Positions 1 through 64,000 of a stretch of DNA of 64,000 nt are shown piece after piece. Each line of letters begins with the position of its first letter. Positions within the stretch are counted from its first letter, which is position 1. Below the pieces are notes generated by a model that had not been told where the DNA came from, ran no database searches, and saw nothing but the letters and a program-made list of their open reading frames with translations. A program made the translations under genes and the position numbers. Location: contig JAHDCS010000001.1 of NCBI GenBank assembly GCA_020629755.1, positions 72,103-136,102 of the forward strand, read 5' to 3'. This stretch comes from Flavobacteriales bacterium. Its GTDB lineage: Bacteria > Bacteroidota > Bacteroidia > Flavobacteriales_G > JALEGO01.

Positions 1-296
1 TGGCAATTGCCCTTGTGTTTTATTTAACAAAAAGCATTACAATGTTTATTGGGTTTATCCTTGTAACTGGGCTTATGCTATATGGTAATCATCAATTGTT
101 TGAAGCCCTAGATTTTTCACCTTCAGCCCTAGCAAAAGTATCATTTGCTTTATTTGTTATTGCTTGGATTGGCCAGTTTATCGGACATAAAATTGAAGGA
201 AAAAAACCTTCTTTTTTAGATGATCTTAAATTTTTAATGATTGGACCAGCCTGGCTTTTACATTTTATTTATAAAAAAGTAGGGATTCCGATTTAA
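1..296 (+). CDS. DUF962/Mpo1-like small membrane protein, 5'-partial (frame stays open to the window edge)
   Basis: ORF 15..296 starts on GTG, but the frame is open back to base 3. Hydrophobic helices and the 'GHKIEGKKPSFLDDL' motif are typical of the DUF962 (YGL010w-like) family. Confidence 0.6.
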   Translation, partial: AIALVFYLTKSITMFIGFILVTGLMLYGNHQLFEALDFSPSALAKVSFALFVIAWIGQFIGHKIEGKKPSFLDDLKFLMIGPAWLLHFIYKKVGIPI

Positions 297-2944
297 CGGA
301 TCAACATCACAAAACCGCTTCGGTCCATTTTTTCATCATCTATTACAGACCTGGCTTTAAGTTTATATAAATAAGTGCCTTGCTCTGCTTTATCTCCGTT
401 CTCAAATCGGCCATCCCAATGCTTATCAGGGTTGGTAGTTTGAAAAATACGTTTTCCCCATCTGTCATAAATGGAAAGCTCATAGCCCTTTAAGCCGTTA
501 TGGATGGGCTTCCATAAGGGATTATGCAAGTTTTCATTTGGCGTAAAGGCATTAGGAATATACAAATACACCTGAGAAATCACTGTATTGGAAACCGAAT
601 CCACACACCCCTGAAGATTCTCTCCCCAAAGCGTTACTGTATACTCGCCTACTTGCTGGTATCCATGATTTTCTATCGAGTCAGACCCTGTTGTGCCGTC
701 TCCAAAATCCCACCAAATAGACACCACGTCTTCCGACAGAGTACTCGTAAATTCTACATCATCAAGATCATAATAAGCAATATCAAAACTTACTTCTGGC
801 TGTGGCACATGTACCACAACAGTGTCTTTTATTATATTACCACATCCATCCGTAACAGTGACATAGATAACTTCGTCTTCACGTAATAAAACACTTAATC
901 TGTCTGTATTTACTGGCGCATAGCTCCATTGGTAATCAAAAGGCGCCACCCCACCTTGAAGAACTGAACCATCTATGGCTAAATACTCCCCAAAACAACC
1001 TATTAAAGAATCTGGTGCAGCCAACTCAATCGGAATATACGGATCTACCGTAACGGTAAACTGCGTAGTAGCAGTATCTTGAAAGCACTTGTCTGTTACT
1101 TCTATAGTATAGGTGGTCGTAACCAGAGGTGTATCTATGAGAACAGAATCAGATAACGTATTTTGCCATCCATCATAGGTATAAAAATAAGACCCAGAAC
1201 CGCCTTCGAAGAAAGGATTAACAGCAAACAAAGTACCAGGACAATCGTGATTGATATTATCAATAGGCAAAATTGAAATAGGATCAAAAAGCCCTACAGT
1301 GAATGTGTGCGAAGCCGTATCTGAGGGGCATAAATCAGAGACGTATAAGGTATAGGTATCTCCATTAAATACATCTATTGTTTTTCCTGTGCCGCTATTT
1401 CCCATTGCGCTTTCCCACCAATAATTATAAGGACTAACTCCACCAGAAATAGTCGGAAAAACTTCAACAGGTGTATTTTCACAGGCTTTAAAATCAGGCA
1501 CAAAAAGATCAATGGTAGGATCATAACTGGTAAGCATAACATCTTGAACACCATAATAAATGCCACACCCATCTGTCACTGTTACTACCAAAGACTGCGT
1601 GTTTGTAGTGTTTTGTAACCACACATAATTTGAATAGTCCCCTGTAGAATCTTGCACACCATTTGACCAATGGTATGTGAATCCGGGCACTCCTTGATTA
1701 ACTTGAATACCAACTTGAGTTGAATCTCCGGGGCAACCTGCCGTATCGTTTAAAGCCATCACCTCAATAGGTGGCGGATCAATAATGAACAATGAATCTA
1801 AAACTGCAGAAGTAACACAATTGCCTTCTAAAGCAAATGTAATGGTATCTACCCCTTCATCTATGCCATCAAAAATAGGCTCTATTTGTAGTATGATTTC
1901 ATCTTGCCCAACTGCAAAAGTGGCAGAATCCGGAAAATCTACATAATCTACTCCTTCAACAGCGTTGCCAGACGGTATAAAATAAAGGGTTGTCTCTTGG
2001 CTATTGTCTGATCTTTGAATAGAGACATCAATAGTACCACAGCCTTCATAAACTTGATTAGGCCCTAAATCAGGCGTAATGTATGAGGCCTGGGCAGATA
2101 TATCAATATTGGAAACCGCACTAAAACTTCCCTCTTCTAAAAGAATATACGACGGAAAGCTTTGATCGCTTCCATCAGCAATGGCCAGCTTTATATGATA
2201 GGTCTCTCCACAAATAACATCTGCTGAAGCAGTCAAAGGCACTGTGTATCCAGTAACATTAACGGCACCCGGATTAAAATTTTGAACATAAAAATTGTTG
2301 TTCAAAATTCCGTTTACTGAACTTATTGTAATAGGCAAGGGCGGATTTGAGCCTGGCACCACCGCAATATTTTGCGCCCCGTTAGGAAACCCCAGTGGGC
2401 TTTGATAAGGCCCTGTAATGCCTGGGCCTGAAATTAAAAAGGCAAACACGTCGTTAAAGCCTGTGTTTTCATAGGCTTCGTATTCTTCAGAGGTAAAAAT
2501 AAAGCGGAATTCAACATTGTCAGAAATAGCCTCAAAATCAAACTCTAGTATAGCAATATCATTTACCCCACTCACCAAAAAAGGCTGCCCAATTAATGGC
2601 GGAACAGAATTGGCAATGTCTAATAAATCTGGATCATTGACCGTATTTGGAATAATCATCCCCCCAAGACCAGGAGGTTCAATTTCAATAATATCATTCG
2701 TGCCAATAACCACTCCACTAGAAATTCCTAAATTGATGCCTGACGCATCAAAATACCCCAACTGAAGAGCCGACCCATTATAGGTGATATTTGAGGCTAC
2801 TACCCCATTCCCTAAGAGCACATTGTTCACTAAATTAGTGGCATTGTCATAATTCACAACAATTTGCCCTAGAAACATACTTTTAAGACATCCTATTAAA
2901 AAAAAGAAGGTTACAAATTTTTTCATGTTCAGTTTGTTTGTCAT
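293..2944 (-). CDS. Large secreted surface protein with a T9SS type B (gliding-motility-associated) C-terminal domain, a PKD-like domain and repeated 'GGxxPYxYxW' modules
   Basis: 883-aa ORF. N-terminal signal peptide 'MKKFVTFFFLIGCL'. PKD-like 'WDFGDGTTGSD'. C-terminus 'YIPNAFTPNENLHNPLWKP...YDRWGKRIF...WDGR' matches the type B sorting domain. Confidence 0.8.
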   Translation of the reverse strand: MTNKLNMKKFVTFFFLIGCLKSMFLGQIVVNYDNATNLVNNVLLGNGVVASNITYNGSALQLGYFDASGINLGISSGVVIGTNDIIEIEPPGLGGMIIPNTVNDPDLLDIANSVPPLIGQPFLVSGVNDIAILEFDFEAISDNVEFRFIFTSEEYEAYENTGFNDVFAFLISGPGITGPYQSPLGFPNGAQNIAVVPGSNPPLPITISSVNGILNNNFYVQNFNPGAVNVTGYTVPLTASADVICGETYHIKLAIADGSDQSFPSYILLEEGSFSAVSNIDISAQASYITPDLGPNQVYEGCGTIDVSIQRSDNSQETTLYFIPSGNAVEGVDYVDFPDSATFAVGQDEIILQIEPIFDGIDEGVDTITFALEGNCVTSAVLDSLFIIDPPPIEVMALNDTAGCPGDSTQVGIQVNQGVPGFTYHWSNGVQDSTGDYSNYVWLQNTTNTQSLVVTVTDGCGIYYGVQDVMLTSYDPTIDLFVPDFKACENTPVEVFPTISGGVSPYNYWWESAMGNSGTGKTIDVFNGDTYTLYVSDLCPSDTASHTFTVGLFDPISILPIDNINHDCPGTLFAVNPFFEGGSGSYFYTYDGWQNTLSDSVLIDTPLVTTTYTIEVTDKCFQDTATTQFTVTVDPYIPIELAAPDSLIGCFGEYLAIDGSVLQGGVAPFDYQWSYAPVNTDRLSVLLREDEVIYVTVTDGCGNIIKDTVVVHVPQPEVSFDIAYYDLDDVEFTSTLSEDVVSIWWDFGDGTTGSDSIENHGYQQVGEYTVTLWGENLQGCVDSVSNTVISQVYLYIPNAFTPNENLHNPLWKPIHNGLKGYELSIYDRWGKRIFQTTNPDKHWDGRFENGDKAEQGTYLYKLKARSVIDDEKMDRSGFVMLIR

Positions 2945-3082
2945 ACAAACGAAAAAAAATAATAAGGTTGCCTACAAAAATACGTCATTTGCAAAGGCAA
3001 CGCAATAAAAACCACTAAAATCAAAAGTTTTATGCTTAAAACTGACGAGCAACTGCTCAGAAATTTTTATTTTGAATGCATT

Positions 3083-3901
3083 ATGATGATTCGTGTATTG
3101 TTTTTTATGCTTGTTCTATCGCCACAAATCTGGGGCCAGACCAAATCACAAATGGTCTACAATAGAAATGATGGCAATCATAAGTTTTTTCCTTCTACCC
3201 TAGAGTATAATGCTTCGGGGTGGATACTCAGTGGCGGACTCACTAAAATGTTTAGCTTTCCGTCAGAAAATATTGAAACAACCATCGATGCAGACTCTGT
3301 TGTGTTTGATCTTCAAAGCCCGCTTAAGTTTTATGCAGAAATCGGACGATATAAAATCTTTAAATTTTCTCCGTTTATTCGATACCTTGACTATGGCGTT
3401 AATTACAAAGGATTGTCAGCTAACCAAAACGAAAGAACCGATTTACTATCCAGCATTCAGCCTAAAACCAACGCTTTCTACGATCATCATGTGGGCCTGC
3501 ATTTTAATTTGAATAATGTGATTGAAATTAAAAATCCACTTTTTATTCAAAATAGTTTAGGCGTTAATGTAAATTACGCGTTTTCTAAAAAAAGAGCACG
3601 CCAATCTAATTTTAGCACTCAAAGCGAAGCGTTTCCAGAGCCTGTCTTTGGACAGTTGCACTATAAGTTTTCGGTGGGATTGTTCGCCAGCAAAAAATTA
3701 CTGCTTATACCTGGTGTTGAGATCCCTGTGCTGAGTATCTGGCCTTTTAATGTGCCGTATCCAAAACTGACTTACTTTCATTCAGACTTTTACCCGGTGA
3801 TTTTTTCTTTAAAATTTATGTTTTTAAGAGACCCTTCTAAAGACTGTCCGCCGGTATTTTCACCTGGCTTACCAGACGGATACCAGCCTGGGGTTGACTA
3901 A
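3083..3901 (+). CDS. Hypothetical secreted/outer-membrane protein
   Basis: ORF 3032..3901. The internal ATG at 3083 gives the signal peptide 'MMIRVLFFMLVLSPQIWGQ'. Alternating beta-strand-like pattern; no recognised catalytic motif. Confidence 0.5.
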   Translation: MMIRVLFFMLVLSPQIWGQTKSQMVYNRNDGNHKFFPSTLEYNASGWILSGGLTKMFSFPSENIETTIDADSVVFDLQSPLKFYAEIGRYKIFKFSPFIRYLDYGVNYKGLSANQNERTDLLSSIQPKTNAFYDHHVGLHFNLNNVIEIKNPLFIQNSLGVNVNYAFSKKRARQSNFSTQSEAFPEPVFGQLHYKFSVGLFASKKLLLIPGVEIPVLSIWPFNVPYPKLTYFHSDFYPVIFSLKFMFLRDPSKDCPPVFSPGLPDGYQPGVD

Positions 3902-3977
3902 TTTTTTAACAATGCACTATGAATGTTTTTTTAGGGGGGGATGGCTTGAGCAAGAAAATCAAGATTAATTTTGCTCT

Positions 3978-4949
3978 ATGCTTCGCATTGGTGTAGTTGG
4001 ATTAGGTCATCTAGGAAAGATTCATTTAAAAGTTTTAAGTGAATTACAAGAACAGTATCAAATTGTTGGTGTATACGATTCTAAAGAAGCGCTTACTAAA
4101 ACACTCGCTAAGCAATACCACACAAAAGCGTTTGACTCAATACAAGAATTAATTGATCAATCGGATGTAGTAGATGTTGTAACGCCCACACTCACCCATT
4201 TTGATATCGCCAAAGCAGCACTCAAGCAAGGCAAACATCTATTTATTGAAAAACCCATTACATATACCCTTCTTGAAGCTGAAAAACTTTTAGAACTATC
4301 TTCTGAGGCCGGAAGTGTTGTCCAAATTGGTCATGTTGAGCGCTTTAATCCGGCTTTTAAAACGGCCCAAAAATTCATTGAAAAGCCCATTTTCATTGAA
4401 GCACACAGGTTAGCACAATTTAATCCCAGAGGCACAGATGTGTCTGTTGTCTTGGATTTGATGATTCACGATATTGACATCATTTTATCTGTGATTAAAT
4501 CCCCCATAAAAAAAATAAGCGCCACGGCTGTAAAAGTCATAAGCCCTACACCTGATATTTGCAATGCCCGATTAGAGTTTGACAATGGCGCTTGCGCTAT
4601 TCTAACGGCGAGTAGAATCTCTTCTAAAAACACAAGAAAAATCCGTTTTTTTGAACCTGAAAGATATACTTTAGCTGATTTTTTACATAAAAAAGTAAAG
4701 TTATTTGGGCTTACCGATCATCCCCCCAAAGCAGCGTCAGAGATGGCCTGGAAAATTGGCACACCAGGTGTTAATGAAAAATACGTCATTAGAGACACGC
4801 CAAACGTAATGCCTTCAAATGCTATTCAAGATGAGTTTTTAGCGCTATTCAATAGCATTATACACAAACACCCCGTTATGGTAAGTATTCAAAATGGCAT
4901 GGAGTGTTTACGAATAGCAGAAGAAATACACGAAAAAACCTTGCTATAA
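3978..4949 (+). CDS. Gfo/Idh/MocA family NAD(P)-dependent oxidoreductase
   Basis: N-terminal Rossmann motif 'IGVVGLGHLGKIH' and the 'LFIEKP' motif. Size (323 aa) is typical of the family. Confidence 0.8.
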   Translation: MLRIGVVGLGHLGKIHLKVLSELQEQYQIVGVYDSKEALTKTLAKQYHTKAFDSIQELIDQSDVVDVVTPTLTHFDIAKAALKQGKHLFIEKPITYTLLEAEKLLELSSEAGSVVQIGHVERFNPAFKTAQKFIEKPIFIEAHRLAQFNPRGTDVSVVLDLMIHDIDIILSVIKSPIKKISATAVKVISPTPDICNARLEFDNGACAILTASRISSKNTRKIRFFEPERYTLADFLHKKVKLFGLTDHPPKAASEMAWKIGTPGVNEKYVIRDTPNVMPSNAIQDEFLALFNSIIHKHPVMVSIQNGMECLRIAEEIHEKTLL

Positions 4950-6464
4950 GTCTATTCTGATCCCTGCCCTAAATCCATACACATGATGCTTTTGGTTCAG
5001 CGATCCGGTATGGTAGAAGGTTGTTCTTAAAGCATGTTTATAAAATGGTGAAATAAAGAGCGATGTCTTTGAGGTCAATGATGAGATAACCGATACTGAA
5101 GCCCACAGATTTGCATTAATAGCTTGGGTTTTTGGTGCATTAAATTGGCTTTGGTTGTCAAATAAAAAATGTCCTCTGTAATTCATTTTAGTATAAGACA
5201 GCGCAAGGCCTGCTGTTGGCTGAAGCGTAAAAACCCCCATAGGCAATGCATAAGAAAACAAGAGCGGCAATTCAACACTCTTGATGCTGTAAGTGCCATT
5301 GAGTTTTGTGAGCTCTGTATTGGTTAATACTGTTGTTAAGGTGTCAATATTTTGAATATAGGTGCTATCTCTAATAACCCTAGAATACCCATTTGCAAAA
5401 AGGGTTTCTACTCCATTAATCTCGACTGTTGCATCTTGCCAAACAACAGAATCTTTAACAGAATAATAACTATTGTCGACCATCTGATGTTCAGTATAGG
5501 TAAAAGGTGTGTAGGCTATTTTTTCTTTCAAATTCTGATACTCGATACCCGTTGACATAGACCACCTTTTATGGAGTGTTTTAGATAGTAGTATTCCGCC
5601 GCCGCTCCCTAATTGAGCGCTCTCTTCTTGCGTCTTTTTTTGTTTTATTTGAGCTGAAAAACTTGGATTATAATCTGTAAATTTCATAGATGTATTCAAT
5701 AAAGCATAAACATCAAGCGTCCGTTCGGGATTCTTCTGTGCATCAAAACTCAGGGGCTCTTGTAAAGCCATCTCTGGGGTAAAAAAAGAAACAGCAAGGG
5801 GCTGAATGTTTTGATTGTCTATACGCATTACCCTTTGCGCATGTACGACTTGAGCACCTCTCTCCCAATGGCCCGTATTTATGTTGTTTGCCCGATTAGC
5901 CAAGGTGTTGTTGTTTACACTACCGTACTCTTTTTCAATATTACTCTTTGGCTTACCTGTATATTTTTTAGGTTCTGTATTTACACTTTCTTTTAACTCA
6001 CTCAAACCTTTTGTAGTTGTCATTACATTTTGAATAGCCTCACCGCTTTTCTTTGCCTGCTCTGTGCTTTGATTAAGTTTTTTATTTGGGGGGGATTTAG
6101 ATGCTTTCTGGATCTTAGTATTCAGATGTGCTTCTTTTGGCATGAAAGCTCCCTGTTTTTCTTTAACAGATAGGATACTGCGCTCTTCTTGATGCTTGTT
6201 TTGATTCAAATGATTGTTTGTTTTTAAAGCGTGTGAATGAGGATTTACTATATCAGTATTCTTATTTTCTCTTGAAAAAAAGAAAAACATCAGTCCTGAA
6301 CATACAAGACCGGTAAAGAAAAAATAAAGAAACCCTCTTTTATTAGATCTCTTATTCTGGTGGATCTGAATTTTCTCATAGACCTCATCAAAGTAGGCGT
6401 CTTTAAATTCAAATTGTTTGTGTAAGAATTCGTCTTTTATTTTATCTTCAAAGTTTTTCATCAT
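4944..6464 (-). CDS. Putative anti-sigma factor / membrane-anchored protein with a C-terminal beta-barrel-like domain
   Basis: Start overlaps the stop of the upstream ECF sigma gene by 4 nt. Short cytoplasmic N-terminus, one TM helix 'GFLYFFFTGLVCSGLMFFFF', a K/N/Q/S-rich low-complexity linker, then an aromatic-terminated beta-strand-rich C-terminus ending 'GFRAGIRIDL'. Confidence 0.5.
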   Translation of the reverse strand: MMKNFEDKIKDEFLHKQFEFKDAYFDEVYEKIQIHQNKRSNKRGFLYFFFTGLVCSGLMFFFFSRENKNTDIVNPHSHALKTNNHLNQNKHQEERSILSVKEKQGAFMPKEAHLNTKIQKASKSPPNKKLNQSTEQAKKSGEAIQNVMTTTKGLSELKESVNTEPKKYTGKPKSNIEKEYGSVNNNTLANRANNINTGHWERGAQVVHAQRVMRIDNQNIQPLAVSFFTPEMALQEPLSFDAQKNPERTLDVYALLNTSMKFTDYNPSFSAQIKQKKTQEESAQLGSGGGILLSKTLHKRWSMSTGIEYQNLKEKIAYTPFTYTEHQMVDNSYYSVKDSVVWQDATVEINGVETLFANGYSRVIRDSTYIQNIDTLTTVLTNTELTKLNGTYSIKSVELPLLFSYALPMGVFTLQPTAGLALSYTKMNYRGHFLFDNQSQFNAPKTQAINANLWASVSVISSLTSKTSLFISPFYKHALRTTFYHTGSLNQKHHVYGFRAGIRIDL

Positions 6465-7033
6465 AAGAATAGGATTAAGATTAAAACAAAATCTGTTGAA
6501 AGAAGTGCTGCACTTAGTTTTTCTTTCATGTTTTTTTTCGCTTCGCTCAAATAGCGTTTTGAGCTTCTCTCAGAAATACTGAGTTCTTGTGCAATGTCTT
6601 TATGTGAAAACCCTTCTAAAAAAAACATGTGAAATACCCTTTTTTGTTCTATACTCAATGTCAGAAGAGCATTTTCAATGTCTTGGCTTTGATTTGAACT
6701 CTTATTTTCTTTAGATAAAAAATACTCTAATGTATCTTGATCAATTCCTAGGGCTGTTTTTTCATTATACAACTTTTCCCTTCTTATTTTATCTATTGCA
6801 CATCTAGAGGTAATTTTCTTGGCCCAAGCTACAATATCTTTACTTGTATCAAAAGTCTTAAGATTTACAATAAGTTTAAAAAAGGCATCGTTAATTACCT
6901 CGACACTTTTTTGTTCATCTCTCAGATACCAAAAAGCAGTCCGCATCAAGTCTTGAAACAGAAATTTATAAAGCGCATACTGCGCTTTTTTTTCTTCTCT
7001 AAGACACCCTTGTATTAGCGTATTGATTTTCAT
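6461..7033 (-). CDS. RNA polymerase ECF-type sigma-70 family factor
   Basis: 190 aa. Region 2-like 'DAFFKLIVNL...W..KI' and region 4 HTH 'GFSHKDIAQELSISERSSKRYLSEAKK'. Confidence 0.8.
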   Translation of the reverse strand: MKINTLIQGCLREEKKAQYALYKFLFQDLMRTAFWYLRDEQKSVEVINDAFFKLIVNLKTFDTSKDIVAWAKKITSRCAIDKIRREKLYNEKTALGIDQDTLEYFLSKENKSSNQSQDIENALLTLSIEQKRVFHMFFLEGFSHKDIAQELSISERSSKRYLSEAKKNMKEKLSAALLSTDFVLILILFL

Positions 7034-7066
7034 AAAAAAAGCCCAGATCTATCAAAATCTGGGCTT
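7034..7066 (-). terminator. Rho-independent terminator after the 7078..8718 gene, directly abutting the sigma-factor start codon
   Basis: On the minus strand: stem gcccagat/atctgggc (8 bp), 8-nt loop, followed by a run of 7 T. Confidence 0.6.
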
Positions 7067-7077
7067 TATGTATAGTG

Positions 7078-8718
7078 TTATTGTTTCACGATTTGTTTTA
7101 CAAAATTACCACTATCTGAAACGATCGACAAAATATAAATCCCTTTAGGCAATACGGAAAGATCTAAGATGTAATTATTTTGAGAGATCCTATTTGTTTT
7201 ATCAAACACCTGCTTGCCATAGAGGTCATAGATAGTCATCTGCACAAAACTATGATTTGCGTTTAATAATGAAACATTCAACGTTTCTTTGATTGGATTT
7301 GGATAAACCTCAGCCTCTAATTGCTTTTGCTCACTTACAGAAGTCAGTACATTTAAATCGCTGATTACATTTAAGGTGAATCCACTTGCCAGCTTTCCTG
7401 AAATAAAATTACCCGCAGAATCAATCCCTATTGAATCACAAAAGGTTGAGGTGCAGTTAATATTGGTATCATATGCTGTCACGCAAACAGTATACACACC
7501 CGGATTTACATATGTATGTGAAGGATACGGGTCTGTAGAACTATTGCCATCACCAAAATCCCATATATACGATAGGTTACTGTCTGATAAGTTAATTAAA
7601 TACAATTCAAAAGGGCTGTTGGCGTTGTGATGGGTTAAAAAAGCAGCATCACACGCTCCAGCATTGGGGTTATAATAATAACATTGTGTAGCCACGCATC
7701 CTGAAAGAATATTTGTAATAGTAACGCAGTATACTCCTGGATCATTTACCGAAAGAATATCCCCAGAATCTCCGGTATTCCACAAATACTCTAATTGCGT
7801 GTTATTAGGAAATCCTGGTGAATTTGAATAATAATCAGCCTCTAAAGCCGGAAAGGTTGTCGTTGAACTTGGGTAAACTACTGCATAACACGATAACTGT
7901 GTGGTGTCATCGACTGTCACACAAACCGTATCAAATCCTTGGCAGCCAACTGCATCTGTAACAGTTAAAGAATAGCAGGTTGAACTATCTACGGTAGCAA
8001 ATGGATTAGCTATTGTATTACTTGTCACATAAGGACTTGGAGACCAAGTATAAGTAAACGGGGCATTATTGCCTAACGCGGTAGGATTACCTCCTAATTG
8101 CACTTGAAGACCTGAATTATATATAGTCACATCCTCACCGGCATCTACCACAACACAAGGCCCATTTGAAGGCACATATGTAAAACAAGACACATCAGAA
8201 CACCCCATTACATCAGTGATAGTCACACAATATTGCCCGGTACTATTAGTATAAAGTATAGAATCATTAGACCCATCAGACCATTGGTATGTGTAGGATC
8301 CAAGACCTCCTGACCCACTTGCTAAAAATACAGAATCTGATATTGACACCACTTCTACCTCAACAGGTGTGCCTAAACTTGGGCAAGGACCTACAGGCTC
8401 ATAGTAAAAACAGGCATAGGCTGAACATCCTGAAGCAGAATCTGTTGCGGTTACACAATAATTGCCTTCTAAATTAGCTTGTACAGTTTGTGTATATGCA
8501 ACACTTGAATCTGGCAAAATCCACTGATAAGTAAACGGATAAGGCAAGATAGGCGGATTCAACATAAAATCAGCATCTAAATACGTTAAGCCACCATAGG
8601 TAGTATCATTTATTTGAACATCGCATTGCGTTTGAGAAAAAATTTGAGCACAAAAAAACAAGCTCAATAAAGAGGTGTATAAAATTTTCATTCTTTTAAA
8701 ATTTAAGTTTCTATACAC
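7078..8718 (-). CDS. T9SS type A sorting-domain surface protein with a PKD domain and Cys-rich 'YTYQWSDGS'-type repeats
   Basis: Signal peptide 'MKILYTSLLSLFFCAQIFSQ'. PKD motif 'WDFGDGNSSTD'. C-terminus 'VYPNPIKETLNV...IYDLYGKQV...LPKGIYIL' is Por_Secre_tail-like. Confidence 0.8.
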   Translation of the reverse strand: MYRNLNFKRMKILYTSLLSLFFCAQIFSQTQCDVQINDTTYGGLTYLDADFMLNPPILPYPFTYQWILPDSSVAYTQTVQANLEGNYCVTATDSASGCSAYACFYYEPVGPCPSLGTPVEVEVVSISDSVFLASGSGGLGSYTYQWSDGSNDSILYTNSTGQYCVTITDVMGCSDVSCFTYVPSNGPCVVVDAGEDVTIYNSGLQVQLGGNPTALGNNAPFTYTWSPSPYVTSNTIANPFATVDSSTCYSLTVTDAVGCQGFDTVCVTVDDTTQLSCYAVVYPSSTTTFPALEADYYSNSPGFPNNTQLEYLWNTGDSGDILSVNDPGVYCVTITNILSGCVATQCYYYNPNAGACDAAFLTHHNANSPFELYLINLSDSNLSYIWDFGDGNSSTDPYPSHTYVNPGVYTVCVTAYDTNINCTSTFCDSIGIDSAGNFISGKLASGFTLNVISDLNVLTSVSEQKQLEAEVYPNPIKETLNVSLLNANHSFVQMTIYDLYGKQVFDKTNRISQNNYILDLSVLPKGIYILSIVSDSGNFVKQIVKQ

Positions 8719-8788
8719 CTATACGTTAAGGATTCAGAAAAAGGGCCAAAAAAATATCTTTTTTTCAGTCATTTCTTATTTTTGTGTC

Positions 8789-10054
8789 GTGGAACTATAT
8801 GCCAAAGCCTTACTTTATGCCATTCCTTTCTTTTTAATCCTCATTTTTATTGAAGAAGTAGTAGCGCGTGTGATGGGCAAAAAAGTAAACCACTCTTTAG
8901 ACACTGTCTCTTCTTTGAGCTCTGGAATGACCAATACCTTAAAAAAACTATTGGGCTTAAGCATCGTTATTTTTAGTTATGATTTTTTTGTAGAACACCT
9001 TGCTTTGTTTACTATAGAATCAAAGCCTATCAATTATATTTTAGCCTTTATAGGTCTTGATTTCGCAGGTTATTGGGGGCATCGTTTTAACCATAAGATT
9101 AATGTGCTTTGGAATCGGCACATTATTCACCACAGTTCAGAAGAATTCAATCTGGCTTGCGCCCTTAGACAAAGCGTTTCTGAAACCGTTGCTATTTACA
9201 CCTTTTTAGGCATTCCGATGGCTATAATCGGAATTCCTTATCAAATTATTGTTACCATCGCGCCCATTCATTTATTCGCGCAATTCTGGTATCACACTCG
9301 GCTTATTGATAAAATGGGTGTTTTAGAATATCTTATTGTGACCCCTTCTCATCATCGTGTACACCATGCGATTAATCCAGAATACATCGACAAGAATTTT
9401 GCGCAAATTTTTATTATTTGGGATAAACTTTTCGGAACGTTTCAAAAAGAAGAAAACCACATCCCCCCAGTATACGGCATTACAAGACCTGTGGGCACCT
9501 GGAACCCTATTTTAATCAATTACCAACACATGTGGCTGTTGCTAAAAGATGCCTTTCACACCAAAAGCCTTAAAGAAAAGCTAAGCCTCTGGTTTAAACC
9601 TACTGGATATAGGCCAAATGATGTCAAAGATTTATATCCCCCCGAAAAAATAGACGACCCTTACAAACAAATTAAATATTCCTCAGAGCCCGACGGTCTT
9701 TTACATGCCTACAGCTGGATGCAGCTGATCATTCACAATATACTTTTAGTACATCTTTTATCTAGTGTCTCAATGCTTTCAAAACAAGCGCTTTCTTTAT
9801 ATGTGATTTTTCTTTTTGTGTCTGTGTTTGCCTTTACGAGCATTATGGATAGGCGTTTAATAGGCAAAGTATTTGAAGGCTTAAAGCTTGTTATGGCGGT
9901 CTGCATTTTATTTTACTTCAAAGATTGGTTTGGGCTTTCTAGTATTTTTTCTGTCGGATTATTTTTACTGGGCGGATATCTTTTGCTTTCATTTATATTA
10001 GGAATGATCATCCGGCCTATTTCTGTAAATAAAACACCCGGAATATTGACATAA
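8789..10054 (+). CDS. Sterol desaturase / fatty-acid hydroxylase family membrane protein
   Basis: Histidine boxes 'HRFNHK', 'HIIHHSSEE' and 'HHRVHH'. The track ORF starts at 8675 but overlaps the convergent upstream gene; the in-frame GTG at 8789 ('ELYAKALLYAIPFF') is the more plausible start. Confidence 0.75.
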   Translation: MELYAKALLYAIPFFLILIFIEEVVARVMGKKVNHSLDTVSSLSSGMTNTLKKLLGLSIVIFSYDFFVEHLALFTIESKPINYILAFIGLDFAGYWGHRFNHKINVLWNRHIIHHSSEEFNLACALRQSVSETVAIYTFLGIPMAIIGIPYQIIVTIAPIHLFAQFWYHTRLIDKMGVLEYLIVTPSHHRVHHAINPEYIDKNFAQIFIIWDKLFGTFQKEENHIPPVYGITRPVGTWNPILINYQHMWLLLKDAFHTKSLKEKLSLWFKPTGYRPNDVKDLYPPEKIDDPYKQIKYSSEPDGLLHAYSWMQLIIHNILLVHLLSSVSMLSKQALSLYVIFLFVSVFAFTSIMDRRLIGKVFEGLKLVMAVCILFYFKDWFGLSSIFSVGLFLLGGYLLLSFILGMIIRPISVNKTPGILT

Positions 10055-10083
10055 ATCTAAGGGTTTACTACCTTTACTGCGCA

Positions 10084-10737
10084 ATGGCTCACGTACATAT
10101 TTTAAATCAAACACCGTCTATTTTAGACCAATATCTTAGAGAAATTAGAGATGTAAAGATTCAAAACGATCCGCTTCGGTTTCAAAAAAATATGGAGCGT
10201 ATTGGGGCTTATATTGGCATAGAAATTTCTAAATTTTTATCTTATCACACCCAAAAAATCACAACGCCTTTAGATACTTGCGAAGTTTCTGTATTAGACC
10301 AACAACCTGTTTTAACCACTATTCTTAGAGCTGGCTTAGCCATGCACACAGGCTTACAATATATTTTTGATCATGCGCCTAGCGCATTTATCTCCGCGTA
10401 TAGAAAACCGCATACGGGCCGGCAAGTCGATATTGAAGTAGAATACCGTGCTTGTCCGTCGCTTGAAAATAAAACACTTATCCTTTCAGACCCCATGTTG
10501 GCAACTGGCTCATCTATGTATGCCAGTTACAAAGCTCTTTTGAAAAACGGACAACCTAAACAAACTCATTTGGCTGTGGCTATTGGCTCTCAAGATGGCC
10601 TTGACTATACCCTAGACAAATTCGATCAGAACACACATATTTGGATAGCGGCGCTAGACCCCACTTTAAATGACAAGAGTTATATTGTGCCTGGACTGGG
10701 TGACGCAGGAGATTTAGCCTTTGGCCCTAAGCTGTAA
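10084..10737 (+). CDS. upp: Uracil phosphoribosyltransferase
   Basis: PRPP-binding loop 'LILSDPMLATGSS' and C-terminal 'YIVPGLGDAGDLAFG'. Confidence 0.9.
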   Translation: MAHVHILNQTPSILDQYLREIRDVKIQNDPLRFQKNMERIGAYIGIEISKFLSYHTQKITTPLDTCEVSVLDQQPVLTTILRAGLAMHTGLQYIFDHAPSAFISAYRKPHTGRQVDIEVEYRACPSLENKTLILSDPMLATGSSMYASYKALLKNGQPKQTHLAVAIGSQDGLDYTLDKFDQNTHIWIAALDPTLNDKSYIVPGLGDAGDLAFGPKL

Positions 10738-10739
10738 AG

Positions 10740-11174
10740 ATGCTGTACAAAGCCATTCCGATTGCGCTTTTAGCTGGCGTTAAACTTTTTTTTACAGCCC
10801 CAGTTGCATTAGCTGCTGGTTTTACTAAGTTTGAATCATTCATCATTTTAGCCACCGGAGGGTGTTTAGGTATTTTGGTTTTTTATTTTTTTGGGGGGAT
10901 GATTACCCACCTAATAGCGTCACAAATACTAGCCTACTGGGGTAAAAAATCAAAACGCTTTTCTAAAACCTCTCGACTAACCGTCAAAATAAAGCGGCGT
11001 TCTGGCATCTACGGCATAGCCTTTTTAACCCCTTGTATTTTATCTATCCCGATTGGAAGCATTGTCGCTTACAATTATTATAGAAAAAACGCAATGACTT
11101 TACCCTTATTATTAAGCAGCACTATTTTATGGAGTTTTTTAGCGGTCATCATCTGGGGATTTATTCCGTTTTGA
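10740..11174 (+). CDS. Small polytopic membrane protein, function unknown
   Basis: 144 aa with about 4 hydrophobic helices. Starts 2 nt after the upp stop. Confidence 0.5.
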   Translation: MLYKAIPIALLAGVKLFFTAPVALAAGFTKFESFIILATGGCLGILVFYFFGGMITHLIASQILAYWGKKSKRFSKTSRLTVKIKRRSGIYGIAFLTPCILSIPIGSIVAYNYYRKNAMTLPLLLSSTILWSFLAVIIWGFIPF

Positions 11175-11228
11175 CCATTCGCAATACTAAGAAATTACCT
11201 ACCTTTACTGGTCTAATTTTAGCCTAAA

Positions 11229-14200
11229 ATGATTGGTGGACTTCTAAAAAAAATCTTCGGTACAAAATCTGAAAAAGACATAAAGGCCATTCGCCCCATT
11301 GTTGAGAAAATAAACAGTGCTTATGGTGCGTTATCGTCTATTTCTGATCAACAGCTCAGAGATAAAACGCTTGAATTTAAAACGAAAATTGATGCACATA
11401 TCAAAGAAGAGAAACAGAAAATTTCTGATTTAAAACAAAAAGCGCAAAAGGCATCCATCAATGAAAAAGACGATTTATTCAATCAGATTGATAAAATTGA
11501 GGAGCAAATCACCGAAAAATTAGAAGACGTTCTGCAGACTATTTTGCCTGAGGCTTTTGCAGTTGTCAAAGAAACCGCCAGACGATTTAAAGAACAAGGC
11601 CACCTCTCTGCCACAGCCACGGCCTTAGATAAAGAATTATCTCTTTCAAGAAAACATGTTGACGTATCCTCAGATAGAGTAACTTGGCAAAACTCTTGGG
11701 ATGCTGCCGGTACAGATATCACTTGGGATATGGTGCATTATGATGTACAACTCATTGGCGGAGTGGTACTGCATCAAGGTAAAATTGCTGAGATGCAAAC
11801 CGGTGAAGGTAAAACCCTTGTGGCTACTCTACCTATTTACCTGAACGCTTTAAGTGGCAGAGGCGTACATGTGGTTACCGTAAATAATTACCTTGCCAGA
11901 AGAGATGCTCTTTGGAATGCGCCTATTTTTGAATTTCACGGCTTAACAGTGGCCTGTATAGACAACCATCCGCCCAACTCTCCAGGACGTCGAGAAGCCT
12001 ATCAAGCCGACATTACTTATGGCACCAATAACGAATTTGGCTTTGATTATTTAAGAGATAACATGGCCCGAAACATTGAACACCTTGTGCAGCGTAAACA
12101 CAACTACGCCATTGTTGATGAAGTTGATTCAGTATTGATAGATGATGCGCGTACGCCTCTTATTATTTCTGGCGAAACGGCCAATGCAGACAAACACGAG
12201 TTTAATAATTACAAGCCTAAAGTTGAAAAACTCATGCGCGCTCAAAAGCAAGTAACAGGGCAATTTTTAATAGACGCAAAGGCTCTTTTAGCCACCACTG
12301 AAGAACAGGCAGGCAGTAAAAAAGCATTCAATGAAAAACAAACACAAGGCGGATTAGCCCTTTTAAGAGCCTATAGAGGGTTGCCTAAAAATAAAGCATT
12401 GATCAAATACTTAAGCGAACCAGGTATTAAGGCCGCTTTGCAAAAAACAGAGAACTTTTATCTGCAAGACAACGGCAAAGAAATGCCTAAAGTAGATGAA
12501 AAGCTCTATTTCACCATTGATGAAAAAAACAATGCCATTGAGCTTACCGAAATGGGCTTAGACCTTATTACCGGTAACTCAGACGACGCTAATTTCTTTA
12601 TACTGCCAGACATGGGGGCTAAAATTGCTGAATTGCAATCACAAGGCATGTCTCAAGAAGAGCTCATCGAAAAACGCACCTCTCTTCAACAAGACTATGA
12701 TGTTAAAGTAGAGCGTATCCATACCATCAATCAACTTTTAAAAGCCTATGCCCTTTTTGAAAAAGACACAGAGTATGTGGTGATGGACAATAAAGTAAAG
12801 ATTGTCGATGAACAAACTGGCCGTATCATGGATGGGCGCCGTTATTCAAATGGATTGCATCAAGCCATTGAAGCCAAAGAAAATGTTAAGGTAGAAAAAG
12901 CAACACAAACCTATGCGACGGTAACCCTTCAAAATTACTTTCGGATGTACAACAAGCTTTCAGGTATGACCGGTACCGCCGAAACTGAAGCCGAAGAGTT
13001 TTTTCAGATTTATGATTTAGATGTTATCATCATTCCCACCAATAAACCTATTGCTAGAGACGATCAGCAAGATTTAGTTTACAAAACCAATCGAGAAAAA
13101 TACAATGCTATTATTGATGAAGTACAAAAATTAGTGAGCGCGAAACGCCCTGTTCTTGTTGGTACAACCTCAGTAGAGTACTCCGAGTTGTTAAGTAAGA
13201 TGCTTAGAATGCGGAAAATAGAGCACAATGTCTTAAATGCAAAACTCCATGAAAAAGAAGCTGAAGTAGTCGCGCATGCTGGTAAGGCAGGGGCCGTTAC
13301 TATTGCTACGAACATGGCTGGTAGAGGAACTGACATTAAACTCAGAGAAGGCGTAAAAGAAGCTGGTGGGCTTGCTATTATTGGTACTGAAAGACACGAA
13401 TCAAGGCGCGTAGACCGACAGCTTAGAGGGCGATCGGGCCGTCAAGGCGATCCGGGGTCTTCTCAGTTTTTTGTGTCTTTAGAAGACAATCTTATGCGTT
13501 TGTTTGGCTCTGAGCGGATTGCAAGAATGATGGATCGCATGGGACACGAAGAAGGTGATGTGATTCAACACGGCATGATTACACGTTCTATTGAGCGCGC
13601 TCAAAAAAAGGTCGAAGAAAATAACTACGGCATCAGAAAACGCTTATTGGAGTATGATGATGTAATGAATGCACAAAGAGAAGTCATTTATAAAAAGCGT
13701 CGAAATGCACTTTACGAAGACCGCCTGATTTTAGACATCAGCGATGCCATTTATGATGTTTGTGCTGGCATTAGCGCTCAATATTTAGAGTCAAAAGATT
13801 ATCAGGGATTTAAAATTGAATTGTTCTCGGCTTTATCTATTGCAGAGCCTCCTGTAAATGAAGAAGAGTTCTCAAGAGCCTCAAAACAAGAGTTAACCGA
13901 TCAAATTTTTCAATTGGCTTATAAGGGATACGCTGAAAAGAAAAAGCACATTGCAAATGTTGTATTTAATGCCGTTAAAGATGTGATTAAAAACAATCCC
14001 GAGATGTCAAACAATCTGCCTCCTATTGGGTTTACCGATGGGCAAAAGGTGATTGGTTTTAGATTCAATAGAGATGAGCTAATGAATTCTAACGGGATGC
14101 ACGTGTGCACCCAACTTGAGAAAATTATTAGTTTAGGATTTATTGACGATGCTTGGAAAGAACACCTAAGAGAACTAGACGATCTAAAGCAATACATTCA

Positions 14201-14567
14201 AGGCGCCGCTCAGTACGAACAAAAAGACCCTCTAGTGACGTATAAGATTGAATCGTTTGATCTATTTGAACAAATGGTCAGCAAGGTCAATACAGAAATT
14301 GTAGCCTTCTTACTCAAAGCAAATATTTACGCGCAACAAGTTGTCAATAAAGAAGTCAAAGAAACGCAAGAAGATCCTAATTTCAGGAATATGCAGACCT
14401 CTCGTAACGACCTTGCAGCGTCAAATAATGCTCAAGAACAAGCCAGAAATCAAGCACAAGGCGGCGAGAAAGTAAAAAAACAACCTGCCGTTGCTGAACC
14501 AAAAGTGGGCCGAAATGACCCCTGTCCATGCGGATCTGGCAAAAAATACAAAAGCTGCCACGGATAA
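11229..14567 (+). CDS. secA: Preprotein translocase ATPase SecA
   Basis: Walker A '[11 protein letters not shown]', DEAD-like '[18 protein letters not shown]', and C-terminal zinc-binding '[14 protein letters not shown]'. Confidence 0.97.
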
Positions 14568-14596
14568 TTTCCTTTTGGGCTTTTGACCGATACTTT

Positions 14597-15199
14597 TTAC
14601 AGACTAAGGCTAAGTTGCTTTTGTTTTAATTGAAAACTTTTTCTGTGATAGGGCGATAAGCCTATATCTAAAACAGCCTTACGGTGTTCAAGTGTAGGAT
14701 ATCCTTTATTCTTTTTCCAGGCGTATGACGGATATTCTAGATCTATTCTCTGCATGTACGCATCTCTATTTGTCTTGGCTAAAATAGAAGCCGCTGCAAT
14801 AGACATAAAGCGCGCATCCCCTTTGATTTCACAACTAAACGGAATATCTAAGCTTGTTTTAAACCGATGTCCGTCAATCAATAAAAATTCTGGCGATACA
14901 CCCAAGGCCTTTATGGCATTTTCCATGGCTAAAAAAGAAGCATTTAAAATGTTAATTTGATCAATCGTTTTGTGGTCTACAAAACAAACCGCAAAAGCCA
15001 TTGCTTTTTTTTCAATCTCTAGTTTAAGCGCTATTCTTTTTTTAACAGACAGCTTTTTTGAATCATCTAAGCCTTTTATGGGGTGTTTTGGATCTAAAAT
15101 AACAGCTGCTGCCACCACTGGCCCAGCCAAACACCCTCTGCCTGCTTCATCAGCACCTGCTTCTATGCGGTTTTTGTCTTTATACGCCAACAAGCTCAT
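14597..15199 (-). CDS. rnhB: Ribonuclease HII
   Basis: Motif 'AGADEAGRGCLAGPVV' and a 200-aa size typical of RNase HII. Confidence 0.9.
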   Translation of the reverse strand: MSLLAYKDKNRIEAGADEAGRGCLAGPVVAAAVILDPKHPIKGLDDSKKLSVKKRIALKLEIEKKAMAFAVCFVDHKTIDQINILNASFLAMENAIKALGVSPEFLLIDGHRFKTSLDIPFSCEIKGDARFMSIAAASILAKTNRDAYMQRIDLEYPSYAWKKNKGYPTLEHRKAVLDIGLSPYHRKSFQLKQKQLSLSL

Positions 15200-16271
15200 T
15201 CAGCAGTGTCTTTAATTTTTGTGCCGTATCATCCCAACTAAATCGTTTAAGGTTAATCTTGGCCTTTTGCGCCAAGGCTTCCCTTAGGTTTTGTGCTAAA
15301 ACCAGCTGCATTTTTTGCGCTATCTCTTCAGTATCTTCCGGATCGCAATAAAGCGCCGCATCACCTCCAATTTCAGGCATAGATGAGGTATTTGAAGTAA
15401 TGACCGGAACACCAAAATGCATCGCTTCTAATATTGGCATACCAAATCCCTCCAAAAAAGACACATACAACAGTGCTTTTGCTCCAGAAAGATAATGCGC
15501 ATATTCGCTATCAGATATCCGCCCAAGAAAAACCACACTGTCTTTAAACTTTGAGCTCTTAAATTCTTTTTTAATCAACTTAGAATTGCCTCTACCAGCA
15601 ACATAAAATTTAAGCCCTTGCGTGTCAGTCTCTTTAAATCTTAAAAAAGCCTGAATTTGTCGTTTAATGTTTTTGCGCTCATTTAAGTTGCCAATGAAGA
15701 AAAAATAATGCTCTGAATGTTTTAAGCTTGGAGCGGGCAAACGCCTTATGCCGTTATATAATACGGTAATGTTTTTTGGGGGGATGTTATACTGCTTAGC
15801 AATATCTTGCTGGCAATACGCCGATACACTACAAAGTTTTGAGGCGGCCTTGGCATAACGCTTAAAAAAAACACTGTAAAACCATTGGTGTGAACCCTTA
15901 TAGTGCTGCGGATAATGAAGGAAATGAATGTCGTGTAAAAGAACAATGGACTTAATCGGATTTAATAATTGCCCAAAGCCTTCTAAAGAAATAAAAACAT
16001 CGGCCTTTATTTCTCTGAGTTTCTTGTTGACCTTATACTCAAACCAATACGCCCATAAAATAGGATGGCGTGCTTTAGGGCTTAGTACAACAGGGATAAT
16101 ATTTTTTTGATACACAAAAGACGCATCAAAGCTTCTATCAAAGAAAAAATAAAAGGTATGCTCAGGCAAAAGCTTAACAAGGCGCTGTAGAATTTCGTGT
16201 TTTACATAGCCAATACCCTCTAACTTATCTTGAATAAGTAAGCGCGCATTAACCCCTATGATTTTTGACAA
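15180..16271 (-). CDS. Glycosyltransferase, GT4/GT1 (GT-B fold) family
   Basis: C-terminal half 'EGFGMPILEAMHFGVPVITSNTSSMPEIGGDAALYCDP' is the EX7E-type GT4 motif. Confidence 0.8.
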   Translation of the reverse strand: MSKIIGVNARLLIQDKLEGIGYVKHEILQRLVKLLPEHTFYFFFDRSFDASFVYQKNIIPVVLSPKARHPILWAYWFEYKVNKKLREIKADVFISLEGFGQLLNPIKSIVLLHDIHFLHYPQHYKGSHQWFYSVFFKRYAKAASKLCSVSAYCQQDIAKQYNIPPKNITVLYNGIRRLPAPSLKHSEHYFFFIGNLNERKNIKRQIQAFLRFKETDTQGLKFYVAGRGNSKLIKKEFKSSKFKDSVVFLGRISDSEYAHYLSGAKALLYVSFLEGFGMPILEAMHFGVPVITSNTSSMPEIGGDAALYCDPEDTEEIAQKMQLVLAQNLREALAQKAKINLKRFSWDDTAQKLKTLLNELVGV

Positions 16272-16280
16272 GAGACGTTT

Positions 16281-18350
16281 TTAAAAATCTAAACGCATGT
16301 CTTCTACCCCTGCAGATTCTTTAAGCGCTTTTAAGGCTTCTGTAGAGAGTCTTCTTTGGTAAGAGCTTTGAGTAGCACTAAATCGAGCAGGCGTTTCTTC
16401 AGAAACTAAATCAAGTACTTCAACGGCATACACTCCAAATTCTCCTGGAATGGTCTTTACTGCCTGATTCTTTTGCATTGAAAACACCCCGCCTATTACA
16501 GCAAACTCATTTCCGATGCCCGGAATAGAGAACGATGAAAATGAAATGCTTTGTGCTGTATCTACTGAAGATTGCCATGCATTTGCGATAGCGCTCAAAT
16601 TAGACCCGTTTTGCATAGCCTTAATTTTTTCTGCTTTTTTAGCTTTAATCACTTCAGTCTGAACGAATTCTTTCATCGTTTCAAAATCAAGTGTTCCTTC
16701 TGCTCTAATATCAGAAAGTTTAGCGACTATAATTTGATTTTCAAATTCGGTAGGTTCAGACACCGCATCTTTCTCTGACGTATAAATCCATTTAAGCAAC
16801 TCTTTATGCTCTCCGAGGCCTGAAATCTGCTTATCTGTTTTTTTAATTCTATCGGCTTGGCGCATGCCCATCTCATTTGCTTTTGTATCAAATGCGGCAG
16901 CATCATTTTCAGTATTTATAGAAAATGCACTCGCCTTATTATAGGCCTCTTCTTGGGTATACTTACTGGGCTGAATGTATCTGTCAACTTGAGCGATTAA
17001 CCTTTTTTCTGTGGCTTGTGTTTGCTCTGTAATATTCACGATATGCAATCCGTAATTAGAAATTACAGATACTACATCTCCTTTTTTTCCGTTGAAACAA
17101 GCATCGTTCAAAGACTTAAGCATTTGCCCTTCTTGAAACCAACCCAAATCACCCCCTTTATCTTTAGTGCCTTGATCTTGTGAGTGCTGCATGGCTAAAA
17201 TAGCAAAAGGCGTTCCTGATTTAGCTACAGCGATTAAACTATCAGCCTTTAGTTGAGCTGTTGCTGTATCAGCATTCTGAATAGGAATTAAAATATGGCT
17301 AGCCTTCACAGAATCAGGCCCGAACTTTACCTCTAAGAGTTTCACTAAATTATAGGCGCCACTTAGCGGATCATAAATAGGGCCTCTTACCTGTCCGTTT
17401 TGCATAGAAAACACAACAGAATCAAGTTCTGGTGCAATTGTTTTTTTAGTGGCATATTTTATTTGTTTTGTTTTGTTGGCATATGACTGTACAAAAGCAG
17501 TATCGGCTGTGGTGGTCAAAAACTTTTCTTTTAAGGTTGCCATGTTTTTAAAATTCTCAGCAGAATCTTCTGCAGTGGCCTGAATCGGAAAACTTACGTA
17601 CGAAATACTGCGTTCTTCTTGCGTTTGTTTAAAGGCTTGCTTTTGTTTGTTGTTCTGGTAGTAGTCTTTTAACTCAGCCTCTGTATATGACACGTCTGTA
17701 TCTAAAACATCTGTATACCGCTTAAGGGTATAGGCAATTTTTGCTTTTGTGTTTTGGTACAACTGTTCTTGATTTTTTTGCGCTTTGGTCACGTAAAGCC
17801 CTTTTTGAAGTAGCCCGTAGTATTTACTAACGGCTCTGTCTTTTTTAATGCTTTGCTCTAAATTAATCCACTGGTGTGATTTTTCATCATCTTCTAAAAG
17901 TGTATTCATCACCTGCCTCACTTGCTGAGGATTAAATTGACCTGTTTTAGGGTCTGTAAAGTTTTGTTTGATGATTTGATGAGGGTTTTGTCCGAAAATC
18001 AGATTATTTAATTCAGCTGCAGAAACCCCTAGACCCAATGCTTGAGCAGGCTTTATAAGCACATGTTCTTCTTCAATTTCAGTCCAAACTTGATCTCTAA
18101 TCTGATCAGACAATTCGGCCGGAAGAGTCAATTGCCCGGTGTTCTCTTTGTATTGAGCTATTCTATCTTGTACTTTTTGCTCAAATTCTTTAGCTGTAAT
18201 CTCTTGACCGGCAACTTCACCAATGTTTCTTGAAACCGCCCCCCCTGCTCCAGGGTTAAAGAGTTCACTTAAAACAAACAACACCATTGCTGTACCAATT
18301 ACAAAGAAAAGTAGAATTTTATTATTTCTGATATTTGTTATAACTGCCAT
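16281..18350 (-). CDS. Periplasmic chaperone / peptidyl-prolyl isomerase (PpiD/SurA-like, parvulin domain)
   Basis: N-terminal membrane anchor. Parvulin motifs 'VKASHILI' and 'GGDLGWF'. Confidence 0.8.
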   Translation of the reverse strand: MAVITNIRNNKILLFFVIGTAMVLFVLSELFNPGAGGAVSRNIGEVAGQEITAKEFEQKVQDRIAQYKENTGQLTLPAELSDQIRDQVWTEIEEEHVLIKPAQALGLGVSAAELNNLIFGQNPHQIIKQNFTDPKTGQFNPQQVRQVMNTLLEDDEKSHQWINLEQSIKKDRAVSKYYGLLQKGLYVTKAQKNQEQLYQNTKAKIAYTLKRYTDVLDTDVSYTEAELKDYYQNNKQKQAFKQTQEERSISYVSFPIQATAEDSAENFKNMATLKEKFLTTTADTAFVQSYANKTKQIKYATKKTIAPELDSVVFSMQNGQVRGPIYDPLSGAYNLVKLLEVKFGPDSVKASHILIPIQNADTATAQLKADSLIAVAKSGTPFAILAMQHSQDQGTKDKGGDLGWFQEGQMLKSLNDACFNGKKGDVVSVISNYGLHIVNITEQTQATEKRLIAQVDRYIQPSKYTQEEAYNKASAFSINTENDAAAFDTKANEMGMRQADRIKKTDKQISGLGEHKELLKWIYTSEKDAVSEPTEFENQIIVAKLSDIRAEGTLDFETMKEFVQTEVIKAKKAEKIKAMQNGSNLSAIANAWQSSVDTAQSISFSSFSIPGIGNEFAVIGGVFSMQKNQAVKTIPGEFGVYAVEVLDLVSEETPARFSATQSSYQRRLSTEALKALKESAGVEDMRLDF

Positions 18351-18415
18351 CTGTATTAAAAATTAAAGGGCAAATATATAAGAATCTCTTCAAAACAGAG
18401 AGTAATTTAGGAAGC

Positions 18416-19681
18416 TCATTGTGCCAAGAAAGCTTCTTTTTGATCTAAAACATGCAATTCAATGAGTTCTATTCTGTTTTTCTCTACTTTTTTAATCTTA
18501 AACGTAAATGCGTTGTCGTACTGAATTTCTTCTTTTTCTTTGGGGATGCGTTCTGTAATCTGAATAACCGTTCCGCCAAGCGTTTCTACGCCTTCAAAAT
18601 CTGGTAAATTAAGCCCATATGTCTCATTGAGGTAATCAATCTCGTGGCGTGCAGAGAACAGAAAGGTATGCGCATTTATTTTTTTATCTACTAAATCTTC
18701 GGAATCGTGTTCATCTTCAATTTCGCCAGTAAATTCTTCTACAACATCTTCAATGGTTAACATACCGGATGTTCCGCCAAGTGCATCAACCACTACTGCC
18801 ACACTTTTTTGCTTTTTAATAAAAAGCGCCAAAAGATCATTCGCTGGCATAGTTTGAGGCACCACAAAAATGGGCATCAGCATGCTTTTGATGGTCTTGG
18901 GTTCTTTAAAGAGTTCAAAGTGGTGAACATAGCCAATGATATTGTCTATATTTTCTCTGTATACTAAAATTTTTGAATGCTCTGTACTTAAAAACAACCG
19001 CGTGAGCTCTTTGAGGTCTTTACTTACTTCAATGGCTACAATATCGGTTCTTGGCACCATGCATTCTCTTGCTTTTTTATCCGTTAAGCTAAGGGCGTTT
19101 TTAAACAAACGTACTTCGTGTTCCATGTCTTGAAGTTCGGCGCCTTGGGTTTTTTCATTCAAATAATAGTCTAAGTCAACCTTGCCAAAGGTGAGGTCTT
19201 TATCTGTGTGTTGGCTAGATGGAAAAAACAAACTAGAGAGCCCCGTCATAACCAAAGAAGGAATGTACAATATCATGTATATAATAGAGGTAGGAATAGC
19301 AAAAAATTCTAATGCCGTATTGGCTTTCTTTTTAAAAATCATTTTAGGTATAAACTCTGCTGTTACCAGTATAATAAGCGTCGATAAAATAATTTGCGCT
19401 ATAAATACCACAAAAGCATTGGGTATGATCTGAGTTAAAAATGGCTCAAATAATTTTGCGGTTAACAATCCATAAATCACCAATGAAATGTTATTGCCAA
19501 TCAGCATAGCCCCAATAAAAACAGAAGGGTTTTTCTCGATCATATTCAATAAAAATCCACGCACATCTTTTCTGCTTTTTTTAAGTTCTAATTGCAGCCG
19601 ATTGGCAGACACGTAAGCAATTTCCATCCCCGAAAAAAAGGCCGAAAAAAGAATTGAGAGTAGAATGAATAAATAAATCAA
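18416..19681 (-). CDS. CNNM/HlyC-CorC family membrane protein (DUF21 + CBS pair + CorC_HlyC; GldE-like)
   Basis: Four N-terminal TM helices, a CBS-pair region and C-terminal 'TFKIKKVEKNRIELIELHV'. GldE identity was not established. Confidence 0.75.
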   Translation of the reverse strand: MIYLFILLSILFSAFFSGMEIAYVSANRLQLELKKSRKDVRGFLLNMIEKNPSVFIGAMLIGNNISLVIYGLLTAKLFEPFLTQIIPNAFVVFIAQIILSTLIILVTAEFIPKMIFKKKANTALEFFAIPTSIIYMILYIPSLVMTGLSSLFFPSSQHTDKDLTFGKVDLDYYLNEKTQGAELQDMEHEVRLFKNALSLTDKKARECMVPRTDIVAIEVSKDLKELTRLFLSTEHSKILVYRENIDNIIGYVHHFELFKEPKTIKSMLMPIFVVPQTMPANDLLALFIKKQKSVAVVVDALGGTSGMLTIEDVVEEFTGEIEDEHDSEDLVDKKINAHTFLFSARHEIDYLNETYGLNLPDFEGVETLGGTVIQITERIPKEKEEIQYDNAFTFKIKKVEKNRIELIELHVLDQKEAFLAQ

Positions 19682-19860
19682 AGCTTATTCTTCTTAAGAA
19701 ATCTATAACGTAAAACAAACATGAGTAGCGCTCCGAGACACAACAAAGCCATCATTGGGTTAAAATACCCCATTTTATATTTAAAATACAGATTAAGGAT
19801 CAATGTAAATATAAACACCGAAAGCCAAAAAAAGGTCATAATTTTTGTGTAACTGATCAT
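19678..19860 (-). CDS. Small two-helix membrane protein (hypothetical)
   Basis: 60-aa ORF with two hydrophobic segments, tightly packed (4-nt overlap) between lptC and the CNNM gene. Confidence 0.35.
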   Translation of the reverse strand: MISYTKIMTFFWLSVFIFTLILNLYFKYKMGYFNPMMALLCLGALLMFVLRYRFLKKNKL

Positions 19861-19863
19861 CGC

Positions 19864-20460
19864 TTAAAATCCGTATTCGTTTTTATTAACATTTAGAATG
19901 CCTTCAATATCTAAAATCTTATACCAAGAAAAGTCTTCGTTGGCCTCTAATCCTCTGCCGTAAATAACCTCGTCTTTGGTTACAATTTTAACAAAATCAT
20001 TAGAATATATTTTTTTGGATTCTTTATCCCACCACAAATCTTCTCCGGTTAGTATATCTCCTTTTGCATTTATGATTTTAACGTTTTTTTTGGCCAACAA
20101 TCGATCATCTGACTCGTAATTAATGGCATAATCAGACGTTATAATGGTATTGGTATCGCCCTGTTGATTAAAAAAAACAACCTCAACGCCTTTCGGGAAT
20201 TCTAGATAAGACGAGTCGCTGTTGTGTTTGTAACGTTCTAAAACAGGTGCCGAAAGCACAAACTCTACAACTGCTGAATCGCTATGAATCATCTCAATGT
20301 TTTCGGCAAATTCTATAGGCGCATCTTTTATAGTAATGGCCTGAATCTCTTCGAGCGAATTCTCGCAAGAGATCATCCCTCCCAAAAAAAATAGAACAAT
20401 TAACGTTTTAAAATGCAATGAGCGTTTATTTAAAAAACCTTGCTGTGGTTGTTTCGCCAA
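19864..20460 (-). CDS. lptC: LPS export system protein LptC-like
   Basis: About 200 aa with an N-terminal anchor 'LIVLFFLGGMISC' and an OstA/LptC-like beta-jellyroll pattern. Conserved position next to the TPR and CNNM genes in Flavobacteriia. Confidence 0.6.
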   Translation of the reverse strand: MAKQPQQGFLNKRSLHFKTLIVLFFLGGMISCENSLEEIQAITIKDAPIEFAENIEMIHSDSAVVEFVLSAPVLERYKHNSDSSYLEFPKGVEVVFFNQQGDTNTIITSDYAINYESDDRLLAKKNVKIINAKGDILTGEDLWWDKESKKIYSNDFVKIVTKDEVIYGRGLEANEDFSWYKILDIEGILNVNKNEYGF

Positions 20461-21742
20461 TCCAGCCTTTTACAGTATAGCTGCTTCCTTCGGTGATGTT
20501 GTAAAAAAAGCAATCTTCTTTTCCAGGGAAGTACCCTGAAAATTTATTGATGCTTTGCTGTGCCTTAGACGCTACTGAAGCATCAACCGCTTTAGCTTTT
20601 TGAAATTTATCTACCGCTGCCCAATAACCCGCTTTTTTCTCACAGGCATTATCGCCACAAGAAGAGGCTCCCGATGCATAGGCATTACCTATAACCATGT
20701 AAGCTGCTCCAGAATTTGGATTAATTGCCAACACCTCTCTGGCAAATTTTCGCGCATTTGAATACTTTCTAGACGCTAAATAACACTTTGCCGCATTTAA
20801 ATATGCTTTTTCTTTAAAGGCATTATCGCTACTTAATTCAGCTGCTTGCTTAAACAAAGGCGCTGCTTTATCGCAATTATCTTTCTGATTTACCCCTAAA
20901 GCATAGGCTGATTCGGCAGAAGGATTTTGCTCATGTAGTTTAGAGGCGGCCTTAAAAAACAATGACGATTCTGTACACTTCGATTTTTCTAAAGTAGAAG
21001 TAATGGTTTTTAACAGTTCTGTATCTGTAGAATTTTCATTGAACTTTTTGGTGTATATCTCAATAATATCGTCACAAGTGGCTACTTTACTAAAGTATTT
21101 ATCGACCTGCTCAGACACCTGTGTGTAAGCTGATTTTGACTTCTCTGATTTATTAGGATCAGACAATGCTTTTTGAATAACATCACTAATTTTAGGATAA
21201 AAATCAATGACATCTTGCTTGGTTTTATCACCGCGTTTAAACAACTTGTATTCTGATAAAAATAAATAATACAACGGATTGGCTTCAGATTTTTCTTTTT
21301 GAAGCTCAAAGGATTTAGTAAGCGTTGCATAAGCATCATCTAAATGGGCCTTACCCATTTTATAAAGCTGGGTGCCTTTTCGACCCAACACAAAACCTTC
21401 TTCACCAAAATGCTTGATTCTTAAATCATACAAAGCCAATAACTGCTCTTCAAGAATTGCCTTTTTAGCCTCATCTTGTTCTTCTTTGATAAGCGCCTGG
21501 TAGGCTTTGGCTCCTTGCTGATACACCGACTTAGAAAGTTTAGGGCAATACTTTATGGTATTGTTAAGTGGCTCTAAAACAGATGCGTAATTTTTTTGCT
21601 TATAATACTCTGTATACAAGGAGTAATTCTTGACACACTCCGCGCTATCTTGAGGCGTTTCGCCATAATTAAAGTCTTGTGCTTGCGCAGTGAATGCAAG
21701 CGTAAAAAAAGAACTTAACGTAATGATTTGTTTTTTCATCAT
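20426..21742 (-). CDS. Tetratricopeptide-repeat protein (secreted)
   Basis: Signal peptide 'MMKKQIITLSSFFTLAFTAQA' followed by multiple TPR-like A/Y/K-rich helical repeats. Confidence 0.6.
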   Translation of the reverse strand: MMKKQIITLSSFFTLAFTAQAQDFNYGETPQDSAECVKNYSLYTEYYKQKNYASVLEPLNNTIKYCPKLSKSVYQQGAKAYQALIKEEQDEAKKAILEEQLLALYDLRIKHFGEEGFVLGRKGTQLYKMGKAHLDDAYATLTKSFELQKEKSEANPLYYLFLSEYKLFKRGDKTKQDVIDFYPKISDVIQKALSDPNKSEKSKSAYTQVSEQVDKYFSKVATCDDIIEIYTKKFNENSTDTELLKTITSTLEKSKCTESSLFFKAASKLHEQNPSAESAYALGVNQKDNCDKAAPLFKQAAELSSDNAFKEKAYLNAAKCYLASRKYSNARKFAREVLAINPNSGAAYMVIGNAYASGASSCGDNACEKKAGYWAAVDKFQKAKAVDASVASKAQQSINKFSGYFPGKEDCFFYNITEGSSYTVKGWIGETTTARFFK

Positions 21743-21749
21743 GGTAAAT

Positions 21750-23036
21750 TTAATCGTATTTTGGGCGTTTAAACCATCTATCGTAAATAGAAGGCGATAA
21801 GGTTAACCCTAATAAAAAATTAATATGCGTTTCACTATAATTGGGTATCGCTGAAGAAAAATCTGCAACTTCTATGCCAAAAAGCAAAGAAGACAACGCT
21901 TTTGATTGTGTAATAAGCGGAATTTGTACGCCAGTTGAATAAAAATTAGTGCGCAAATCGTCGTTTAAAACACGGGTGTACGCCAGTTGCGATCTAAATC
22001 CAAAAAATAAATCGGGCGATTTTAACTCGTTTTTCTGATTTTTCAAACGCACTCTAAAACCCGCGCTAAGCATCTGCTCTGAGGCATAACTGGCAGACGA
22101 GGCAATATGAAGCGCTGTAAAATCTTCAAAAGAATATGAAAAATGAAACGATGCCCGATCATTAATCTGATAGCCCAATGCAACCATTAACATAGAAGGT
22201 ATCTTATTGGTTTTATCATCGAACTCAGTTTCTATTAACGTATCTATAGGTGAGGTAAGACTGGTAAGGTAACTGGTGGCGAAAAAGGTTTCTTTTCGTT
22301 TGAGCGCTTGTTTAAATCGATAATCTAAAGCAAAGGAGAGCTTGCTTTTATTGACCTGTTTATAGCCTTTAAAACCAACTGAGAGCCCCTTTGAGGCGCT
22401 TAATTTCTGAAGTCGTCTTGTATTGTAAGGCAATGTACCTGAAAGCACCGAGACTACCTTTTGTGTCTTATCAATACTTCCAAATAAAGCGCTGTATGTT
22501 AAATTTGGCGCAATAACAAAAGAAGAATCAATCTTTATCTTCTGTGCAAAGGCAATATGAAATCTATTTAACCCTCCACTGCCCCAACTAGAAGTGATGG
22601 CATTTGAAGGATTATTTAAATTTTCATTAGATGTTAAATATCCTACCTGAGTATAAGGATCAAGCCCAAAGGAGAGTGCTGAGCCTGTTTTTTGAATAGG
22701 CAAGGCCAGAAAAGCATGTGCAAATTGGGCATTCTGATTACTGCCACGCACACCGTTTTGAGTAATGTTTTGATTAGACGCATACATCCCCAATGAAAAA
22801 TTGGTGTTCATTAAAAAAGCAGCATCAGATCCATGGGCATATCCCGCCAACTTTTCATCAACTAAACTTTGTGAAGATCCTCCCAAAAAACGGTGAATCA
22901 TATTGCCCGGAAGAGTTCTTAAACCTAACCCATAAGAAGAATAAGGCGAAATGTTTAGGTTCTGAGCATCCCCCCCCATAAAAGCAACGATGCTTAACAA
23001 GAAAACAATTAGGTATTTCGAAGATCTAATGTGCAT
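21750..23036 (-). CDS. Hypothetical outer-membrane beta-barrel protein
   Basis: Signal peptide, alternating beta-strand pattern and an aromatic-rich C-terminus. Confidence 0.5.
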   Translation of the reverse strand: MHIRSSKYLIVFLLSIVAFMGGDAQNLNISPYSSYGLGLRTLPGNMIHRFLGGSSQSLVDEKLAGYAHGSDAAFLMNTNFSLGMYASNQNITQNGVRGSNQNAQFAHAFLALPIQKTGSALSFGLDPYTQVGYLTSNENLNNPSNAITSSWGSGGLNRFHIAFAQKIKIDSSFVIAPNLTYSALFGSIDKTQKVVSVLSGTLPYNTRRLQKLSASKGLSVGFKGYKQVNKSKLSFALDYRFKQALKRKETFFATSYLTSLTSPIDTLIETEFDDKTNKIPSMLMVALGYQINDRASFHFSYSFEDFTALHIASSASYASEQMLSAGFRVRLKNQKNELKSPDLFFGFRSQLAYTRVLNDDLRTNFYSTGVQIPLITQSKALSSLLFGIEVADFSSAIPNYSETHINFLLGLTLSPSIYDRWFKRPKYD

Positions 23037-23761
23037 TTAAGCCCTTTAAGTACAAGATTCTGATCTACAAAGCTCGGGTTTTTTAATACACCATCAAAAT
23101 AAAATGCATCTCCGCCTGTTAAAATAACTTTCTGAATGTTAAAATGTGTGCTGTAATATTCGATGGCTCCGTCTAATTCAAATTTAATCCCCCCTATAAC
23201 ACCGCTTTGAATGGATTCTTTTGTGTTTTGCCCTAATATTTTCGGAAAAAAATTTGTCTTTACCAGTGGCAATTTAGCGGTTTGTGTATGGAGGGATGAA
23301 AACCGCTGATGCACCCCAGGCGAAATGGCGCCGCCCATAAACGCTTTGTCTTGTAAAAGATTGTAGGTTATGCAAGAGCCTATAGTAATTACAAGCGCAT
23401 TGTTTACTTCATATAACAGGTGCGCGCCTAATACAGCAGCCAATCGATCAGAACCAAGCGTTTCTTTGGTTTTGTAATTATTTTTTAGGGGGATGGATGT
23501 TTGTGAATTAAAATGCAAAAAATCGATGTGGTGTTTTTGAAGAAGGCCTGTGATTTTAGGCGCAAATTTAGATACCGCAACAAAAGCGGCAGTTGTGATT
23601 TTATACTGGCTGATTTTTTTTTCAAGCACTTCTATCGCCTTTGAATTAAAAACCGACTCAAGGTCTATTTGGGTGTGCCCTTGAAAGACCGCAATCTTTA
23701 GACTTGTATTTCCGCTATCAATTAAAAGTTGCACAACACAAAAATAGCGCTTTAAAAGCAT
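23009..23761 (-). CDS. coaX: Type III pantothenate kinase
   Basis: N-terminal 'LLIDSGNTSLKIAV' (ASKHA phosphate-1 motif), 'GSDR' and 'TGGDA' motifs. 250 aa. Confidence 0.85.
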   Translation of the reverse strand: MLLKRYFCVVQLLIDSGNTSLKIAVFQGHTQIDLESVFNSKAIEVLEKKISQYKITTAAFVAVSKFAPKITGLLQKHHIDFLHFNSQTSIPLKNNYKTKETLGSDRLAAVLGAHLLYEVNNALVITIGSCITYNLLQDKAFMGGAISPGVHQRFSSLHTQTAKLPLVKTNFFPKILGQNTKESIQSGVIGGIKFELDGAIEYYSTHFNIQKVILTGGDAFYFDGVLKNPSFVDQNLVLKGLKCTLDLRNT

Positions 23762-23813
23762 TTTTTTCTTTGAACTTATTTAGGAATTTTCTTAAGTTTG
23801 CCTCTTCTTAGGC

Positions 23814-23886
23814 GGTGCGGTAGCTCAGTCGGTAGAGCAAAGGACTGAAAATCCTTGTGTCGGGGGTTCGATTCCCTCCCGCACCA
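23814..23886 (+). tRNA. tRNA-Phe (anticodon GAA)
   Basis: Manual cloverleaf: acceptor GGTGCGG/CCGCACC, D-arm GCTC-AGTCGGTA-GAGC, anticodon arm AAGGA-CTGAAAA-TCCTT, T-arm GGGGG-TTCGATT-CCCTC, discriminator A. No encoded CCA. Confidence 0.95.
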
Positions 23887-23890
23887 CATC

Positions 23891-23922
23891 AAAAAAGCCC
23901 AACAACAGTTGGGCTTTTTTTT
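23891..23922 (+). terminator. Rho-independent terminator after tRNA-Phe
   Basis: Stem gcccaac/gttgggc (7 bp), 4-nt loop, then a run of 8 T. Confidence 0.75.
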
Positions 23923-23975
23923 GTTTATGCTCTCGGGAATCTCTCTCCCACAAGCTGGCACAAAGCTCCTTTCTC

Positions 23976-24003
23976 AGTCGCTTCGTCCTCTCCCGCACCA
24001 CAA
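23976..24003 (+). pseudogene. Degenerate copy of the tRNA-Phe 3' end (T-arm/acceptor fragment)
   Basis: 'cttcgtcctctcccgcaccaca' compared with the tRNA's 'gttcgattccctcccgcaccaca'; 13 nt 'ctcccgcaccaca' are identical. A 'ctcagtcg' D-loop-like string sits just upstream. Followed by its own weaker hairpin and T-run (24008..24047). Confidence 0.6.
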
Positions 24004-24121
24004 CTTAAAAACCCAAGTCTTTAAATTTCAAAATCTTGGTTTTTTTATTTGGTGAAAAGAACTTGTTAACTTAAAATCCGCTTAAATACTCTTGAAGGAA
24101 AATCAATTAACTTTGTGCTCT

Positions 24122-25978
24122 ATGAAGTTAATTTACGCACTCATTTTGCTTATTTGTAGTATTGTTTCAATAGGGCAAAATAACTTCTCATTTCTCCAAA
24201 AAAAATATTCATACTACAGCAATCAATATAATTTTGATAGTGCAAACTATTATTTAGATCAGCAAGCCAAGCTCTCTTTGAACAAAGAGGAATTAGGCTT
24301 ATACTTTTTAAACAAAGGAGATTATTTCTTAGATGTTTTAAATTTAGACTCTTCTAAATTTTACCTTGAAAAAGCAGTGTCTAGCCAAATCCATGAGGCT
24401 AGAAAACACGAGACTATGCTTTACCTAGCAAAAGTTTTTGTAAAAGAAGGTAATATTCAGAAAGGAATAGAAAAGTATAAACAAGCCTATGATTTTTCTA
24501 AAGAATTTGCTGACTCACTGCAAATCCAATCCTTACTTTCTCTGGCTTCTGTGTATGTTGATGAATCTAGTTTAGATAGTGCAAAAACCTATGTAAAATA
24601 CCTTAAATCGAAGTTAGATTCTAACAACAAAAATCATGACTTAGCGTCTTATTATGACATACAGTCTGTAATTGCTTTTAGAGATGGGAATTATGATATG
24701 TGCATTGATTATGTAGATAAAAGAGGAAGGGTTAGTAAAAGTATAGGTGATAAAAAAGGGGAGATTGGGGCGCACGCCAAGATTGGAGCTTTGCTTATCA
24801 TGTTGGAACGCCACAACGAGGCAATTCGTTACCTTGAAGAGGCTTCTATAATGGCTAGAGATAGCAAAAGCTCTCAGCTATGGTTAGATATTCAGCTAAA
24901 TTTAGCTGGGGCATATTACTACAAGAAAGAATTTTCAAAGGCATTAGATGGCTATCTTGCTTTAATTCCCGTCTTATCAGATCAAAAACTAGGCTTAGAA
25001 TTAGCTAATTTGTATTCCAATATTGCAGCCTGCTACATTGATTTAGGGAGTACGAAAGAAGGGATTTCTTATTTGAAAAAAGGAATATCGAAGGCAATCC
25101 AAAATGGTGATACTAACCTGCTTGCCTCTCAAAAACATAGCTTGGGTATATATTATATCAAAACTAAAAAGCCCTACCTAGCTATTAAGTCATTCAAAGA
25201 GTCCTTAACATTAGATCCAAGTAATTTGGATTTGCAATCTAAAAATTACAATGCTTTATCTAGGGCTTACAAACTAGAGGGTGATTATCGAATGGCACAT
25301 GAATCCTTAGTCTTACACAAACAACTTTCGGATAGTCTTTTTGATCTACATTCAAGCCAGCAAATCAGCGATATTGAAACTAAATATAGAGTTGCTTTAA
25401 AAGAGGAAGAGAATAAAAAGCTACAAGCTGAGGTCTCTAAACAAAAAGTTGTCAAGCAAAGGGATTATATTTTGAAATGGGGTTTGGTTCTTTTAAGTCT
25501 ATTTTTAGTTGGCTTATTGTACTTTGTTTACAACACAAATAAAATTAAGATACAACAACAGAAAGAAAAGCTAGCATACAGGTTAAAAACACTAGAAGAG
25601 CTTAAAGAGCGTGTAAAACAAAAAAACAACATTGTTAAGCATTTAGAATCTGAAATAAAAGCACATCATAATACGGAAGATTTTGCAAATGAGCTCTTAC
25701 GTAAGATTTCTACAGAAAATGATTGGGGAAAGTTTATCACACAATTTAATTTACTTCATCCAGGCTTTGTTGATACTTTAACAAGTAAATATCAAAAGAT
25801 AACGCCTAATGATGTCCGTATATCTACGTTGGTAAAACTGCAATTGACCGAAAAGGAAATGGCAGAGCTTTTATGTGTGGTTCCAGATGCCGTTAAAAAG
25901 GCAAAGAGTCGTTTGAAAAAGAAATTATCTTTAGGAAAAGGTGAGCCTTTGTTTGAGTACTTAAATTCACTTAATTAA
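24122..25978 (+). CDS. TPR-repeat membrane protein with a C-terminal LuxR/GerE-type HTH (putative regulator)
   Basis: Signal/anchor 'MKLIYALILLICSIVSIG', TPR-like repeats, a TM helix 'WGLVLLSLFLVGLLYFVY', a coiled coil, and C-terminal 'LTEKEMAELLCVVPDAVKKAKSRLKKKL'. Confidence 0.65.
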   Translation: MKLIYALILLICSIVSIGQNNFSFLQKKYSYYSNQYNFDSANYYLDQQAKLSLNKEELGLYFLNKGDYFLDVLNLDSSKFYLEKAVSSQIHEARKHETMLYLAKVFVKEGNIQKGIEKYKQAYDFSKEFADSLQIQSLLSLASVYVDESSLDSAKTYVKYLKSKLDSNNKNHDLASYYDIQSVIAFRDGNYDMCIDYVDKRGRVSKSIGDKKGEIGAHAKIGALLIMLERHNEAIRYLEEASIMARDSKSSQLWLDIQLNLAGAYYYKKEFSKALDGYLALIPVLSDQKLGLELANLYSNIAACYIDLGSTKEGISYLKKGISKAIQNGDTNLLASQKHSLGIYYIKTKKPYLAIKSFKESLTLDPSNLDLQSKNYNALSRAYKLEGDYRMAHESLVLHKQLSDSLFDLHSSQQISDIETKYRVALKEEENKKLQAEVSKQKVVKQRDYILKWGLVLLSLFLVGLLYFVYNTNKIKIQQQKEKLAYRLKTLEELKERVKQKNNIVKHLESEIKAHHNTEDFANELLRKISTENDWGKFITQFNLLHPGFVDTLTSKYQKITPNDVRISTLVKLQLTEKEMAELLCVVPDAVKKAKSRLKKKLSLGKGEPLFEYLNSLN

Positions 25979-26079
25979 TTGACATTCAATTAATTTTAAA
26001 ATGTCCCTTTTTTGTACCTGTTAGTTTTTTTGCGTTGTATTATGATGTGGAGATATTTGTGGTATAAACTCAAATAAAC

Positions 26080-27741
26080 ATGAAGAAAAAATATTATACT
26101 TTATTAATTGCTCTTTCAGTAACAATTACAAGTAATGGAGCTCAGCTCATGGTTCAGGAAAATGGCCCGTCTGGAACTTATGCAAGTATTCAAGGAGCAA
26201 TTAATGCAGCATCAAGTGGAGATGAAATTATTGTATTCAATAGAGCTGGTGGTATTCCATGGGTGGGTGACTTAACCATTAATAAGTCTTTAACAATTAG
26301 GAATGCTGAAGCGGCAGTACGCTTTAAATACCAAGGAGACTTACAAGTGACTTATGTAGCTAATGCAGAAATTAGTATTGTAGGAATGGAAAATAGCTCG
26401 GGCAGGATTTATCCTAGTGGGTCAGGTACAAATTCGCAAAGAACCAAAGTAAATGTCTTTGGCTCAATACTTGGCATGATAGATTTTCATTTTTATGAAA
26501 ATTTCACTCTTAGTGTTTATAATACAATAGTAGATACGGACATAAATCTAGTAAATGGATCTGTTGTAGGATCAGAATGTAAAAGGATTCAAATAGAAGA
26601 ATCTATAGGTACGAATACGCAATCAAGTGCTAATATTTTTATCGTTGGAAATAAACTAGTAACGACTGGGTTTACTAACATATATGTGATGTGTCCCGCT
26701 TATAATATAGACACATTAATTATTCAAAATAATTTTATGCATACAGAGCATATTGGTGTGTTTCTTGACGACCTTACGCCAGGCACTTATATTGATATTT
26801 CTAATAATTCAATTATTGGAAGTAATAGTGCTACTGATGGAATGTACATTAGAGAAGCAAGCTGTATTGGCTTAGTTTTAAATAATGCTATCCAGGGGTA
26901 TTATTCTGATCCCACTTTAGATAACAACTCTTCATCTCTGTATTTTGGATATAATTATTATAATGACGATGACCTATTTGGCATTGTCAATGATGGCACC
27001 AACAATGTATCTTCTTTCACATTATTTGATGAGCCTTTACAAAATACTAGCCCGCTATTTAATGTAGGAAACCCTGCAAATCAATATTTAGATGTTGATT
27101 TAACAAGAAATGATGCAGGGGCTTACGGAGGTTCATATGCTAGAACAAATTTTACTCCTATTGATTCTATTCAAAAACCAGTGGTTTCATTTGTGAAAGC
27201 AAATAGAGTTGTAAATTTTGGAGAAGATTTATCTATAAATTCAATTGGATATAGTTATGCTGGTAATATAGTAGAGGCTGAGTATTTTTGGAATACAGAT
27301 CCAGGCCAGGGAAACGGCAGTACGCTAAGCGCTTTAGATGGAGGTATAGATGAGGCTGTTGAGAAGTTTCAAAACGCTATTCAAACATGGGGTTTAATGC
27401 AAAATAAAAATGTATTGCATATTAGGGTAAAGGATGAGCAAGGAAATTGGAGTAATACCTTTAAAGTAGTTGTTTTTGTTCAAGGCTTAACAACTAGCAT
27501 AGATCTTTTACAAGAAAAGGATTTAAAGATCTACCCAAACCCTTCTGTCGACTTTATCCGTCTTAATAAACCAATAGAAGTGCTAGAAGTAAAAGTGTAT
27601 GATTCCTTTGGTCGTCTTTTTCAAGTATTAGATAAGCAAGCGTCAGCTTGGGATATTTCTTCTTACCCTGCAGGAGTATATTATGTTAACATGCTAACTG
27701 CTAATTATAAACAGGTAACTTTGCCATTCATCAAAAAATAA
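26080..27741 (+). CDS. T9SS type A sorting-domain protein with a right-handed beta-helix-like region
   Basis: Signal peptide. N/I/G-rich repeats typical of parallel beta-helix proteins. C-terminus 'LKIYPNPSVDFIRL...VYDSFGRLF...YPAGVYYV'. Confidence 0.7.
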   Translation: MKKKYYTLLIALSVTITSNGAQLMVQENGPSGTYASIQGAINAASSGDEIIVFNRAGGIPWVGDLTINKSLTIRNAEAAVRFKYQGDLQVTYVANAEISIVGMENSSGRIYPSGSGTNSQRTKVNVFGSILGMIDFHFYENFTLSVYNTIVDTDINLVNGSVVGSECKRIQIEESIGTNTQSSANIFIVGNKLVTTGFTNIYVMCPAYNIDTLIIQNNFMHTEHIGVFLDDLTPGTYIDISNNSIIGSNSATDGMYIREASCIGLVLNNAIQGYYSDPTLDNNSSSLYFGYNYYNDDDLFGIVNDGTNNVSSFTLFDEPLQNTSPLFNVGNPANQYLDVDLTRNDAGAYGGSYARTNFTPIDSIQKPVVSFVKANRVVNFGEDLSINSIGYSYAGNIVEAEYFWNTDPGQGNGSTLSALDGGIDEAVEKFQNAIQTWGLMQNKNVLHIRVKDEQGNWSNTFKVVVFVQGLTTSIDLLQEKDLKIYPNPSVDFIRLNKPIEVLEVKVYDSFGRLFQVLDKQASAWDISSYPAGVYYVNMLTANYKQVTLPFIKK

Positions 27742-27938
27742 AACATGAGAGTATTATTCGTATTGTAATAACATAGGTTTATAAAAAGAGTCATTCGTAT
27801 AGGCAGATATTGAAGTTACCAATAAAACAAAAAGATCCATTTGCTAGAAGAGATTACATGCAAGTTTACAGAGAACTCTCTTCTGCCTCTACTAGTGTAG
27901 ACCTTGGGCGAATGCATAAAAAAGGTGATAAGAACAAG

Positions 27939-28158
27939 ACCCTCTACCTGAAGAGACAAGTAAAAAAGAGTTAACCAAAAACTCTTCTTTTTTAACCTGT
28001 TTACATGCTGCTGTTTTAATATCTTCCTATCTTTGCCACATATTTTTCTTAAATGATCAATGTTACTTTACCTGACTGTTCGGTTCGTTCGTATGAATCG
28101 CCCATCACCCCTTTAGAAATTGCCACCTCTATAAGTGAGGGCTTGGCTAGAAATGTGT
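27939..28158 (+). repeat. Direct repeat copy 1 (~220 bp): terminator + thrS promoter + thrS codons 1-35
   Basis: Aligns without gaps to 29850..30069 (offset 1911 bp), with about 11 mismatches by manual count (~95% identity). Confidence 0.9.
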
Positions 28159-28160
28159 AG
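28053..28160 (+). pseudogene. Truncated thrS 5' fragment (35 codons, then TAG at the repeat junction)
   Basis: Encodes '[35 protein letters not shown]', against the intact ThrS N-terminus '[39 protein letters not shown]'. Confidence 0.9.
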
Positions 28161-28247
28161 CTAAGTAACTATTTAATGGCATTTTACTTCTGTAATTCCT
28201 ATGTTTGTTCTGAAAATACGACAATTTTCGTAATGATATAATGTACT

Positions 28248-29774
28248 ATGCCACTGCCCGTTAACATACAAGATCTTTTATCTGCTAAATCGGTAGAAAG
28301 CGAGCGTATTGAATACAAAGAGGGCTGGAATCCAGATGCTATTTACAGAACCATTTGTGCTTTTGCCAATGACTTTAGCAATATTGGTGGTGGGTATATC
28401 ATTGTGGGAATTGAAGAAAAAGATGGTAACCCTATAAGACCAGTAAAAGGTATTGAAGAACATAAACTCGATCACATTCAGCAACAAATGATTGGGTTTA
28501 ACCACCTCATCAAACCGACCTATCATCCAAAACTGGAGATCGAAGAAGTAGATGGTAAAAAAGTATTGGTGCTTTGGATTCCCGGAGGAGCCAATAGACC
28601 TTATGAAGTGCCCGAACAAGTAACTGCCAAAAAGAAAGCTCCTCATTATTACATCAGACGATACGCCAGTACGGTAAAAGCAGAAAAGCAAGAACAAGAA
28701 GAATTGATTAGTCTAGCCAATCAAGTGCCTTTTGACGATAGAGCAAATACCAAAGCGAGTTTAGATGACATTTCCTTTACGCTACTTAAAGAACATCTTA
28801 GACTTACCAAAAGTAAATTACTGAACTGGGTAGAGGAGAAGCCAAAAGCTGAGGTGTTAGAGCAAATGGAATTGCTGTTTGGGCCTCCAGAACAATCGTT
28901 TCCAAGAAATGTAGCTTTGATGCTGTTTTGTGAACAGCCAGAACGTTTCTTTCCATACAGTAGAGTAGAGATTGTGTTTTTCCCAAAAGGAGCAGCTGAT
29001 CCAGAATTTAGAGAAATTCCAGCTATTAGTGGAACCGTGCCCAAAATGATCAAAGAGACCCTGAGTTATTTGCGTACGCATGTATTGGAAGAACACATCA
29101 AAAAAGTGCCCAATCAACCCGAAGCCATACGTGTTTGGAATTATCCTTATGCGGCATTAGAGGAGGCGGTAGCCAATGCCTTATATCACAGAGATTATTT
29201 GGTAAGGGAACCGGTAGAAATTCGCATTTACCCAGACAGCATCACCATTTTAAATTATGGAGGACCAGACCGATCCATCAAGCCCGAAGCATTTCAGAAA
29301 GGCGTGATTAAACCGAGGCGTTATCGCAATAGAAGGTTGGGTGATTTTTTGAAAGAGTTAGATCTTACTGAAGGTAGAGCAACCGGTATTCCCATCATTA
29401 GAAAAGCACTTGCCGAAAATGGTTCTCCTGAAGCGTTTTTTGATACCGATGATGATAGAAGTTTCTTTGAAACAACTCTTTTCATACACGAAACTTTTAA
29501 AAATGCTGTTTCTAAGAATGAACCAAGGGTCGGAGAAAAGGTCGGAGAAAAGGTCGGAGAAAAGGTCGGAGAAAAGGTCGGAGAAAAAATAACCGAGAAT
29601 CAGCAAAAAATTCTAGCGATCATCAAAGAAAACCCCCACGCGTCAGCTAAGCAAATGGCTGGAATTATAGGGATTTCAGATCGAAAAATAGAGAAGAATA
29701 TTGCCACGTTAAAGCAAATGCAATTTATTAGACGAGTAGGTCCAGCTAAAGGCGGCTACTGGGAGATTGTATAA
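28248..29774 (+). CDS. AlbA_2 (Schlafen-like divergent AAA) + HATPase_c_4 + C-terminal winged-HTH protein ('RecG-like putative DNA-binding/ATP-binding protein')
   Basis: N-terminus 'ESERIEYKEGWNPDAIYRTICAFANDFSNIGGGYIIVGIEEKDG' matches the AlbA_2 signature. 'ALEEAVANALYHRDY' matches the HATPase_c_4 signature. C-terminal 'ILAIIKENPHASAKQMAGIIGISDRKIEKNIATLKQMQFIRRVGPAKGGYWEI' is a wHTH. Confidence 0.8.
   Translation: MPLPVNIQDLLSAKSVESERIEYKEGWNPDAIYRTICAFANDFSNIGGGYIIVGIEEKDGNPIRPVKGIEEHKLDHIQQQMIGFNHLIKPTYHPKLEIEEVDGKKVLVLWIPGGANRPYEVPEQVTAKKKAPHYYIRRYASTVKAEKQEQEELISLANQVPFDDRANTKASLDDISFTLLKEHLRLTKSKLLNWVEEKPKAEVLEQMELLFGPPEQSFPRNVALMLFCEQPERFFPYSRVEIVFFPKGAADPEFREIPAISGTVPKMIKETLSYLRTHVLEEHIKKVPNQPEAIRVWNYPYAALEEAVANALYHRDYLVREPVEIRIYPDSITILNYGGPDRSIKPEAFQKGVIKPRRYRNRRLGDFLKELDLTEGRATGIPIIRKALAENGSPEAFFDTDDDRSFFETTLFIHETFKNAVSKNEPRVGEKVGEKVGEKVGEKVGEKITENQQKILAIIKENPHASAKQMAGIIGISDRKIEKNIATLKQMQFIRRVGPAKGGYWEIV
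29528..29587 (+). repeat. Perfect 12-bp x 5 tandem repeat (ggtcggagaaaa) encoding (VGEK)5 inside the AlbA_2 gene
   Basis: Five identical head-to-tail 12-mers were read directly. They are in frame, between the ATPase-like region and the wHTH. Confidence 0.95.
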
Positions 29775-29849
29775 AAAGCATCGAATTCAATGCTATTAAA
29801 CATCAGGCCATTCCCCTAAAGCTTTTTGTAACCTTTTGTTTGCAATTCC

Positions 29850-30069
29850 ACCCTCTACCTGAAAGGACAAGTAAAAAAGAGTTAGCCAAAAACTCTTCTT
29901 TTTTAATCTGTTTATATGCTGCTGTTTTAATATCTTCCTATCTTTGCTACATATTTTTCTTAAATGATCAATGTTACTTTACCCGACGGTTCGGTTCGTT
30001 CGTATGAATCGCCCATCACCCCTTTAGAAATTGCCACCTCGATAAGTGAAGGCTTGGCTAGAAACGTGT
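29850..30069 (+). repeat. Direct repeat copy 2 (~220 bp), contiguous with intact thrS
   Basis: See copy 1. Contains hairpin terminator 29877..29905, -7 box 29939..29946 and the thrS start at 29964. Confidence 0.9.
29939..29946 (+). promoter_or_regulatory. Bacteroidota sigma-A -7 box (TATCTTTG = TAnnTTTG) for thrS; duplicated at 28028..28035
   Basis: Matches the TAnnTTTG consensus 17 nt upstream of the thrS ATG. An identical box lies in repeat copy 1. Confidence 0.55.
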
Positions 30070-31901
30070 TGGCTGCTAAAGTCGACGATCAGATCGCAGA
30101 TCTCACATCCCCCCTAAAAAAAGACTGCCACTTAGCGCTTTTAAAATTTGACGATGTAGAAGGTAAAAAAACCATGTGGCATTCTTCTGCGCATCTTATG
30201 GCAGAAGCTTTAGAGAGTCTTTATCCTGGAGTTAAATTTGGCATTGGCCCTGCCATAGACGGCGGATTTTATTATGACATTGACTGTGGCGAGCACACCA
30301 TTTCTGAGAAAGATTTTGGTGCAATTGAAAAGAAAATGCTTGAATTAGCCTCGACTAAAAGCCCATATGTTCGTAAAGAAATCTCTAAAAGAGAGGCCAT
30401 TGCTTATTTTAAAGAAAAGGGCGATGAGTATAAATTAGAACTCTTAGAAGATTTAGAAGACGGCACTATTACTTTTTACACACAAGGCGGATTTACCGAT
30501 TTATGTAAAGGTCCGCATATCCCCAATACTGGTTTTATTAAGGCGGCTAAAATTTTAAAAGTGGCTGGTGCCTATTGGCGGGGGGATGAAAAGCGCAAGC
30601 AACTCACTAGGCTTTACGGCATCACCTTTCCGAAACAAAAAATGCTTACAGAGCATATGCATTTATTAGAAGAAGCCGCTAAAAGAGACCACCGTAAACT
30701 CGGAAAGGCTTTAGAATTATTTGCTTTTTCACAAAACGTAGGGCAAGGCTTGCCTTTATGGTTACCAAAAGGTGCAGAGTTAAGAGAGCGCTTAGAACAG
30801 TTCTTAAAAAAAGCGCAGGTAGCAGCCGGATATGACCCCGTAGTAACCCCTCATATTGGATCAAAAAAATTATATGAAACCTCTGGGCATTATGAAAAAT
30901 ATGGTGAAGATTCTTTTCAGCCGATTAAAACGCCTGACCAAGATGAAGAGTTTTTACTTAAACCCATGAACTGCCCGCATCATTGCGAAATATACAAGAC
31001 TAAACCACGCTCTTACAAAGAGCTGCCCGTTAGATTTGCGGAATTTGGCACGGTATACCGCTATGAACAAAGCGGTGAGCTGCATGGATTAACCCGCGTA
31101 CGCGCCTTTACCCAAGACGATGCCCATATTTTTTGCCGCGCCGATCAAGTAGAAGAAGAATTCAAAAAAGTGATTGATCTTGTGCTGTATGTATTTAAAG
31201 CGCTTGATTTCAAAGAGTTTACCGCGCAAATCTCTCTAAGAGATAAAACAGATAAAGAGAAGTATATTGGCTCAGAAGAAAACTGGAACAAAGCCGAAGC
31301 AGCTATTATAAATGCAGCCAAAGAAAAAGGATTGCAAACTGTTGTAGAGTACGGAGAAGCAGCCTTTTATGGGCCTAAATTAGACTTTATGGTTAAAGAT
31401 GCTCTATCAAGAAGTTGGCAATTGGGCACCATACAAGTCGATTACAACTTACCAGAACGCTTTGACTTAACATATATTGGCTCTGATAATCAAAAACATA
31501 GGCCCGTAATGATACACCGTGCGCCCTTTGGATCGATGGAAAGATTTGTGGCGGTTTTAATCGAACATTGCGGCGGACAGTTCCCTTTATGGCTCACCCC
31601 AAATCAAGCAGCGGTAATTCCAGTAAGCGAAAAGTACAATGATTTTGCTCAAAAACTTTCAAAGTTGCTGAAAAATTACGAAATTCGCGCACTTGTAGAT
31701 GATAGAAATGAGAAAGTGGGGCGTAAGATTAGAGACAACGAACTAAATAAGATTCCTTATATGTTGGTTGTCGGTGAAAAAGAAATGCAAACGAACACCT
31801 ACCAAGTTCGTAAGCAAGGCAAAGGGGATCTTGGCACATTCTCATTAGATGCATTTGCAGAAATAATTAATAACGATATAAATAGTTCTATTGGCGATTA
31901 G
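29964..31901 (+). CDS. thrS: Threonine--tRNA ligase
   Basis: TGS domain N-terminus, editing-domain '[10 protein letters not shown]', class II motifs '[26 protein letters not shown]' and '[13 protein letters not shown]'. Confidence 0.97.
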
Positions 31902-32451
31902 ACGACGAAGAAAACCCAGAGGCTACCGAAAAAGCATGGAGCCTGAACATAAGATCAACGATAAAATCGAAGCTCTTAAGGTACGTGTTGTAGGTGAAAA
32001 TATCGAAGGTGGTGGTGTGTATTCACGAGCTGCTGCTCTTGATATGGCGCAAAACCAAGGCTTAGATTTGGTTTTAATTTCTCCTAAGGCAGATCCGCCT
32101 GTTTGTAAGATTATTGATTATAAAAAGTTCTTATACGAACAAAAAAAGAAACAAAAAGAAATTAAATCAAAAGCGCAAAAAGTAGTCATTAAAGACATGC
32201 GTTTTGGACCTAACACCTCTGAACACGATTTTAATTTCAAGCTCAAACATATTGAGAGTTTTCTGAATGACGGATGCAAGGTTAAGGCCTATGTGTTTTT
32301 TAGAGGACGAACCATTATGTTTAAAGACAAAGGCCAATTATTACTTTTAAAACTTGCGCAAGCTGTAGAAGAGATTGGTGTAGTTGAACAAATGCCAAAA
32401 ATGGAAGGGCGACGCATGATTATGTTTATTGCCCCAAAAAAGAAAAAGTAA
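31891..32451 (+). CDS. infC: Translation initiation factor IF-3 (non-ATG start)
   Basis: '[24 protein letters not shown]...[32 protein letters not shown]' is typical IF-3. No ATG lies near the N-terminus: TTG at 31891 and ATT at 31897. Overlaps the thrS stop by 11 nt. Confidence 0.9.
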
Positions 32452-32472
32452 AACGATTTAAACCCTAGCATT

Positions 32473-32667
32473 ATGCCTAAGATGAAAACCAATTCAAGTG
32501 CCAAAAAAAGATTTAAGTTCACTGGCTCTGGTAAAATCAAAAGAAAACACGCTTTCAAAAGTCATATTTTGACTAAGAAAACAACCAAGCAAAAAAGAGC
32601 TTTAACCAAGTTTACAACGGTTCATCCGTCTGATGAAGCCAATGTGAAGCACATGTTGTGCGTGTAA
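32473..32667 (+). CDS. rpmI: 50S ribosomal protein L35
   Basis: '[36 protein letters not shown]'. Confidence 0.95.
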
Positions 32668-32778
32668 GACTTGATAAAAAGATAAAAAGCAATTAATTTT
32701 GCACCATATTAACCAGACACTTGAGCACACAAGCATTGCTGAGACAGCGCAATCGCCTCTTGTCAAAAATTAAAAAAT

Positions 32779-33123
32779 ATGCCTCGTTCGGTAAACGCAG
32801 TTGCTTCTAGAGCAAGAAGAAAAAAAATATTAAAATCAGCCAAAGGATATTTTGGCCGAAGAAAAAACGTCTATACGGTTGCTAAGAATGCCGTTGAAAA
32901 AGGCTTACAATACGCCTACAGAGACCGTCGTCAAAAGAAAAGAAACTTCAGAGCCCTTTGGGTACAAAGAATAAATGCTGGTGCAAGAGAGCATGGCATG
33001 TCTTATTCTAAATTCATGGGTGAATTAGCTAAAAAAGACATTGGCTTAAACAGAAAGGTGTTGGCAGATTTAGCCATGAACCACAAAGATGCCTTTAAGG
33101 CAGTGGTTGACATGGTGAAGTAA
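32779..33123 (+). CDS. rplT: 50S ribosomal protein L20
   Basis: '[39 protein letters not shown]'. Confidence 0.95.
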
Positions 33124-33192
33124 AGTACTACACTGATTGCCGCCCAAATCACTACTTATAACAATTTAGCTCTAGTATTGAATTAAGAGACT

Positions 33193-33924
33193 TTGTTATA
33201 CTTAAACATCGTAATACCCTGTTTTAATGAAGAAAAGCGTCTAGATTTAGATGCTTTTTCTGTTTTTACACATCAACACCCACAAGTTCACCTTGTGTTT
33301 GTTGATGATGGCAGCACTGACAGCACCAATCAAAAACTACATGCTTTTTGCAAAAAACATGTACGATGTCAATTAGTTGACTCTACAAAAAACGCAGGAA
33401 AGGCTTCTGCGGTACATCTAGGCATGCATTGGGCATTTAAAAAAAAGCCTTCTAAATATTATAGTTTTTTAGACGCCGATCTTTCTATTTCACTTGAGCA
33501 GCATTATGCATTATGTAATAATTTAGAAAAAAACGACTTGTCATTATGCTACCACACAAAGCGAAAAGGCAAGCAAAGTATTCGCAATAGTATATTTAGA
33601 AACCTCATCAGTAAAGCTCTTTTTATGCTTAATTCAAAACTTCTCAAATTAAACATTGCTGACACACAATGTGGCTCAAAAGTTTTTTCATCTGATTTGG
33701 CCCAATTTATATTTAAAGAACCCTTTTTAAGTTCATGGCTGTTTGATATTGAGATTTTTTTGAAAATCAAAGCGCATTTTGGTTTATCTTTTTTAAACAC
33801 ACAAACCAGGGGCGTATTTTTACAAAAAATAAAAGATCATCACAATACTAAATTACATTTATCTTCTATGTTTAAATTAGGCAAGGATTATCTAAGCATT
33901 TACTACCATTACTTTTTGAAGTGA
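33193..33924 (+). CDS. GT2 glycosyltransferase, polyprenyl-phosphate sugar synthase-like (DPM1/GtrB-like)
   Basis: 'NIVIPCFNEEKRL', 'VFVDDGSTDST' and 'DADL' (DxD) motifs. TTG start. Confidence 0.75.
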   Translation: MLYLNIVIPCFNEEKRLDLDAFSVFTHQHPQVHLVFVDDGSTDSTNQKLHAFCKKHVRCQLVDSTKNAGKASAVHLGMHWAFKKKPSKYYSFLDADLSISLEQHYALCNNLEKNDLSLCYHTKRKGKQSIRNSIFRNLISKALFMLNSKLLKLNIADTQCGSKVFSSDLAQFIFKEPFLSSWLFDIEIFLKIKAHFGLSFLNTQTRGVFLQKIKDHHNTKLHLSSMFKLGKDYLSIYYHYFLK

Positions 33925-35984
33925 TAAAACACTTTTATAATACATACAAATATCAGTTCTTGCTGATTATTCTAATTGCTATTTCCATTTGGCCTATTTC
34001 CTTATTTCTGTACACCCCTAAATGGGATAATATGTCAGGGTATTTGCCTTATAGATATTTCATAAGTGATTTTCTATGGAACGGTCATTTACCACTCTGG
34101 AATCCTTTTCAAAATTTAGGCTACCCCGGATATTCAGACTTACAAAGTGGGTGTTGGTATCCAGTTACTTGGATACTGATGCTGTTTGGAAAATACAACA
34201 TCACCTCCTTAAATATTGAGCTGAGTTTATGTTTTATCATTGCCGGATTAGGGATGTATTCATTTTCAAATTATTTTTTTAAATGCCAAAAAACCGCCTT
34301 GATTTTAGGGCTTTCTTATGGCTTGTCTGGTATTATGACCGGTTCTACTCAACTTATGGTTTTTTTAATTGGACAAGCCTGGCTTCCATGGGTTTTACTC
34401 TCATTCTTTAAATTAAGGCACTCCAAAACCTGGGGGGCTATTATATGTAGCTCTGTGTGTATAAGTTTTAATATTACTGGCGCAAGCCCTGCCTTTAGCA
34501 TTGCTTTATTTTACATTCTTTTGGGGCTCTTTATTTATTTTCTCTTTACAGTAAAAAAAGAACAAAAAAAATTATTTGTTCTCAATAGTTTTAAAGTTTC
34601 AATTTTAACCTCATTACTGCTTGCCCCTTATTTCATCTCTCTTTACGATTTTATGCCCTACTTCAACAGAATAAATAAACTGCCCTTTGAAGACTACTTA
34701 TTGGCCAATCCCTTTTCAATTCGAGAATACCTTTCTTTCTTAGCCCCTTTTTCTGTGATTTCTAAAAGTTCTTTTTTCGATCAGTGCGACCTTTCTCTTA
34801 GAAATGCTTACGTAGGCATTGTAATACTTTTTCTGTTTATATACTCTACTTATAAACGTATCTTGAAACAAGATTTTAAACTTATTGTTTTACTTATTGT
34901 TTCTTTTGTTTTAGCCGCCGGTAGTTTAACCCCAGCATACAAACTCTTTTATAACTTTATTCCTGGATTTGGGCTTTTCAGACACCCTTCTTTTTTTAAA
35001 TCGTATAGTGTTTTTCTAATCTTGCTTATCAGTGCACCTGCTCTAAAAACAGTACTATTAAAAGACAAAAAAATGGCTATTAATAAATTGTTTGGGGGGA
35101 TTGGTTTGGGAGGATGTATACTCGTGCTAACAGGATTTTTTTTGTCTGATGGCTCTTTAAAGAATCTCTTTTACCAGATTATTGAAGCTTTAAAATTACC
35201 TGAGTTTTCAAATTCTACATTTCAAACGCACATGATCATAAGTGGACTAGTGATTATGAGCCTAACTGTATTCTACTTTTTTTTACGCCGAATAAAACTC
35301 TCTAATTATCTAATATTAGTAAGTATTGTCTTTTTTGATTTAAGCATTCAAACATTTTTAACGGCACCCACAACGATTTATTATCCTAAATCTTATGCCT
35401 CCTTTTCGGATGTTAATTCTTATTTCAAACATCTTCCTAAAAAAATAAACCAAACAGCCACCTTATCTTACAATGAGATTGACTCATTACATATGTTTAA
35501 AAAAACAGGAGGGATTACAAACAATTTAGGCACATTCAATAAAACATTATCACATAGAGGCTTAAATCCAACAAAATTTAAATCATTTGAAACCGTAAGA
35601 AATGAAAAAAGATTAAATCAATTCACTCGTCATCCTGTTGTGTATAGCCTTAAGGATAGTTTAAACATTGATGATGTATCAATTACATACAATGCCTTTA
35701 CATGCAAAGTAAGAAACATGAGCAGCACCCCTAAGCACTTAGTATTGAATCAAAACCACCACCACTTATGGTCAGCTAAATTAAACAATCAGGCTATTTC
35801 TATTAAAAAAGAAAACGGCTTAGTAATGGGTGTAGAAATCCCTTCAAATACAGAAGGGATTTTACACTTTTCGTATCAATCTCCTTATTTACCTTACGCT
35901 ATCATTATTATGCTATTGACGTATTGCGCTTGTGTTTTTACAGGGATTTTTTCAGCAAAGAAGAGGCTAATAAACTGGGTTTAG
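33921..35984 (+). CDS. Large polytopic membrane protein (YfhO/GT-C-like putative glycosyltransferase)
   Basis: 687 aa with more than 12 predicted TM helices, followed by a soluble C-terminal domain. Overlaps the upstream GT2 gene by 4 nt. Confidence 0.5.
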   Translation: MIKHFYNTYKYQFLLIILIAISIWPISLFLYTPKWDNMSGYLPYRYFISDFLWNGHLPLWNPFQNLGYPGYSDLQSGCWYPVTWILMLFGKYNITSLNIELSLCFIIAGLGMYSFSNYFFKCQKTALILGLSYGLSGIMTGSTQLMVFLIGQAWLPWVLLSFFKLRHSKTWGAIICSSVCISFNITGASPAFSIALFYILLGLFIYFLFTVKKEQKKLFVLNSFKVSILTSLLLAPYFISLYDFMPYFNRINKLPFEDYLLANPFSIREYLSFLAPFSVISKSSFFDQCDLSLRNAYVGIVILFLFIYSTYKRILKQDFKLIVLLIVSFVLAAGSLTPAYKLFYNFIPGFGLFRHPSFFKSYSVFLILLISAPALKTVLLKDKKMAINKLFGGIGLGGCILVLTGFFLSDGSLKNLFYQIIEALKLPEFSNSTFQTHMIISGLVIMSLTVFYFFLRRIKLSNYLILVSIVFFDLSIQTFLTAPTTIYYPKSYASFSDVNSYFKHLPKKINQTATLSYNEIDSLHMFKKTGGITNNLGTFNKTLSHRGLNPTKFKSFETVRNEKRLNQFTRHPVVYSLKDSLNIDDVSITYNAFTCKVRNMSSTPKHLVLNQNHHHLWSAKLNNQAISIKKENGLVMGVEIPSNTEGILHFSYQSPYLPYAIIIMLLTYCACVFTGIFSAKKRLINWV

Positions 35985-35998
35985 AATAAAAAACAGAA

Positions 35999-36619
35999 TT
36001 AGAAACTGTTTAAGTTTTTTTCAAAAAAATAGTTTAATCTATACGTAAACCCAAAAGTTCTGGGGTTTGTTAAATTATACTCTTGCCCAGTGTTGTTGTC
36101 TTTTTGTGTAATGTCATAGAATAAATTATAATTTAATAAAATCTCACCTCCAAATCCTCCGCCAAGACCCAAGTATGAAAGACCAACAAGCCCTTGCGCA
36201 AAAGTACCTGATGTTTTTAAGTTTTGGTTTTGTCTCGTGTTTTTTTGAGAAATAAAATTATAGTTTAGTTCAATGACAGGAGAAAATTGTTTTTTCATAA
36301 AATAGAACCTGGTATAAGGCCCTCCAATAAATGAACTAAAAGCATTGCCTATGGTCAGCCTTGCGTCTACGCCAGTATTCCATTTATCTAAAAAGAAACG
36401 GCCATACCTGCCTTGCGCCCAGATTTCCCAAAACCCATTGGTGCCACCGCCGCCCATACCAAACCCAACTTGGCTTTTTTGTTTATCAAACAAGTTAAAT
36501 CCGTTGTTGTTTTGGTTTTGCTGCGTAGATGTGTTCTGCGGCCCTTGGCTCACTTCTCTGTCTTGAGCAGAGCAGAGCAATGCAAAAAACATCCCCCCGA
36601 AAAAAATTAAACTTTTCAT
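35999..36619 (-). CDS. Small outer-membrane beta-barrel protein (hypothetical)
   Basis: Signal peptide 'MKSLIFFGGMFFALLCSAQ', G-rich beta-strand pattern and a C-terminal aromatic residue. Confidence 0.5.
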   Translation of the reverse strand: MKSLIFFGGMFFALLCSAQDREVSQGPQNTSTQQNQNNNGFNLFDKQKSQVGFGMGGGGTNGFWEIWAQGRYGRFFLDKWNTGVDARLTIGNAFSSFIGGPYTRFYFMKKQFSPVIELNYNFISQKNTRQNQNLKTSGTFAQGLVGLSYLGLGGGFGGEILLNYNLFYDITQKDNNTGQEYNLTNPRTFGFTYRLNYFFEKNLNSF

Positions 36620-36707
36620 CTTTCAAAGATACAAAACAGTTGTGTGACCTAAAAAACTGGACAAGGGGCTAATTATTTCTTACCTTTGCTCTTTGAAAAG
36701 AAGAATA

Positions 36708-37286
36708 ATGAATATAGTTTTATTCGGCCCTCCGGGCGCAGGAAAAGGAACACAATCAAAATTACTTATTGAGAAGTACGGATTAACGCATCTGTCTACA
36801 GGTGATATTTTTCGCTATAACATCAAAAACGAAACGGAGCTGGGTACTTTAGCCAAAACCTATATGGATAAAGGTGAATTAGTGCCTGATCATATAACGA
36901 TTAAAATGTTAGAAGCAGAAGTAGAGAAAAACGCTGGTTCTTCTGGTTTTATTTTTGATGGCTTTCCTAGAACCATCAAACAAGCTGAAGCCCTGGATAA
37001 TTTTTTAAATGCAAAAGGGTCACAAATTCATTCAATGTTGGCTTTGGTGGTGCCTGAAACTGAACTTAAGAACAGATTAAAAGAACGCGCCATTACCTCT
37101 GGAAGAGCTGACGACGCCAACCCTACAGTGATTCAAAACAGAATTGATGTATACAACAACGAAACCTTACCGGTTAAAAATTATTACCAGACAGATGGTA
37201 AATACATAGAAGTCGTTGGCTTAGGAGGCATACAAGAGGTCTTTTCTCGTTTGTGCGCAGAGGTTGACGCACTTGTTCCTGCTTAA
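36708..37286 (+). CDS. adk: Adenylate kinase
   Basis: P-loop 'GPPGAGKGTQ', 'THLSTGDIFR' and 'GFIFDGFPRT'. The ATG at 36708 is preferred over the TTG at 36693. Confidence 0.95.
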   Translation: MNIVLFGPPGAGKGTQSKLLIEKYGLTHLSTGDIFRYNIKNETELGTLAKTYMDKGELVPDHITIKMLEAEVEKNAGSSGFIFDGFPRTIKQAEALDNFLNAKGSQIHSMLALVVPETELKNRLKERAITSGRADDANPTVIQNRIDVYNNETLPVKNYYQTDGKYIEVVGLGGIQEVFSRLCAEVDALVPA

Positions 37287-37308
37287 ATAATCTTTAAATC
37301 TATACAGT

Positions 37309-38298
37309 ATGGTCAATTTTATTGATCATGTAAAACTTTTTGTGCGCTCTGGCAAAGGCGGTGCGGGTTCCTCTCATTTTCACAGAGACAGAACTACTGC
37401 TAAAGGTGGTCCTGATGGTGGTGATGGCGGCAGAGGTGGTCATATTATTTTAAGAGGCAACCCACAACTCTGGACGCTCTTGCATTTAAAGTACAGAAAG
37501 CATATCCATGCTGAAAATGGGCAAAATGGATCTGGAGCCATGAAAACAGGCACCAGCGGAAAAGACTCTATCTTAGAAGTACCCCTGGGGACCATTGCTA
37601 AAAATGCCCAAACTGGCGAACAAGAATTTGAAATTACAAAAGAAGGGCAAGAGGTTATCCTTTTAAAGGGAGGTAAAGGGGGTCTGGGCAATACTCATTT
37701 TAAAAATTCAGTCAGACAAGCACCCGAATATGCACAACCTGGTGAGCCCGCCATTGAAGCCTGGAAAATATTAGAATTAAAAGTGTTAGCGGATGTAGGA
37801 TTAGTCGGGTTTCCGAACGCTGGTAAATCTACCCTACTCTCGGTATTAAGTGCGGCCAAACCTAAAATTGCAGATTATCCTTTTACCACCTTGGTGCCTC
37901 AATTAGGGGTAGTGAGTCACAATGATGGTTTCCGCTCTTTTGTAATGGCAGACATCCCTGGCATCATTGAAGATGCGCATAAAGGAAAAGGCTTAGGACA
38001 CCGTTTTTTAAGACATATCGAACGCAATTCAGCGCTTTTATTTGTTATTTCTTGCGAGGCCAAAAGCATCAAAGACGAATACCACGTGCTTTTAAATGAG
38101 CTAAAAAAATACAATCCAGAACTACTAGATAAAACACGTTTACTCGCCATCTCTAAAGCCGATCAGCTTGATGAAGAACTAAAAAATGAGATGATAAAAG
38201 AGGTGCCTAAAAACATTCCTTTTTGTTTTATTTCTTCATTTTCTAAAGAAGGTATTCCAGAATTAAAATCAAAGATTTTTAACGCTTTAGATGCCTAA
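37309..38298 (+). CDS. obg: GTPase Obg/CgtA
   Basis: Obg-fold '[12 protein letters not shown]', G1 'GFPNAGKST' and G3 'DIPGIIEDA'. Confidence 0.95.
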
Positions 38299-39496
38299 AA
38301 AACTTCTATTTTTAACCACCCAATTGCCTTATCCCCTCATCAGTGGAGGGGTCATTAAATCGTTTAAACTCTTAGAATGTTTGTCTAAAAATTATGCTGT
38401 TACCCTTATTTGTCCGCTAAAAAATAAAGATCAAGACCAAATTGTAGCATTCGAAAAACAACTCTCGCTTTCAAAAACATACTATAAACCCATTCATAAA
38501 ACACGAAGTTCTTTTAATCTTTTAAAAAGCTATCTAAGAGCCTCTACTTTAAATGTATACAGAAATTTCGATGCTCAAATCAAAAAAGAGGTACAAGCAC
38601 ACTCTAAAAATGCTGATCTTATTTTAATTGACCATTATGAAATGGGCGTTTACATCCCCCCAAAATACAATGGCAAAGTGATTTTGCACCAACATAATGC
38701 CGAATATACGCTTTGGGAAAGTATGGCTAAAACCATGCGTTTTGGCCCTAAAAAAATAGCAGTATTAAGTGAAGTTTCAAGAATAAAAGCCGCTGAAAAA
38801 ACCTATTGCAATAAAGCCGATTTAGTCTGGGCTGCGCCTTCAGACATTGATGCTTTAAAAAAAATAGGCGTTACGACTCCTTTTTCTCACACACTGCATC
38901 TAGGCAAAGAGGCTTTACTCTCTTACCCTGCGCTTAATTTTCATAAAGAAAATAAAAACCTGCTTTTTGTGGGCTCTCTAGATTGGGAGGCAAATGTAAG
39001 CGGGTTACTATGGTTTATCGACTCGGTGTGGCCTTTAATTTTAGCCAAGCAAGATAATGCCACGCTTACCGTAATCGGAAAAAATCCAGACAAGCGCCTT
39101 ATAAAAGCGGCTAAAAAAACAAAACATATTACATTTAAAGGTTTTGTAAAACATTTAGATGCCGCCTTTTTAAATGCTAAAATAAGCATCGCGCCTCTTT
39201 TGTTTGGCAGCGGCATTAAAGTTAAAGTCGTAGAAGCCCTATACAGAGGCATTCCTATGATCACTACTTCTTTTGGTGTGCAGAGCTTAGAGGTTCAAAA
39301 CAAAAAACATATTTGCGTGTGCGATGACCCGAAAGACTTTGCTTTAACAGCCATTAAACTATTAGAGCATAAAAAAACCTGGACAGATTTATCAAAAAAT
39401 AGTCGCGCTTTTGCTTCTCAACATTTAAGATGGGAACCCTTACTTAAAAAGCATCTAAAAGAGATCGATGGTCTGCTCACTAGAGCTAAATTGTGA
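38291..39496 (+). CDS. Glycosyltransferase, GT4 family
   Basis: GT-B architecture with C-terminal '[21 protein letters not shown]'. Overlaps the obg stop by 8 nt. Confidence 0.7.
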
Positions 39497-39655
39497 TAAA
39501 ATGGCATAAAAGATTTTTAATAGAAAAGACAAATTTTGAGGCAAAAAACACAGACATAGCAGTAGCTATGGTGAGTATTTTTAACGAAGAAACTTGGTTT
39601 TTATATATAAAGATTTGTGACGTTTTATCACAATTTAGCTCTAACGCACTAAGCT

Positions 39656-40450
39656 CTATCCCCCCACCACAAAAATAAACGTCATGCTGCCTGTTTGCTC
39701 TAAAGGGGCTCGTGAATCTGGATTAAATTTTGTTTTCAGTGCGGCTTCTTTGGCTTTTTTAAATAAAATAGCACTCGTGGTGGTAGACCCTTTTATACCC
39801 GGATCAGCCCTAAACACCTCTCCGTTTTGGTTCACGTATATACGCACAACAACCTTGCCCTCGTCTTGTGAATCATCGTAAATCTTAGGCGTACTAGATA
39901 ATTTTCGTCCGCCTAGTACAAAATTACCCCCTCCGGGCAAAGCCCCTCCGGTCTTTCCTCCGTATTTACCACCGTATTCTCTGCCCTGAACACCCGATTG
40001 GCTATCGTTGCCTCCTCCGTTGCCATTGCCACTCTGCGTATTCTTTGTTTTACTAAATAGATTTGTCAAATGATTTTGGAGCTTTTTGGCTTCGGCTTGC
40101 TCTTTTTCGGCCTGTATTTCTTCTGGTGTTTTTTCTTTTTTAGGGGATGGATTATCGCTTTTCACCACCTTTGCTATCGAAGGTGTTTCTTGGGTAACAA
40201 AATCTTCAGTTGTTGCCGTATTTTGTTGTACGACTTCTTCTACTTGGGTGTTTTGCTCTGGGGGCGCCTCAAATGTATCTCCTGATCCGGCATCTTCAAA
40301 ACCTAAACGGATTTGCAAAGGCATGCCGTCTTCTTGTATGGGCGGATCAGGCTCGGTAAATCCAGTAAACAAAAATAAGATGAGCAAGCACAAATGAAAC
40401 ACCAAGGTGCCTATGATGCCTTTTCTTTTATGTTCTTTGGAGGATGACAT
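39656..40450 (-). CDS. Energy transducer TonB-like protein
   Basis: N-terminal anchor, P/E/K-rich linker, G-rich segment and C-terminal TonB-type fold 'GKVVVRIYVNQNGEV...'. Lies downstream of exbB-exbD. Confidence 0.75.
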   Translation of the reverse strand: MSSSKEHKRKGIIGTLVFHLCLLILFLFTGFTEPDPPIQEDGMPLQIRLGFEDAGSGDTFEAPPEQNTQVEEVVQQNTATTEDFVTQETPSIAKVVKSDNPSPKKEKTPEEIQAEKEQAEAKKLQNHLTNLFSKTKNTQSGNGNGGGNDSQSGVQGREYGGKYGGKTGGALPGGGNFVLGGRKLSSTPKIYDDSQDEGKVVVRIYVNQNGEVFRADPGIKGSTTTSAILFKKAKEAALKTKFNPDSRAPLEQTGSMTFIFVVGG

Positions 40451-40455
40451 ATCAT

Positions 40456-40848
40456 CTATGGGGCCTCTGTGGCTAATACAATTTCTATTTGATTTTTTCG
40501 AGCTACCCCTAATAAATTAACTGTAAAGCCAGTGGGCACACTCTCATCTACATATAAAACGGCTGTTTTGTTCTCATTATTTTCTAATGCCATTACTAAT
40601 TCTGATTCTACTTGTTCTGGATTAATTTTCTTTGCGCCCACATAATAACTTAAATCTTTTTTAATGGTTACCGAGACCGAAGGTTTATCAGAGGTTCTAG
40701 AGGTGCTATTGGGTAAATCTACCTTTTCGCCATAGGGGTTAATGAGCGTAGAGAGTACTATAAAAAATATCAAGAGTAAGAAAACAATATCGGTCAACGA
40801 TGCCATATTGAATTCTACACTTACCTTATTTGAACTTTTAATAGGCAT
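40456..40848 (-). CDS. exbD: Biopolymer transport protein ExbD/TolR
   Basis: 130 aa; 'FNMASLTDIVFLLLIFFIV' is the ExbD anchor motif. Confidence 0.85.
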   Translation of the reverse strand: MPIKSSNKVSVEFNMASLTDIVFLLLIFFIVLSTLINPYGEKVDLPNSTSRTSDKPSVSVTIKKDLSYYVGAKKINPEQVESELVMALENNENKTAVLYVDESVPTGFTVNLLGVARKNQIEIVLATEAP

Positions 40849-40856
40849 GCTGCGCT

Positions 40857-41567
40857 TTATTTAGCCGGTTCTTGTAAAATATCCATAAAAGACAGCGAGA
40901 CCTCTTCCATGTTGTGTGCAATTTTTTGGGCCTTTGAAGACAGGATGTTATAAGCCAAATAGGCTATAATCCCAACAATTAAACCCGCAACAGTAGTGAC
41001 CATGGCTTGCATAATCCCTCCTGAGAGCTCATCTACCTTTACGGCTTGCCCGCCTACTTTCATCGCATGAAAAGTGACAATCATCCCCATTACGGTGCCT
41101 AAAAACCCAAGCATAGGAGCTACTCCTGAAATCGTTGCCAGAAGCGGAAATCCCTTTTCAAGCGTATTAAGTTCTATTTGCGCCACGTTATCAATCTCTG
41201 TTTTGATATCTTGTAAGGGCTTACCTATACGCTTAATCCCTTTTGCTATTAAATTACTGTACACGGTTTTGTCAGCAGCACAAACCGCGCCAGCACCCTG
41301 AATATTGCCTTCTGTAATAAAGCCCCTAACACTTGAGAGAAGATTGGCGTCAATTTTTCCTTTCTTTTGCAAGGTAAAGTAACGTTCTAAAAAAACATAC
41401 ACCCCAAAAATAGACATCAAAAGCAAGGGAATAACGACAATGAGCGTGCCTGGATCCATCAAAAGATCTACAATAGAAATGGTTTTTGTCGCTGCTCCCT
41501 CTGTCACTGCATCTACCATTGTTGTATCTTCTGGTAGCGGGATTTGTGCGAAAATTGTTTTAAACAT
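40857..41567 (-). CDS. exbB: MotA/TolQ/ExbB proton-channel protein
   Basis: Three TM helices; 'APMLGFLGTVMGMI' is the conserved ExbB motif. Confidence 0.85.
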   Translation of the reverse strand: MFKTIFAQIPLPEDTTMVDAVTEGAATKTISIVDLLMDPGTLIVVIPLLLMSIFGVYVFLERYFTLQKKGKIDANLLSSVRGFITEGNIQGAGAVCAADKTVYSNLIAKGIKRIGKPLQDIKTEIDNVAQIELNTLEKGFPLLATISGVAPMLGFLGTVMGMIVTFHAMKVGGQAVKVDELSGGIMQAMVTTVAGLIVGIIAYLAYNILSSKAQKIAHNMEEVSLSFMDILQEPAK

Positions 41568-41631
41568 ACCTTTAAGTTAACCGTTCTTTAAAAAGATACA
41601 ATTTTTAAAAAGAAATAGAAGGCATCGTCTG

Positions 41632-43782
41632 TTAATTTATAAGGCCTACTATTCTTGGGATGTTCCAAATGTTTTTTCTCAAAGGGTTAAAATTGTTTCT
41701 CTTTAACTGCCATTCTTCACGTGCCCAAAAATGTAAATTTGACACCGGAAATAAATAGCCAAATTTATAAGCGGTTGCGCTTTTCTTTCGCCTTGCCAAT
41801 TGCTCTACATCATACCTGTATAGGCCTTCTAGTGCTTGTACATACCTCAGGCTTTTTTCTCGTATTTTTTTAGCTGAATCTAAGTAATGTACTGCTTTTT
41901 TCTTTTTTGAATACGATGCTATATACTGTAATGTATTTGCTTTATGTGCTGCTCTTTGAGCGGTTAATTGCAAAGCCAATACAAGCTCTTTTTTTAACTG
42001 AACTATCTGCTCTGAAACCTTTTGATCCTCTATTTTATAAGCCAAGTCTTTAAGTTGCTTACTGTATTCAAAAAGCGGCAATGCGACATGCAGGCGCAAA
42101 GAATCTCTTTGTGCAGCATTGTACTTCCTAAGCATGTGTTTATAAGTATGTTTTGGCCTAGGTACAAACTCTATATTGAATCTTCCAAAAAGCTCATCGG
42201 TCGGTTGCGCAGCGGTGATATAGCGAATTAAGCCTTTTTTAATCAAATATTCTTCTTGAAGCTGATGTACAGAATCAAATAAACGTGTGATCTGATTATT
42301 GCGATACACCTTTTCAATGGGGTCTAAAAAACTGCTCTTTTTATGCGTTGTCCAAGACCAATTTGCAATGGCCCAATCAAACATCCAGTGTGAAAACTCC
42401 CATCCGCTTGTAAAGGTCAAATGCCCATTAACGCCTAAAGAATCTGTGAGCAAAATGTCTCTATGTCGGCGCGACAGATATTGAGAAAAATAATTGGGTA
42501 TGCTATTATCAAACGTAATCCAGTACGCTGATTCTGGATAGTACCAGGTTTCTCTTTCTGTTAATTTATGAGATAACACATCATACATGTGTGTTAAGTT
42601 TTTGCTCCCATAATTTGGCGCTATACTGTCTTTTAGACCATAACTCATAACTGTATGCACCATTGAGCCTATGTTTTGTTCTATCTTTTTATGACCAGGC
42701 TCTAAATAGTTTGTTCTATGGGTATTTGAAAGCATATTTTCTTTTTTAACAACATGCTTTCTACTCATCACTTTAGCGTTGTAGGTTGAAGAAATATAAT
42801 CTGCAATCCATAGCATCTTTTTTTGCTTTTTTGTGGTATTGCCTTCTGTAAACTCAGTTGTAGAAAACTCAATGTTGTAGAGGTTAAATCCAATAGCTGC
42901 TAAACGATCTATATGTCTTTTGATCTGCTTGTCTTTTTTTCGGAGGGATGCAGGAAAGCTTTTGTATAACATATACGCTTTTTGTTGTATCATGTGCAGT
43001 GAAATATCTATCCCCACTAAAATACCCCTTTGATGCGCGTAGGCTACAATTTTTTTTGCATAATGGGGCCAACGCTTAGCGTTAATAGATTCTAAAAGAG
43101 AAAATTCAAAATAATTTTGTCTATTTCGAGCCAACCAATCAATGTACCTCTTTACTTCTTTTAAGCTAGAATCAGATGGCACTAAAAGATGTTCTGTCAA
43201 CTCTAAAGGATGTTGGGTGTGTAAATGAAATCCTTTAATTCTAAATCTTGGTTGTGAAGAAAAGTCGCTCTGTAATAGCTTCTGAACAGATAATGGTTTA
43301 TGATAAATTGTTTGTTTTGGGTGGATGAAATATACGCCTAATGCATCATGCAAAAAACCGTATAACCCATGAGATATTCCAATATCAGACCTGCAAGAGA
43401 GAATGCAAACAAGCGTGTCTTTTACTTTATTTACTGACCATGTATAGGCGTGGTCAGCAAAAGAAAGTTCTTGGTATCCCTTAGAAAAATCATACTGCTT
43501 TTCTAGTTCTTTTGTAAACCTTGAGGAGTCCGTAAGCTCAGGCAAGATTACCTGAAAAACATTGATCTTAGATAGTGTTAAAACCTCATTTAACTGTAAC
43601 GTTTGTAATTGAAAATCTTGAATGGCAAGCCTAACAGCCTGGTTGTTCTGATAATACTCTTGATGAACAAACTCTATTTTTTGCGTTTTAGTTTGACTAA
43701 AAACTTGCGAAGAAAAAACAATCAGTAAGCCTCCGTATAATACCCTCTTTATAATGTGATTATTTACCTTAGTCAATAACAA
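41632..43782 (-). CDS. Conserved hypothetical secreted protein; weak resemblance to GH20-type N-domain + TIM-barrel glycosidases
   Basis: Signal peptide. 'GISHGLYGFLHDALGVYF' and 'PRFRIKGFHLH' resemble the GH20/DUF4838 domain junction, but no catalytic motif was confirmed. Its start overlaps the adhesin gene's stop by 14 nt. Confidence 0.35.
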   Translation of the reverse strand: MLLTKVNNHIIKRVLYGGLLIVFSSQVFSQTKTQKIEFVHQEYYQNNQAVRLAIQDFQLQTLQLNEVLTLSKINVFQVILPELTDSSRFTKELEKQYDFSKGYQELSFADHAYTWSVNKVKDTLVCILSCRSDIGISHGLYGFLHDALGVYFIHPKQTIYHKPLSVQKLLQSDFSSQPRFRIKGFHLHTQHPLELTEHLLVPSDSSLKEVKRYIDWLARNRQNYFEFSLLESINAKRWPHYAKKIVAYAHQRGILVGIDISLHMIQQKAYMLYKSFPASLRKKDKQIKRHIDRLAAIGFNLYNIEFSTTEFTEGNTTKKQKKMLWIADYISSTYNAKVMSRKHVVKKENMLSNTHRTNYLEPGHKKIEQNIGSMVHTVMSYGLKDSIAPNYGSKNLTHMYDVLSHKLTERETWYYPESAYWITFDNSIPNYFSQYLSRRHRDILLTDSLGVNGHLTFTSGWEFSHWMFDWAIANWSWTTHKKSSFLDPIEKVYRNNQITRLFDSVHQLQEEYLIKKGLIRYITAAQPTDELFGRFNIEFVPRPKHTYKHMLRKYNAAQRDSLRLHVALPLFEYSKQLKDLAYKIEDQKVSEQIVQLKKELVLALQLTAQRAAHKANTLQYIASYSKKKKAVHYLDSAKKIREKSLRYVQALEGLYRYDVEQLARRKKSATAYKFGYLFPVSNLHFWAREEWQLKRNNFNPLRKNIWNIPRIVGLIN

Positions 43783-46700
43783 AAGGGATTGTTTTATAGT
43801 GCAAAGACTTTAATTCTTCAATATAGAGCCAATACATCCCTGAAGAAATAGTATGTACTAAAATTGTATGCTCAAATTCAGAGGCATGTGCATAAAAATC
43901 TTCACTGTATAGGGCTTTTCCAAAAGCATCGTATATCCGTATTTTTAATCTGCCAGGCGTTTTATAATTAACCCCTGATAAAATGAGCCTTTGATCTACA
44001 ATAGGGTTAGAGCGCAAATAAATAGCTGGGGCTTGATGTGCTCCTATATCAATCCCTACTGCTGTGCTATCCTCAACCCCAATAGTAATAATAGCGGTTT
44101 CCTCACATTGTTGATTATCTGTTATAGTGACAAAGTATGTCCCTGAACTAATATTAGCAAGTGTGGCCGTGGTATCTGTCGTATTCCAAAAATAACTATA
44201 CGGAAAAACACCTCCATTAGGTGTTAGTTCTACAGAACCATCTGAAGACCCTAGTACCGATGCGTTGGTTGTAGATATGCCCACAGAAAATCCAGGACAT
44301 GGATTGGTTTGCGGATCATAGATTTGCACAGAATCTTCCACCGAACAACCTATTGCATCTTGAACGGTTATGTAATAAACGCCAATAGATAAACCTGATA
44401 TTAAAGGCGTATTTGAGCCGTTTGACCAAGAATACCCGTAAGGTTGATTTGCTCCAGAAGCAAATGCGCTTGCAGATCCATCCATAGCGCCAACAGCACT
44501 AACATCTGTGGTAGATAAACTCACAATTAAATCACAAGGATTTGTGCCGGAAGAATCCACACCAATCGACACAAGACCACTAAATACACAACTATTTGCA
44601 TCTAATACATTTAGCGTATAGGTTCCCGTAGATAAGTTAGAAATAGAACTCGTTGTATCGCCTGTTTGCCACGTATAGGCATATGGAGGAGTACCTCCTA
44701 CAACAAAGGCGCTTGCAGACCCATCATTTGCACCAATAGCGCTTGTATTTTGTGTGGTTACATCTACAAGAAAAGTAGAGCACGGATCAGTCATGGTACT
44801 ATCTACAGGAATAAACACACTAAGGGTTGCCACACAACCACTATCGTCTGTCACAGTTACAGCATATGTTCCTGAAGCTACACTGTCTAAACTTACGCCT
44901 ATAGATCCATTTGACCAAGTAATACCATAAGGGGTTGTACCTCCAGAAATCGATAGTTGAGCAAAGCCATCATTAGCGCCAGTAGAAGTTTCATTCATAA
45001 TACTATTCACATTTATGACTACTGGATTTAAACTATCGCAAGGGCCTGTCGGATTACCTCCTGAGGATGAATCTAGTGGAATAAAAATAGACGCTACTTT
45101 AATACAACCCAAGCTATCTTCTACAGTAGCTGTATAAGTATTTGAAGCTACTCCGCTGATCACAAAACCCGTAAACCCATTTGACCAGGTAACATTATAT
45201 GGAGAAGTCCCTCCGCTTACCATTACTTCTGCTACACCATCATTAGCTCCAGAAACACTTTCTGAAGCAATCAAGTTGCTGCTTACCAACAACGGGTTTA
45301 AACTATCGCAAGGGCCTGTGGGGTTACCCCCTGAAGAAGAATCTAGTGGAATAAAAATAGACGCTACTTTAATACAACCCAAGCTATCTTCTACAGTAGC
45401 TGTATAAGTATTTGAAGCTACTCCGCTGATCACAAAACCCGTAAACCCATTTGACCAGGTAACATTATATGGAGAAGTCCCTCCGCTTACCATTACTTCT
45501 GCTTCACCATCATTAGCCCCAGAAACACTTTCAGAAGCAATCAAGTTACTGTTGACCAACAACGGGTTTAAACTATCGCAAGGGCCTATAGACAGGTTTA
45601 CATCGACAAATCCTGAATCTACGATGCTACACAACAACGAATCTGTTACGGTAACCGAATACCAACCTGTACTTAAACCAGAAATAGAGTTTCCATTAGC
45701 CCCATTGCTCCATATATAATTGAAATTTCCATTACCTCCTAATGCCGTTACATTAGCTGTTCCATCACTTGCATTTGAAGCCGTTTCATTTGTTGTAGAA
45801 ACAGAGGCTTGAAAATTTGAGCAGGCATTACAATTTTGTGTGTTTACATAGACATAATCAGAGGCTGAACACCCTGTTTGATTGTCTATTACTTCTAATT
45901 GAAACCCCAAAGGAAAAACCATTGGAATTACAGTTGTGTTTTCAGAGGTATAATTGGTTAAGTAGTCTAAATTTTGTATTTCAGGAACTTCTGACCATTG
46001 ATAAGAATAATCGCCTGTTCCACCCACAGCTGTAGGTGATGCTCCAAGATAAAGTGAATCTGTGGTACACACGCTGTCTAACACATGCGCTTCAGCTATA
46101 AAGCTAGAATTTTTAAATACCGTGATTTTATCGTAGCCATAACAATTTGTGGCATCATATAAGATTAATTCATAATTATGATATCCATCACTTAAGTTCG
46201 ATACATTTAATGTTGGATGTAAAATACTGTTGCTACTTAATTCTTGGCCAATCCATTGATACGTATAAGGAGGTGCGGAACTACCAAAAGGCTCTATCCC
46301 TCCCATTTCTAAGGCCGGTTTAGAGGTACACACCGTGTCTCCATAAGTTTGTGTATGTAAATGATTAAAGGCTTGAACTGGACTTGGAGATCCTTGAGTT
46401 AAAATAACCACCGTATCAAGTTTTACACACCCTTGTGCATCTGTGACTTTTAACACACAATTATTATATCCAAAATTTATACTTGAATTCGGTGTAATCA
46501 GCGGGTTAAGTGCATTTGGGTCTTCAACCGTGTAATCCGTAATCCATTCTATTGCATAAGGCTCTAAACCACCTGTCACACTTGGGTTACCACCAATTCT
46601 AAAGTCACCAGATAAACACAAGGTGTCAAATAACCAGGCATTCACAATTAAGGTATTGTTTAGGCAAGAACTGGTGAAATTTAAATCATCATTAATAATG

Positions 46701-47926
46701 ATCCAATTGTAAATTGACATAAGTTCATTTCGAGCTGAATCAGCTGTAAAATAGTATAAACTATCCGCGCCTAAAAACAATCCATTTTGCACATTTTGTA
46801 CAGACCACCCTATTAAGGTTTGGTCATAATTTTGTTGATTTAAGCCTGAAAAAGAAAGCATTTTTGTGAGGTTATTTGCCTCTGAAATATCCCAAGCGCT
46901 TAATGGCTGATTAAAACTTTCAGCCCTATGAAAGACATATGAAAAATCACTGATATTACTGACATTAAAATGGGTAACCGATTGATTAAATGAGAGTGCC
47001 ATATCAAACATCCCTTTCATTGAATTTGCAGATGAAGTATTCCAATTTGTGAGAGGCTTGTCAAACATTGAAGCCTCTTGAAACATTTCTCTAAAATCTT
47101 GTACATTTTGTGTGTTCCAAGCAGAAACATCTCCATTAAATACGCTAGCCCCTTTAAACATCTGATGCATATCGACAACATTAGCGGTATTCCAGCTGTT
47201 AAGTGGCTGGTTAAAGGCCGTTGCATTATTAAACATTGAATGAAAATATTGAGCACTAGACGTATTCCATGAACCTATTGGTTGGTTAAAACTCTCTGTG
47301 CCTAAAAACATAGAAGAAAAATTAACCCCTAAGGCTGTGTTCCAGCTACTGATGTTGCTATTAAAGGCATGGCAATTAAAAAACATCCCCCCAAAATTTG
47401 TAGCTTGAGAAACATCCCAACCACTTAAATCTCCATTAAACAAATAACACTGACTAAATGCAAAAGAAAAATCTGTAGAGGCTGACAAATCAGGAGTATC
47501 TGTAGCTGAAGAGGTTAGATTCGCACATCCAGAAAACGCATTTGACATACTTTGCCATTTTATATCTCCCCATTGTTCAATATTTAAAATCTTCTCTTTA
47601 TCTCCGGTGTTAGAAAAAGCAATATACTGTATTGCATCATTAGGATTTGCTGATGGAGTTATGCTAATGCTATAAATCCCTGCAGACGGAAATGTAACTG
47701 TATACAGATCACTTACTAAACCCTCTGTTCCGTTGTTTGAAGGATTTGCTACTTCTTGCCAGTCAATGGTGTAATCACCAAATGCCGGTATCCGCATTTG
47801 ATTCATCGCGCTAGTTCCTGGCAGTTCAGTATTACAGGTCGTAATAAAAGGTGACTGTGAAAGAAAAACAAGGGGCAACACAACAGATGCCACCATCGGT
47901 AAAAAAAACTTTAGAGTATTCGTCAT
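43769..47926 (-). CDS. Giant T9SS type A surface adhesin: N-terminal BspA-like (DUF285) LRR repeats + about 8 SprB-type repeats
   Basis: Repeated 'F..c..FN..l..WNts.v..m..MF' units (DUF285/BspA type). Repeated 'GANDG.A...vsGGt.PY...WSNG' units. C-terminus 'IRIYDAFGKALY...SGMYWLYIE'. The ATG at 47926 (signal peptide 'MTNTLKFFLPMVASVVLPLVFLS') is preferred over 48019, which overlaps rsmG. Confidence 0.8.
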   Translation of the reverse strand: MTNTLKFFLPMVASVVLPLVFLSQSPFITTCNTELPGTSAMNQMRIPAFGDYTIDWQEVANPSNNGTEGLVSDLYTVTFPSAGIYSISITPSANPNDAIQYIAFSNTGDKEKILNIEQWGDIKWQSMSNAFSGCANLTSSATDTPDLSASTDFSFAFSQCYLFNGDLSGWDVSQATNFGGMFFNCHAFNSNISSWNTALGVNFSSMFLGTESFNQPIGSWNTSSAQYFHSMFNNATAFNQPLNSWNTANVVDMHQMFKGASVFNGDVSAWNTQNVQDFREMFQEASMFDKPLTNWNTSSANSMKGMFDMALSFNQSVTHFNVSNISDFSYVFHRAESFNQPLSAWDISEANNLTKMLSFSGLNQQNYDQTLIGWSVQNVQNGLFLGADSLYYFTADSARNELMSIYNWIIINDDLNFTSSCLNNTLIVNAWLFDTLCLSGDFRIGGNPSVTGGLEPYAIEWITDYTVEDPNALNPLITPNSSINFGYNNCVLKVTDAQGCVKLDTVVILTQGSPSPVQAFNHLHTQTYGDTVCTSKPALEMGGIEPFGSSAPPYTYQWIGQELSSNSILHPTLNVSNLSDGYHNYELILYDATNCYGYDKITVFKNSSFIAEAHVLDSVCTTDSLYLGASPTAVGGTGDYSYQWSEVPEIQNLDYLTNYTSENTTVIPMVFPLGFQLEVIDNQTGCSASDYVYVNTQNCNACSNFQASVSTTNETASNASDGTANVTALGGNGNFNYIWSNGANGNSISGLSTGWYSVTVTDSLLCSIVDSGFVDVNLSIGPCDSLNPLLVNSNLIASESVSGANDGEAEVMVSGGTSPYNVTWSNGFTGFVISGVASNTYTATVEDSLGCIKVASIFIPLDSSSGGNPTGPCDSLNPLLVSSNLIASESVSGANDGVAEVMVSGGTSPYNVTWSNGFTGFVISGVASNTYTATVEDSLGCIKVASIFIPLDSSSGGNPTGPCDSLNPVVINVNSIMNETSTGANDGFAQLSISGGTTPYGITWSNGSIGVSLDSVASGTYAVTVTDDSGCVATLSVFIPVDSTMTDPCSTFLVDVTTQNTSAIGANDGSASAFVVGGTPPYAYTWQTGDTTSSISNLSTGTYTLNVLDANSCVFSGLVSIGVDSSGTNPCDLIVSLSTTDVSAVGAMDGSASAFASGANQPYGYSWSNGSNTPLISGLSIGVYYITVQDAIGCSVEDSVQIYDPQTNPCPGFSVGISTTNASVLGSSDGSVELTPNGGVFPYSYFWNTTDTTATLANISSGTYFVTITDNQQCEETAIITIGVEDSTAVGIDIGAHQAPAIYLRSNPIVDQRLILSGVNYKTPGRLKIRIYDAFGKALYSEDFYAHASEFEHTILVHTISSGMYWLYIEELKSLHYKTIPFVID
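45031..45570 (-). repeat. Two tandem 270-bp units (~96% identical) inside the adhesin gene
   Basis: 45031..45300 against 45301..45570. A central stretch of more than 150 bp is identical in manual alignment. Encodes two 90-aa SprB-type repeats that differ at 2 residues. Confidence 0.9.
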
Positions 47927-47978
47927 AGATCTAGGGGTTATAACGAAAGTATATTTTTTTTTAAAACTGAGCTCTACC

Positions 47979-48608
47979 CTATTTTTGTTTTCTGACAGAT
48001 AGCACTTTTTTGGTCTCAAAAAAAGGGCCTGAACAAAATGTGTTTAAAGGAAACTCTTTAAATGAATATGCGTTAACTTCTTGTTTTTCTTCGCTAAGAT
48101 CTCCGCCTTTTAAATACAAAAGCGCTTGAAAGTTTTTGTGGTTCATTAGCTTATCCACCCAAGGTAGAAAAACAGACAACCGTTTAACTGCACGACTCAC
48201 TAAATACGTAGGGCGTGCCTCAATGTTTTCTATGCGCTCACACTTAATTAGAATATTCTCAAGCCCTAGTTGATGCGCTATATCCTGCACAACTTTTAAT
48301 TTTTTTTGAATAGAATCAACAAGTAAAAACGACGTGTCAGGAAACATGATGGCCAATGGAAGCCCTGGAAACCCTCCACCTGTCCCTACATCAATCACAA
48401 AATCTGAGGCAGAAAATGTTTGAACCTTTGAGATTAGAAGAGAATGTAAAAAATGCCGCTCTCTGATCAAATGATGTTCTTTTCTTGAAATCACATTGAT
48501 TTTATGATTCCAATCTATATAGAGCTTTTCGGCATGCTTAAGCATTTCGATTTGCTCTACAGATAAATTTGAAAAAAACTGTTGATACGCTATCTCAGTA
48601 TTTTTCAA
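47979..48608 (-). CDS. rsmG: 16S rRNA (guanine527-N7)-methyltransferase RsmG
   Basis: SAM-binding motif 'DVGTGGGFPGLPLAI'. 209 aa. Confidence 0.9.
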   Translation of the reverse strand: MKNTEIAYQQFFSNLSVEQIEMLKHAEKLYIDWNHKINVISRKEHHLIRERHFLHSLLISKVQTFSASDFVIDVGTGGGFPGLPLAIMFPDTSFLLVDSIQKKLKVVQDIAHQLGLENILIKCERIENIEARPTYLVSRAVKRLSVFLPWVDKLMNHKNFQALLYLKGGDLSEEKQEVNAYSFKEFPLNTFCSGPFFETKKVLSVRKQK

Positions 48609-49215
48609 TCGTATTTTTCATAATATTAAAAAGAAAATCCCTCCCTCTGAACAGCTGCGCTTTTACGGTGCCTAAAGGCAAATCCATTTGTTGGGCAATT
48701 TCATCGTAAGACAACTCTTCAAAATAACGCAATTCGATGAGTTTTCTGTATCTAGGTTTTAATTTTTGCACTACATCTCGCATCGCTTTAATGCGCTGTG
48801 ATTTAATGGCTTCTTCTTCAGGATCTAAGCCTTTTGATTCAAGGGTAATTGAGCGTTTTCCGCCTTCTGGATCTTCATATTTTTTATCTATAGAAATAAT
48901 ATGGGCTCTCTTTTTTCTTAAAAAGTCAATACAGTTGTTAGACGCAATCTTAAAGAGCCAAGTACTAAAGGCATAATCTGGTGAATATTGCTGAAGTTTT
49001 TTAAACGCTTTCCCGAAAGCTTCTAGGGTTAAGTCTTCGGCATCATCTTTACTTCGTACCATTTTTAATAGCATAAAATAAATCGAATCTCGATAATAGC
49101 CCATTAATTCTGCATACGCTTTTTGGTCTTTTTGATTAATGGCTCTTTGCACGAGTTTAAAGTCTCTTTGTGCTTTTATCGATAAATTCTCGTTTACTTT
49201 TTCTTGGCTTTCCAT
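48595..49215 (-). CDS. RNA polymerase ECF-type sigma-70 family factor
   Basis: Region 2 'DAEDLTLEAFGKAFKKL...FSTWLFKIASNNCIDFLRKK' and region 4 'LSYDEIAQQMDLPLGTVKAQLFRGR'. Confidence 0.85.
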   Translation of the reverse strand: MESQEKVNENLSIKAQRDFKLVQRAINQKDQKAYAELMGYYRDSIYFMLLKMVRSKDDAEDLTLEAFGKAFKKLQQYSPDYAFSTWLFKIASNNCIDFLRKKRAHIISIDKKYEDPEGGKRSITLESKGLDPEEEAIKSQRIKAMRDVVQKLKPRYRKLIELRYFEELSYDEIAQQMDLPLGTVKAQLFRGRDFLFNIMKNTIEKY

Positions 49216-49219
49216 TCTG

Positions 49220-50317
49220 TTATTGTCTTTTATGCCAGGGCAAAAATTTCATCCCCCAAAATATAGGATAGAAAAGTATAACAAGAAATTCGAATATCAA
49301 AGCAAAGTGTTGTAAATCATTTTCTTTTAGAGATTTAAAATAAGACTTGTAAAAGAAAAAGCCAGTGCTTACTCTAAGTATAAACGTTAAGAATACTAAC
49401 CCGGTTAAGGTATTTGTGAGTGCAATGCCTAAAAAAAACATCCACCAAAATAATTTCAAATGAAAATTCAAAAAAGAAATTGTCTTAGACACCCATGAAT
49501 AGTAAGATGCTGTGGTTAAGTGGCGTGCTTTTTGTTTAATCCAATTTTTTAACGTTTTAGGGGGGATGGAAAGGGTAAATGACAAAGGATCTGTAAGATT
49601 GTTAATGGGGATATCACCTTGTTTTTCAACCAACAAATCATCATCACCAGAGTCTAATTCAGGCACTACAATTTGAGGATTGTCTAAAAGAACGTCTTTA
49701 TGATAGATTAAATTTCTTCCAACGGCTGAATACGCAAAGCCCATTTGATTCCAAAAAAAATAATCCGCAGCGATTAGGGCCGTGTCAAAACGGATTAACT
49801 TATTCAATAATCCTGGCAATTTTTGATAGGCTCCATACCCAATATATATTTCTTTTTTGTTATTTTTTTGACGCAGTTCTTTGGCAATGGTGTGCAGCCA
49901 CTCTTTAGACTTAGGCACACAATCAGCATCCGTATGTACTACCCAATCGTGATTTGCCTTTGATACTCCGAACCAAACGGCCTGTTTTTTACCTTTATGG
50001 GTCTTGCAATATGTTTCAAGTTCTATGTATCGAATTCTAAAGGGTGTTTTGTCTAACCATTGAAAAGGGACCTTCTGATCTAAATCAGAAAAATCATCTA
50101 TAACAATCAGCTCAAAATTTAGATGCGACTGGGCTCTAAGTGCCTGAAGGAGTCGCTTAACGTTATCTACTTCATTTCTATAACACACTACTACACTTAA
50201 TGGAAATTCCTGATCATAAGACCTCTGAGGTAGATCAAACACCTTGTGTTTGCTAGCAATTTTAACCCCTTCTAAAAGAATGAGTGCAATAGAGAATATT
50301 AAAAATAAAACAACCAC
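49220..50317 (-). CDS. GT2 family glycosyltransferase (membrane-associated)
   Basis: 'LSVVVCYRNE', 'LIVIDDFSD' and 'TDADC' motifs, with C-terminal TM helices. Confidence 0.75.
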   Translation of the reverse strand: MVVLFLIFSIALILLEGVKIASKHKVFDLPQRSYDQEFPLSVVVCYRNEVDNVKRLLQALRAQSHLNFELIVIDDFSDLDQKVPFQWLDKTPFRIRYIELETYCKTHKGKKQAVWFGVSKANHDWVVHTDADCVPKSKEWLHTIAKELRQKNNKKEIYIGYGAYQKLPGLLNKLIRFDTALIAADYFFWNQMGFAYSAVGRNLIYHKDVLLDNPQIVVPELDSGDDDLLVEKQGDIPINNLTDPLSFTLSIPPKTLKNWIKQKARHLTTASYYSWVSKTISFLNFHLKLFWWMFFLGIALTNTLTGLVFLTFILRVSTGFFFYKSYFKSLKENDLQHFALIFEFLVILFYPIFWGMKFLPWHKRQ

Positions 50318-50324
50318 AAGAAAG

Positions 50325-50407
50325 TGCCCGGGGCGGGACTCGAACCCGCACGTACTTGGTACACATGTCCCTCAAACATGCCTGTCTACCAATTTCAGCA
50401 CCCGGGC
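50325..50407 (-). tRNA. tRNA-Leu (anticodon GAG), long variable arm
   Basis: Manual fold: acceptor GCCCGGG/CCCGGGC, anticodon arm CATGT-TTGAGGG-ACATG, variable stem GTAC-CAA-GTAC, T-arm GCGGG-TTCGAGT-CCCGC. Confidence 0.9.
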
Positions 50408-50438
50408 AAAAACAAAAAATGCCGCCATTTGGCGGCAT
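50408..50438 (-). terminator. Terminator-like hairpin between tRNA-Lys and tRNA-Leu
   Basis: Stem atgccgcc/ggcggcat (8 bp), 4-nt loop. Flanked by a T-run on the minus strand (tttttgttttt) and a shorter T-run on the plus strand. Confidence 0.55.
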
Positions 50439-50442
50439 TTTG

Positions 50443-50515
50443 TGACCTGGCTGGGGCTCGAACCCAGGACCCTCTCCTTAAAAGGGAGATGCTCTACCAA
50501 CTGAGCTACCAGGTC
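50443..50515 (-). tRNA. tRNA-Lys (anticodon UUU)
   Basis: Manual fold: acceptor GACCTGG/CCAGGTC, D-arm GCTC-AGTTGGTA-GAGC, anticodon arm TCTCC-CTTTTAA-GGAGA, T-arm CTGGG-TTCGAGC-CCCAG. Confidence 0.95.
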
Positions 50516-50524
50516 TTTGGCCTG

Positions 50525-50532
50525 CAAATATA
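50525..50532 (-). promoter_or_regulatory. -7 box TATATTTG (TAnnTTTG) upstream of tRNA-Lys, with TTTG at about -33 (50553..50556)
   Basis: The motif ends 9 nt before the mature tRNA 5' end. A TTTG lies 20 bp further upstream. Confidence 0.55.
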
Positions 50533-50731
50533 ACATCAAAAAAAATGATGTGCAAAAATTTATCAGATATTTCACTGTCTTTTCATTAAAAGAGTTCTAA
50601 AAAACCCCAAAACAACTCTGCTTAACACCTTAAATCAAAACGTTTACAATGCTAAAAAGATATTTAACCAAAGAAAATCATTGTTTTTTGTCTTTAATCA
50701 AATTATTATTTGTTATGTTTTTAATTATCTG

Positions 50732-50739
50732 TAAATTTG
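50732..50739 (+). promoter_or_regulatory. -7 box TAAATTTG (TAnnTTTG), with a -33 TTTG at 50709..50712, for the 50760 gene
   Basis: 19-bp spacing between TTTG and TAnnTTTG. Located 20 nt upstream of the ATG. Confidence 0.55.
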
Positions 50740-50759
50740 CGGTACATTAAAAAATAAAC

Positions 50760-52019
50760 ATGGAAATCTTTAATTCTTTTTCAAACTTTTTTGAACCATT
50801 ACAAGCAACGCTTGGAAATGTTTTCCCGGGTCTATTAGGTGCATTAGCTATTTTTGTTATAGGATGGATAGTTGCACGTGTCATACGTAGAGTATCTTAT
50901 AAGATGCTAAATAGAATTGGTTTAGACCAACGTATTAACAAAACATCTAATTCAAGTTTTAAAGCTGAAAGAACGATCAGCAATATCGCTTATTACTTTG
51001 TTTTGGCTTATGTGTGTATTATTACACTTGACAAATTAGGTGTGAGTAATGTATTTGCGCCTTTAGAGGCAATGCTTACTTCTTTCTTTGCATTTGTACC
51101 TAAAATGATTGCCGCTGGCATCATTGGATTTGCAGGTTACATCATAGCAACGCTTGCTTCTGAAGCTACTGGCTTTGTCGCTGGATGGATTGAAAAATGG
51201 GCAGAAAAATTAAACATTGACGAAAATATTGATCTTGTAAAGATTGTTAAGAATGTTGTATTCATTTTCGTTTTTGCTCCAATTCTAATTTTAGCCATTG
51301 ATGCTCTTTCTTTAAAAGCTATTTCTGAGCCTGCTACAGCAATGTTAGCAACCTTTATTGCTGCCGTTCCTAAAATTATTGCTGCTGCGGTAATTCTTGG
51401 CGCATTCTTTATCTTAGGCAGATTTGTCACTAACGCCTTAGCAGAATTATTAAAAGGTTTTAATGTTGATTCTTGGGCAAAAAACATGGGCGTTTCTAAT
51501 TACGTTGGTGGATCAAGAAAAAACTCAATTGTAAACACAATAAAAAATGTAGCTTTTTTCTTTATTATGTTCACTGGTGTTATTTCTGCTTCAGAGAAAT
51601 TAGAAATGGTTCAGCTAACAACTACTTTAAATAGCATATACGCTTTATCAGGTCAAATTTTATTTGGCATGATGATTATGATAGCAGGGGCTTACATTGC
51701 TAATTTTGTAACTGTTAACTTCCTTAAAAATGTAAATGGTACACTTGCTGTAATTGCAAGAACGGCTATCATAGGTGTTTTCTTAGCAATTTCATTAAGT
51801 GCTATGGGTATTGCAGACAGTATTGTAAACTTAGCATTCGGACTTACATTTGGTGCTGTTGCAGTTGCGTTTGCTTTAGCATTTGGCCTTGGCGGAAGAG
51901 ATGCTGCTGGCAAACAAATGGCTACATTGCTTAACAACTTAAACACATCAACAAACAAAAAAGTTAGTTTAAACGGATCAAAGAAATCTAAGAAGAAAGT
52001 TTTAGCTCAAGAGAACTAA
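50760..52019 (+). CDS. Polytopic membrane protein with repeated 'conserved TM helix' units (mechanosensitive-channel-associated type)
   Basis: Several internally repeated helices of the pattern 'P.iiaA.iil..g.i.a......v...l'. K-rich C-terminal tail. Confidence 0.5.
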   Translation: MEIFNSFSNFFEPLQATLGNVFPGLLGALAIFVIGWIVARVIRRVSYKMLNRIGLDQRINKTSNSSFKAERTISNIAYYFVLAYVCIITLDKLGVSNVFAPLEAMLTSFFAFVPKMIAAGIIGFAGYIIATLASEATGFVAGWIEKWAEKLNIDENIDLVKIVKNVVFIFVFAPILILAIDALSLKAISEPATAMLATFIAAVPKIIAAAVILGAFFILGRFVTNALAELLKGFNVDSWAKNMGVSNYVGGSRKNSIVNTIKNVAFFFIMFTGVISASEKLEMVQLTTTLNSIYALSGQILFGMMIMIAGAYIANFVTVNFLKNVNGTLAVIARTAIIGVFLAISLSAMGIADSIVNLAFGLTFGAVAVAFALAFGLGGRDAAGKQMATLLNNLNTSTNKKVSLNGSKKSKKKVLAQEN

Positions 52020-52047
52020 AACGTTTCATTCATGTGTTTTGTGATTA

Positions 52048-52073
52048 AGCCCCGGCGTGCCGGGGCTTTTTTA
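52048..52073 (+). terminator. Bidirectional rho-independent terminator shared by convergent genes
   Basis: Stem agccccgg/ccggggct (8 bp), 4-nt loop, followed by a T-run. Overlaps the stop codon of the minus-strand OmpA-family gene. Confidence 0.75.
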
Positions 52074-53993
52074 TTTCAAGACCTCAATCTCAACCCTTCT
52101 ATTTTTTGCCTTTCCTTCTTGAGTAGAATTATTGGCAATCGGATTTTTCATCCCCATACCAACATACGTTAATCGATCAGGAGAAACATTCTGTTTCTTT
52201 AAAAACATCACCACTTCTTTAGCACGTTTTTCAGATAAAATCTGATTCTGTACCACGTTGCCCGCATTATCTGTATACCCAACTATTTTTATTTTTAGTT
52301 TCATATTTTCTTTTAAAGTATTCACTAACTGATTTAACTGATCAAAAGAAGTTTCTAAAATAGCATGTGAATTTGTTCTAAAATATAAGTTGTCAAGTAC
52401 TAGCGATTTTCCTGGAAGCAAAGTCTCAATAGGCAAAGGAAGCTTTTCATCTTTTAGATCTAAAAATTTTAAACTTACTTCTTGCTTAGGTAATTTTTGA
52501 AACCTAAACCTGCCGTTTTCATCTACCAAACCTGAATGTGAATACATCAACACTTGTTTTTCATCATTTAAATACGCCATCTCCACATAATGTTGGCTCT
52601 GTGCATTCTCTATTTGAACCGAATACCCTTTACTTGGGTTTAAATCTTCAAATGTAAACACCCCTTTTTCACTTGTTTTTTCTTCTTTTAACATCTCATT
52701 TTTATAATCAAATAATTGCACCAATACCCCTTGAGATGCTATTGAGGGCTCTTGCCTATCAACGACTTTTCCGTGAATTACTGTCTTATTTTTTTCTACG
52801 TTAACAGACTCAAAGCTACTTTCTCTAAAAAGCTTAAACGGATTAGGCTCCTCTTTTTTAATGCTTAGCTCTGCTTGGTTGGTTTGAGAAAAACTACTTG
52901 CCACAATTCTGTTTTCTTGGTCAACCAGAAAAACCTCTAGCTCAACAGGTAATGGTGTTTGTATTTTTATCAGATACTCTTTTTGCTTTGGTAGTTTTTC
53001 AAACTCAAAATCACCGGCAAGACTTGCTTTTGTAGAGGCTATCTTTTTTTGTGTGTCTTTGTCATATAAATCTACCTCTAGTGCGGTACTGTTTTGGGGG
53101 GATGTAATCTTTCCAATAATTTTTGAATCCCCTTTTATGGCAATAGATTGTGTTTGGTCTACACATATTAAAAATGGGCCTTTTCCTTTTTGGGGATCTC
53201 TATGATCTACACTGATATAATAGGTCTGACCAGGAATGAGCCCATAATACAACAACTCCGCTCTTTTTTTACTTGTAAACTTACCAAATGCTTGTTCCTG
53301 AACATCTTTATCAAATAGGCCAATTATCGGGTACTCTAGATACGCCTTTTCTCCACCAGGTTTAACCTCAATTTTAACACCTGTGTTTTTTGCCTTAAAG
53401 GTATACCACACATTTTGGTGTGCGCCATTTTTTAAATACGATACGCCCGGATAGCTTCCCATAAAAGAATGTACAGCAAGTAGTTTTTCACTGCAGTATT
53501 TTTCTTGGGTAATTTCTTTCGCAAATTTATACGATCCCTGATCTATTTGAGTGTTAATACAAAATCCGAAAGTAGCATTTTTGTTAGGATAATTACTCAA
53601 AACAGCGATATAATAATTTTTCTTTTTTTCAAGTTTATTGTAGGCAATACCAATGGTTCGTTCGTGGCCCTTTTGTATTGTACAAATGATTGGTTTTTTT
53701 TGATCATCCATCAGATATATTGCTGGATCTTTAATGGCGTTTTTCCCTTCAGAAACCCGAACAGAAAAATCAACAAAGCTCGTTTTTGCTTTAAACGTAA
53801 AAAAGCGAACATACTTAAACGTTCCTGAAAAACACTCCGTCTTTTCTATATCAATCTCCAGAGGCTCCAATGAGAATTCTTTGTGTGCGTCAGAACAGTA
53901 ATTAATCAGTTCTGGTGGTTGTGTTTCTGTGTGGGATTGCAACAACACCAACATGGCTATTCCCCCTAAAAGTATACCCCTTTTTATTCTCAT
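52071..53993 (-). CDS. OmpA-family (peptidoglycan-binding) protein with a long N-terminal beta-rich region
   Basis: C-terminal OmpA_C domain: 'LYFRTNSHAI', 'GYTDNAGNVVQNQILSEKRAKEV' and 'NRRVEIEV'. Confidence 0.8.
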   Translation of the reverse strand: MRIKRGILLGGIAMLVLLQSHTETQPPELINYCSDAHKEFSLEPLEIDIEKTECFSGTFKYVRFFTFKAKTSFVDFSVRVSEGKNAIKDPAIYLMDDQKKPIICTIQKGHERTIGIAYNKLEKKKNYYIAVLSNYPNKNATFGFCINTQIDQGSYKFAKEITQEKYCSEKLLAVHSFMGSYPGVSYLKNGAHQNVWYTFKAKNTGVKIEVKPGGEKAYLEYPIIGLFDKDVQEQAFGKFTSKKRAELLYYGLIPGQTYYISVDHRDPQKGKGPFLICVDQTQSIAIKGDSKIIGKITSPQNSTALEVDLYDKDTQKKIASTKASLAGDFEFEKLPKQKEYLIKIQTPLPVELEVFLVDQENRIVASSFSQTNQAELSIKKEEPNPFKLFRESSFESVNVEKNKTVIHGKVVDRQEPSIASQGVLVQLFDYKNEMLKEEKTSEKGVFTFEDLNPSKGYSVQIENAQSQHYVEMAYLNDEKQVLMYSHSGLVDENGRFRFQKLPKQEVSLKFLDLKDEKLPLPIETLLPGKSLVLDNLYFRTNSHAILETSFDQLNQLVNTLKENMKLKIKIVGYTDNAGNVVQNQILSEKRAKEVVMFLKKQNVSPDRLTYVGMGMKNPIANNSTQEGKAKNRRVEIEVLK

Positions 53994-54072
53994 ACGTATT
54001 TTATTTCTCTTCTAACAGCTTCAGATCTTAAAGCTACTTGATTAGAAAGGTAATAAACTGTGATTGATTTTA

Positions 54073-54238
54073 AGAAACTGTTTAGGTTTTATTCTGAAAA
54101 AATCCTTATGAATCCTTTTTTGTTATTCATCAAATTTTTTCATTCAAGTAGCGTTGCTATTATCATTCTAAAATTTATCGACTAACAGAAAAAGGCTTAA
54201 CTATAATTATTTTTACGACTAAAACCTAAACAGTTTCT
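54073..54238. repeat. Perfect 19-bp inverted repeat pair (agaaactgtttaggtttta / taaaacctaaacagtttct) flanking a 128-bp AT-rich spacer
   Basis: Arms at 54073..54091 and 54220..54238 are exact reverse complements. Located in the divergent OmpA-family/AraC intergenic region. Confidence 0.9.
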
Positions 54239-54289
54239 AAGTATAAAGACGTTTATTTTTCAAAAACTAAAAAAACAACTATTATTGTT

Positions 54290-55129
54290 GTGGTGTCATC
54301 TCAACAAGCCTTAGAAACTTTTAAAATATCAAGAAACCTAAGTGGTTTTTACACGCACAAAGAATACATCTCTATTCTTCTTATTATAGATCCTGGCCTT
54401 GCATTAAAAATTAACAATAAAGAAACCGGACCGCTTAATAGGTGTGTGATTATTACTGGCTCAATAAGAGATATTGAATTTTTAAACCGCAAGCCTGAAA
54501 AAAGCTATATGGTTCAAATTAATTCAGTAAACTGTAAGCTTGATCTAAGTTCGTTATATCTAAACAATATAATTATCGACTACTTTGATAATTTCTACGT
54601 CTTAGATTTATTTAAAGATGACTTGTTATATCAAGTAGAAGGCACACTCTCAGAAATTGAAAATGAATATAGAATAAGTAACATTCTTCATTTTAAAATG
54701 ATGAAGTTATTAACCGAAAGATTTTTTATAAAGTTTTTGCGTTTTTACACCAAACAAGAAAAAAAATCTTTTGAACACTACAACCACCATCTTATATCCT
54801 CTTTTATAAAAAAAGTCAATATTCATTACAAAGAGAAAAAAAGATTAAAAGACTACGCCGAACTCTTATACGTCTCTCCAAAAACGCTTTCTAATATTTT
54901 TCTCAAAGCAGGATTTACCTCTCCGTCTAAAATCATAAAAGACAAAATTATTAAAGAAGCAAAAGGCATGGTTCATGAATTCCCTAATGTTTCTGGCAAA
55001 GAAGTTGCGTTTGAATTAGGCTATCAAAACCCTAACAATTTTTTTGTTTTATTTAGAAACAAAGAAGGCTTAAGTTTTTCTAATTATGCAAAGAATATTA
55101 AGAAAAAGCACCAACAATGGCCTGACTAA
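54290..55129 (+). CDS. AraC family transcriptional regulator
   Basis: C-terminal double HTH: 'LKDYAELLYVSPKTLSNIFLKAG' and 'EVAFELGYQNPNNFFVLFRNKEG'. The GTG start is uncertain. Confidence 0.75.
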   Translation: MVSSQQALETFKISRNLSGFYTHKEYISILLIIDPGLALKINNKETGPLNRCVIITGSIRDIEFLNRKPEKSYMVQINSVNCKLDLSSLYLNNIIIDYFDNFYVLDLFKDDLLYQVEGTLSEIENEYRISNILHFKMMKLLTERFFIKFLRFYTKQEKKSFEHYNHHLISSFIKKVNIHYKEKKRLKDYAELLYVSPKTLSNIFLKAGFTSPSKIIKDKIIKEAKGMVHEFPNVSGKEVAFELGYQNPNNFFVLFRNKEGLSFSNYAKNIKKKHQQWPD

Positions 55130-56687
55130 GACTCTGAATTGTGGGACAATAAGACCGATGAATATTTTGCGGGATTACATTTAACAACTCTTCTGCTTGT
55201 TTTCTGGTTTTTTCGCCTATACAAAATACCTGTGCTTGAGTGCTAATTGTATTCTTTGCTTGAACAAACGACCTAACACCACTTGGACTTAAAAATGCTA
55301 TTGCTTGGTGATGATCTACATGAATGTGTTGTTCAATAGGCTCAATTTTATATGCCTTTATTTCATCATAATTGGGCCTTTGCACTCTTTTTTGCACTGT
55401 CCTATTTGATGTTTCGCAACTAATAAACAAGACTTTTTGATTTGGTTTGATGTGTTGTGAAAATTCAATGGCACTTTGTTCCGTAGATGTTTGAGTGCCA
55501 AAAAAATCAACTGCATAGCCATGTGCCTTAACGGCAGCAGCAGTATCTCTGCCAATTGCTCCTATTTTAAGAGGTGTTAACGCTGCGCGATCCTTGATTT
55601 TTGAAAAAAAAGAATCTACCCCGTTTTTACTAGAAAAAAACACCCAAGTATAGAGGCTTAGATCTACTGTAAAATCTAAAAATTGAGCTTTTAACAAAGG
55701 CTTAACATTAACTTCAATGCCCGCATTTTTAAGCAATTGATAGGCTGGATTACTCTCTTTTATTGGTTTAGTGAAATACAACACTCTGTTTTGTTGAGAA
55801 GAAGAAGGGGCGGCATACACTGTTTTAGCATGCTTTAGTAGAGTGTCTAGTTTAAAATGCTCAAAATATGTTTGCAATAGCTTTTCGTTAACCTGTTTTG
55901 AGATCCAAGTTTTATAGTGTTGCTCTTTTTTTTCAACATAAATCCCTAAGGGTATTTGACAGCCTCCTCCTAAAAGCTGAAGAATCTTTCTTTCTACACC
56001 TACCACTTCATTCGTGAGATCGTGATTTAAAGCGTCAACAGCTCTTTTTACTTCATGGTCATGTTCTCTGATTTGGATAGCCAAAGCGCCTTGCGAAGCC
56101 GCAGGCACAAATATAGTCGGGTCTAACACTTGCACCTCAAAGCCAGATAAATCAATCCCTAAACGATCCACTCCTGCTTTTGCTAAAATAATGGCATCAA
56201 AATCTTCTTCACATTTTTTAATTCTTGTAGGCACATTTCCTCTTAAGGGCTCTACCTTAAGATCAGGTCTAAAAAAGAGCAATTGGCTTTTTCTTCTGAC
56301 CGAAGAGGTGCCCACTCGCGCACTTTTTTTTAAAGAAAAAGACTGTAAGTGATCTACACTATTTTTGTTAATGAGCAAAAGTTCTGAAGGATCCGCTCTT
56401 TTAGGTACCGCTGCAATTGTTAATCCCTCTGGTTGAGTAGTCTCTAAATCTTTATGAGAATGAATCGCTAAATCAATTTGCTTGTCTAAAAGCGCCTGCT
56501 CAATTTCTTTAGTAAAAAATCCTTTGCCTTCAATTTTATCAAAGCTTATATGTTGTATGACATCGCCTTTGGTCTTAATTACCTTGATCTCTGAATCAAT
56601 GCCTTGCTTTTGGAGTTCTGATTTTACATGATTTGCTTGCCAAAGAGCCAATTTACTACCCCTTGAACCAATGATTAAAGGTTTCAA
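55098..56687 (-). CDS. hemC: Fused hydroxymethylbilane synthase / uroporphyrinogen-III synthase (HemC-HemD)
   Basis: N-terminal half has 'IGSRGSKLALWQA', 'RGNVPTR' and the cofactor Cys in 'GGCQIPLG'. The C-terminal ~220 aa has HemD-like alternating flavodoxin-like halves. Confidence 0.8.
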   Translation of the reverse strand: MKPLIIGSRGSKLALWQANHVKSELQKQGIDSEIKVIKTKGDVIQHISFDKIEGKGFFTKEIEQALLDKQIDLAIHSHKDLETTQPEGLTIAAVPKRADPSELLLINKNSVDHLQSFSLKKSARVGTSSVRRKSQLLFFRPDLKVEPLRGNVPTRIKKCEEDFDAIILAKAGVDRLGIDLSGFEVQVLDPTIFVPAASQGALAIQIREHDHEVKRAVDALNHDLTNEVVGVERKILQLLGGGCQIPLGIYVEKKEQHYKTWISKQVNEKLLQTYFEHFKLDTLLKHAKTVYAAPSSSQQNRVLYFTKPIKESNPAYQLLKNAGIEVNVKPLLKAQFLDFTVDLSLYTWVFFSSKNGVDSFFSKIKDRAALTPLKIGAIGRDTAAAVKAHGYAVDFFGTQTSTEQSAIEFSQHIKPNQKVLFISCETSNRTVQKRVQRPNYDEIKAYKIEPIEQHIHVDHHQAIAFLSPSGVRSFVQAKNTISTQAQVFCIGEKTRKQAEELLNVIPQNIHRSYCPTIQSLSQAIVGAFS

Positions 56688-57901
56688 ATTTCTGAGTCAA
56701 TTAAGATTTCTTTGGCCATCTTCATGGGTTCACTAATGTATTTTTTTTCCATGTAGTTTAACACTCGGTCAAGCACCTGTTTTGAAGAATCATCTAAGCC
56801 TTCTAAATCTTTAGCAAATACCGTATTTATGGCATGGGCCTTCAAGGCTTTAACTTTAATTGGTATTTGCTTCATTGCTAATTCAACTTCTCGTTCTTGA
56901 AACAACACCTTTAATTCTTTTAATGCCGATGTAATGATCACTTCACAATCTTGGATAGACTGCTGTCTTTTCTTAATGTTTTCTTGAGAGGTTTTCTCAA
57001 TAGCCATTACATCTATTAAAGAATAATTTGAAAGACTTTTTATTTGTCTGTCTATATCAAATGGAACCGCTAAGTCAATGGCTATTGCCTTGTGTGCCGT
57101 TCTTTTTTTAAGCCATCCAAAATCAACTACAACACGCTTAGATGCGGTACAACAAACTAAAACATCAAAATCTTCAGAATGTGTTTCTAATTTAGTTAAT
57201 GGAAATGCCTTTTTAGAAGAAAAAACAGAAGCTAATTTAATTGCATTTTCTTTTGTTCTGTTATAGACACTTACATTTTTAACTCCTTTTTTAGCTGCTA
57301 AACGACAAAATGCATACATGGTTTGGCCCGCACCAACAACAAGCATTTTAGTGTCACTATCTAGAGACTTTTGCTGTAATAGTTTTTTAAACGCAACACT
57401 GCTTACTGAAACCGCATGCTTTGAAATTTCTGTTTTTACGTAGGCCTTTTTGGCTATTTCAATGACTTTTCTTGTGCTAATTTTTAAATAATCATTGACC
57501 ATTTTAAAACTTAATGCTTCAGCATAAGCCTGTTTGATTTGACCTAGAATCTCTCTCTCACCTACAACCATAGATTCTAAAGAACATGCAACGCGCAAAA
57601 AATGCTGCAATGCTTTCTGACCACTAAATGCTTTTGCGCATTTTTTAGCCGTTTTGATTTTCTCTGTTTCAGCTTTAAAAAAGCCTAGAGAAAAAAGATC
57701 TTCAAGGTTAATTTTTTTAGCACCTACTACTACAAACTCAATACGGTTACAGGTGGCCAAATACATAAATTCTTCTAACTGAAATTTTTCTTTTACAATT
57801 TGGTAAAACTCACCACGCAACTCTAAGGGCACAAAAAAAGCTCCCAAAACATCTATAGGTGCATCTTTGTGTGAAAGCGATATGATTTGAAATTTCTGCA
57901 A
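56684..57901 (-). CDS. hemA: Glutamyl-tRNA reductase
   Basis: Catalytic motif 'LATCNRIEF' and NADPH site 'LVVGAGQTM'. TTG start. 4-nt overlap with hemC/D. Confidence 0.9.
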   Translation of the reverse strand: MQKFQIISLSHKDAPIDVLGAFFVPLELRGEFYQIVKEKFQLEEFMYLATCNRIEFVVVGAKKINLEDLFSLGFFKAETEKIKTAKKCAKAFSGQKALQHFLRVACSLESMVVGEREILGQIKQAYAEALSFKMVNDYLKISTRKVIEIAKKAYVKTEISKHAVSVSSVAFKKLLQQKSLDSDTKMLVVGAGQTMYAFCRLAAKKGVKNVSVYNRTKENAIKLASVFSSKKAFPLTKLETHSEDFDVLVCCTASKRVVVDFGWLKKRTAHKAIAIDLAVPFDIDRQIKSLSNYSLIDVMAIEKTSQENIKKRQQSIQDCEVIITSALKELKVLFQEREVELAMKQIPIKVKALKAHAINTVFAKDLEGLDDSSKQVLDRVLNYMEKKYISEPMKMAKEILIDSEI

Positions 57902-57976
57902 GTCGTTTACTTTGCTTGCAGCAAAGTAATAGCATTAAAAATTAAGTATTGTCACAGAAGTGTCACAACCACTTTT

Positions 57977-58801
57977 TCAAGCTATAAAGTTTAGTACTTT
58001 TTTAAGTACACTAATGTGTTTTAATTTATGTCCATATCCATCCGTAAAATAATACTGAGGAGAAGACCACTGAACCTGCAATTCTTCAACATATTTCACC
58101 GATACATCTTTATCTTGTTTATCATGAACAATTAGAGAAGGTGTGTTTACTTGAGGGGCTAAATTTTGTAAAGAAAAATGCTCTATAGAATACCCAAATT
58201 TTTGAAGAAAAAAGTGTTCTAGTCTTTGAATCGCACTTTCTTTTAAACCCAATGCTTTGACATAAAAATCAACAAAATCTTGCGCTCTTCCTGGTGGGGC
58301 TAGCAAAATAAGCTTTTTTGGCGATAGCATTTTTTGTTCAGCAAATAAATGCAAAGCAGACAAACACCCCATAGAATGCGCTATAACAGCATCAGGTTTG
58401 TGTTTTTGTTTGCAAAATTCTTCAATCGCCTTAGCGTATAGCGGAATATTACAACTTACAGAAGACGAGGCGCCATGCGCCGGTGCCTCTAATGCATGTA
58501 CCGTATATGTATTTAGATCAAAGCTCTCCAGAAATTTTTTCCAACGGTAAGCATTACTCCGCCATCCATGTAAACACAAAATATGAGTGCCGCCAGACCC
58601 TTTTGAATACAACGCAATACTTTGATTGTCGTAGACCAGATCTGCTTTCCTAATTTGTTTTAAGTATGCCTTTTGATTAGGCTTTAATTTATAATTAAAT
58701 GGATAACAAAATATCTTATAGGCAAGCCTTAATCCTAAAGGCGGAAAAACTGTAATTAATCCTTGGATAAAAAACCCTAGGCTTTTGAGTGCATAGTTCA
58801 C
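57977..58801 (-). CDS. Alpha/beta-fold hydrolase
   Basis: 'LCLHGW' oxyanion region, nucleophile elbow 'AHSMGC' and C-terminal 'GHKL'. Confidence 0.7.
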   Translation of the reverse strand: MNYALKSLGFFIQGLITVFPPLGLRLAYKIFCYPFNYKLKPNQKAYLKQIRKADLVYDNQSIALYSKGSGGTHILCLHGWRSNAYRWKKFLESFDLNTYTVHALEAPAHGASSSVSCNIPLYAKAIEEFCKQKHKPDAVIAHSMGCLSALHLFAEQKMLSPKKLILLAPPGRAQDFVDFYVKALGLKESAIQRLEHFFLQKFGYSIEHFSLQNLAPQVNTPSLIVHDKQDKDVSVKYVEELQVQWSSPQYYFTDGYGHKLKHISVLKKVLNFIA

Positions 58802-58816
58802 AAATGAATACTCCTT

Positions 58817-59629
58817 TTAGCTCTGCGCTATTAATTCACGCATTAAAAGCGTCATATTTGGCTCTGCTTTCTCTGCTACTTTTTGAACATCTTGATGTGT
58901 GACTTTTACAATTTTTCCAGGCACACCTAAATCTGTAATAATAGATATGGCAAAACAAGGTATCCCCATATGACGCGCAGCAATAACCTCAGGTACCGTA
59001 CTCATGCCAACTGTGTCAGCCCCAAGAATACGTACCATTTTATACTCTGCTGGCGTTTCAAGTGTTGGGCCAGTTAATCCTAAATAAATCCCTTTTTGAA
59101 TATGAATATTATGTTGGTCTGCAATTTGAGTAGCCAAGTCTATTAAAGATGCATCATACGCATCGCTCATGTCAGGAAAACGCGTTCCTAACTCTTTAAT
59201 ATTAGGCCCAATCAAAGGGTTAGTGCCAAAAAAATTAATGTGATCGGTCTGTATCATTACATCACCTATTTCAAAATCAGGATTAACGCCTCCTGATGCA
59301 TTGGAGACAAACAACTTTTCAATACCTAAGTATTTCATAACTCTGACTGGGAAAACCACCTTTTCCATACCATATCCCTCATAAAAATGAAACCTGCCCT
59401 GCATGGCAACTACTTTTTTGCCTCCTAAAGTGCCAAAAATTAACTTTCCAGAATGGCCTTCTACTGTAGAAACCGGAAAATTCGGGATGGCATCATACGA
59501 CAAAGAATGTTCCGTTTTAATTTCTTTCACCAGCCCCCCAAGACCTGTTCCTAAAATAATCCCAACAGAAGGAGTAAATGCCGTTTTGTCTTTTATATAC
59601 CTGGCTGTTTCTTTAATTTGATCTAACAT
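58817..59629 (-). CDS. Purine nucleoside phosphorylase (PNP-I, inosine/guanosine type)
   Basis: 'GHSGKLIFG', 'MQGRFHFYEGY' and 'VGMSTVPEVIAARHMG' motifs. Confidence 0.9.
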   Translation of the reverse strand: MLDQIKETARYIKDKTAFTPSVGIILGTGLGGLVKEIKTEHSLSYDAIPNFPVSTVEGHSGKLIFGTLGGKKVVAMQGRFHFYEGYGMEKVVFPVRVMKYLGIEKLFVSNASGGVNPDFEIGDVMIQTDHINFFGTNPLIGPNIKELGTRFPDMSDAYDASLIDLATQIADQHNIHIQKGIYLGLTGPTLETPAEYKMVRILGADTVGMSTVPEVIAARHMGIPCFAISIITDLGVPGKIVKVTHQDVQKVAEKAEPNMTLLMRELIAQS

Positions 59630-60689
59630 ATTTTAGTATTTGTTGATGAAAATTCTCTTTATCTGACGCGTCAAAATCAATGGTTATCGGAAGCACATAA
59701 AAAGGCAATTCAAATAGTTTTTTTGCAAAATTGAGATGTTTCAACCGAGTCACATCTTTTTGCGTGGTCAAAATTATTTTATTTATCCCATAAAATGCAT
59801 TAAATAAATCATAAATTTTATTGACATCCTTCTTGCTAAACGCATGATGGTCTTTAAACTTAAGATGCTCAAGCTTATTTACTTTCATTTTGATATGATA
59901 AAAAATATGTTCAGTATGCGCAATACCCGTAAAAAGAAATACAGATGTCTTCTTATTCAGACTATGTTTATAGTTAAATGCATGGAGTGGTTTAATGCTC
60001 TTATATACAATATGGCTGAAAAATAAATGCTGATGTGTCCCTGGATTTAACTGTTCTTTAATAAGTCTTTTTTCAATTGGGGGGATGCTATTAAATCCTC
60101 CAGTTACTATAATAATGTCTGCTCGTCTTGCGTTTGCTTTTGCTTCTCTTAAAGTCCCTAAAGGAGCAATAAAATCTTTGGTATAAAGTTTATCGCTGCG
60201 TGTTAGTAAAATCATTAAGCCTGTCGATAGTTTTCTGTGCTGAAACACATCGTCTAACACTACTGCTTTTACATTTTTTTTTTGCTCCACTATATTTTGA
60301 ACTCCCCGCACCCTACTTTGATCTACAAAGACTAAACTCTCAGGATTTAATTCTTTTATCATAATAGGCTCATCGCCAAATTGATCAGATGTGACTAAGC
60401 CATTTTTGACTTCTAAAAAGCCTTTTGTATTTCTGCCATATCCACGTGATAAAAAAGCAATGTTTTTATCTGGATGAAAATTTTTGATTAAAAACTCAAT
60501 AATGTATGATGCGTGTGGCGTCTTCCCCGTTCCACCAAAACTTAAATTGCCTACTCCTATTGTTTTGATTTCAGACTCAAATGAAAATGATTTAAACACC
60601 CCGAAATCATAGAATATATTTCTAAAAAAGGTCAGAATATACCACATAAAGCCGACAGGGCTTAGTAAAATGTATTTTAATCCTCGCAA
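59613..60689 (-). CDS. lpxK: Tetraacyldisaccharide 4'-kinase
   Basis: P-loop 'VGNLSFGGTGKTP', then 'LSRGYGR' and 'DDVFQHR'. Confidence 0.9.
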   Translation of the reverse strand: MRGLKYILLSPVGFMWYILTFFRNIFYDFGVFKSFSFESEIKTIGVGNLSFGGTGKTPHASYIIEFLIKNFHPDKNIAFLSRGYGRNTKGFLEVKNGLVTSDQFGDEPIMIKELNPESLVFVDQSRVRGVQNIVEQKKNVKAVVLDDVFQHRKLSTGLMILLTRSDKLYTKDFIAPLGTLREAKANARRADIIIVTGGFNSIPPIEKRLIKEQLNPGTHQHLFFSHIVYKSIKPLHAFNYKHSLNKKTSVFLFTGIAHTEHIFYHIKMKVNKLEHLKFKDHHAFSKKDVNKIYDLFNAFYGINKIILTTQKDVTRLKHLNFAKKLFELPFYVLPITIDFDASDKENFHQQILKYVRSN

Positions 60690-60787
60690 AACTTAGAAAA
60701 AATACAAAAAAATACACAGAACATAACTGTGGTTTTGCTTAGATAAACCCAGATTAAACTTTACATGACGTATATTGTTAGATACAC

Positions 60788-61714
60788 ATGGCTAAAACCA
60801 TTTTAATTTCTGGTGCTACCGGGCTTGTCGGACAAAGACTAGCAGCTCATTTTTTATCAAAAGGACATATTGTTCATGCATTGTCACGAAAAAAAAGGCC
60901 CTCTACACCACATATGCGTTTTTTTACCTGGGATTTAAAGACCTCTCAAGCAGATCCAGAGGCTTTCAAAAACATTTCTTGTTTTATACATTTAGCTGGT
61001 GCATCCATCGGGGATAAACGGTGGACTAAAAAGAGAAAAAAACAGATCATTCAAAGCCGAATCAAAGGACTGCAACTTGCCTTTGCTATGTTTCAAAAAC
61101 AAAATGCTTTTCCAAAACAGGTGATCGGAGCCTCTGCCATTGGTTATTACGGCAATAACGATTTTACCACTAAATTTAAAGAATCGTATGTTTCAAAAGC
61201 TACTGATTTTTCGTCTGAAGTATGCCAGAACTGGGAAGCAGAAACCCATATATTTACCCCCCATAGTTTGGTAAGTCTCATTCGAATCGGAGTCGTTCTA
61301 GATCGGAATAAAGGCGCTCTACCTAAGCTGGTAATGCCTGTTAAATACTATCTTGCTCAGCCTCTAGGAAATGGACAACAGCCCATTAGCTGGATTCACA
61401 TTAAAGATCTAATTCGATTGATTGATCATGTTTGCACTCGTCAGCTTGAAGGATGCTATAATGCCGTGAGCGATCAGGTACTTAGTCAAAAAGAATTCAC
61501 ACAAACGACTGCACGCGTTTTAAGCCGTCCATTCTGGCCTATTCCCGTGCCTAAATCTATATTAAAACTCATACTCGGCGAACAAAGTGAATTGGTGCTT
61601 AAAGGACAAAGGGTTTGTAATGAAAAGATTAAAGAAAGTGGATTTTCTTTTCAATACTCTACGCTACATGATGCTTTACAAAATATCCTAATTACAGGAT
61701 CTAATAATTCGTGA
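60788..61714 (+). CDS. TIGR01777-family NAD-dependent epimerase/dehydratase (YfcH-like, DUF1731 C-terminus)
   Basis: Rossmann motif 'ILISGATGLVG' and C-terminal 'SGFSFQY'. Confidence 0.8.
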   Translation: MAKTILISGATGLVGQRLAAHFLSKGHIVHALSRKKRPSTPHMRFFTWDLKTSQADPEAFKNISCFIHLAGASIGDKRWTKKRKKQIIQSRIKGLQLAFAMFQKQNAFPKQVIGASAIGYYGNNDFTTKFKESYVSKATDFSSEVCQNWEAETHIFTPHSLVSLIRIGVVLDRNKGALPKLVMPVKYYLAQPLGNGQQPISWIHIKDLIRLIDHVCTRQLEGCYNAVSDQVLSQKEFTQTTARVLSRPFWPIPVPKSILKLILGEQSELVLKGQRVCNEKIKESGFSFQYSTLHDALQNILITGSNNS

Positions 61715-61796
61715 AAACATCCATAATAAAAAAGAGCCCTCGCTTACGCTTAGGCCCTTTTCCTCTCAATTATGAATTTGTCCTGTGTTTTTAATC

Positions 61797-63533
61797 TTAA
61801 TTCAGTAATGCACTAAAAGCACCATCAGACTTAAACTTAATAAACTCTGCGTTTTTCATTGCCTTTGCTTTAAAGCTGCTGTCTTTATCAATAGCCATCT
61901 TTAAGTTAGAGGCAGCACCAGCTGCATCTCCTTTTCTAGCTGACGCAATAGCTTTAAAATAATGACCAAGAGCTGTGCCGTTCTCTTCAGAGACATCTGC
62001 AGTGCTTAAAGCACCATCAGGATCACCATTTAAAGCTTTAGCAAGGGCCAAATTAAAACTATTTCCGTGTGCACTTAGGTTTGAAACGGCCTCAGCATAT
62101 TCACCTTCCATTACATTAATAATACCCAAGTTATGAGACACCTCTGTGCCAGCTCCAGCGGCTTTAGAGTAGTACTCTTTCGCTTTATCAACATCACCTT
62201 GTCTTCTGGCAATAGCACCTAAATTATTCATTACGGTAGGCTCATTCGCTTTCGCTGTATTTGCTTTTTCAAAAGCGGCTTTAGCTTCATCTAATTTACC
62301 TTGCGTGTACAACACATATCCAATGTTGTTTTGCGTTCTCCAATCATCAGAAAATTGAGCAGCTGCTGCTTTATAGACTCCTAGTTTCTGATTTAAATCA
62401 TCAAACAATGTAGCGGCTTTTAAAATTTCTTCTACATTTAATATCTCAGGATTAGATGTAGATAATGTTTTTAATTCATCATCAGAATACCCCGTTTTTT
62501 CAGCCGTTACATTGATCATTGCACGTCTTAACTTAGGCATAATCTCTCTTGAGATTGACAGATAAGTCTTTGAAAGGTTTTTAATCTCTTGCTCTCTCTT
62601 TTCAACATCTGTCTGAGACTGAAGAATTCTAATAATCAAATCTTTGTCTGCTATGTTAGACGCTTCCATTTCAGATCTAAATCCTTCCCAGTCTTCACCT
62701 TTACCTCCAGAAGTATACCCTTCATCAGCTAAAGCAGCATCTTTTTTAAGTTGTTTGTACATCTTCTTAACCGCCTTCATCGCGCTCTCTGCTCTGTCAT
62801 TGGCAAGATTTTCATTTTTCAACAATTCTCCATCAGGCGACGCATACGCACTAACAGAAATTCCTTTTACAGCAATTCTATTCGCTTCAGCGCTATCAAT
62901 AAAAGTTTTAAGCGCCTTGATGTTATCGTCTCTAAGCTCAGAAGATCTTACTGTAGGAGAGTTTACTAAATAGTGAATGTCTGCTGATGTGTTAGCAGGC
63001 GTTACTCTAACAAATTGATCTTTCCCTGCAATTACCCTTTCATCGCCTTTAACAAGCAGTTGAGTAATAATGGTTCCGTCAGCCGTTTTAACCGCCGGAA
63101 GGTCTTTCTCCTTTTTCTTAAAGGTACCGTGAATTCTGTATTCTAAAGTAGCTGTTTCCATGTCTGGATCATACTTTACTTTATCTGACCATGAAATATC
63201 ACCTCCTTTCTCATACATCATTTTTTGACCTTCACCTTCTACTACTTCTCCAATCACTGTTTTGGTGGTAAACTCATGCGTTTTTGGCGTTGCGCTTCCG
63301 GCAGGATAAATAAGCACTGGTGTAATATCCGCCTTTACTTTTTTATGCCAATACTCTGGAGGGATAGTTCCCTTGAATGTTACAGCAACCTCATCTCCTT
63401 TAAGTTCTAAAGGATTAGGCTCAGCACCGTATTTTACTAGGGGAGCGTTCTTGATCATCTTGTTTAGCGGATTGCAGCTTGCTAAAACTAAAGAAGAACC
63501 AACGATTAAAAGAAACAGTCTAGGTGTTTTCAT
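61797..63533 (-). CDS. Lipoprotein with C-terminal TPR repeats
   Basis: Lipobox 'LVLASC'. C-terminal half has TPR-like repeats, for example 'NNIGYVLYTQGKLDEAKAAFEKA' and 'NLGAIARRQGDVDKAKEYYSKA'. Confidence 0.65.
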   Translation of the reverse strand: MKTPRLFLLIVGSSLVLASCNPLNKMIKNAPLVKYGAEPNPLELKGDEVAVTFKGTIPPEYWHKKVKADITPVLIYPAGSATPKTHEFTTKTVIGEVVEGEGQKMMYEKGGDISWSDKVKYDPDMETATLEYRIHGTFKKKEKDLPAVKTADGTIITQLLVKGDERVIAGKDQFVRVTPANTSADIHYLVNSPTVRSSELRDDNIKALKTFIDSAEANRIAVKGISVSAYASPDGELLKNENLANDRAESAMKAVKKMYKQLKKDAALADEGYTSGGKGEDWEGFRSEMEASNIADKDLIIRILQSQTDVEKREQEIKNLSKTYLSISREIMPKLRRAMINVTAEKTGYSDDELKTLSTSNPEILNVEEILKAATLFDDLNQKLGVYKAAAAQFSDDWRTQNNIGYVLYTQGKLDEAKAAFEKANTAKANEPTVMNNLGAIARRQGDVDKAKEYYSKAAGAGTEVSHNLGIINVMEGEYAEAVSNLSAHGNSFNLALAKALNGDPDGALSTADVSEENGTALGHYFKAIASARKGDAAGAASNLKMAIDKDSSFKAKAMKNAEFIKFKSDGAFSALLN

Positions 63534-63760
63534 ATGTTGAGTAATTATTTATGAACACAATATTATACAATGATTTGATACTCGTCAAATTTTTTTTGTT
63601 TTTTACAAACACCCCAATGTGGATAATTACATCAAAACCCCAATTAGATCATAGCTTGGACCTCTTTTTGATCCTCCTACATATTTTTAAAATAGAATCC
63701 CACATAGGTCTTATGAAGATTTTTTAGTGTATTTTTTGGATATAATTTAGGACAATCACA

Positions 63761-64000
63761 ATGTGTATACCCATAAAGCCGTTACTTTTTTCTGCCTTTT
63801 TACTCTCTTTTTCTCTGGGCCTATCCTCCCAAAAAACAAAAAGCATTGACTTTATTTTAAATTGGGAAACCAAAACGATAGGCAAAGATACCTTTAGAGT
63901 AGTGACCATAAACGGCATGTTTCCTGGGCCTAATCTGAGTATTCAAAAAAAGAAAAGCACATCGATCACCATTAAAAATAATTTAGGAGAACCTACATCC
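63761..64000 (+). CDS. Multicopper oxidase, 3'-partial (runs off the window; not in the ORF track)
   Basis: The ATG at 63761 opens a frame to the window end. Signal peptide 'MCIPIKPLLFSAFLLSFSLGLSSQ' is followed by 'TINGMFPGPNLSIQKKKSTSITIKNNLGEPTS', the cupredoxin domain-1 pattern that precedes the HWHG copper site. Confidence 0.65.
   Translation, partial: MCIPIKPLLFSAFLLSFSLGLSSQKTKSIDFILNWETKTIGKDTFRVVTINGMFPGPNLSIQKKKSTSITIKNNLGEPTS

Follow-up and report, generated by a model that had tools for sequence, protein, structure and literature searches.

An iterated G6 word, lineage-specific and resembling DNA uptake signals, in a Flavobacteriales-like chromosome

The window analyzed here, a 64-kb chromosome stretch from an uncultured Bacteroidota (Flavobacteriales-like) lineage on which all site counts are based, carries 48 ORFs and is 93.9% coding. 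G/C runs of at least 6 nt occur 24 times (10 G-runs and 14 C-runs), and 20 of these 24 are followed on their 3' side by AT when read on the G strand, the runs without it lying at 18239, 34432, 59534 and 61257. Exact matches to GGGGGGAT number 20, with nine on the + strand and 11 on the - strand (Table 1); fifteen continue as ATG, and T content at positions -13 to -7 is 67% against a background of 31.6%. The full word is approximately T5-7 (n) G6 ATG, in which the spacer n is optional and the last G usual, with GGGGGGAT as its core, also written T-run/GGGGGGATG or (T-rich)GGGGGGAT(G), the strict core holding ~19 bits of information and the T-rich flank ~3 bits. The preferred run length is exactly six, with 142 G/C runs of 4 nt, 14 of 5 nt, 20 of 6 nt and 3 of 7 nt in the window, and A/T runs show no anomaly comparable to this peak. 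No similarity past ~17 nt and no hairpin was found among the copies in the window. The run counts, coordinates and flanks given in the preliminary description all hold, as do its stop-codon site, its intergenic site (3935) and its G5/G4 look-alikes at 4501, 23488, 49253, 19625 and 40141, which have the same T-run and ATG.

Table 1. Copies of the word in the window: 20 perfect copies, followed by short-run forms and one-off variants.
Form	Position	Strand	Context
GGGGGGATg	2658..2665	-	sense frame 0 (GGM), T9SS-cargo ORF 293-2944
G7 copy + T7 run upstream (tttttttaGGGGGGGATg)	3935..3942	+	intergenic, ORFs ending 3901 / starting 3978
GGGGGGATg	4720..4727	-	antisense (HPP), GFO/IDH/MocA oxidoreductase ORF 3978-4949
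G7 copy GGGGGGGATt, T-rich upstream	6089..6096	+	antisense (SPP), ORF 4944-6464
GGGGGGATg	9461..9468	-	antisense (IPP), fatty-acid hydroxylase ORF 8675-10054
ttttttcGGGGGGATa	9636..9643	-	antisense (YPPEK), fatty-acid hydroxylase ORF 8675-10054
tttttttGGGGGGATg	10893..10900	+	sense frame 0 (FFGGM), small membrane-like ORF 10731-11174
ttttttGGGGGGATg	15778..15785	+	antisense (IPPK), GT4 glycosyltransferase ORF 15180-16271
G8 copy ttttatGGGGGGGGATg	22968..22975	-	~60 nt inside ORF 21750-23036
GGGGGGATt	23187..23194	-	sense frame 0 (GGI), type III pantothenate kinase ORF 23009-23761
tttttttaGGGGGGATg	30107..30114	-	antisense (TSPLKK), thrS
cGGGGGGATg	30580..30587	+	sense frame 1, CGG GGG GAT = conserved YWRGD of ThrRS
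GGGGGGATt	35094..35101	+	sense frame 0 (FGGI), membrane ORF 33921-35984
tttttttcGGGGGGATg	36591..36598	-	sense frame 0 (FFGGMFF), signal-peptide-like N-terminus, ORF 35999-36619
ttttGGGGGGATg	38654..38661	-	antisense (YIPPKY), glycosyltransferase ORF 38291-39496
GGGGGGATa across stop codon (GGG GGA TAG)	39658..39665	-	ORF 39656-40450
ttttGGGGGGATg	47385..47392	-	sense frame 0 (FGGMFF), SprB/DUF285 T9SS protein ORF 43769-48019
ttttaGGGGGGATg	49560..49567	+	antisense (IPPK), GT2 glycosyltransferase ORF 49220-50317
ttttGGGGGGATg	53096..53103	+	antisense (TSPQ), OmpA-family ORF 52071-53993
GGGGGGATg	60079..60086	+	antisense (IPP), lpxK ORF 59613-60689
short-run form T8-at-G5-AT	4499..4515	-	
short-run form T7-c-G4-ATg	19626..19639	-	
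short-run form T6-a-G5-ATg	23481..23494	+	
short-run form T6-a-G4-ATg	40136..40148	+	
short-run form T4-G5-ATg	49251..49261	-	
one-off variant GGAGGGAT	15446..15453	-	T6 run upstream
one-off variant ttttttttgGGAGGGATg	20375..20382	-	
one-off variant tttttttcGGAGGGATg	42942..42949	+	
one-off variant gtttgttttGGGTGGATg	43319..43326	+	
one-off variant gttttttGGGAGGATa	63823..63830	-	
one-off variant gttttttGGGAGGATc	22877..22884	-	
one-off variant tttttcttGGGCGGATa	15517..15524	-	

Perfect copies occur once per 3.2 kb (0.31 per kb, or ~0.5 per kb including one-off forms), with a spacing (CV 0.86) that is compatible with random placement and shows no regularity, and the two orientations are interleaved at kilobase scale. 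Relative to genes, nine copies are sense, 10 antisense and one intergenic (1.2 expected), and all reading frames are used. The copy at 22968..22975 would lie just upstream of ORF 21750-23036 if the true start of this ORF were the word's own ATG. Single-mismatch forms of GGGGGGAT were enriched only at run positions 3-4, as for GGAGGGAT with 9 copies in the window against ~0.8 expected, and the T-run was kept in ~12 of the position-3-4 variants and in all three G5 forms.

The 20 copies of GGGGGGAT compare with a mean of 0.59 (maximum 4) in dinucleotide shuffles of the window and with 0.65, 1.2 and 2.3 expected under Markov models of orders 2, 3 and 4, in each of which it ranked first among 8-mers. 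Within ORFs, the 19 copies observed compare with 2.19 +/- 1.36 (maximum 8 in 2000) in synonymous-codon shuffles within genes and with a mean of 0.90 (maximum 5) in codon-order shuffles, so that the excess over chance in the window is ~10-30-fold. The word was present in 19 of the 69 peptide contexts able to hold it synonymously, where codon usage predicts 1.46, and specifically at four of five GGM and five of six IPP occurrences. Such word-compatible peptides were themselves over-abundant (69 vs 45.5 +/- 6.5), the GGM and IPP tripeptides each being a few-fold commoner than composition predicts. The word is thus a DNA-level feature rather than a codon or peptide effect, because it occurs sense and antisense in all frames, uses rare codons and has altered amino acids in variable segments. 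Shaping at the DNA level had been proposed earlier, to be refuted by an observed/expected ratio near 1 or a simple preference for GGG and CCC; the codon-controlled ratio is ~9 within the window, and GGG makes up 19% of Gly codons and CCC 16% of Pro codons, neither being preferred.

Comparison with orthologues at seven sites gave one purely synonymous change, one conservative change and five cases in which amino acids had been replaced in a variable segment; none of the seven showed an indel. In the YWRGD motif of ThrRS, relatives have AGA/CGT GGA GAT/GAC where the window has CGG GGG GAT, a purely synonymous change. At the other thrS site (TSPLKK), where relatives have STKITE, LPIHAD or RAIESD, amino-acid change imposed both the word and the T-run. 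The first hydroxylase site (IPP, orthologues [V/E]PP) was made via CCC CCC plus V->I, and in the second (YPPEK, orthologues KYP[V/I/W]x) residues are altered in a variable segment. Syntenic orthologues of the glycosyltransferase at 38654..38661 have YVPDAF or YISSAH for YIPPKY, those of the ORF with the stop-codon site end GGC CAT or GGA AGA, and the SprB/DUF285 orthologue has NLTMTF for FGGMFF. The comparisons show that word copies arose by point substitutions and not insertions, through rare synonymous codons at constrained positions of the protein and through amino-acid change at unconstrained ones.

The enrichment is lineage-specific. In the nearest genomes found, with ThrRS identities of 82% and 77%, GCA_020631045.1 had one copy in the 37 kb sampled (11.6 expected at window density) and GCA_020628935.1 none in 43 kb, and relatives of equal GC content lack the G-runs. 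Across 80 loci (1.42 Mb) from other Bacteroidota, the 13 copies found correspond to chance level. Hymenobacter ginkgonis has its own G-run word, GGGGGTAG, with 15 copies in 22 kb and none in two congeners; 14 of the 15 lie within ORFs, for which synonymous shuffles give 1.62 +/- 1.18. The metagenome contig L255, whose likeness is partly by construction since it was retrieved by a search for the word itself, has five copies of T-run-TCGGGGGAT (0.04 expected), sense and antisense. A G5 core is common to the window word, GGGGGTAG and TCGGGGGAT.

An excess of ~10-30-fold that prevails over both codon usage and protein sequence would require a sequence-biased process acting genome-wide (molecular drive), upkeep through selection on every single site being unlikely. 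The best explanation, a tentative one, is a function in DNA uptake, with the word as a signal akin to the USS of Pasteurellaceae (core AAGTGCGGT) and the DUS of Neisseriaceae, spread by biased uptake and recombination. A competence system would preferentially bind or import fragments bearing the G-run word, and homologous recombination of such fragments would multiply the copies in the population up to the point where the drive is offset by mutation and by constraint on proteins. The fuzzy T-tract may help binding or bending in the way proposed for the AT-rich flanks of Haemophilus USS; the differing G-run words in the two other Bacteroidota sequences could be dialects of one recognition module.

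Like the window word, USS and DUS are short, asymmetric, strict-core words, hundreds-fold to tens-fold over-represented, that occur equally in both orientations and inside genes in all frames, where they leave their mark on the encoded proteins. A fuzzy AT-rich flank is likewise part of USS, and in the manner of DUS dialects, related words that share a core with the window word are found in other Bacteroidota lineages. The graded one-off forms of GGGGGGAT match the pattern of uptake sequences, for which a graded excess of mismatched forms has been reported (PMC1939737). Within Flavobacteriales, Riemerella columbina shows natural competence with a preference for its own DNA, its uptake motif being not yet known (PMC7965970); no competence gene (comEC, comEA, comF, dprA or secretin) was found among the window's 48 ORFs. 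The window word differs in being from Bacteroidota, in its homopolymeric G6 core and in its lower density, USS and DUS occurring roughly once per kb. Against the uptake reading, the relatives at 82% and 77% ThrRS identity are without any such word, while known USS and DUS are common to whole families. The word also lacks intergenic enrichment or a terminator preference, whereas USS and DUS show a relative enrichment in intergenic DNA and terminators are a frequent location of DUS.

Ranking close behind, and possible if rather doubtful, is a word like HIP1 (GCGATCGC), in which a methyltransferase together with methyl-directed or biased mismatch repair would convert near-matches, or which would have a selected role in nucleoid or chromosome structure. 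HIP1, whose function is unknown, is an octamer 15-300-fold over-represented and found in and between genes whatever the frame, without a role at the RNA or peptide level (PMC5861425); the window word matches it in the size of the excess and in being independent of frame and strand. Alternative words occur in species-level exceptions, and Elhai ties single-species HIP variants to methyltransferase gain or loss (PMC4390886), which fits the species-level presence and absence of the window word. The transition variant GGAGGGAT (= ATCCCTCC) would be yielded by frequent deamination of a methylated cytosine. However, HIP1 and other cyanobacterial highly iterated palindromes contain methyltransferase sites, whereas the window word is asymmetric with a fuzzy T-rich flank normally absent from such sites. 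HIP1 further spans most of a phylum and is conserved between orthologues, unlike the window word, which is single-lineage and whose sites are not shared by the relatives with 77-82% ThrRS identity. A G5 core in three lineages would not be expected from unrelated methyltransferases; GGATG, the only sub-word recognized as the target of a restriction-modification system, occurs about as often as expected (89 vs 67-107), and the sole methyltransferase in the window is the rRNA enzyme GidB, with no DNA methyltransferase present.

It is improbable that the copies are binding sites of an abundant DNA-binding protein (a nucleoid-associated protein, a segregation/condensation factor or a self-DNA defence marker) kept by per-site selection. 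Recognition by a protein would suit a core this strict, a run of exact length and copies spread irrespective of orientation, and Xu et al. favoured a structural role for HIP1 (PMC5861425), but some thousand sites genome-wide, as extrapolated from the window density, would each have a minute fitness effect, unlikely to override codon usage and alter proteins, and their spacing is irregular.

A homopolymer mutational process (slippage or dislocation mutagenesis) or phase-variable contingency tracts are largely refuted and very unlikely. Run length does vary slightly (G5 to G8) among copies with the same flanks, and variants are concentrated inside the run, but the run-length spectrum is non-monotonic, the 3' AT and 5' T-run recur, A/T runs lack a comparable anomaly, equal-GC relatives lack the runs, and frames are intact inside thrS, lpxK and coaX at all relative positions. 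Contingency tracts, which also place G/C runs inside genes, are usually longer, few, located in surface or restriction genes and variable in their flanks, whereas the window word has one fixed length and fixed flanks and occurs in housekeeping genes at ~1 per 3 kb.

Scarcely any probability attaches to a polar chromosome word, that is, a Chi-like hotspot or a KOPS/AIMS-type orienting sequence. Chi (RecBCD/AddAB) and the skewed KOPS/AIMS octamers are G-rich 5-8-mers found every few kilobases, with Chi densities similar to that of the window word, itself a G-rich 8-mer; they act in one orientation, strongly co-oriented with replication, and are only few-fold over-represented, whereas the window word has no polarity, and the GC-skew profile has no clear origin/terminus switch to account for its interleaving. 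A sequencing or assembly artefact, such as systematic miscalling of bases in a modified motif or a poly-G artefact, is just as improbable: the window seems to derive from one NCBI assembly that lacks close relatives, leaving no independent copy for comparison, but frames are intact across all sites, the G-run encodes residues required by conservation (RGD in ThrRS, PP in the hydroxylase), errors would not build a T-rich flank and ATG, and two independent sequences, one of them from a cultured isolate, carry analogous words. Least probable, and refuted within the window, are a codon or peptide preference (Gly-Gly-Met, Ile-Pro-Pro), which the few-fold excess of GGM and IPP would favour but which contends with six frame/strand contexts, an excess outlasting synonymous-codon shuffles and a choice of rare codons, and remnants of dispersed mobile repeats (MITE, REP, NTS), given the short similarity, the lack of hairpins and indels, and NTS/Ssn being 30-bp palindromic repeats clustered around particular genes.

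The preliminary description had likened the word to uptake sequences or HIP1-like words and not to Chi; as a resemblance, this is borne out by the interleaved 9:11 orientations, the balance of sense and antisense copies and the random spacing. It had also held the word to be undescribed for Flavobacteriia, in agreement with literature searches that gave no description of such a word for Bacteroidota.

A direct scan of the window (64 kb, 36.8% GC) confirmed every position given in the preliminary description for its 24 G/C runs of 6 nt or longer. In 20 of them AT stands immediately 3' of the run on the G strand, giving 20 exact matches to GGGGGGAT (9 on the + strand and 11, reading ATCCCCCC, on the − strand). 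Only 0.59 copies were expected from dinucleotide-preserving shuffles (max 4) and 0.65, 1.2 and 2.3 from order-2, order-3 and order-4 Markov models, in each of which GGGGGGAT was the top over-represented 8-mer; the excess lies between 9-fold, when measured against codon shuffles, and 34-fold, against dinucleotide shuffles. Alignment of the 20 copies showed six invariant G, A and T followed by a further G in 15, as first read by eye, with a 5' flank (positions -13 to -7) of 67% T against a background of 31.6%, and nothing conserved beyond ~17 nt. A looser pattern (T4+, 0–2 nt, G4+, AT) occurred at 17 sites, among them the G4/G5 look-alikes noticed earlier, against ~1 in order-2 simulations. All statistics reported here were drawn from 64 kb of one genome and 10–22 kb of each of two parallels.

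The lengths of G/C runs were distributed non-monotonically (142 of 4, 14 of 5, 20 of 6, 3 of 7 and 1 of 8 nt), and a length of exactly six is preferred. Runs of 5 numbered 14 against ~30–35 by geometric fall-off, as if lengthened to 6. Forms with one change at either end of the word were at expectation, and those changed at run positions 3 and 4 were ~5-fold enriched; GGAGGGAT was found 9 times against 0.8 expected and GGGCGGAT 5 times against 0.7–1.2. About a dozen of the position-3/4 variants kept the same T-run, suggesting that a functional word tolerates mid-run changes or that decay is most frequent at those positions. An SD-like GGAGG was discarded as the cause of the GGAGGGAT excess since, judging from positions, no more than a single copy precedes a start codon.

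The 20 sites were mapped onto 48 ORFs, which together take up 93.9% of the window, with 9 in sense, 10 in antisense and 1 intergenic (1.2 expected), so that 95% fell within ORFs. These belong to ordinary Bacteroidota chromosome genes, including secA, thrS, infC, rplT, obg, adk, lpxK, coaX, hemA/C/D, exbBD, gidB and glycosyltransferases, along with T9SS cargo carrying CHU_C, Por_Secre_tail and SprB domains. Six codon-phase contexts were used, namely GGM/GGI, [R/G]GD and xGG* on the Gly side and IPP, [H/Y]PP and xSPx on the Pro side. The codons required are minor ones in the window: GGG supplies 19% of Gly codons and CCC 16% of Pro codons, while CGG accounts for 5% of Arg and TCC for 3% of Ser codons. 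Among 69 peptide contexts able to carry the word synonymously, 19 used it where codon usage predicts 1.46, and it was chosen 4 out of 5 times at GGM and 5 out of 6 at IPP. Synonymous-codon shuffles within each gene gave 2.19 ± 1.36 copies (max 8 in 2000) against the 19 observed, and codon-order shuffles 0.90. With both orientations and six contexts in use, the proposal that the word is shaped at the DNA level rather than as a codon or peptide effect holds, the codon-controlled ratio of observed to expected copies being ~9-fold within the window and not close to 1. The proteins themselves contained more word-compatible peptides (69) than residue-shuffled versions (45.5 ± 6.5; 69 reached in 0/1000).

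Seven sites were compared with their orthologues (see table). The word was present at the orthologous position in 0/7 cases, the relatives being distant (ThrRS identity no higher than 82%), and indels were seen at none of the seven. At these sites the word, including its T-run, was made by point substitution; constrained parts of the proteins took synonymous changes, and amino-acid replacements occurred elsewhere.

Positions of the features discussed, with residues or codons at the word sites compared with orthologues (window coordinates unless a contig is named).
Feature	Position	Relatives	Window	Remark
ThrRS YWRGD	30580	AGA GGA GAT or CGT GGA GAC	CGG GGG GAT	purely synonymous
ThrRS variable stretch	30107	STKITE, LPIHAD, RAIESD	TSPLKK	reverse complement of TTTTTTTAGGGGGGATGT
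Fatty-acid hydroxylase	9461	[V/E]PP	IPP	
Fatty-acid hydroxylase	9636	KYP[V/I/W]x	LYPPEK	
Site syntenic with GCA_020631045.1	38654	YVPDAF	YIPPKY	
Site syntenic with GCA_020631045.1	39658	GH*	GG*	C-terminal
Site syntenic with GCA_020631045.1	47385	NLTMTF	FGGMFF	
G/C runs of at least 6 nt without 3' AT	18239, 34432, 59534, 61257			
220-nt direct repeat	27939-28158, 29850-30069			95% identical, 1911 nt apart
Schlafen/AlbA_2-HTH gene	28248-29774			flanked by the 220-nt copies
12-nt tandem repeat GGTCGGAGAAAA	29525-29599			~5 copies, in the AlbA_2-HTH gene
Palindrome GCGTACGC	12149, 29072, 31096			
tRNA-Phe	23814-23887			
10-nt GGTGCGGGAG pair	23878, 23992 (-)			tRNA-Phe 3' end and ~110 nt downstream
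L255 (metagenome contig) word sites	284, 3367, 6065, 6513, 7676, 8875			
L205 (JGI contig) GGGGGGTA	1247, 2018			

Several other features of the window were recorded. The second copy of the 220-nt direct repeat spans the thrS upstream region and the first ~106 coding nt, and the repeat looks like an insertion duplicating the thrS 5' end; the tandem repeat in the gene between the copies encodes a short repeated peptide. The palindrome GCGTACGC was found at 3 sites against ~0.2 expected (6 vs 0.4–0.5 counting both strands), numbers small enough that the excess may be chance. The GGTGCGGGAG sequence shared between the tRNA-Phe 3' end and the downstream site may be an integration-site remnant or simply chance.

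The best ThrRS match among species-representative genomes was to an uncultured Flavobacteriales MAG (74% identity), and a collection of 5.8 billion proteins held one entry each for the window's ThrRS, hydroxylase and Obg; no close relative of the window lineage was found in the databases searched. The next relatives were GCA_020631045.1 (82% ThrRS and 78% Obg identity), with 1 copy, lacking the T-run, in 37 kb against 11.6 expected at window density, and GCA_020628935.1 (77% and 72%), with 0 copies in 43 kb; GGAGGGAT was absent from the sampled parts of both. This near-absence in the nearest relatives suggests that the enrichment is confined to the window's own lineage. The 80 loci returned by a ThrRS scan (1.42 Mb from diverse Bacteroidota) contained 13 copies (0.58 per 64 kb), which is the chance level. 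Viral contigs scanned for TTTTTTGGGGGGATG gave single chance matches and no enriched contig among the at least 120 matches listed. A metagenome scan for TTTTTTGGGGGGATGTT gave mostly chance hits, with extra copies ~2-fold over expectation and no relative of the window among the matches listed.

Two parallels were found in other Bacteroidota. An unbiased 8-mer screen of the 80 loci flagged one from Hymenobacter ginkgonis HMF4947 (NZ_WQKZ01000001.1:1350068-1372002, 56% GC), where 22 kb contain 15 copies of GGGGGTAG/CTACCCCC (7 on the + and 8 on the − strand) against a Markov-3 expectation of 1.4. The copies lie in sense and antisense and in all frames, including one over a stop codon and one between genes, and 14 of them fall within ORFs, where synonymous shuffles give 1.62 ± 1.18; GGGGGTAG was absent from the loci of two other Hymenobacter species (L028 and L035), the word-free congeners being H. 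antarcticus and H. jeongseonensis. The second, JACCDU010258837.1 (L255, 10.4 kb, 38% GC), is a metagenome contig labeled Flavobacteriales-like from an M1 peptidase sharing 50% identity with one in a Flavobacteriales MAG. It contains five TCGGGGGAT against 0.04 expected, each after a T-rich stretch and coding for FSGD in sense and IPR/IPP in antisense, plus the seeded T10-G6-ATG; having come from the TTTTTTGGGGGGATGTT scan, its likeness to the window is partly by construction, unlike the Hymenobacter case. At least three Bacteroidota sequences contain strand-symmetric, frame-independent words with a G5 core and differing flanks, in the forms T-run-G6-ATG (window), T-run-TC-G5-AT (L255) and G5-TAG (H. 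ginkgonis).

Other loci showed similar runs. A 2.7-kb contig from JGI 3300001102 (L205), a fairly close relative whose Obg is 75% identical to the window's, has two GGGGGGTA that could be another G-run word, this length being too short to judge. Several T-rich stretches with G6 runs per 1–10 kb were present in the metagenome contigs L320/L289 (one organism, 32% GC), L227, L236, L263, L296 and L315, for example 6 in 10 kb of L320 and 4 in 1 kb of L227, with varying 3' flanks. In Echinicola pacifica DSM 19836 (L076), GGGGGAT occurred 6 times in 15.5 kb against ~1, a weak signal that may be chance among the 80 loci screened.

The word's strong excess, paid for with rare codons and changed residues, suggests a sequence-biased process acting genome-wide, and selection on each individual site would be a less likely cause. 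The reading we tentatively favor, without holding it to be probable, is that of an uptake word akin to the USS of Pasteurellaceae and the DUS of Neisseriaceae. Like these, the word is asymmetric and hyper-represented (20 in 64 kb vs 0.6–2.3) and occurs in all frames without strand or transcription polarity, leaving an imprint on proteins. Its strict core with a fuzzy T-tract, its mismatched forms graded as in known uptake sequences (Bakkali; PMC1939737) with ~5-fold enrichment at positions 3–4, and the core shared by dialect-like words across lineages all argue for this reading, as does Riemerella columbina, a competent member of the Flavobacteriales that prefers its own DNA and whose motif is not yet known (PMC7965970). 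Against it, no competence gene (comEC, comEA, comF, dprA, secretin/pilus) was found among the 48 ORFs of the window, and the nearest relatives (82% and 77% ThrRS identity) are without any such word in the 37 and 43 kb sampled, whereas USS/DUS words or dialects are common to related genera or a family. DUS further show a relative enrichment in intergenic DNA, or within terminators as inverted pairs; the window word showed no intergenic preference (1/20 vs 1.2 expected) and no inverted pairs among the 20 sites.

A HIP-like word, comparable to the cyanobacterial HIP1, is a somewhat less likely alternative. Presence or absence at the species level would agree with it, as would GGAGGGAT, the one transition variant that stands out and a possible trace of methyl-cytosine deamination, and HIP1 has a 15–300-fold, frame-independent excess without a peptide or RNA role (PMC5861425), a description that also fits the 9- to 34-fold excess seen here. 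However, HIP1 is a palindromic octamer, whereas GGGGGGAT and ATCCCCCC are not self-complementary, and the asymmetry of the word, its T-rich flank and the G5 core common to several lineages speak against this alternative. HIP words are kept at orthologous positions of related genomes, a comparison that here (0/7) covered relatives of no more than 82% ThrRS identity, and they include the target of a DNA methyltransferase that occurs alongside them. No DNA methyltransferase gene was found in the window, and a FokI-type restriction-modification signal was dropped because GGATG is at expectation there.

Chi and KOPS/AIMS sequences are strongly co-oriented with replication. In the window the + and − copies (9:11) are interleaved throughout, and this missing polarity rules them out; GC skew tracks gene orientation with no clear origin/terminus switch. 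Regular spacing was likewise dropped, the gaps (mean 3.0 kb, CV 0.86) being consistent with random placement, and a promoter, terminator or RNA role was rejected on account of the random orientation relative to genes and the lack of a hairpin. A sequencing or assembly artefact is unlikely, as frames are intact, the G-runs encode conserved residues and independent assemblies show analogous words. Phase-variable tracts, which are few, long, length-variable and in contingency genes, were excluded along with slippage by the length peak at exactly 6, the constant flanks and the location of sites in housekeeping genes. REP, MITE and NTS/dRS3-type repeats (at least 20 bp conserved, usually with a hairpin and usually intergenic insertions) were excluded since nothing is conserved past ~17 nt and neither hairpin nor insertion is seen, and the 30-bp palindromic Ssn/NTS site-specific ssDNA nuclease repeats, clustered around particular genes, are unlike the word. 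What remains, in agreement with the preliminary description, is the class that Elhai summarizes as over-represented oligomers (PMC4390886), namely uptake sequences and HIPs.

The literature searched offered no account of a comparable word in Bacteroidota: string matches to GGGGGGAT and ATCCCCCC were primers and barcodes only, and nothing relevant came up for Hymenobacter octamers or for Bacteroidetes uptake sequences or Chi. The window word is best filed among hyper-iterated genomic words. Short words of this kind are known from few groups of bacteria, the Pasteurellaceae with USS, the Neisseriaceae with DUS and the cyanobacteria with HIP1; they expose a whole-genome process, such as sequence-specific uptake or biased repair, or stay an unsolved puzzle. 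A clean Bacteroidota case, matched independently in a Hymenobacter that is in culture and in a Flavobacteriales-like contig from a metagenome, would bring a new phylum into the phenomenon. It is conceivable, if on the doubtful side, that Bacteroidota have an unrecognized sequence-specific genome-writing drive keyed to G-run words that differ as dialects between lineages. It would be either a new system of biased conversion or the first specificity in DNA uptake to be seen outside Proteobacteria and, if true, powerful enough to recode conserved genes and to change the sequences of proteins. The word provides a ready-made species marker for binning and biases codon-usage and dN/dS analyses. As H. 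ginkgonis is cultured, the uptake question is testable there, and should such a word prove to drive uptake, it could make Bacteroidota genetically more tractable.

Follow-up and report, generated by a model that had tools for sequence, protein, structure and literature searches.

Diverged direct repeats of the thrS 5' end bracket a single Schlafen-like gene in a Flavobacteriales genome: a possible single-crossover insertion of a minimal integrase-less cassette

The window, as we call the whole 64,000-nucleotide stretch of DNA that was analysed, contains the 5' end of thrS twice, and the two copies enclose one gene for a Schlafen-like protein, here termed the cargo. A repeat search in the 64-kb window returned a direct repeat of 220 nt with 95% identity and a spacing of 1911 (27939-28158 versus 29850-30069), which is the window's only such repeat besides an in-gene tandem repeat. 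The earlier note had described the copies as aligning gap-free at a 1911-bp offset with about 11 mismatches, and the computational re-check with MAFFT gives the same picture: 220 nt, 11 mismatches, 0 gaps (BLAST E = 6e-98), with similarity dropping sharply at both sides. The locus is made up of the following features.

27810..27974, + strand: ORF of 54 codons with a TTG start, its last 11 codons inside the repeat; no homolog
27939..28158, + strand: upstream repeat copy (attL-like), 114 nt of thrS upstream region plus thrS codons 1-35 (repeat search, alignment)
28053..28160, + strand: ThrS' stub, 35 codons, G9C, TAG at the repeat/cassette junction
28159..29849, + strand: cassette interior, 1,691 bp, consisting of an 89-nt leader, one gene and a 75-nt tail
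28200..28207, + strand: candidate -7 box TATGTTTG, 40 nt 5' of the cargo ATG (consensus match only)
28248..29774, + strand: cargo gene, 508 aa, with a Schlafen/AlbA_2 N-domain, HATPase_c_4 (GHKL-like fold) and a C-terminal MarR-type wHTH
29525..29587, + strand: 12-nt tandem repeat of about 5 units, encoding (GEKV)n in the linker before the wHTH (repeat search)
29850..30069, + strand: downstream repeat copy (attR-like), the same upstream region with -7 box and thrS codons 1-35, continuing into intact thrS
29964..31901, + strand: intact thrS, 645 aa, with TGS, tRNA_SAD, tRNA-synt_2b and HGTP_anticodon (Pfam)

The downstream copy leads, as had been claimed, into an intact thrS, whose 645-aa product has all four expected Pfam domains and which is followed in the 3' direction by infC, rpmI and rplT. 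The upstream copy gives rise to the 35-aa stub with G9C and an in-frame TAG at the end of homology that the earlier note had pointed out: the stub is identical to ThrS residues 1-35 at 34 of 35 positions, its one amino acid change falls on a position where Gly is found in 7 of 7 aligned ThrS sequences, and its stop codon (28158-28160) is made at the junction from the final repeat base and two cassette bases. An intact target gene accompanied by one displaced truncated fragment is also what gene-end-replacing elements leave behind. The 114 nt at the left of the repeat are better regarded as intergenic sequence. They had been read as containing the end of an upstream ORF and a hairpin terminator, and neither assignment held up. 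The ORF at 27810-27974 is probably not a gene, since its 54-aa product has no Pfam match and no homolog among 1.84 billion representative proteins. The putative hairpin is a weak A/U-rich stem of 6-7 bp (-5.3 to -6.3 kcal/mol, z -0.7 to -1.3) that is absent from the terminator-scan output.

The presence of a single AlbA_2, HATPase_c_4 and wHTH gene in the ~1.7 kb between the repeats was borne out, ORF 28248-29774 being the sole gene there. It is intact and full length relative to its homologs, the best of which shares 71% identity with it, and its three Pfam matches (SLFN_AlbA_2, 2.9e-17; HATPase_c_4, 6.7e-12; HTH_24, 9.5e-06) constitute the architecture of COG2865-type proteins, i.e., AlbA_2/Schlafen-like, HATPase_c_4 and wHTH. 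A predicted model of moderate quality (pLDDT 66) matched 3lmm, the SLFN5 N-domain, histidine-kinase CA domains and MarR wHTH. The fold search with this model returned no recombinase-like or transposase-like domain, and self-mobilisation by the cargo is therefore unsupported. Homologs of the cargo sit in defence or mobile contexts, as was proposed for AlbA_2/Schlafen-like genes in general. The cargo itself has no NCBIfam model and no full-length component match in PADLOC, where it matches only in part, to Schlafen-type or associated domains fused in pAgo and Aga models, and neither PADLOC nor NCBIfam assigns it to a named defence system.

The 1,691-bp interior is unique to the thrS locus. Its likeness to other loci is restricted to the cargo coding sequence, and there are therefore no conserved cassette ends. 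No terminal inverted repeats or direct end similarity were found in the cassette, where the best end match, 12 nt, is within the shuffle range. The lack of integrase and transposase in the cassette, claimed earlier, extends to the whole 64-kb window, where the tyrosine-integrase homolog search and Pfam, among the matches listed, returned no integrase, transposase or recombinase; the same integrase query does pick up integrases in 7 other loci. The possibility that the cassette is an IS, a transposon or a MITE was rejected on the lack of terminal inverted repeats, on a duplication that is 220 nt long and diverged, and on the lack of any transposase family in the window. An integron gene cassette was rejected as well: the 75-nt tail is no more stably folded than its shuffled versions (z -1.4), no integrase is present and the repeat consists of thrS sequence. 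An attC-like array around a cargo homolog was seen at one locus only (L180).

The mismatches between the two repeat copies range from position 15 to position 216 of the 220, and in the coding part 4 of them are synonymous and 1 is non-synonymous (pS 0.156, pN 0.013, pN/pS 0.08; binomial p = 0.014, on only 5 substitutions). Because the mismatches reach both edges and show this 4:1 split, the claim that the copies have different histories is supported at the level of sequence comparison. The synonymous bias implies that most of the divergence arose while both copies belonged to working thrS genes. Divergence over the whole repeat would be kept by a single crossover, and it cannot be produced by in-situ duplication followed by one allelic replacement.

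Relatives give little to polarise these differences. The species occurs once in each of the collections searched, and none of them holds a close relative; the nearest ThrS, from the locus L089, is 82% identical and lies in a differing upstream neighbourhood. When the mismatches were polarised on this relative, 2 sites favoured the upstream copy and 3 the downstream one, an ambiguous outcome. Among the relatives listed, with one genome per species and ThrS identity of at most 74%, there was neither a duplication of the thrS 5' end nor a cargo homolog. Looked up as exact proteins, the cargo, ThrS, L20 and P0121 led to no contig; a degenerate DNA pattern built on ThrS residues 9-20 had no match in metagenome or viral collections, and the lineage-specific 553-aa flanking protein matched only itself. 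Through these searches, therefore, no empty site or donor allele was obtained, nor a second strain or an excised circle.

We favour, and consider fairly probable, a reading in which a minimal cassette without an integrase, bearing a foreign copy of the end of its target gene, was inserted by a single (Campbell-type) crossover; the repeat, the stub and the intact gene are arranged exactly as this predicts. We infer one reciprocal crossover in which incoming DNA, bearing a version of the ~220 bp that differs by about 5%, recombined with the promoter/5' region of the resident thrS; this would have duplicated the homologous segment on either side of the insert. Since this segment holds the promoter and the start codon, the downstream copy would head a complete thrS and the cell would survive, and the upstream copy, truncated at codon 35, would be a dead stub that has gained G9C since. 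The recombination would be due to the host homologous recombination, for which an identical run of at most 52 nt is available, or to a recombinase encoded elsewhere, not to the cargo protein. Recombination between the repeats could release the cassette as a 1.9-kb circle with one repeat copy. It counts against the single-crossover reading that RecA-dependent recombination is inefficient at 5-9% divergence.

The same topology was found at other gene ends, around cargo homologs on unrelated metagenome contigs. At L151, a dnaB 3' fragment is followed by a cassette and then by intact dnaB, with a repeat of 567 nt at 90.7% identity (pS 0.32, pN 0.019, pN/pS 0.06; 40:8 synonymous to non-synonymous, p = 1e-18). 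At L164, an ABC-ATPase 5' stub precedes a cassette and the intact gene. At L136, where an AlbA_2 cassette is accompanied by an AAA_14-DUF4143 one, the duplications that surround them involve both ends of a lipoprotein gene, and L110 is an array in which repeated ahcY 5' stubs and GT4 fragments lie between AlbA_2 and AAA_14-DUF4143 cassettes. The AAA_14-DUF4143 single-gene cassettes that neighbour the AlbA_2 ones show the same footprint. In five or more independent homologous loci the cassette interiors are 1.6-2.4 kb long and have one main cargo gene each, with a small extra ORF in two of the cassettes. The repeats are 150-570 nt of the adjoining gene end and differ at every locus, and no junction motif or core is shared across the five loci. 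The bracketed loci contain no tyrosine-integrase homolog, nor is there a recombinase among their Pfam-scanned ORFs. Another candidate, L145, was rejected as a bracketed cassette: its 1.25-kb repeats turn out to be a pair of complete genes, each of 406 aa, around a multi-gene region with an integrase nearby. Only a minority of the cargo family behaves in this way: of 52 homolog loci with sufficient flanks, 3-4 have bracketing repeats. In a control of 1.2 Mb of sequence surrounding thrS, drawn from 80 Bacteroidota genomes, the sole high-identity bracketing pair among the matches listed was a DGR VR/TR pair.

These loci bear on whether the thrS duplication arose locally, i.e., whether the cargo was brought in by illegitimate recombination or template switching together with an in-situ duplication of 220 bp, after which the copies diverged or one of them was overwritten by allelic recombination. 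Tandem and insertion-linked duplications are common, and the non-synonymous change of the stub at an invariant Gly fits a decaying copy. However, a neutral stub should gain mostly non-synonymous changes, and the opposite is seen at thrS (4:1) and at L151 alike; in addition, with mismatches within 15 nt and 4 nt of the edges, one replacement tract is impossible without deletion of the cassette, and the stub has no indels at 5% divergence. We therefore hold a local event at thrS to be improbable. L136 speaks for such events, its repeats being 97.5-98.7% identical with pN/pS 0.55 and no synonymous bias, and that locus could still be an in-situ duplication.

All of the supporting homolog loci are metagenome assemblies, and the window comes from a 144-kb NCBI contig of an organism without a sequenced relative, possibly a MAG. 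An assembly artefact, in which a small circular or strain-variant molecule with a thrS 5' homolog and the cargo was threaded into the chromosome at shared k-mers, would look like a real crossover without reads, and the repeat copies do offer identical runs of up to 52 nt, the longest between them, for k-mer joining. Yet the stub-cassette junction has 4 identical nt past the last mismatch and so cannot be a k-mer join, a 1.9-kb circle without a replication gene is an implausible replicon, and the topology recurs in independent assemblies: the left (fragment-cassette) junction of L151 was assembled again in L148, from a different sample. An artefact is accordingly very improbable.

Several known systems resemble what single-crossover insertion would have left at thrS. 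Campbell-type insertion-duplication of non-replicating circles is a laboratory suicide-vector method in which, as we propose for the thrS cassette, a homologous arm suffices, a single crossover duplicates the arm, an arm from a gene end leaves one intact gene and no enzyme of the element is required. To our knowledge, it has not been described as a means by which a particular class of cargo genes inserts repeatedly in nature. The minimal mobile elements of Neisseria are also exchanged via flanking homology, but in contrast to the thrS cassette they use two arms and leave no duplication. In e14/phage 21, inserted in icd, the direct repeats likewise come from the end of a gene that is essential or has a housekeeping role: one copy completes the gene and the other is the displaced fragment, left as the icdC pseudogene, and the few-percent, mostly synonymous divergence is alike. 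We measured 165-nt repeats with 12 mismatches and 2 aa changes for E. coli e14/icd-icdC, as compared with 220 nt, 11 mismatches and 1 aa change at thrS, which bears out the proposed likeness to elements that rebuild the end of an essential gene. The differences are that e14 is 15.2 kb long and encodes intE and xisE whereas the thrS cassette has one non-recombinase gene in 1.69 kb, that the target of e14 is the 3' end of icd and that of the thrS cassette a 5' end including the promoter, and that the element-encoded integrase of the e14/phage 21-icd type is lacking in the thrS cassette.

The near equality of repeat length, divergence and synonymous bias with the e14/icd figures favours another origin, namely that a large island or prophage with an integrase, resembling e14 or phage 21 in type, inserted site-specifically at the thrS 5' end, brought its own thrS start and later decayed by internal deletion to one gene. 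The closest cargo homolog (71%) indeed lies within an element with an integrase and RteC, and some homolog loci hold integrases. Against this, merely 89 nt and 75 nt of non-coding DNA without gene fragments separate the cargo from the repeats, at least five loci would each need to have decayed to one main cargo gene, several cassettes with their own arms are present in both L110 and L136, the matches listed for 80 Bacteroidota genomes include no integrase homolog in the 8 kb around thrS on either side, and the junctions have no conserved core motif across loci. We consider the decay of a large island unlikely. The earlier note had left the choice between a decayed and a trans-mobilised minimal cassette, and the minimal cassette is favoured over the decayed large island because at least five independent loci carry cassettes of 1.6-2.4 kb.

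CIMEs of Firmicutes are att-flanked islets without integrase and conjugation genes (review, PMC5704250; survey, PMC7563491). Like the thrS cassette they are bounded by direct repeats, lack recombination and transfer genes and are located at the end of a housekeeping gene, and their accretion arrays are comparable to L110 and L136. CIMEs have, however, the att sites of a known ICE/IME family and depend on an integrase in trans, whereas no cognate element or integrase is known for the thrS cassette, and the repeats of thrS-type cassettes are 150-570 nt of the adjoining gene end that differ per locus. In Vibrio cholerae, a genomic island integrated into recA brings a divergent recA (PMC4405046). 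The parallel with thrS is that an important housekeeping gene is targeted, a diverged copy of its own is supplied and function is kept; the recA island is large and has integration genes and a full replacement gene, in contrast to the 35 codons, promoter and single cargo of the thrS cassette.

It is conceivable, though we advance it as a tentative generalisation, that genes of COG2865 (AlbA_2-HATPase_c_4-wHTH) and COG1373 (AAA_14-DUF4143) form in Bacteroidota a class of integrase-less single-gene cassettes, each with a synonymously diverged homology arm from the end of a conserved housekeeping gene (thrS, dnaB, ahcY, an ABC ATPase) and each restoring its target through the one crossover by which it inserts. 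No relevant publication came up when the literature was searched for COG2865, COG1373 or DUF4143 in connection with repeats or mobility. If real, the class would be a natural insertion-duplication vector, akin to a home-and-rescue design, in which the cargo proteins might even promote insertion. Accessory genes would then enter chromosomes beside essential genes without integrase, transposase or att core, by a route that finders of islands and mobile elements keyed on recombinases or tRNA sites would miss. Such a route may account for the patchy, high-copy spread of COG2865 and COG1373, very abundant and functionally unknown families, and would account for short 5' or 3' housekeeping pseudogene fragments in Bacteroidota genomes.

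For a class of this kind, 5' arms would also provide the cargo with a housekeeping promoter. The earlier note had proposed a TAnnTTTG box in the repeat, and the sites do exist: a candidate -7 box TATCTTTG is found at 28028-28035 in the upstream copy and at 29939-29946 in the downstream copy. The motif as such is not enriched in the window (75 found versus 95 expected), and what makes the thrS box credible is only its position and the conservation of CTATCTTTGCT 5' of thrS in L089, the relative with the 82%-identical ThrS. In the source genome the thrS promoter is duplicated, it is plausible that the duplicate reads into the Schlafen-like gene and drives its expression, and the locus could revert via recombination between the repeats.

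The thrS 5' region stands twice in the window, as a 220-nt direct repeat (27939-28158 and 29850-30069; 95% identity, offset 1911) whose copies align with 11 mismatches and 0 gaps (BLAST E = 6e-98) and lose similarity sharply at both edges. The features involved are:

28053-28160, ThrS' stub ORF in the upstream copy: ATG start, 35 codons, 34/35 residues the same as ThrS residues 1-35
28248-29774, cargo ORF, the sole long ORF in the 1,691 bp between the copies: SLFN_AlbA_2, HATPase_c_4 and HTH_24 domains
Intact thrS, continuing from the downstream copy: 645 aa with TGS, tRNA_SAD, class-II core and anticodon-binding domains, then infC and rplT

The TAG stop of the stub is made of the last repeat base and the first two cassette bases, and the single replacement, G9C, sits in the stub, at a Gly present in 7/7 aligned ThrS sequences. 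The earlier note had described the gap-free repeat, the 35-aa stub with G9C and an in-frame TAG where homology ends, the intact downstream thrS and the single gene in between; all of this was confirmed, the TAG spanning the junction of repeat and cassette. The feature is real and correctly described, and the cautious interpretation offered with it holds as far as it is testable. Smaller elements fared less well. The upstream ORF (54 codons), whose end was placed in each copy, has no Pfam match and 0 homologs among 1.84 billion representative proteins. The stem of the proposed hairpin terminator was found but is weak and absent from the terminator-scan calls, and the TAnnTTTG box occurs in the window at no more than the chance rate, although the thrS box is kept upstream of thrS in the nearest relative.

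One other long repeat exists in the 64 kb, namely two tandem 270-nt units (45024-45563, 96% identity) within a 1416-aa ORF (43769-48019, minus strand); they probably reflect a recent domain duplication in a large surface protein. A 46-nt inverted repeat (39481-39526 and 39598-39643; 78% complementary, 71-nt spacer) is intergenic, between a glycosyltransferase gene and the ORF at 39656-40450.

The surrounding 30 kb are housekeeping DNA (including secA, rnhB, a SurA-like gene, lptC, coaX, tRNA-Phe, a TPR protein and a T9SS-sorted protein), and the gene order is T9SS-sorted protein gene, cassette, thrS-infC-rplT, adk, obg. The statement that no integrase or transposase is present was borne out: such families are missing among the Pfam matches listed for window ORFs of at least 120 aa, and tblastn with a Bacteroidota tyrosine integrase probe, which finds integrases in seven other loci, gave no homolog in the 64-kb window. 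The host is a flavobacterial-type Bacteroidota known from one 144-kb NCBI contig. The next ThrS is 82% identical (GCA_020631045.1), and there DUF547 and gcvP genes precede thrS with no cassette; protein look-ups, a degenerate ThrS pattern run against metagenome and viral collections and a flanking-protein search found no closer relative or empty site.

An alignment of cargo homologs, used to scan metagenomes, yielded 80 loci, which were inspected automatically and manually for bracketing direct repeats. Repeat-bracketed arrangements were seen in these contigs:

L151: dnaB 3'-end fragment 5095-5661 (567 nt), AlbA_2 gene 6001-7773, intact dnaB 7826-9169, minus strand
L164: decayed 5' portion of the gene for an ABC-transporter ATPase, then AlbA_2 gene, then intact ATPase gene
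L136: 209-aa lipoprotein gene with both ends duplicated
L136, lipoprotein 3' end, duplicated beyond an AlbA_2 cassette: 162 nt (BLAST identity 98.7% across 155 nt)
L136, lipoprotein promoter and 120 codons, duplicated beyond an AAA_14-DUF4143 cassette: 484 nt, 97.5%, a 128-aa stub being left
L110: array of GT4 gene fragments and 49-codon ahcY 5' stubs, each two or three times, 92.6-96%

The L110 repeats separate one AlbA_2 cassette and two AAA_14-DUF4143 cassettes. In the bracketed loci the cassette interiors measure 1.6-2.4 kb, and each holds one main cargo gene, accompanied in two of them by a small extra ORF; the junctions share no motif, and no integrase homolog was found in L151, L164, L136 or L110. 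In control loci surrounding thrS from 80 Bacteroidota genomes (1.2 Mb in all), there was one high-identity bracketing pair, which is the variable and template repeat of a diversity-generating retroelement. The footprint is present in 3-4 of the 52 cargo-homolog loci with adequate flanks and thus recurs within the family but only in a minority of its loci. Its interest goes beyond one locus: two abundant, unexplained gene families bear it time and again where housekeeping genes begin or end. It is unlikely that an assembler made the crossover, since only 4 identical nucleotides follow the last mismatch at the stub-cassette junction and the topology recurs in independent assemblies.

Several further observations concern these loci. 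In the control retroelement (L078, a Bacteroidales MAG, 170-3909), an FGE-sulfatase-domain gene has the variable repeat (2082-2219) as its 3' end, and the reverse transcriptase (2776-3771) is followed by the template repeat (3772-3909; 89% identity to the variable repeat). A 60-codon metK 5' stub (174-356) at the edge of the L110 array is a third housekeeping-gene fragment in this 8-kb contig, besides the GT4 fragments and the two ahcY stubs. Directly beyond the displaced dnaB fragment, L151 carries an RVT_1 reverse transcriptase, a 118-aa ORF and a PRTase-CE protein (1958-4405), which makes the dnaB 3' flank a defence-gene hotspot in that organism. L148, from a second sample, reproduces the dnaB fragment-cassette junction. 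It is the same locus as L151 (positions 1-7411): flank, dnaB fragment and spacer (6,170 bp) are 100% identical, and 58 differences are confined to the AlbA_2 gene (6171-7294; 71% at third codon positions), which suggests allelic or paralog conversion limited to the cargo, or co-assembled variants.

The mismatches in the thrS repeat lie at positions 15, 16, 36, 58, 66, 99, 135, 139, 192, 201 and 216 of 220. Of the 5 substitutions in the 35 shared codons, 4 are synonymous and 1 is non-synonymous (pS 0.156, pN 0.013, ratio 0.08; binomial p = 0.014 for the synonymous excess). This is the pattern expected if the differences arose while each copy stood at the start of a functional thrS in its own lineage, the stub having decayed slightly later. 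With mismatches reaching both edges and a 4:1 ratio, the separate histories proposed in the earlier note are supported, as judged from the substitutions. The dnaB repeat of L151 has 90.7% nucleotide and 96% protein identity (pS 0.32, pN 0.019, p = 1e-18). A local duplication, followed by stub drift or by one allelic replacement, is compatible with L136 but contradicted by the substitution pattern in the window and in L151: neutral drift predicts mainly non-synonymous changes, the opposite of what these two show. In the window, moreover, the outermost mismatches lie 15 nt and 4 nt from the edges, and a single later replacement could not reach so far without losing the cassette.

We propose that incoming DNA carried an arm homologous to the resident sequence and recombined with it in a single reciprocal crossover, which would duplicate the arm. 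One complete thrS would survive because the arm includes the gene end (promoter and 35 codons), and an arm that is a foreign allele would account for synonymous-biased divergence across the whole repeat. Host homologous recombination is favoured over a recombinase acting in trans, since no recombinase is found in the cassette or window and the arms differ by locus without a shared core. The incoming DNA may plausibly have been a circle, looped out or derived from a tandem duplication, from a donor with the cargo already just upstream of thrS. Once formed, the repeat-cargo-repeat structure could reach further empty sites through ordinary recombination, and recombination between the repeats could remove it again. 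In the window, L164 and L110 the cargo points the same way as the 5' stub, and the duplicated housekeeping promoter might therefore drive the cargo; promoter capture would not be general, as the arms in L151 and L136 are 3' ends.

Among known systems, e14/phage 21 in icd comes closest; there we measured 165 nt, 12 mismatches and 2 amino-acid changes between the e14-borne icd end and icdC. Unlike the window islet, which has no integrase, e14 spans 15.2 kb with intE and xisE. A decayed large island reduced to one gene would fit the e14-like numbers but needs repeated decay to exactly one gene, and no thrS-targeting integrase was found within 8 kb of thrS in 80 Bacteroidota genomes. CIMEs depend on att sites of a known ICE; they have no recombination genes, like the window islet, and accrete into arrays, as in L110 and L136 (PMC5704250, PMC7563491). 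The V. cholerae recA island shares with the islet a 'bring your own copy' logic (PMC4405046). Against these systems we regard the islet as a new variant, in which one gene with long arms and no integrase has been inserted at the 5' end of another gene.

The cargo protein is intact and full length relative to its homologs, the best of which is 71% identical. Its family has thousands of members in Bacteroidota and 84 plasmid records; one member lies within an integrase and RteC element beside a type IIG/ISP restriction enzyme, and other neighbours include DUF6079, DNA methylases, HsdM/HsdS, SNF2 helicases, integrases and Mu-type transposases. These are defence-island surroundings, in agreement with the defence or mobile contexts ascribed to AlbA_2 proteins in the earlier note. 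PADLOC gave partial matches alone, to domains fused in pAgo and Aga models, no NCBIfam model matched, and the solved relatives are the structural-genomics entries 3lmm and 2kyy only. The moderate AlphaFold model (pLDDT 66) matches 3lmm, the SLFN5 N-domain, histidine-kinase CA (GHKL) domains and the MarR wHTH, with no recombinase or transposase fold among its matches. We infer a nucleic-acid-binding, ATP-dependent role in defence or regulation; catalysis by the cargo of its own insertion finds no support.

The linker that precedes the wHTH contains short peptide repeats in tandem, and these differ among family members ((GEKV)x5 at 29525-29587 in the window, (NGGL)x4 at about 2560-2610 in L110, EGANxQA x2 in L136), which points to a length-variable linker made by slippage. 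In the complete isolate genome of Aquiflexum balticum DSM 16537 (LT838813.1, 5258621-5270153 reversed), a cargo homolog (5001-6533 of this interval) belongs to a series of single genes (Fic, AlbA_2, HTH_3, DUF1801 and others). An imperfect palindrome of ~75-100 nt, TTAAACCGCAAAG...CTTGGCGGTTAAAAA, precedes each gene; its copies (at about 3399, 4678, 6738, 7404, 8182 and 8313) are about 80% alike, and the series looks like an attC-like, integron-style cassette array.
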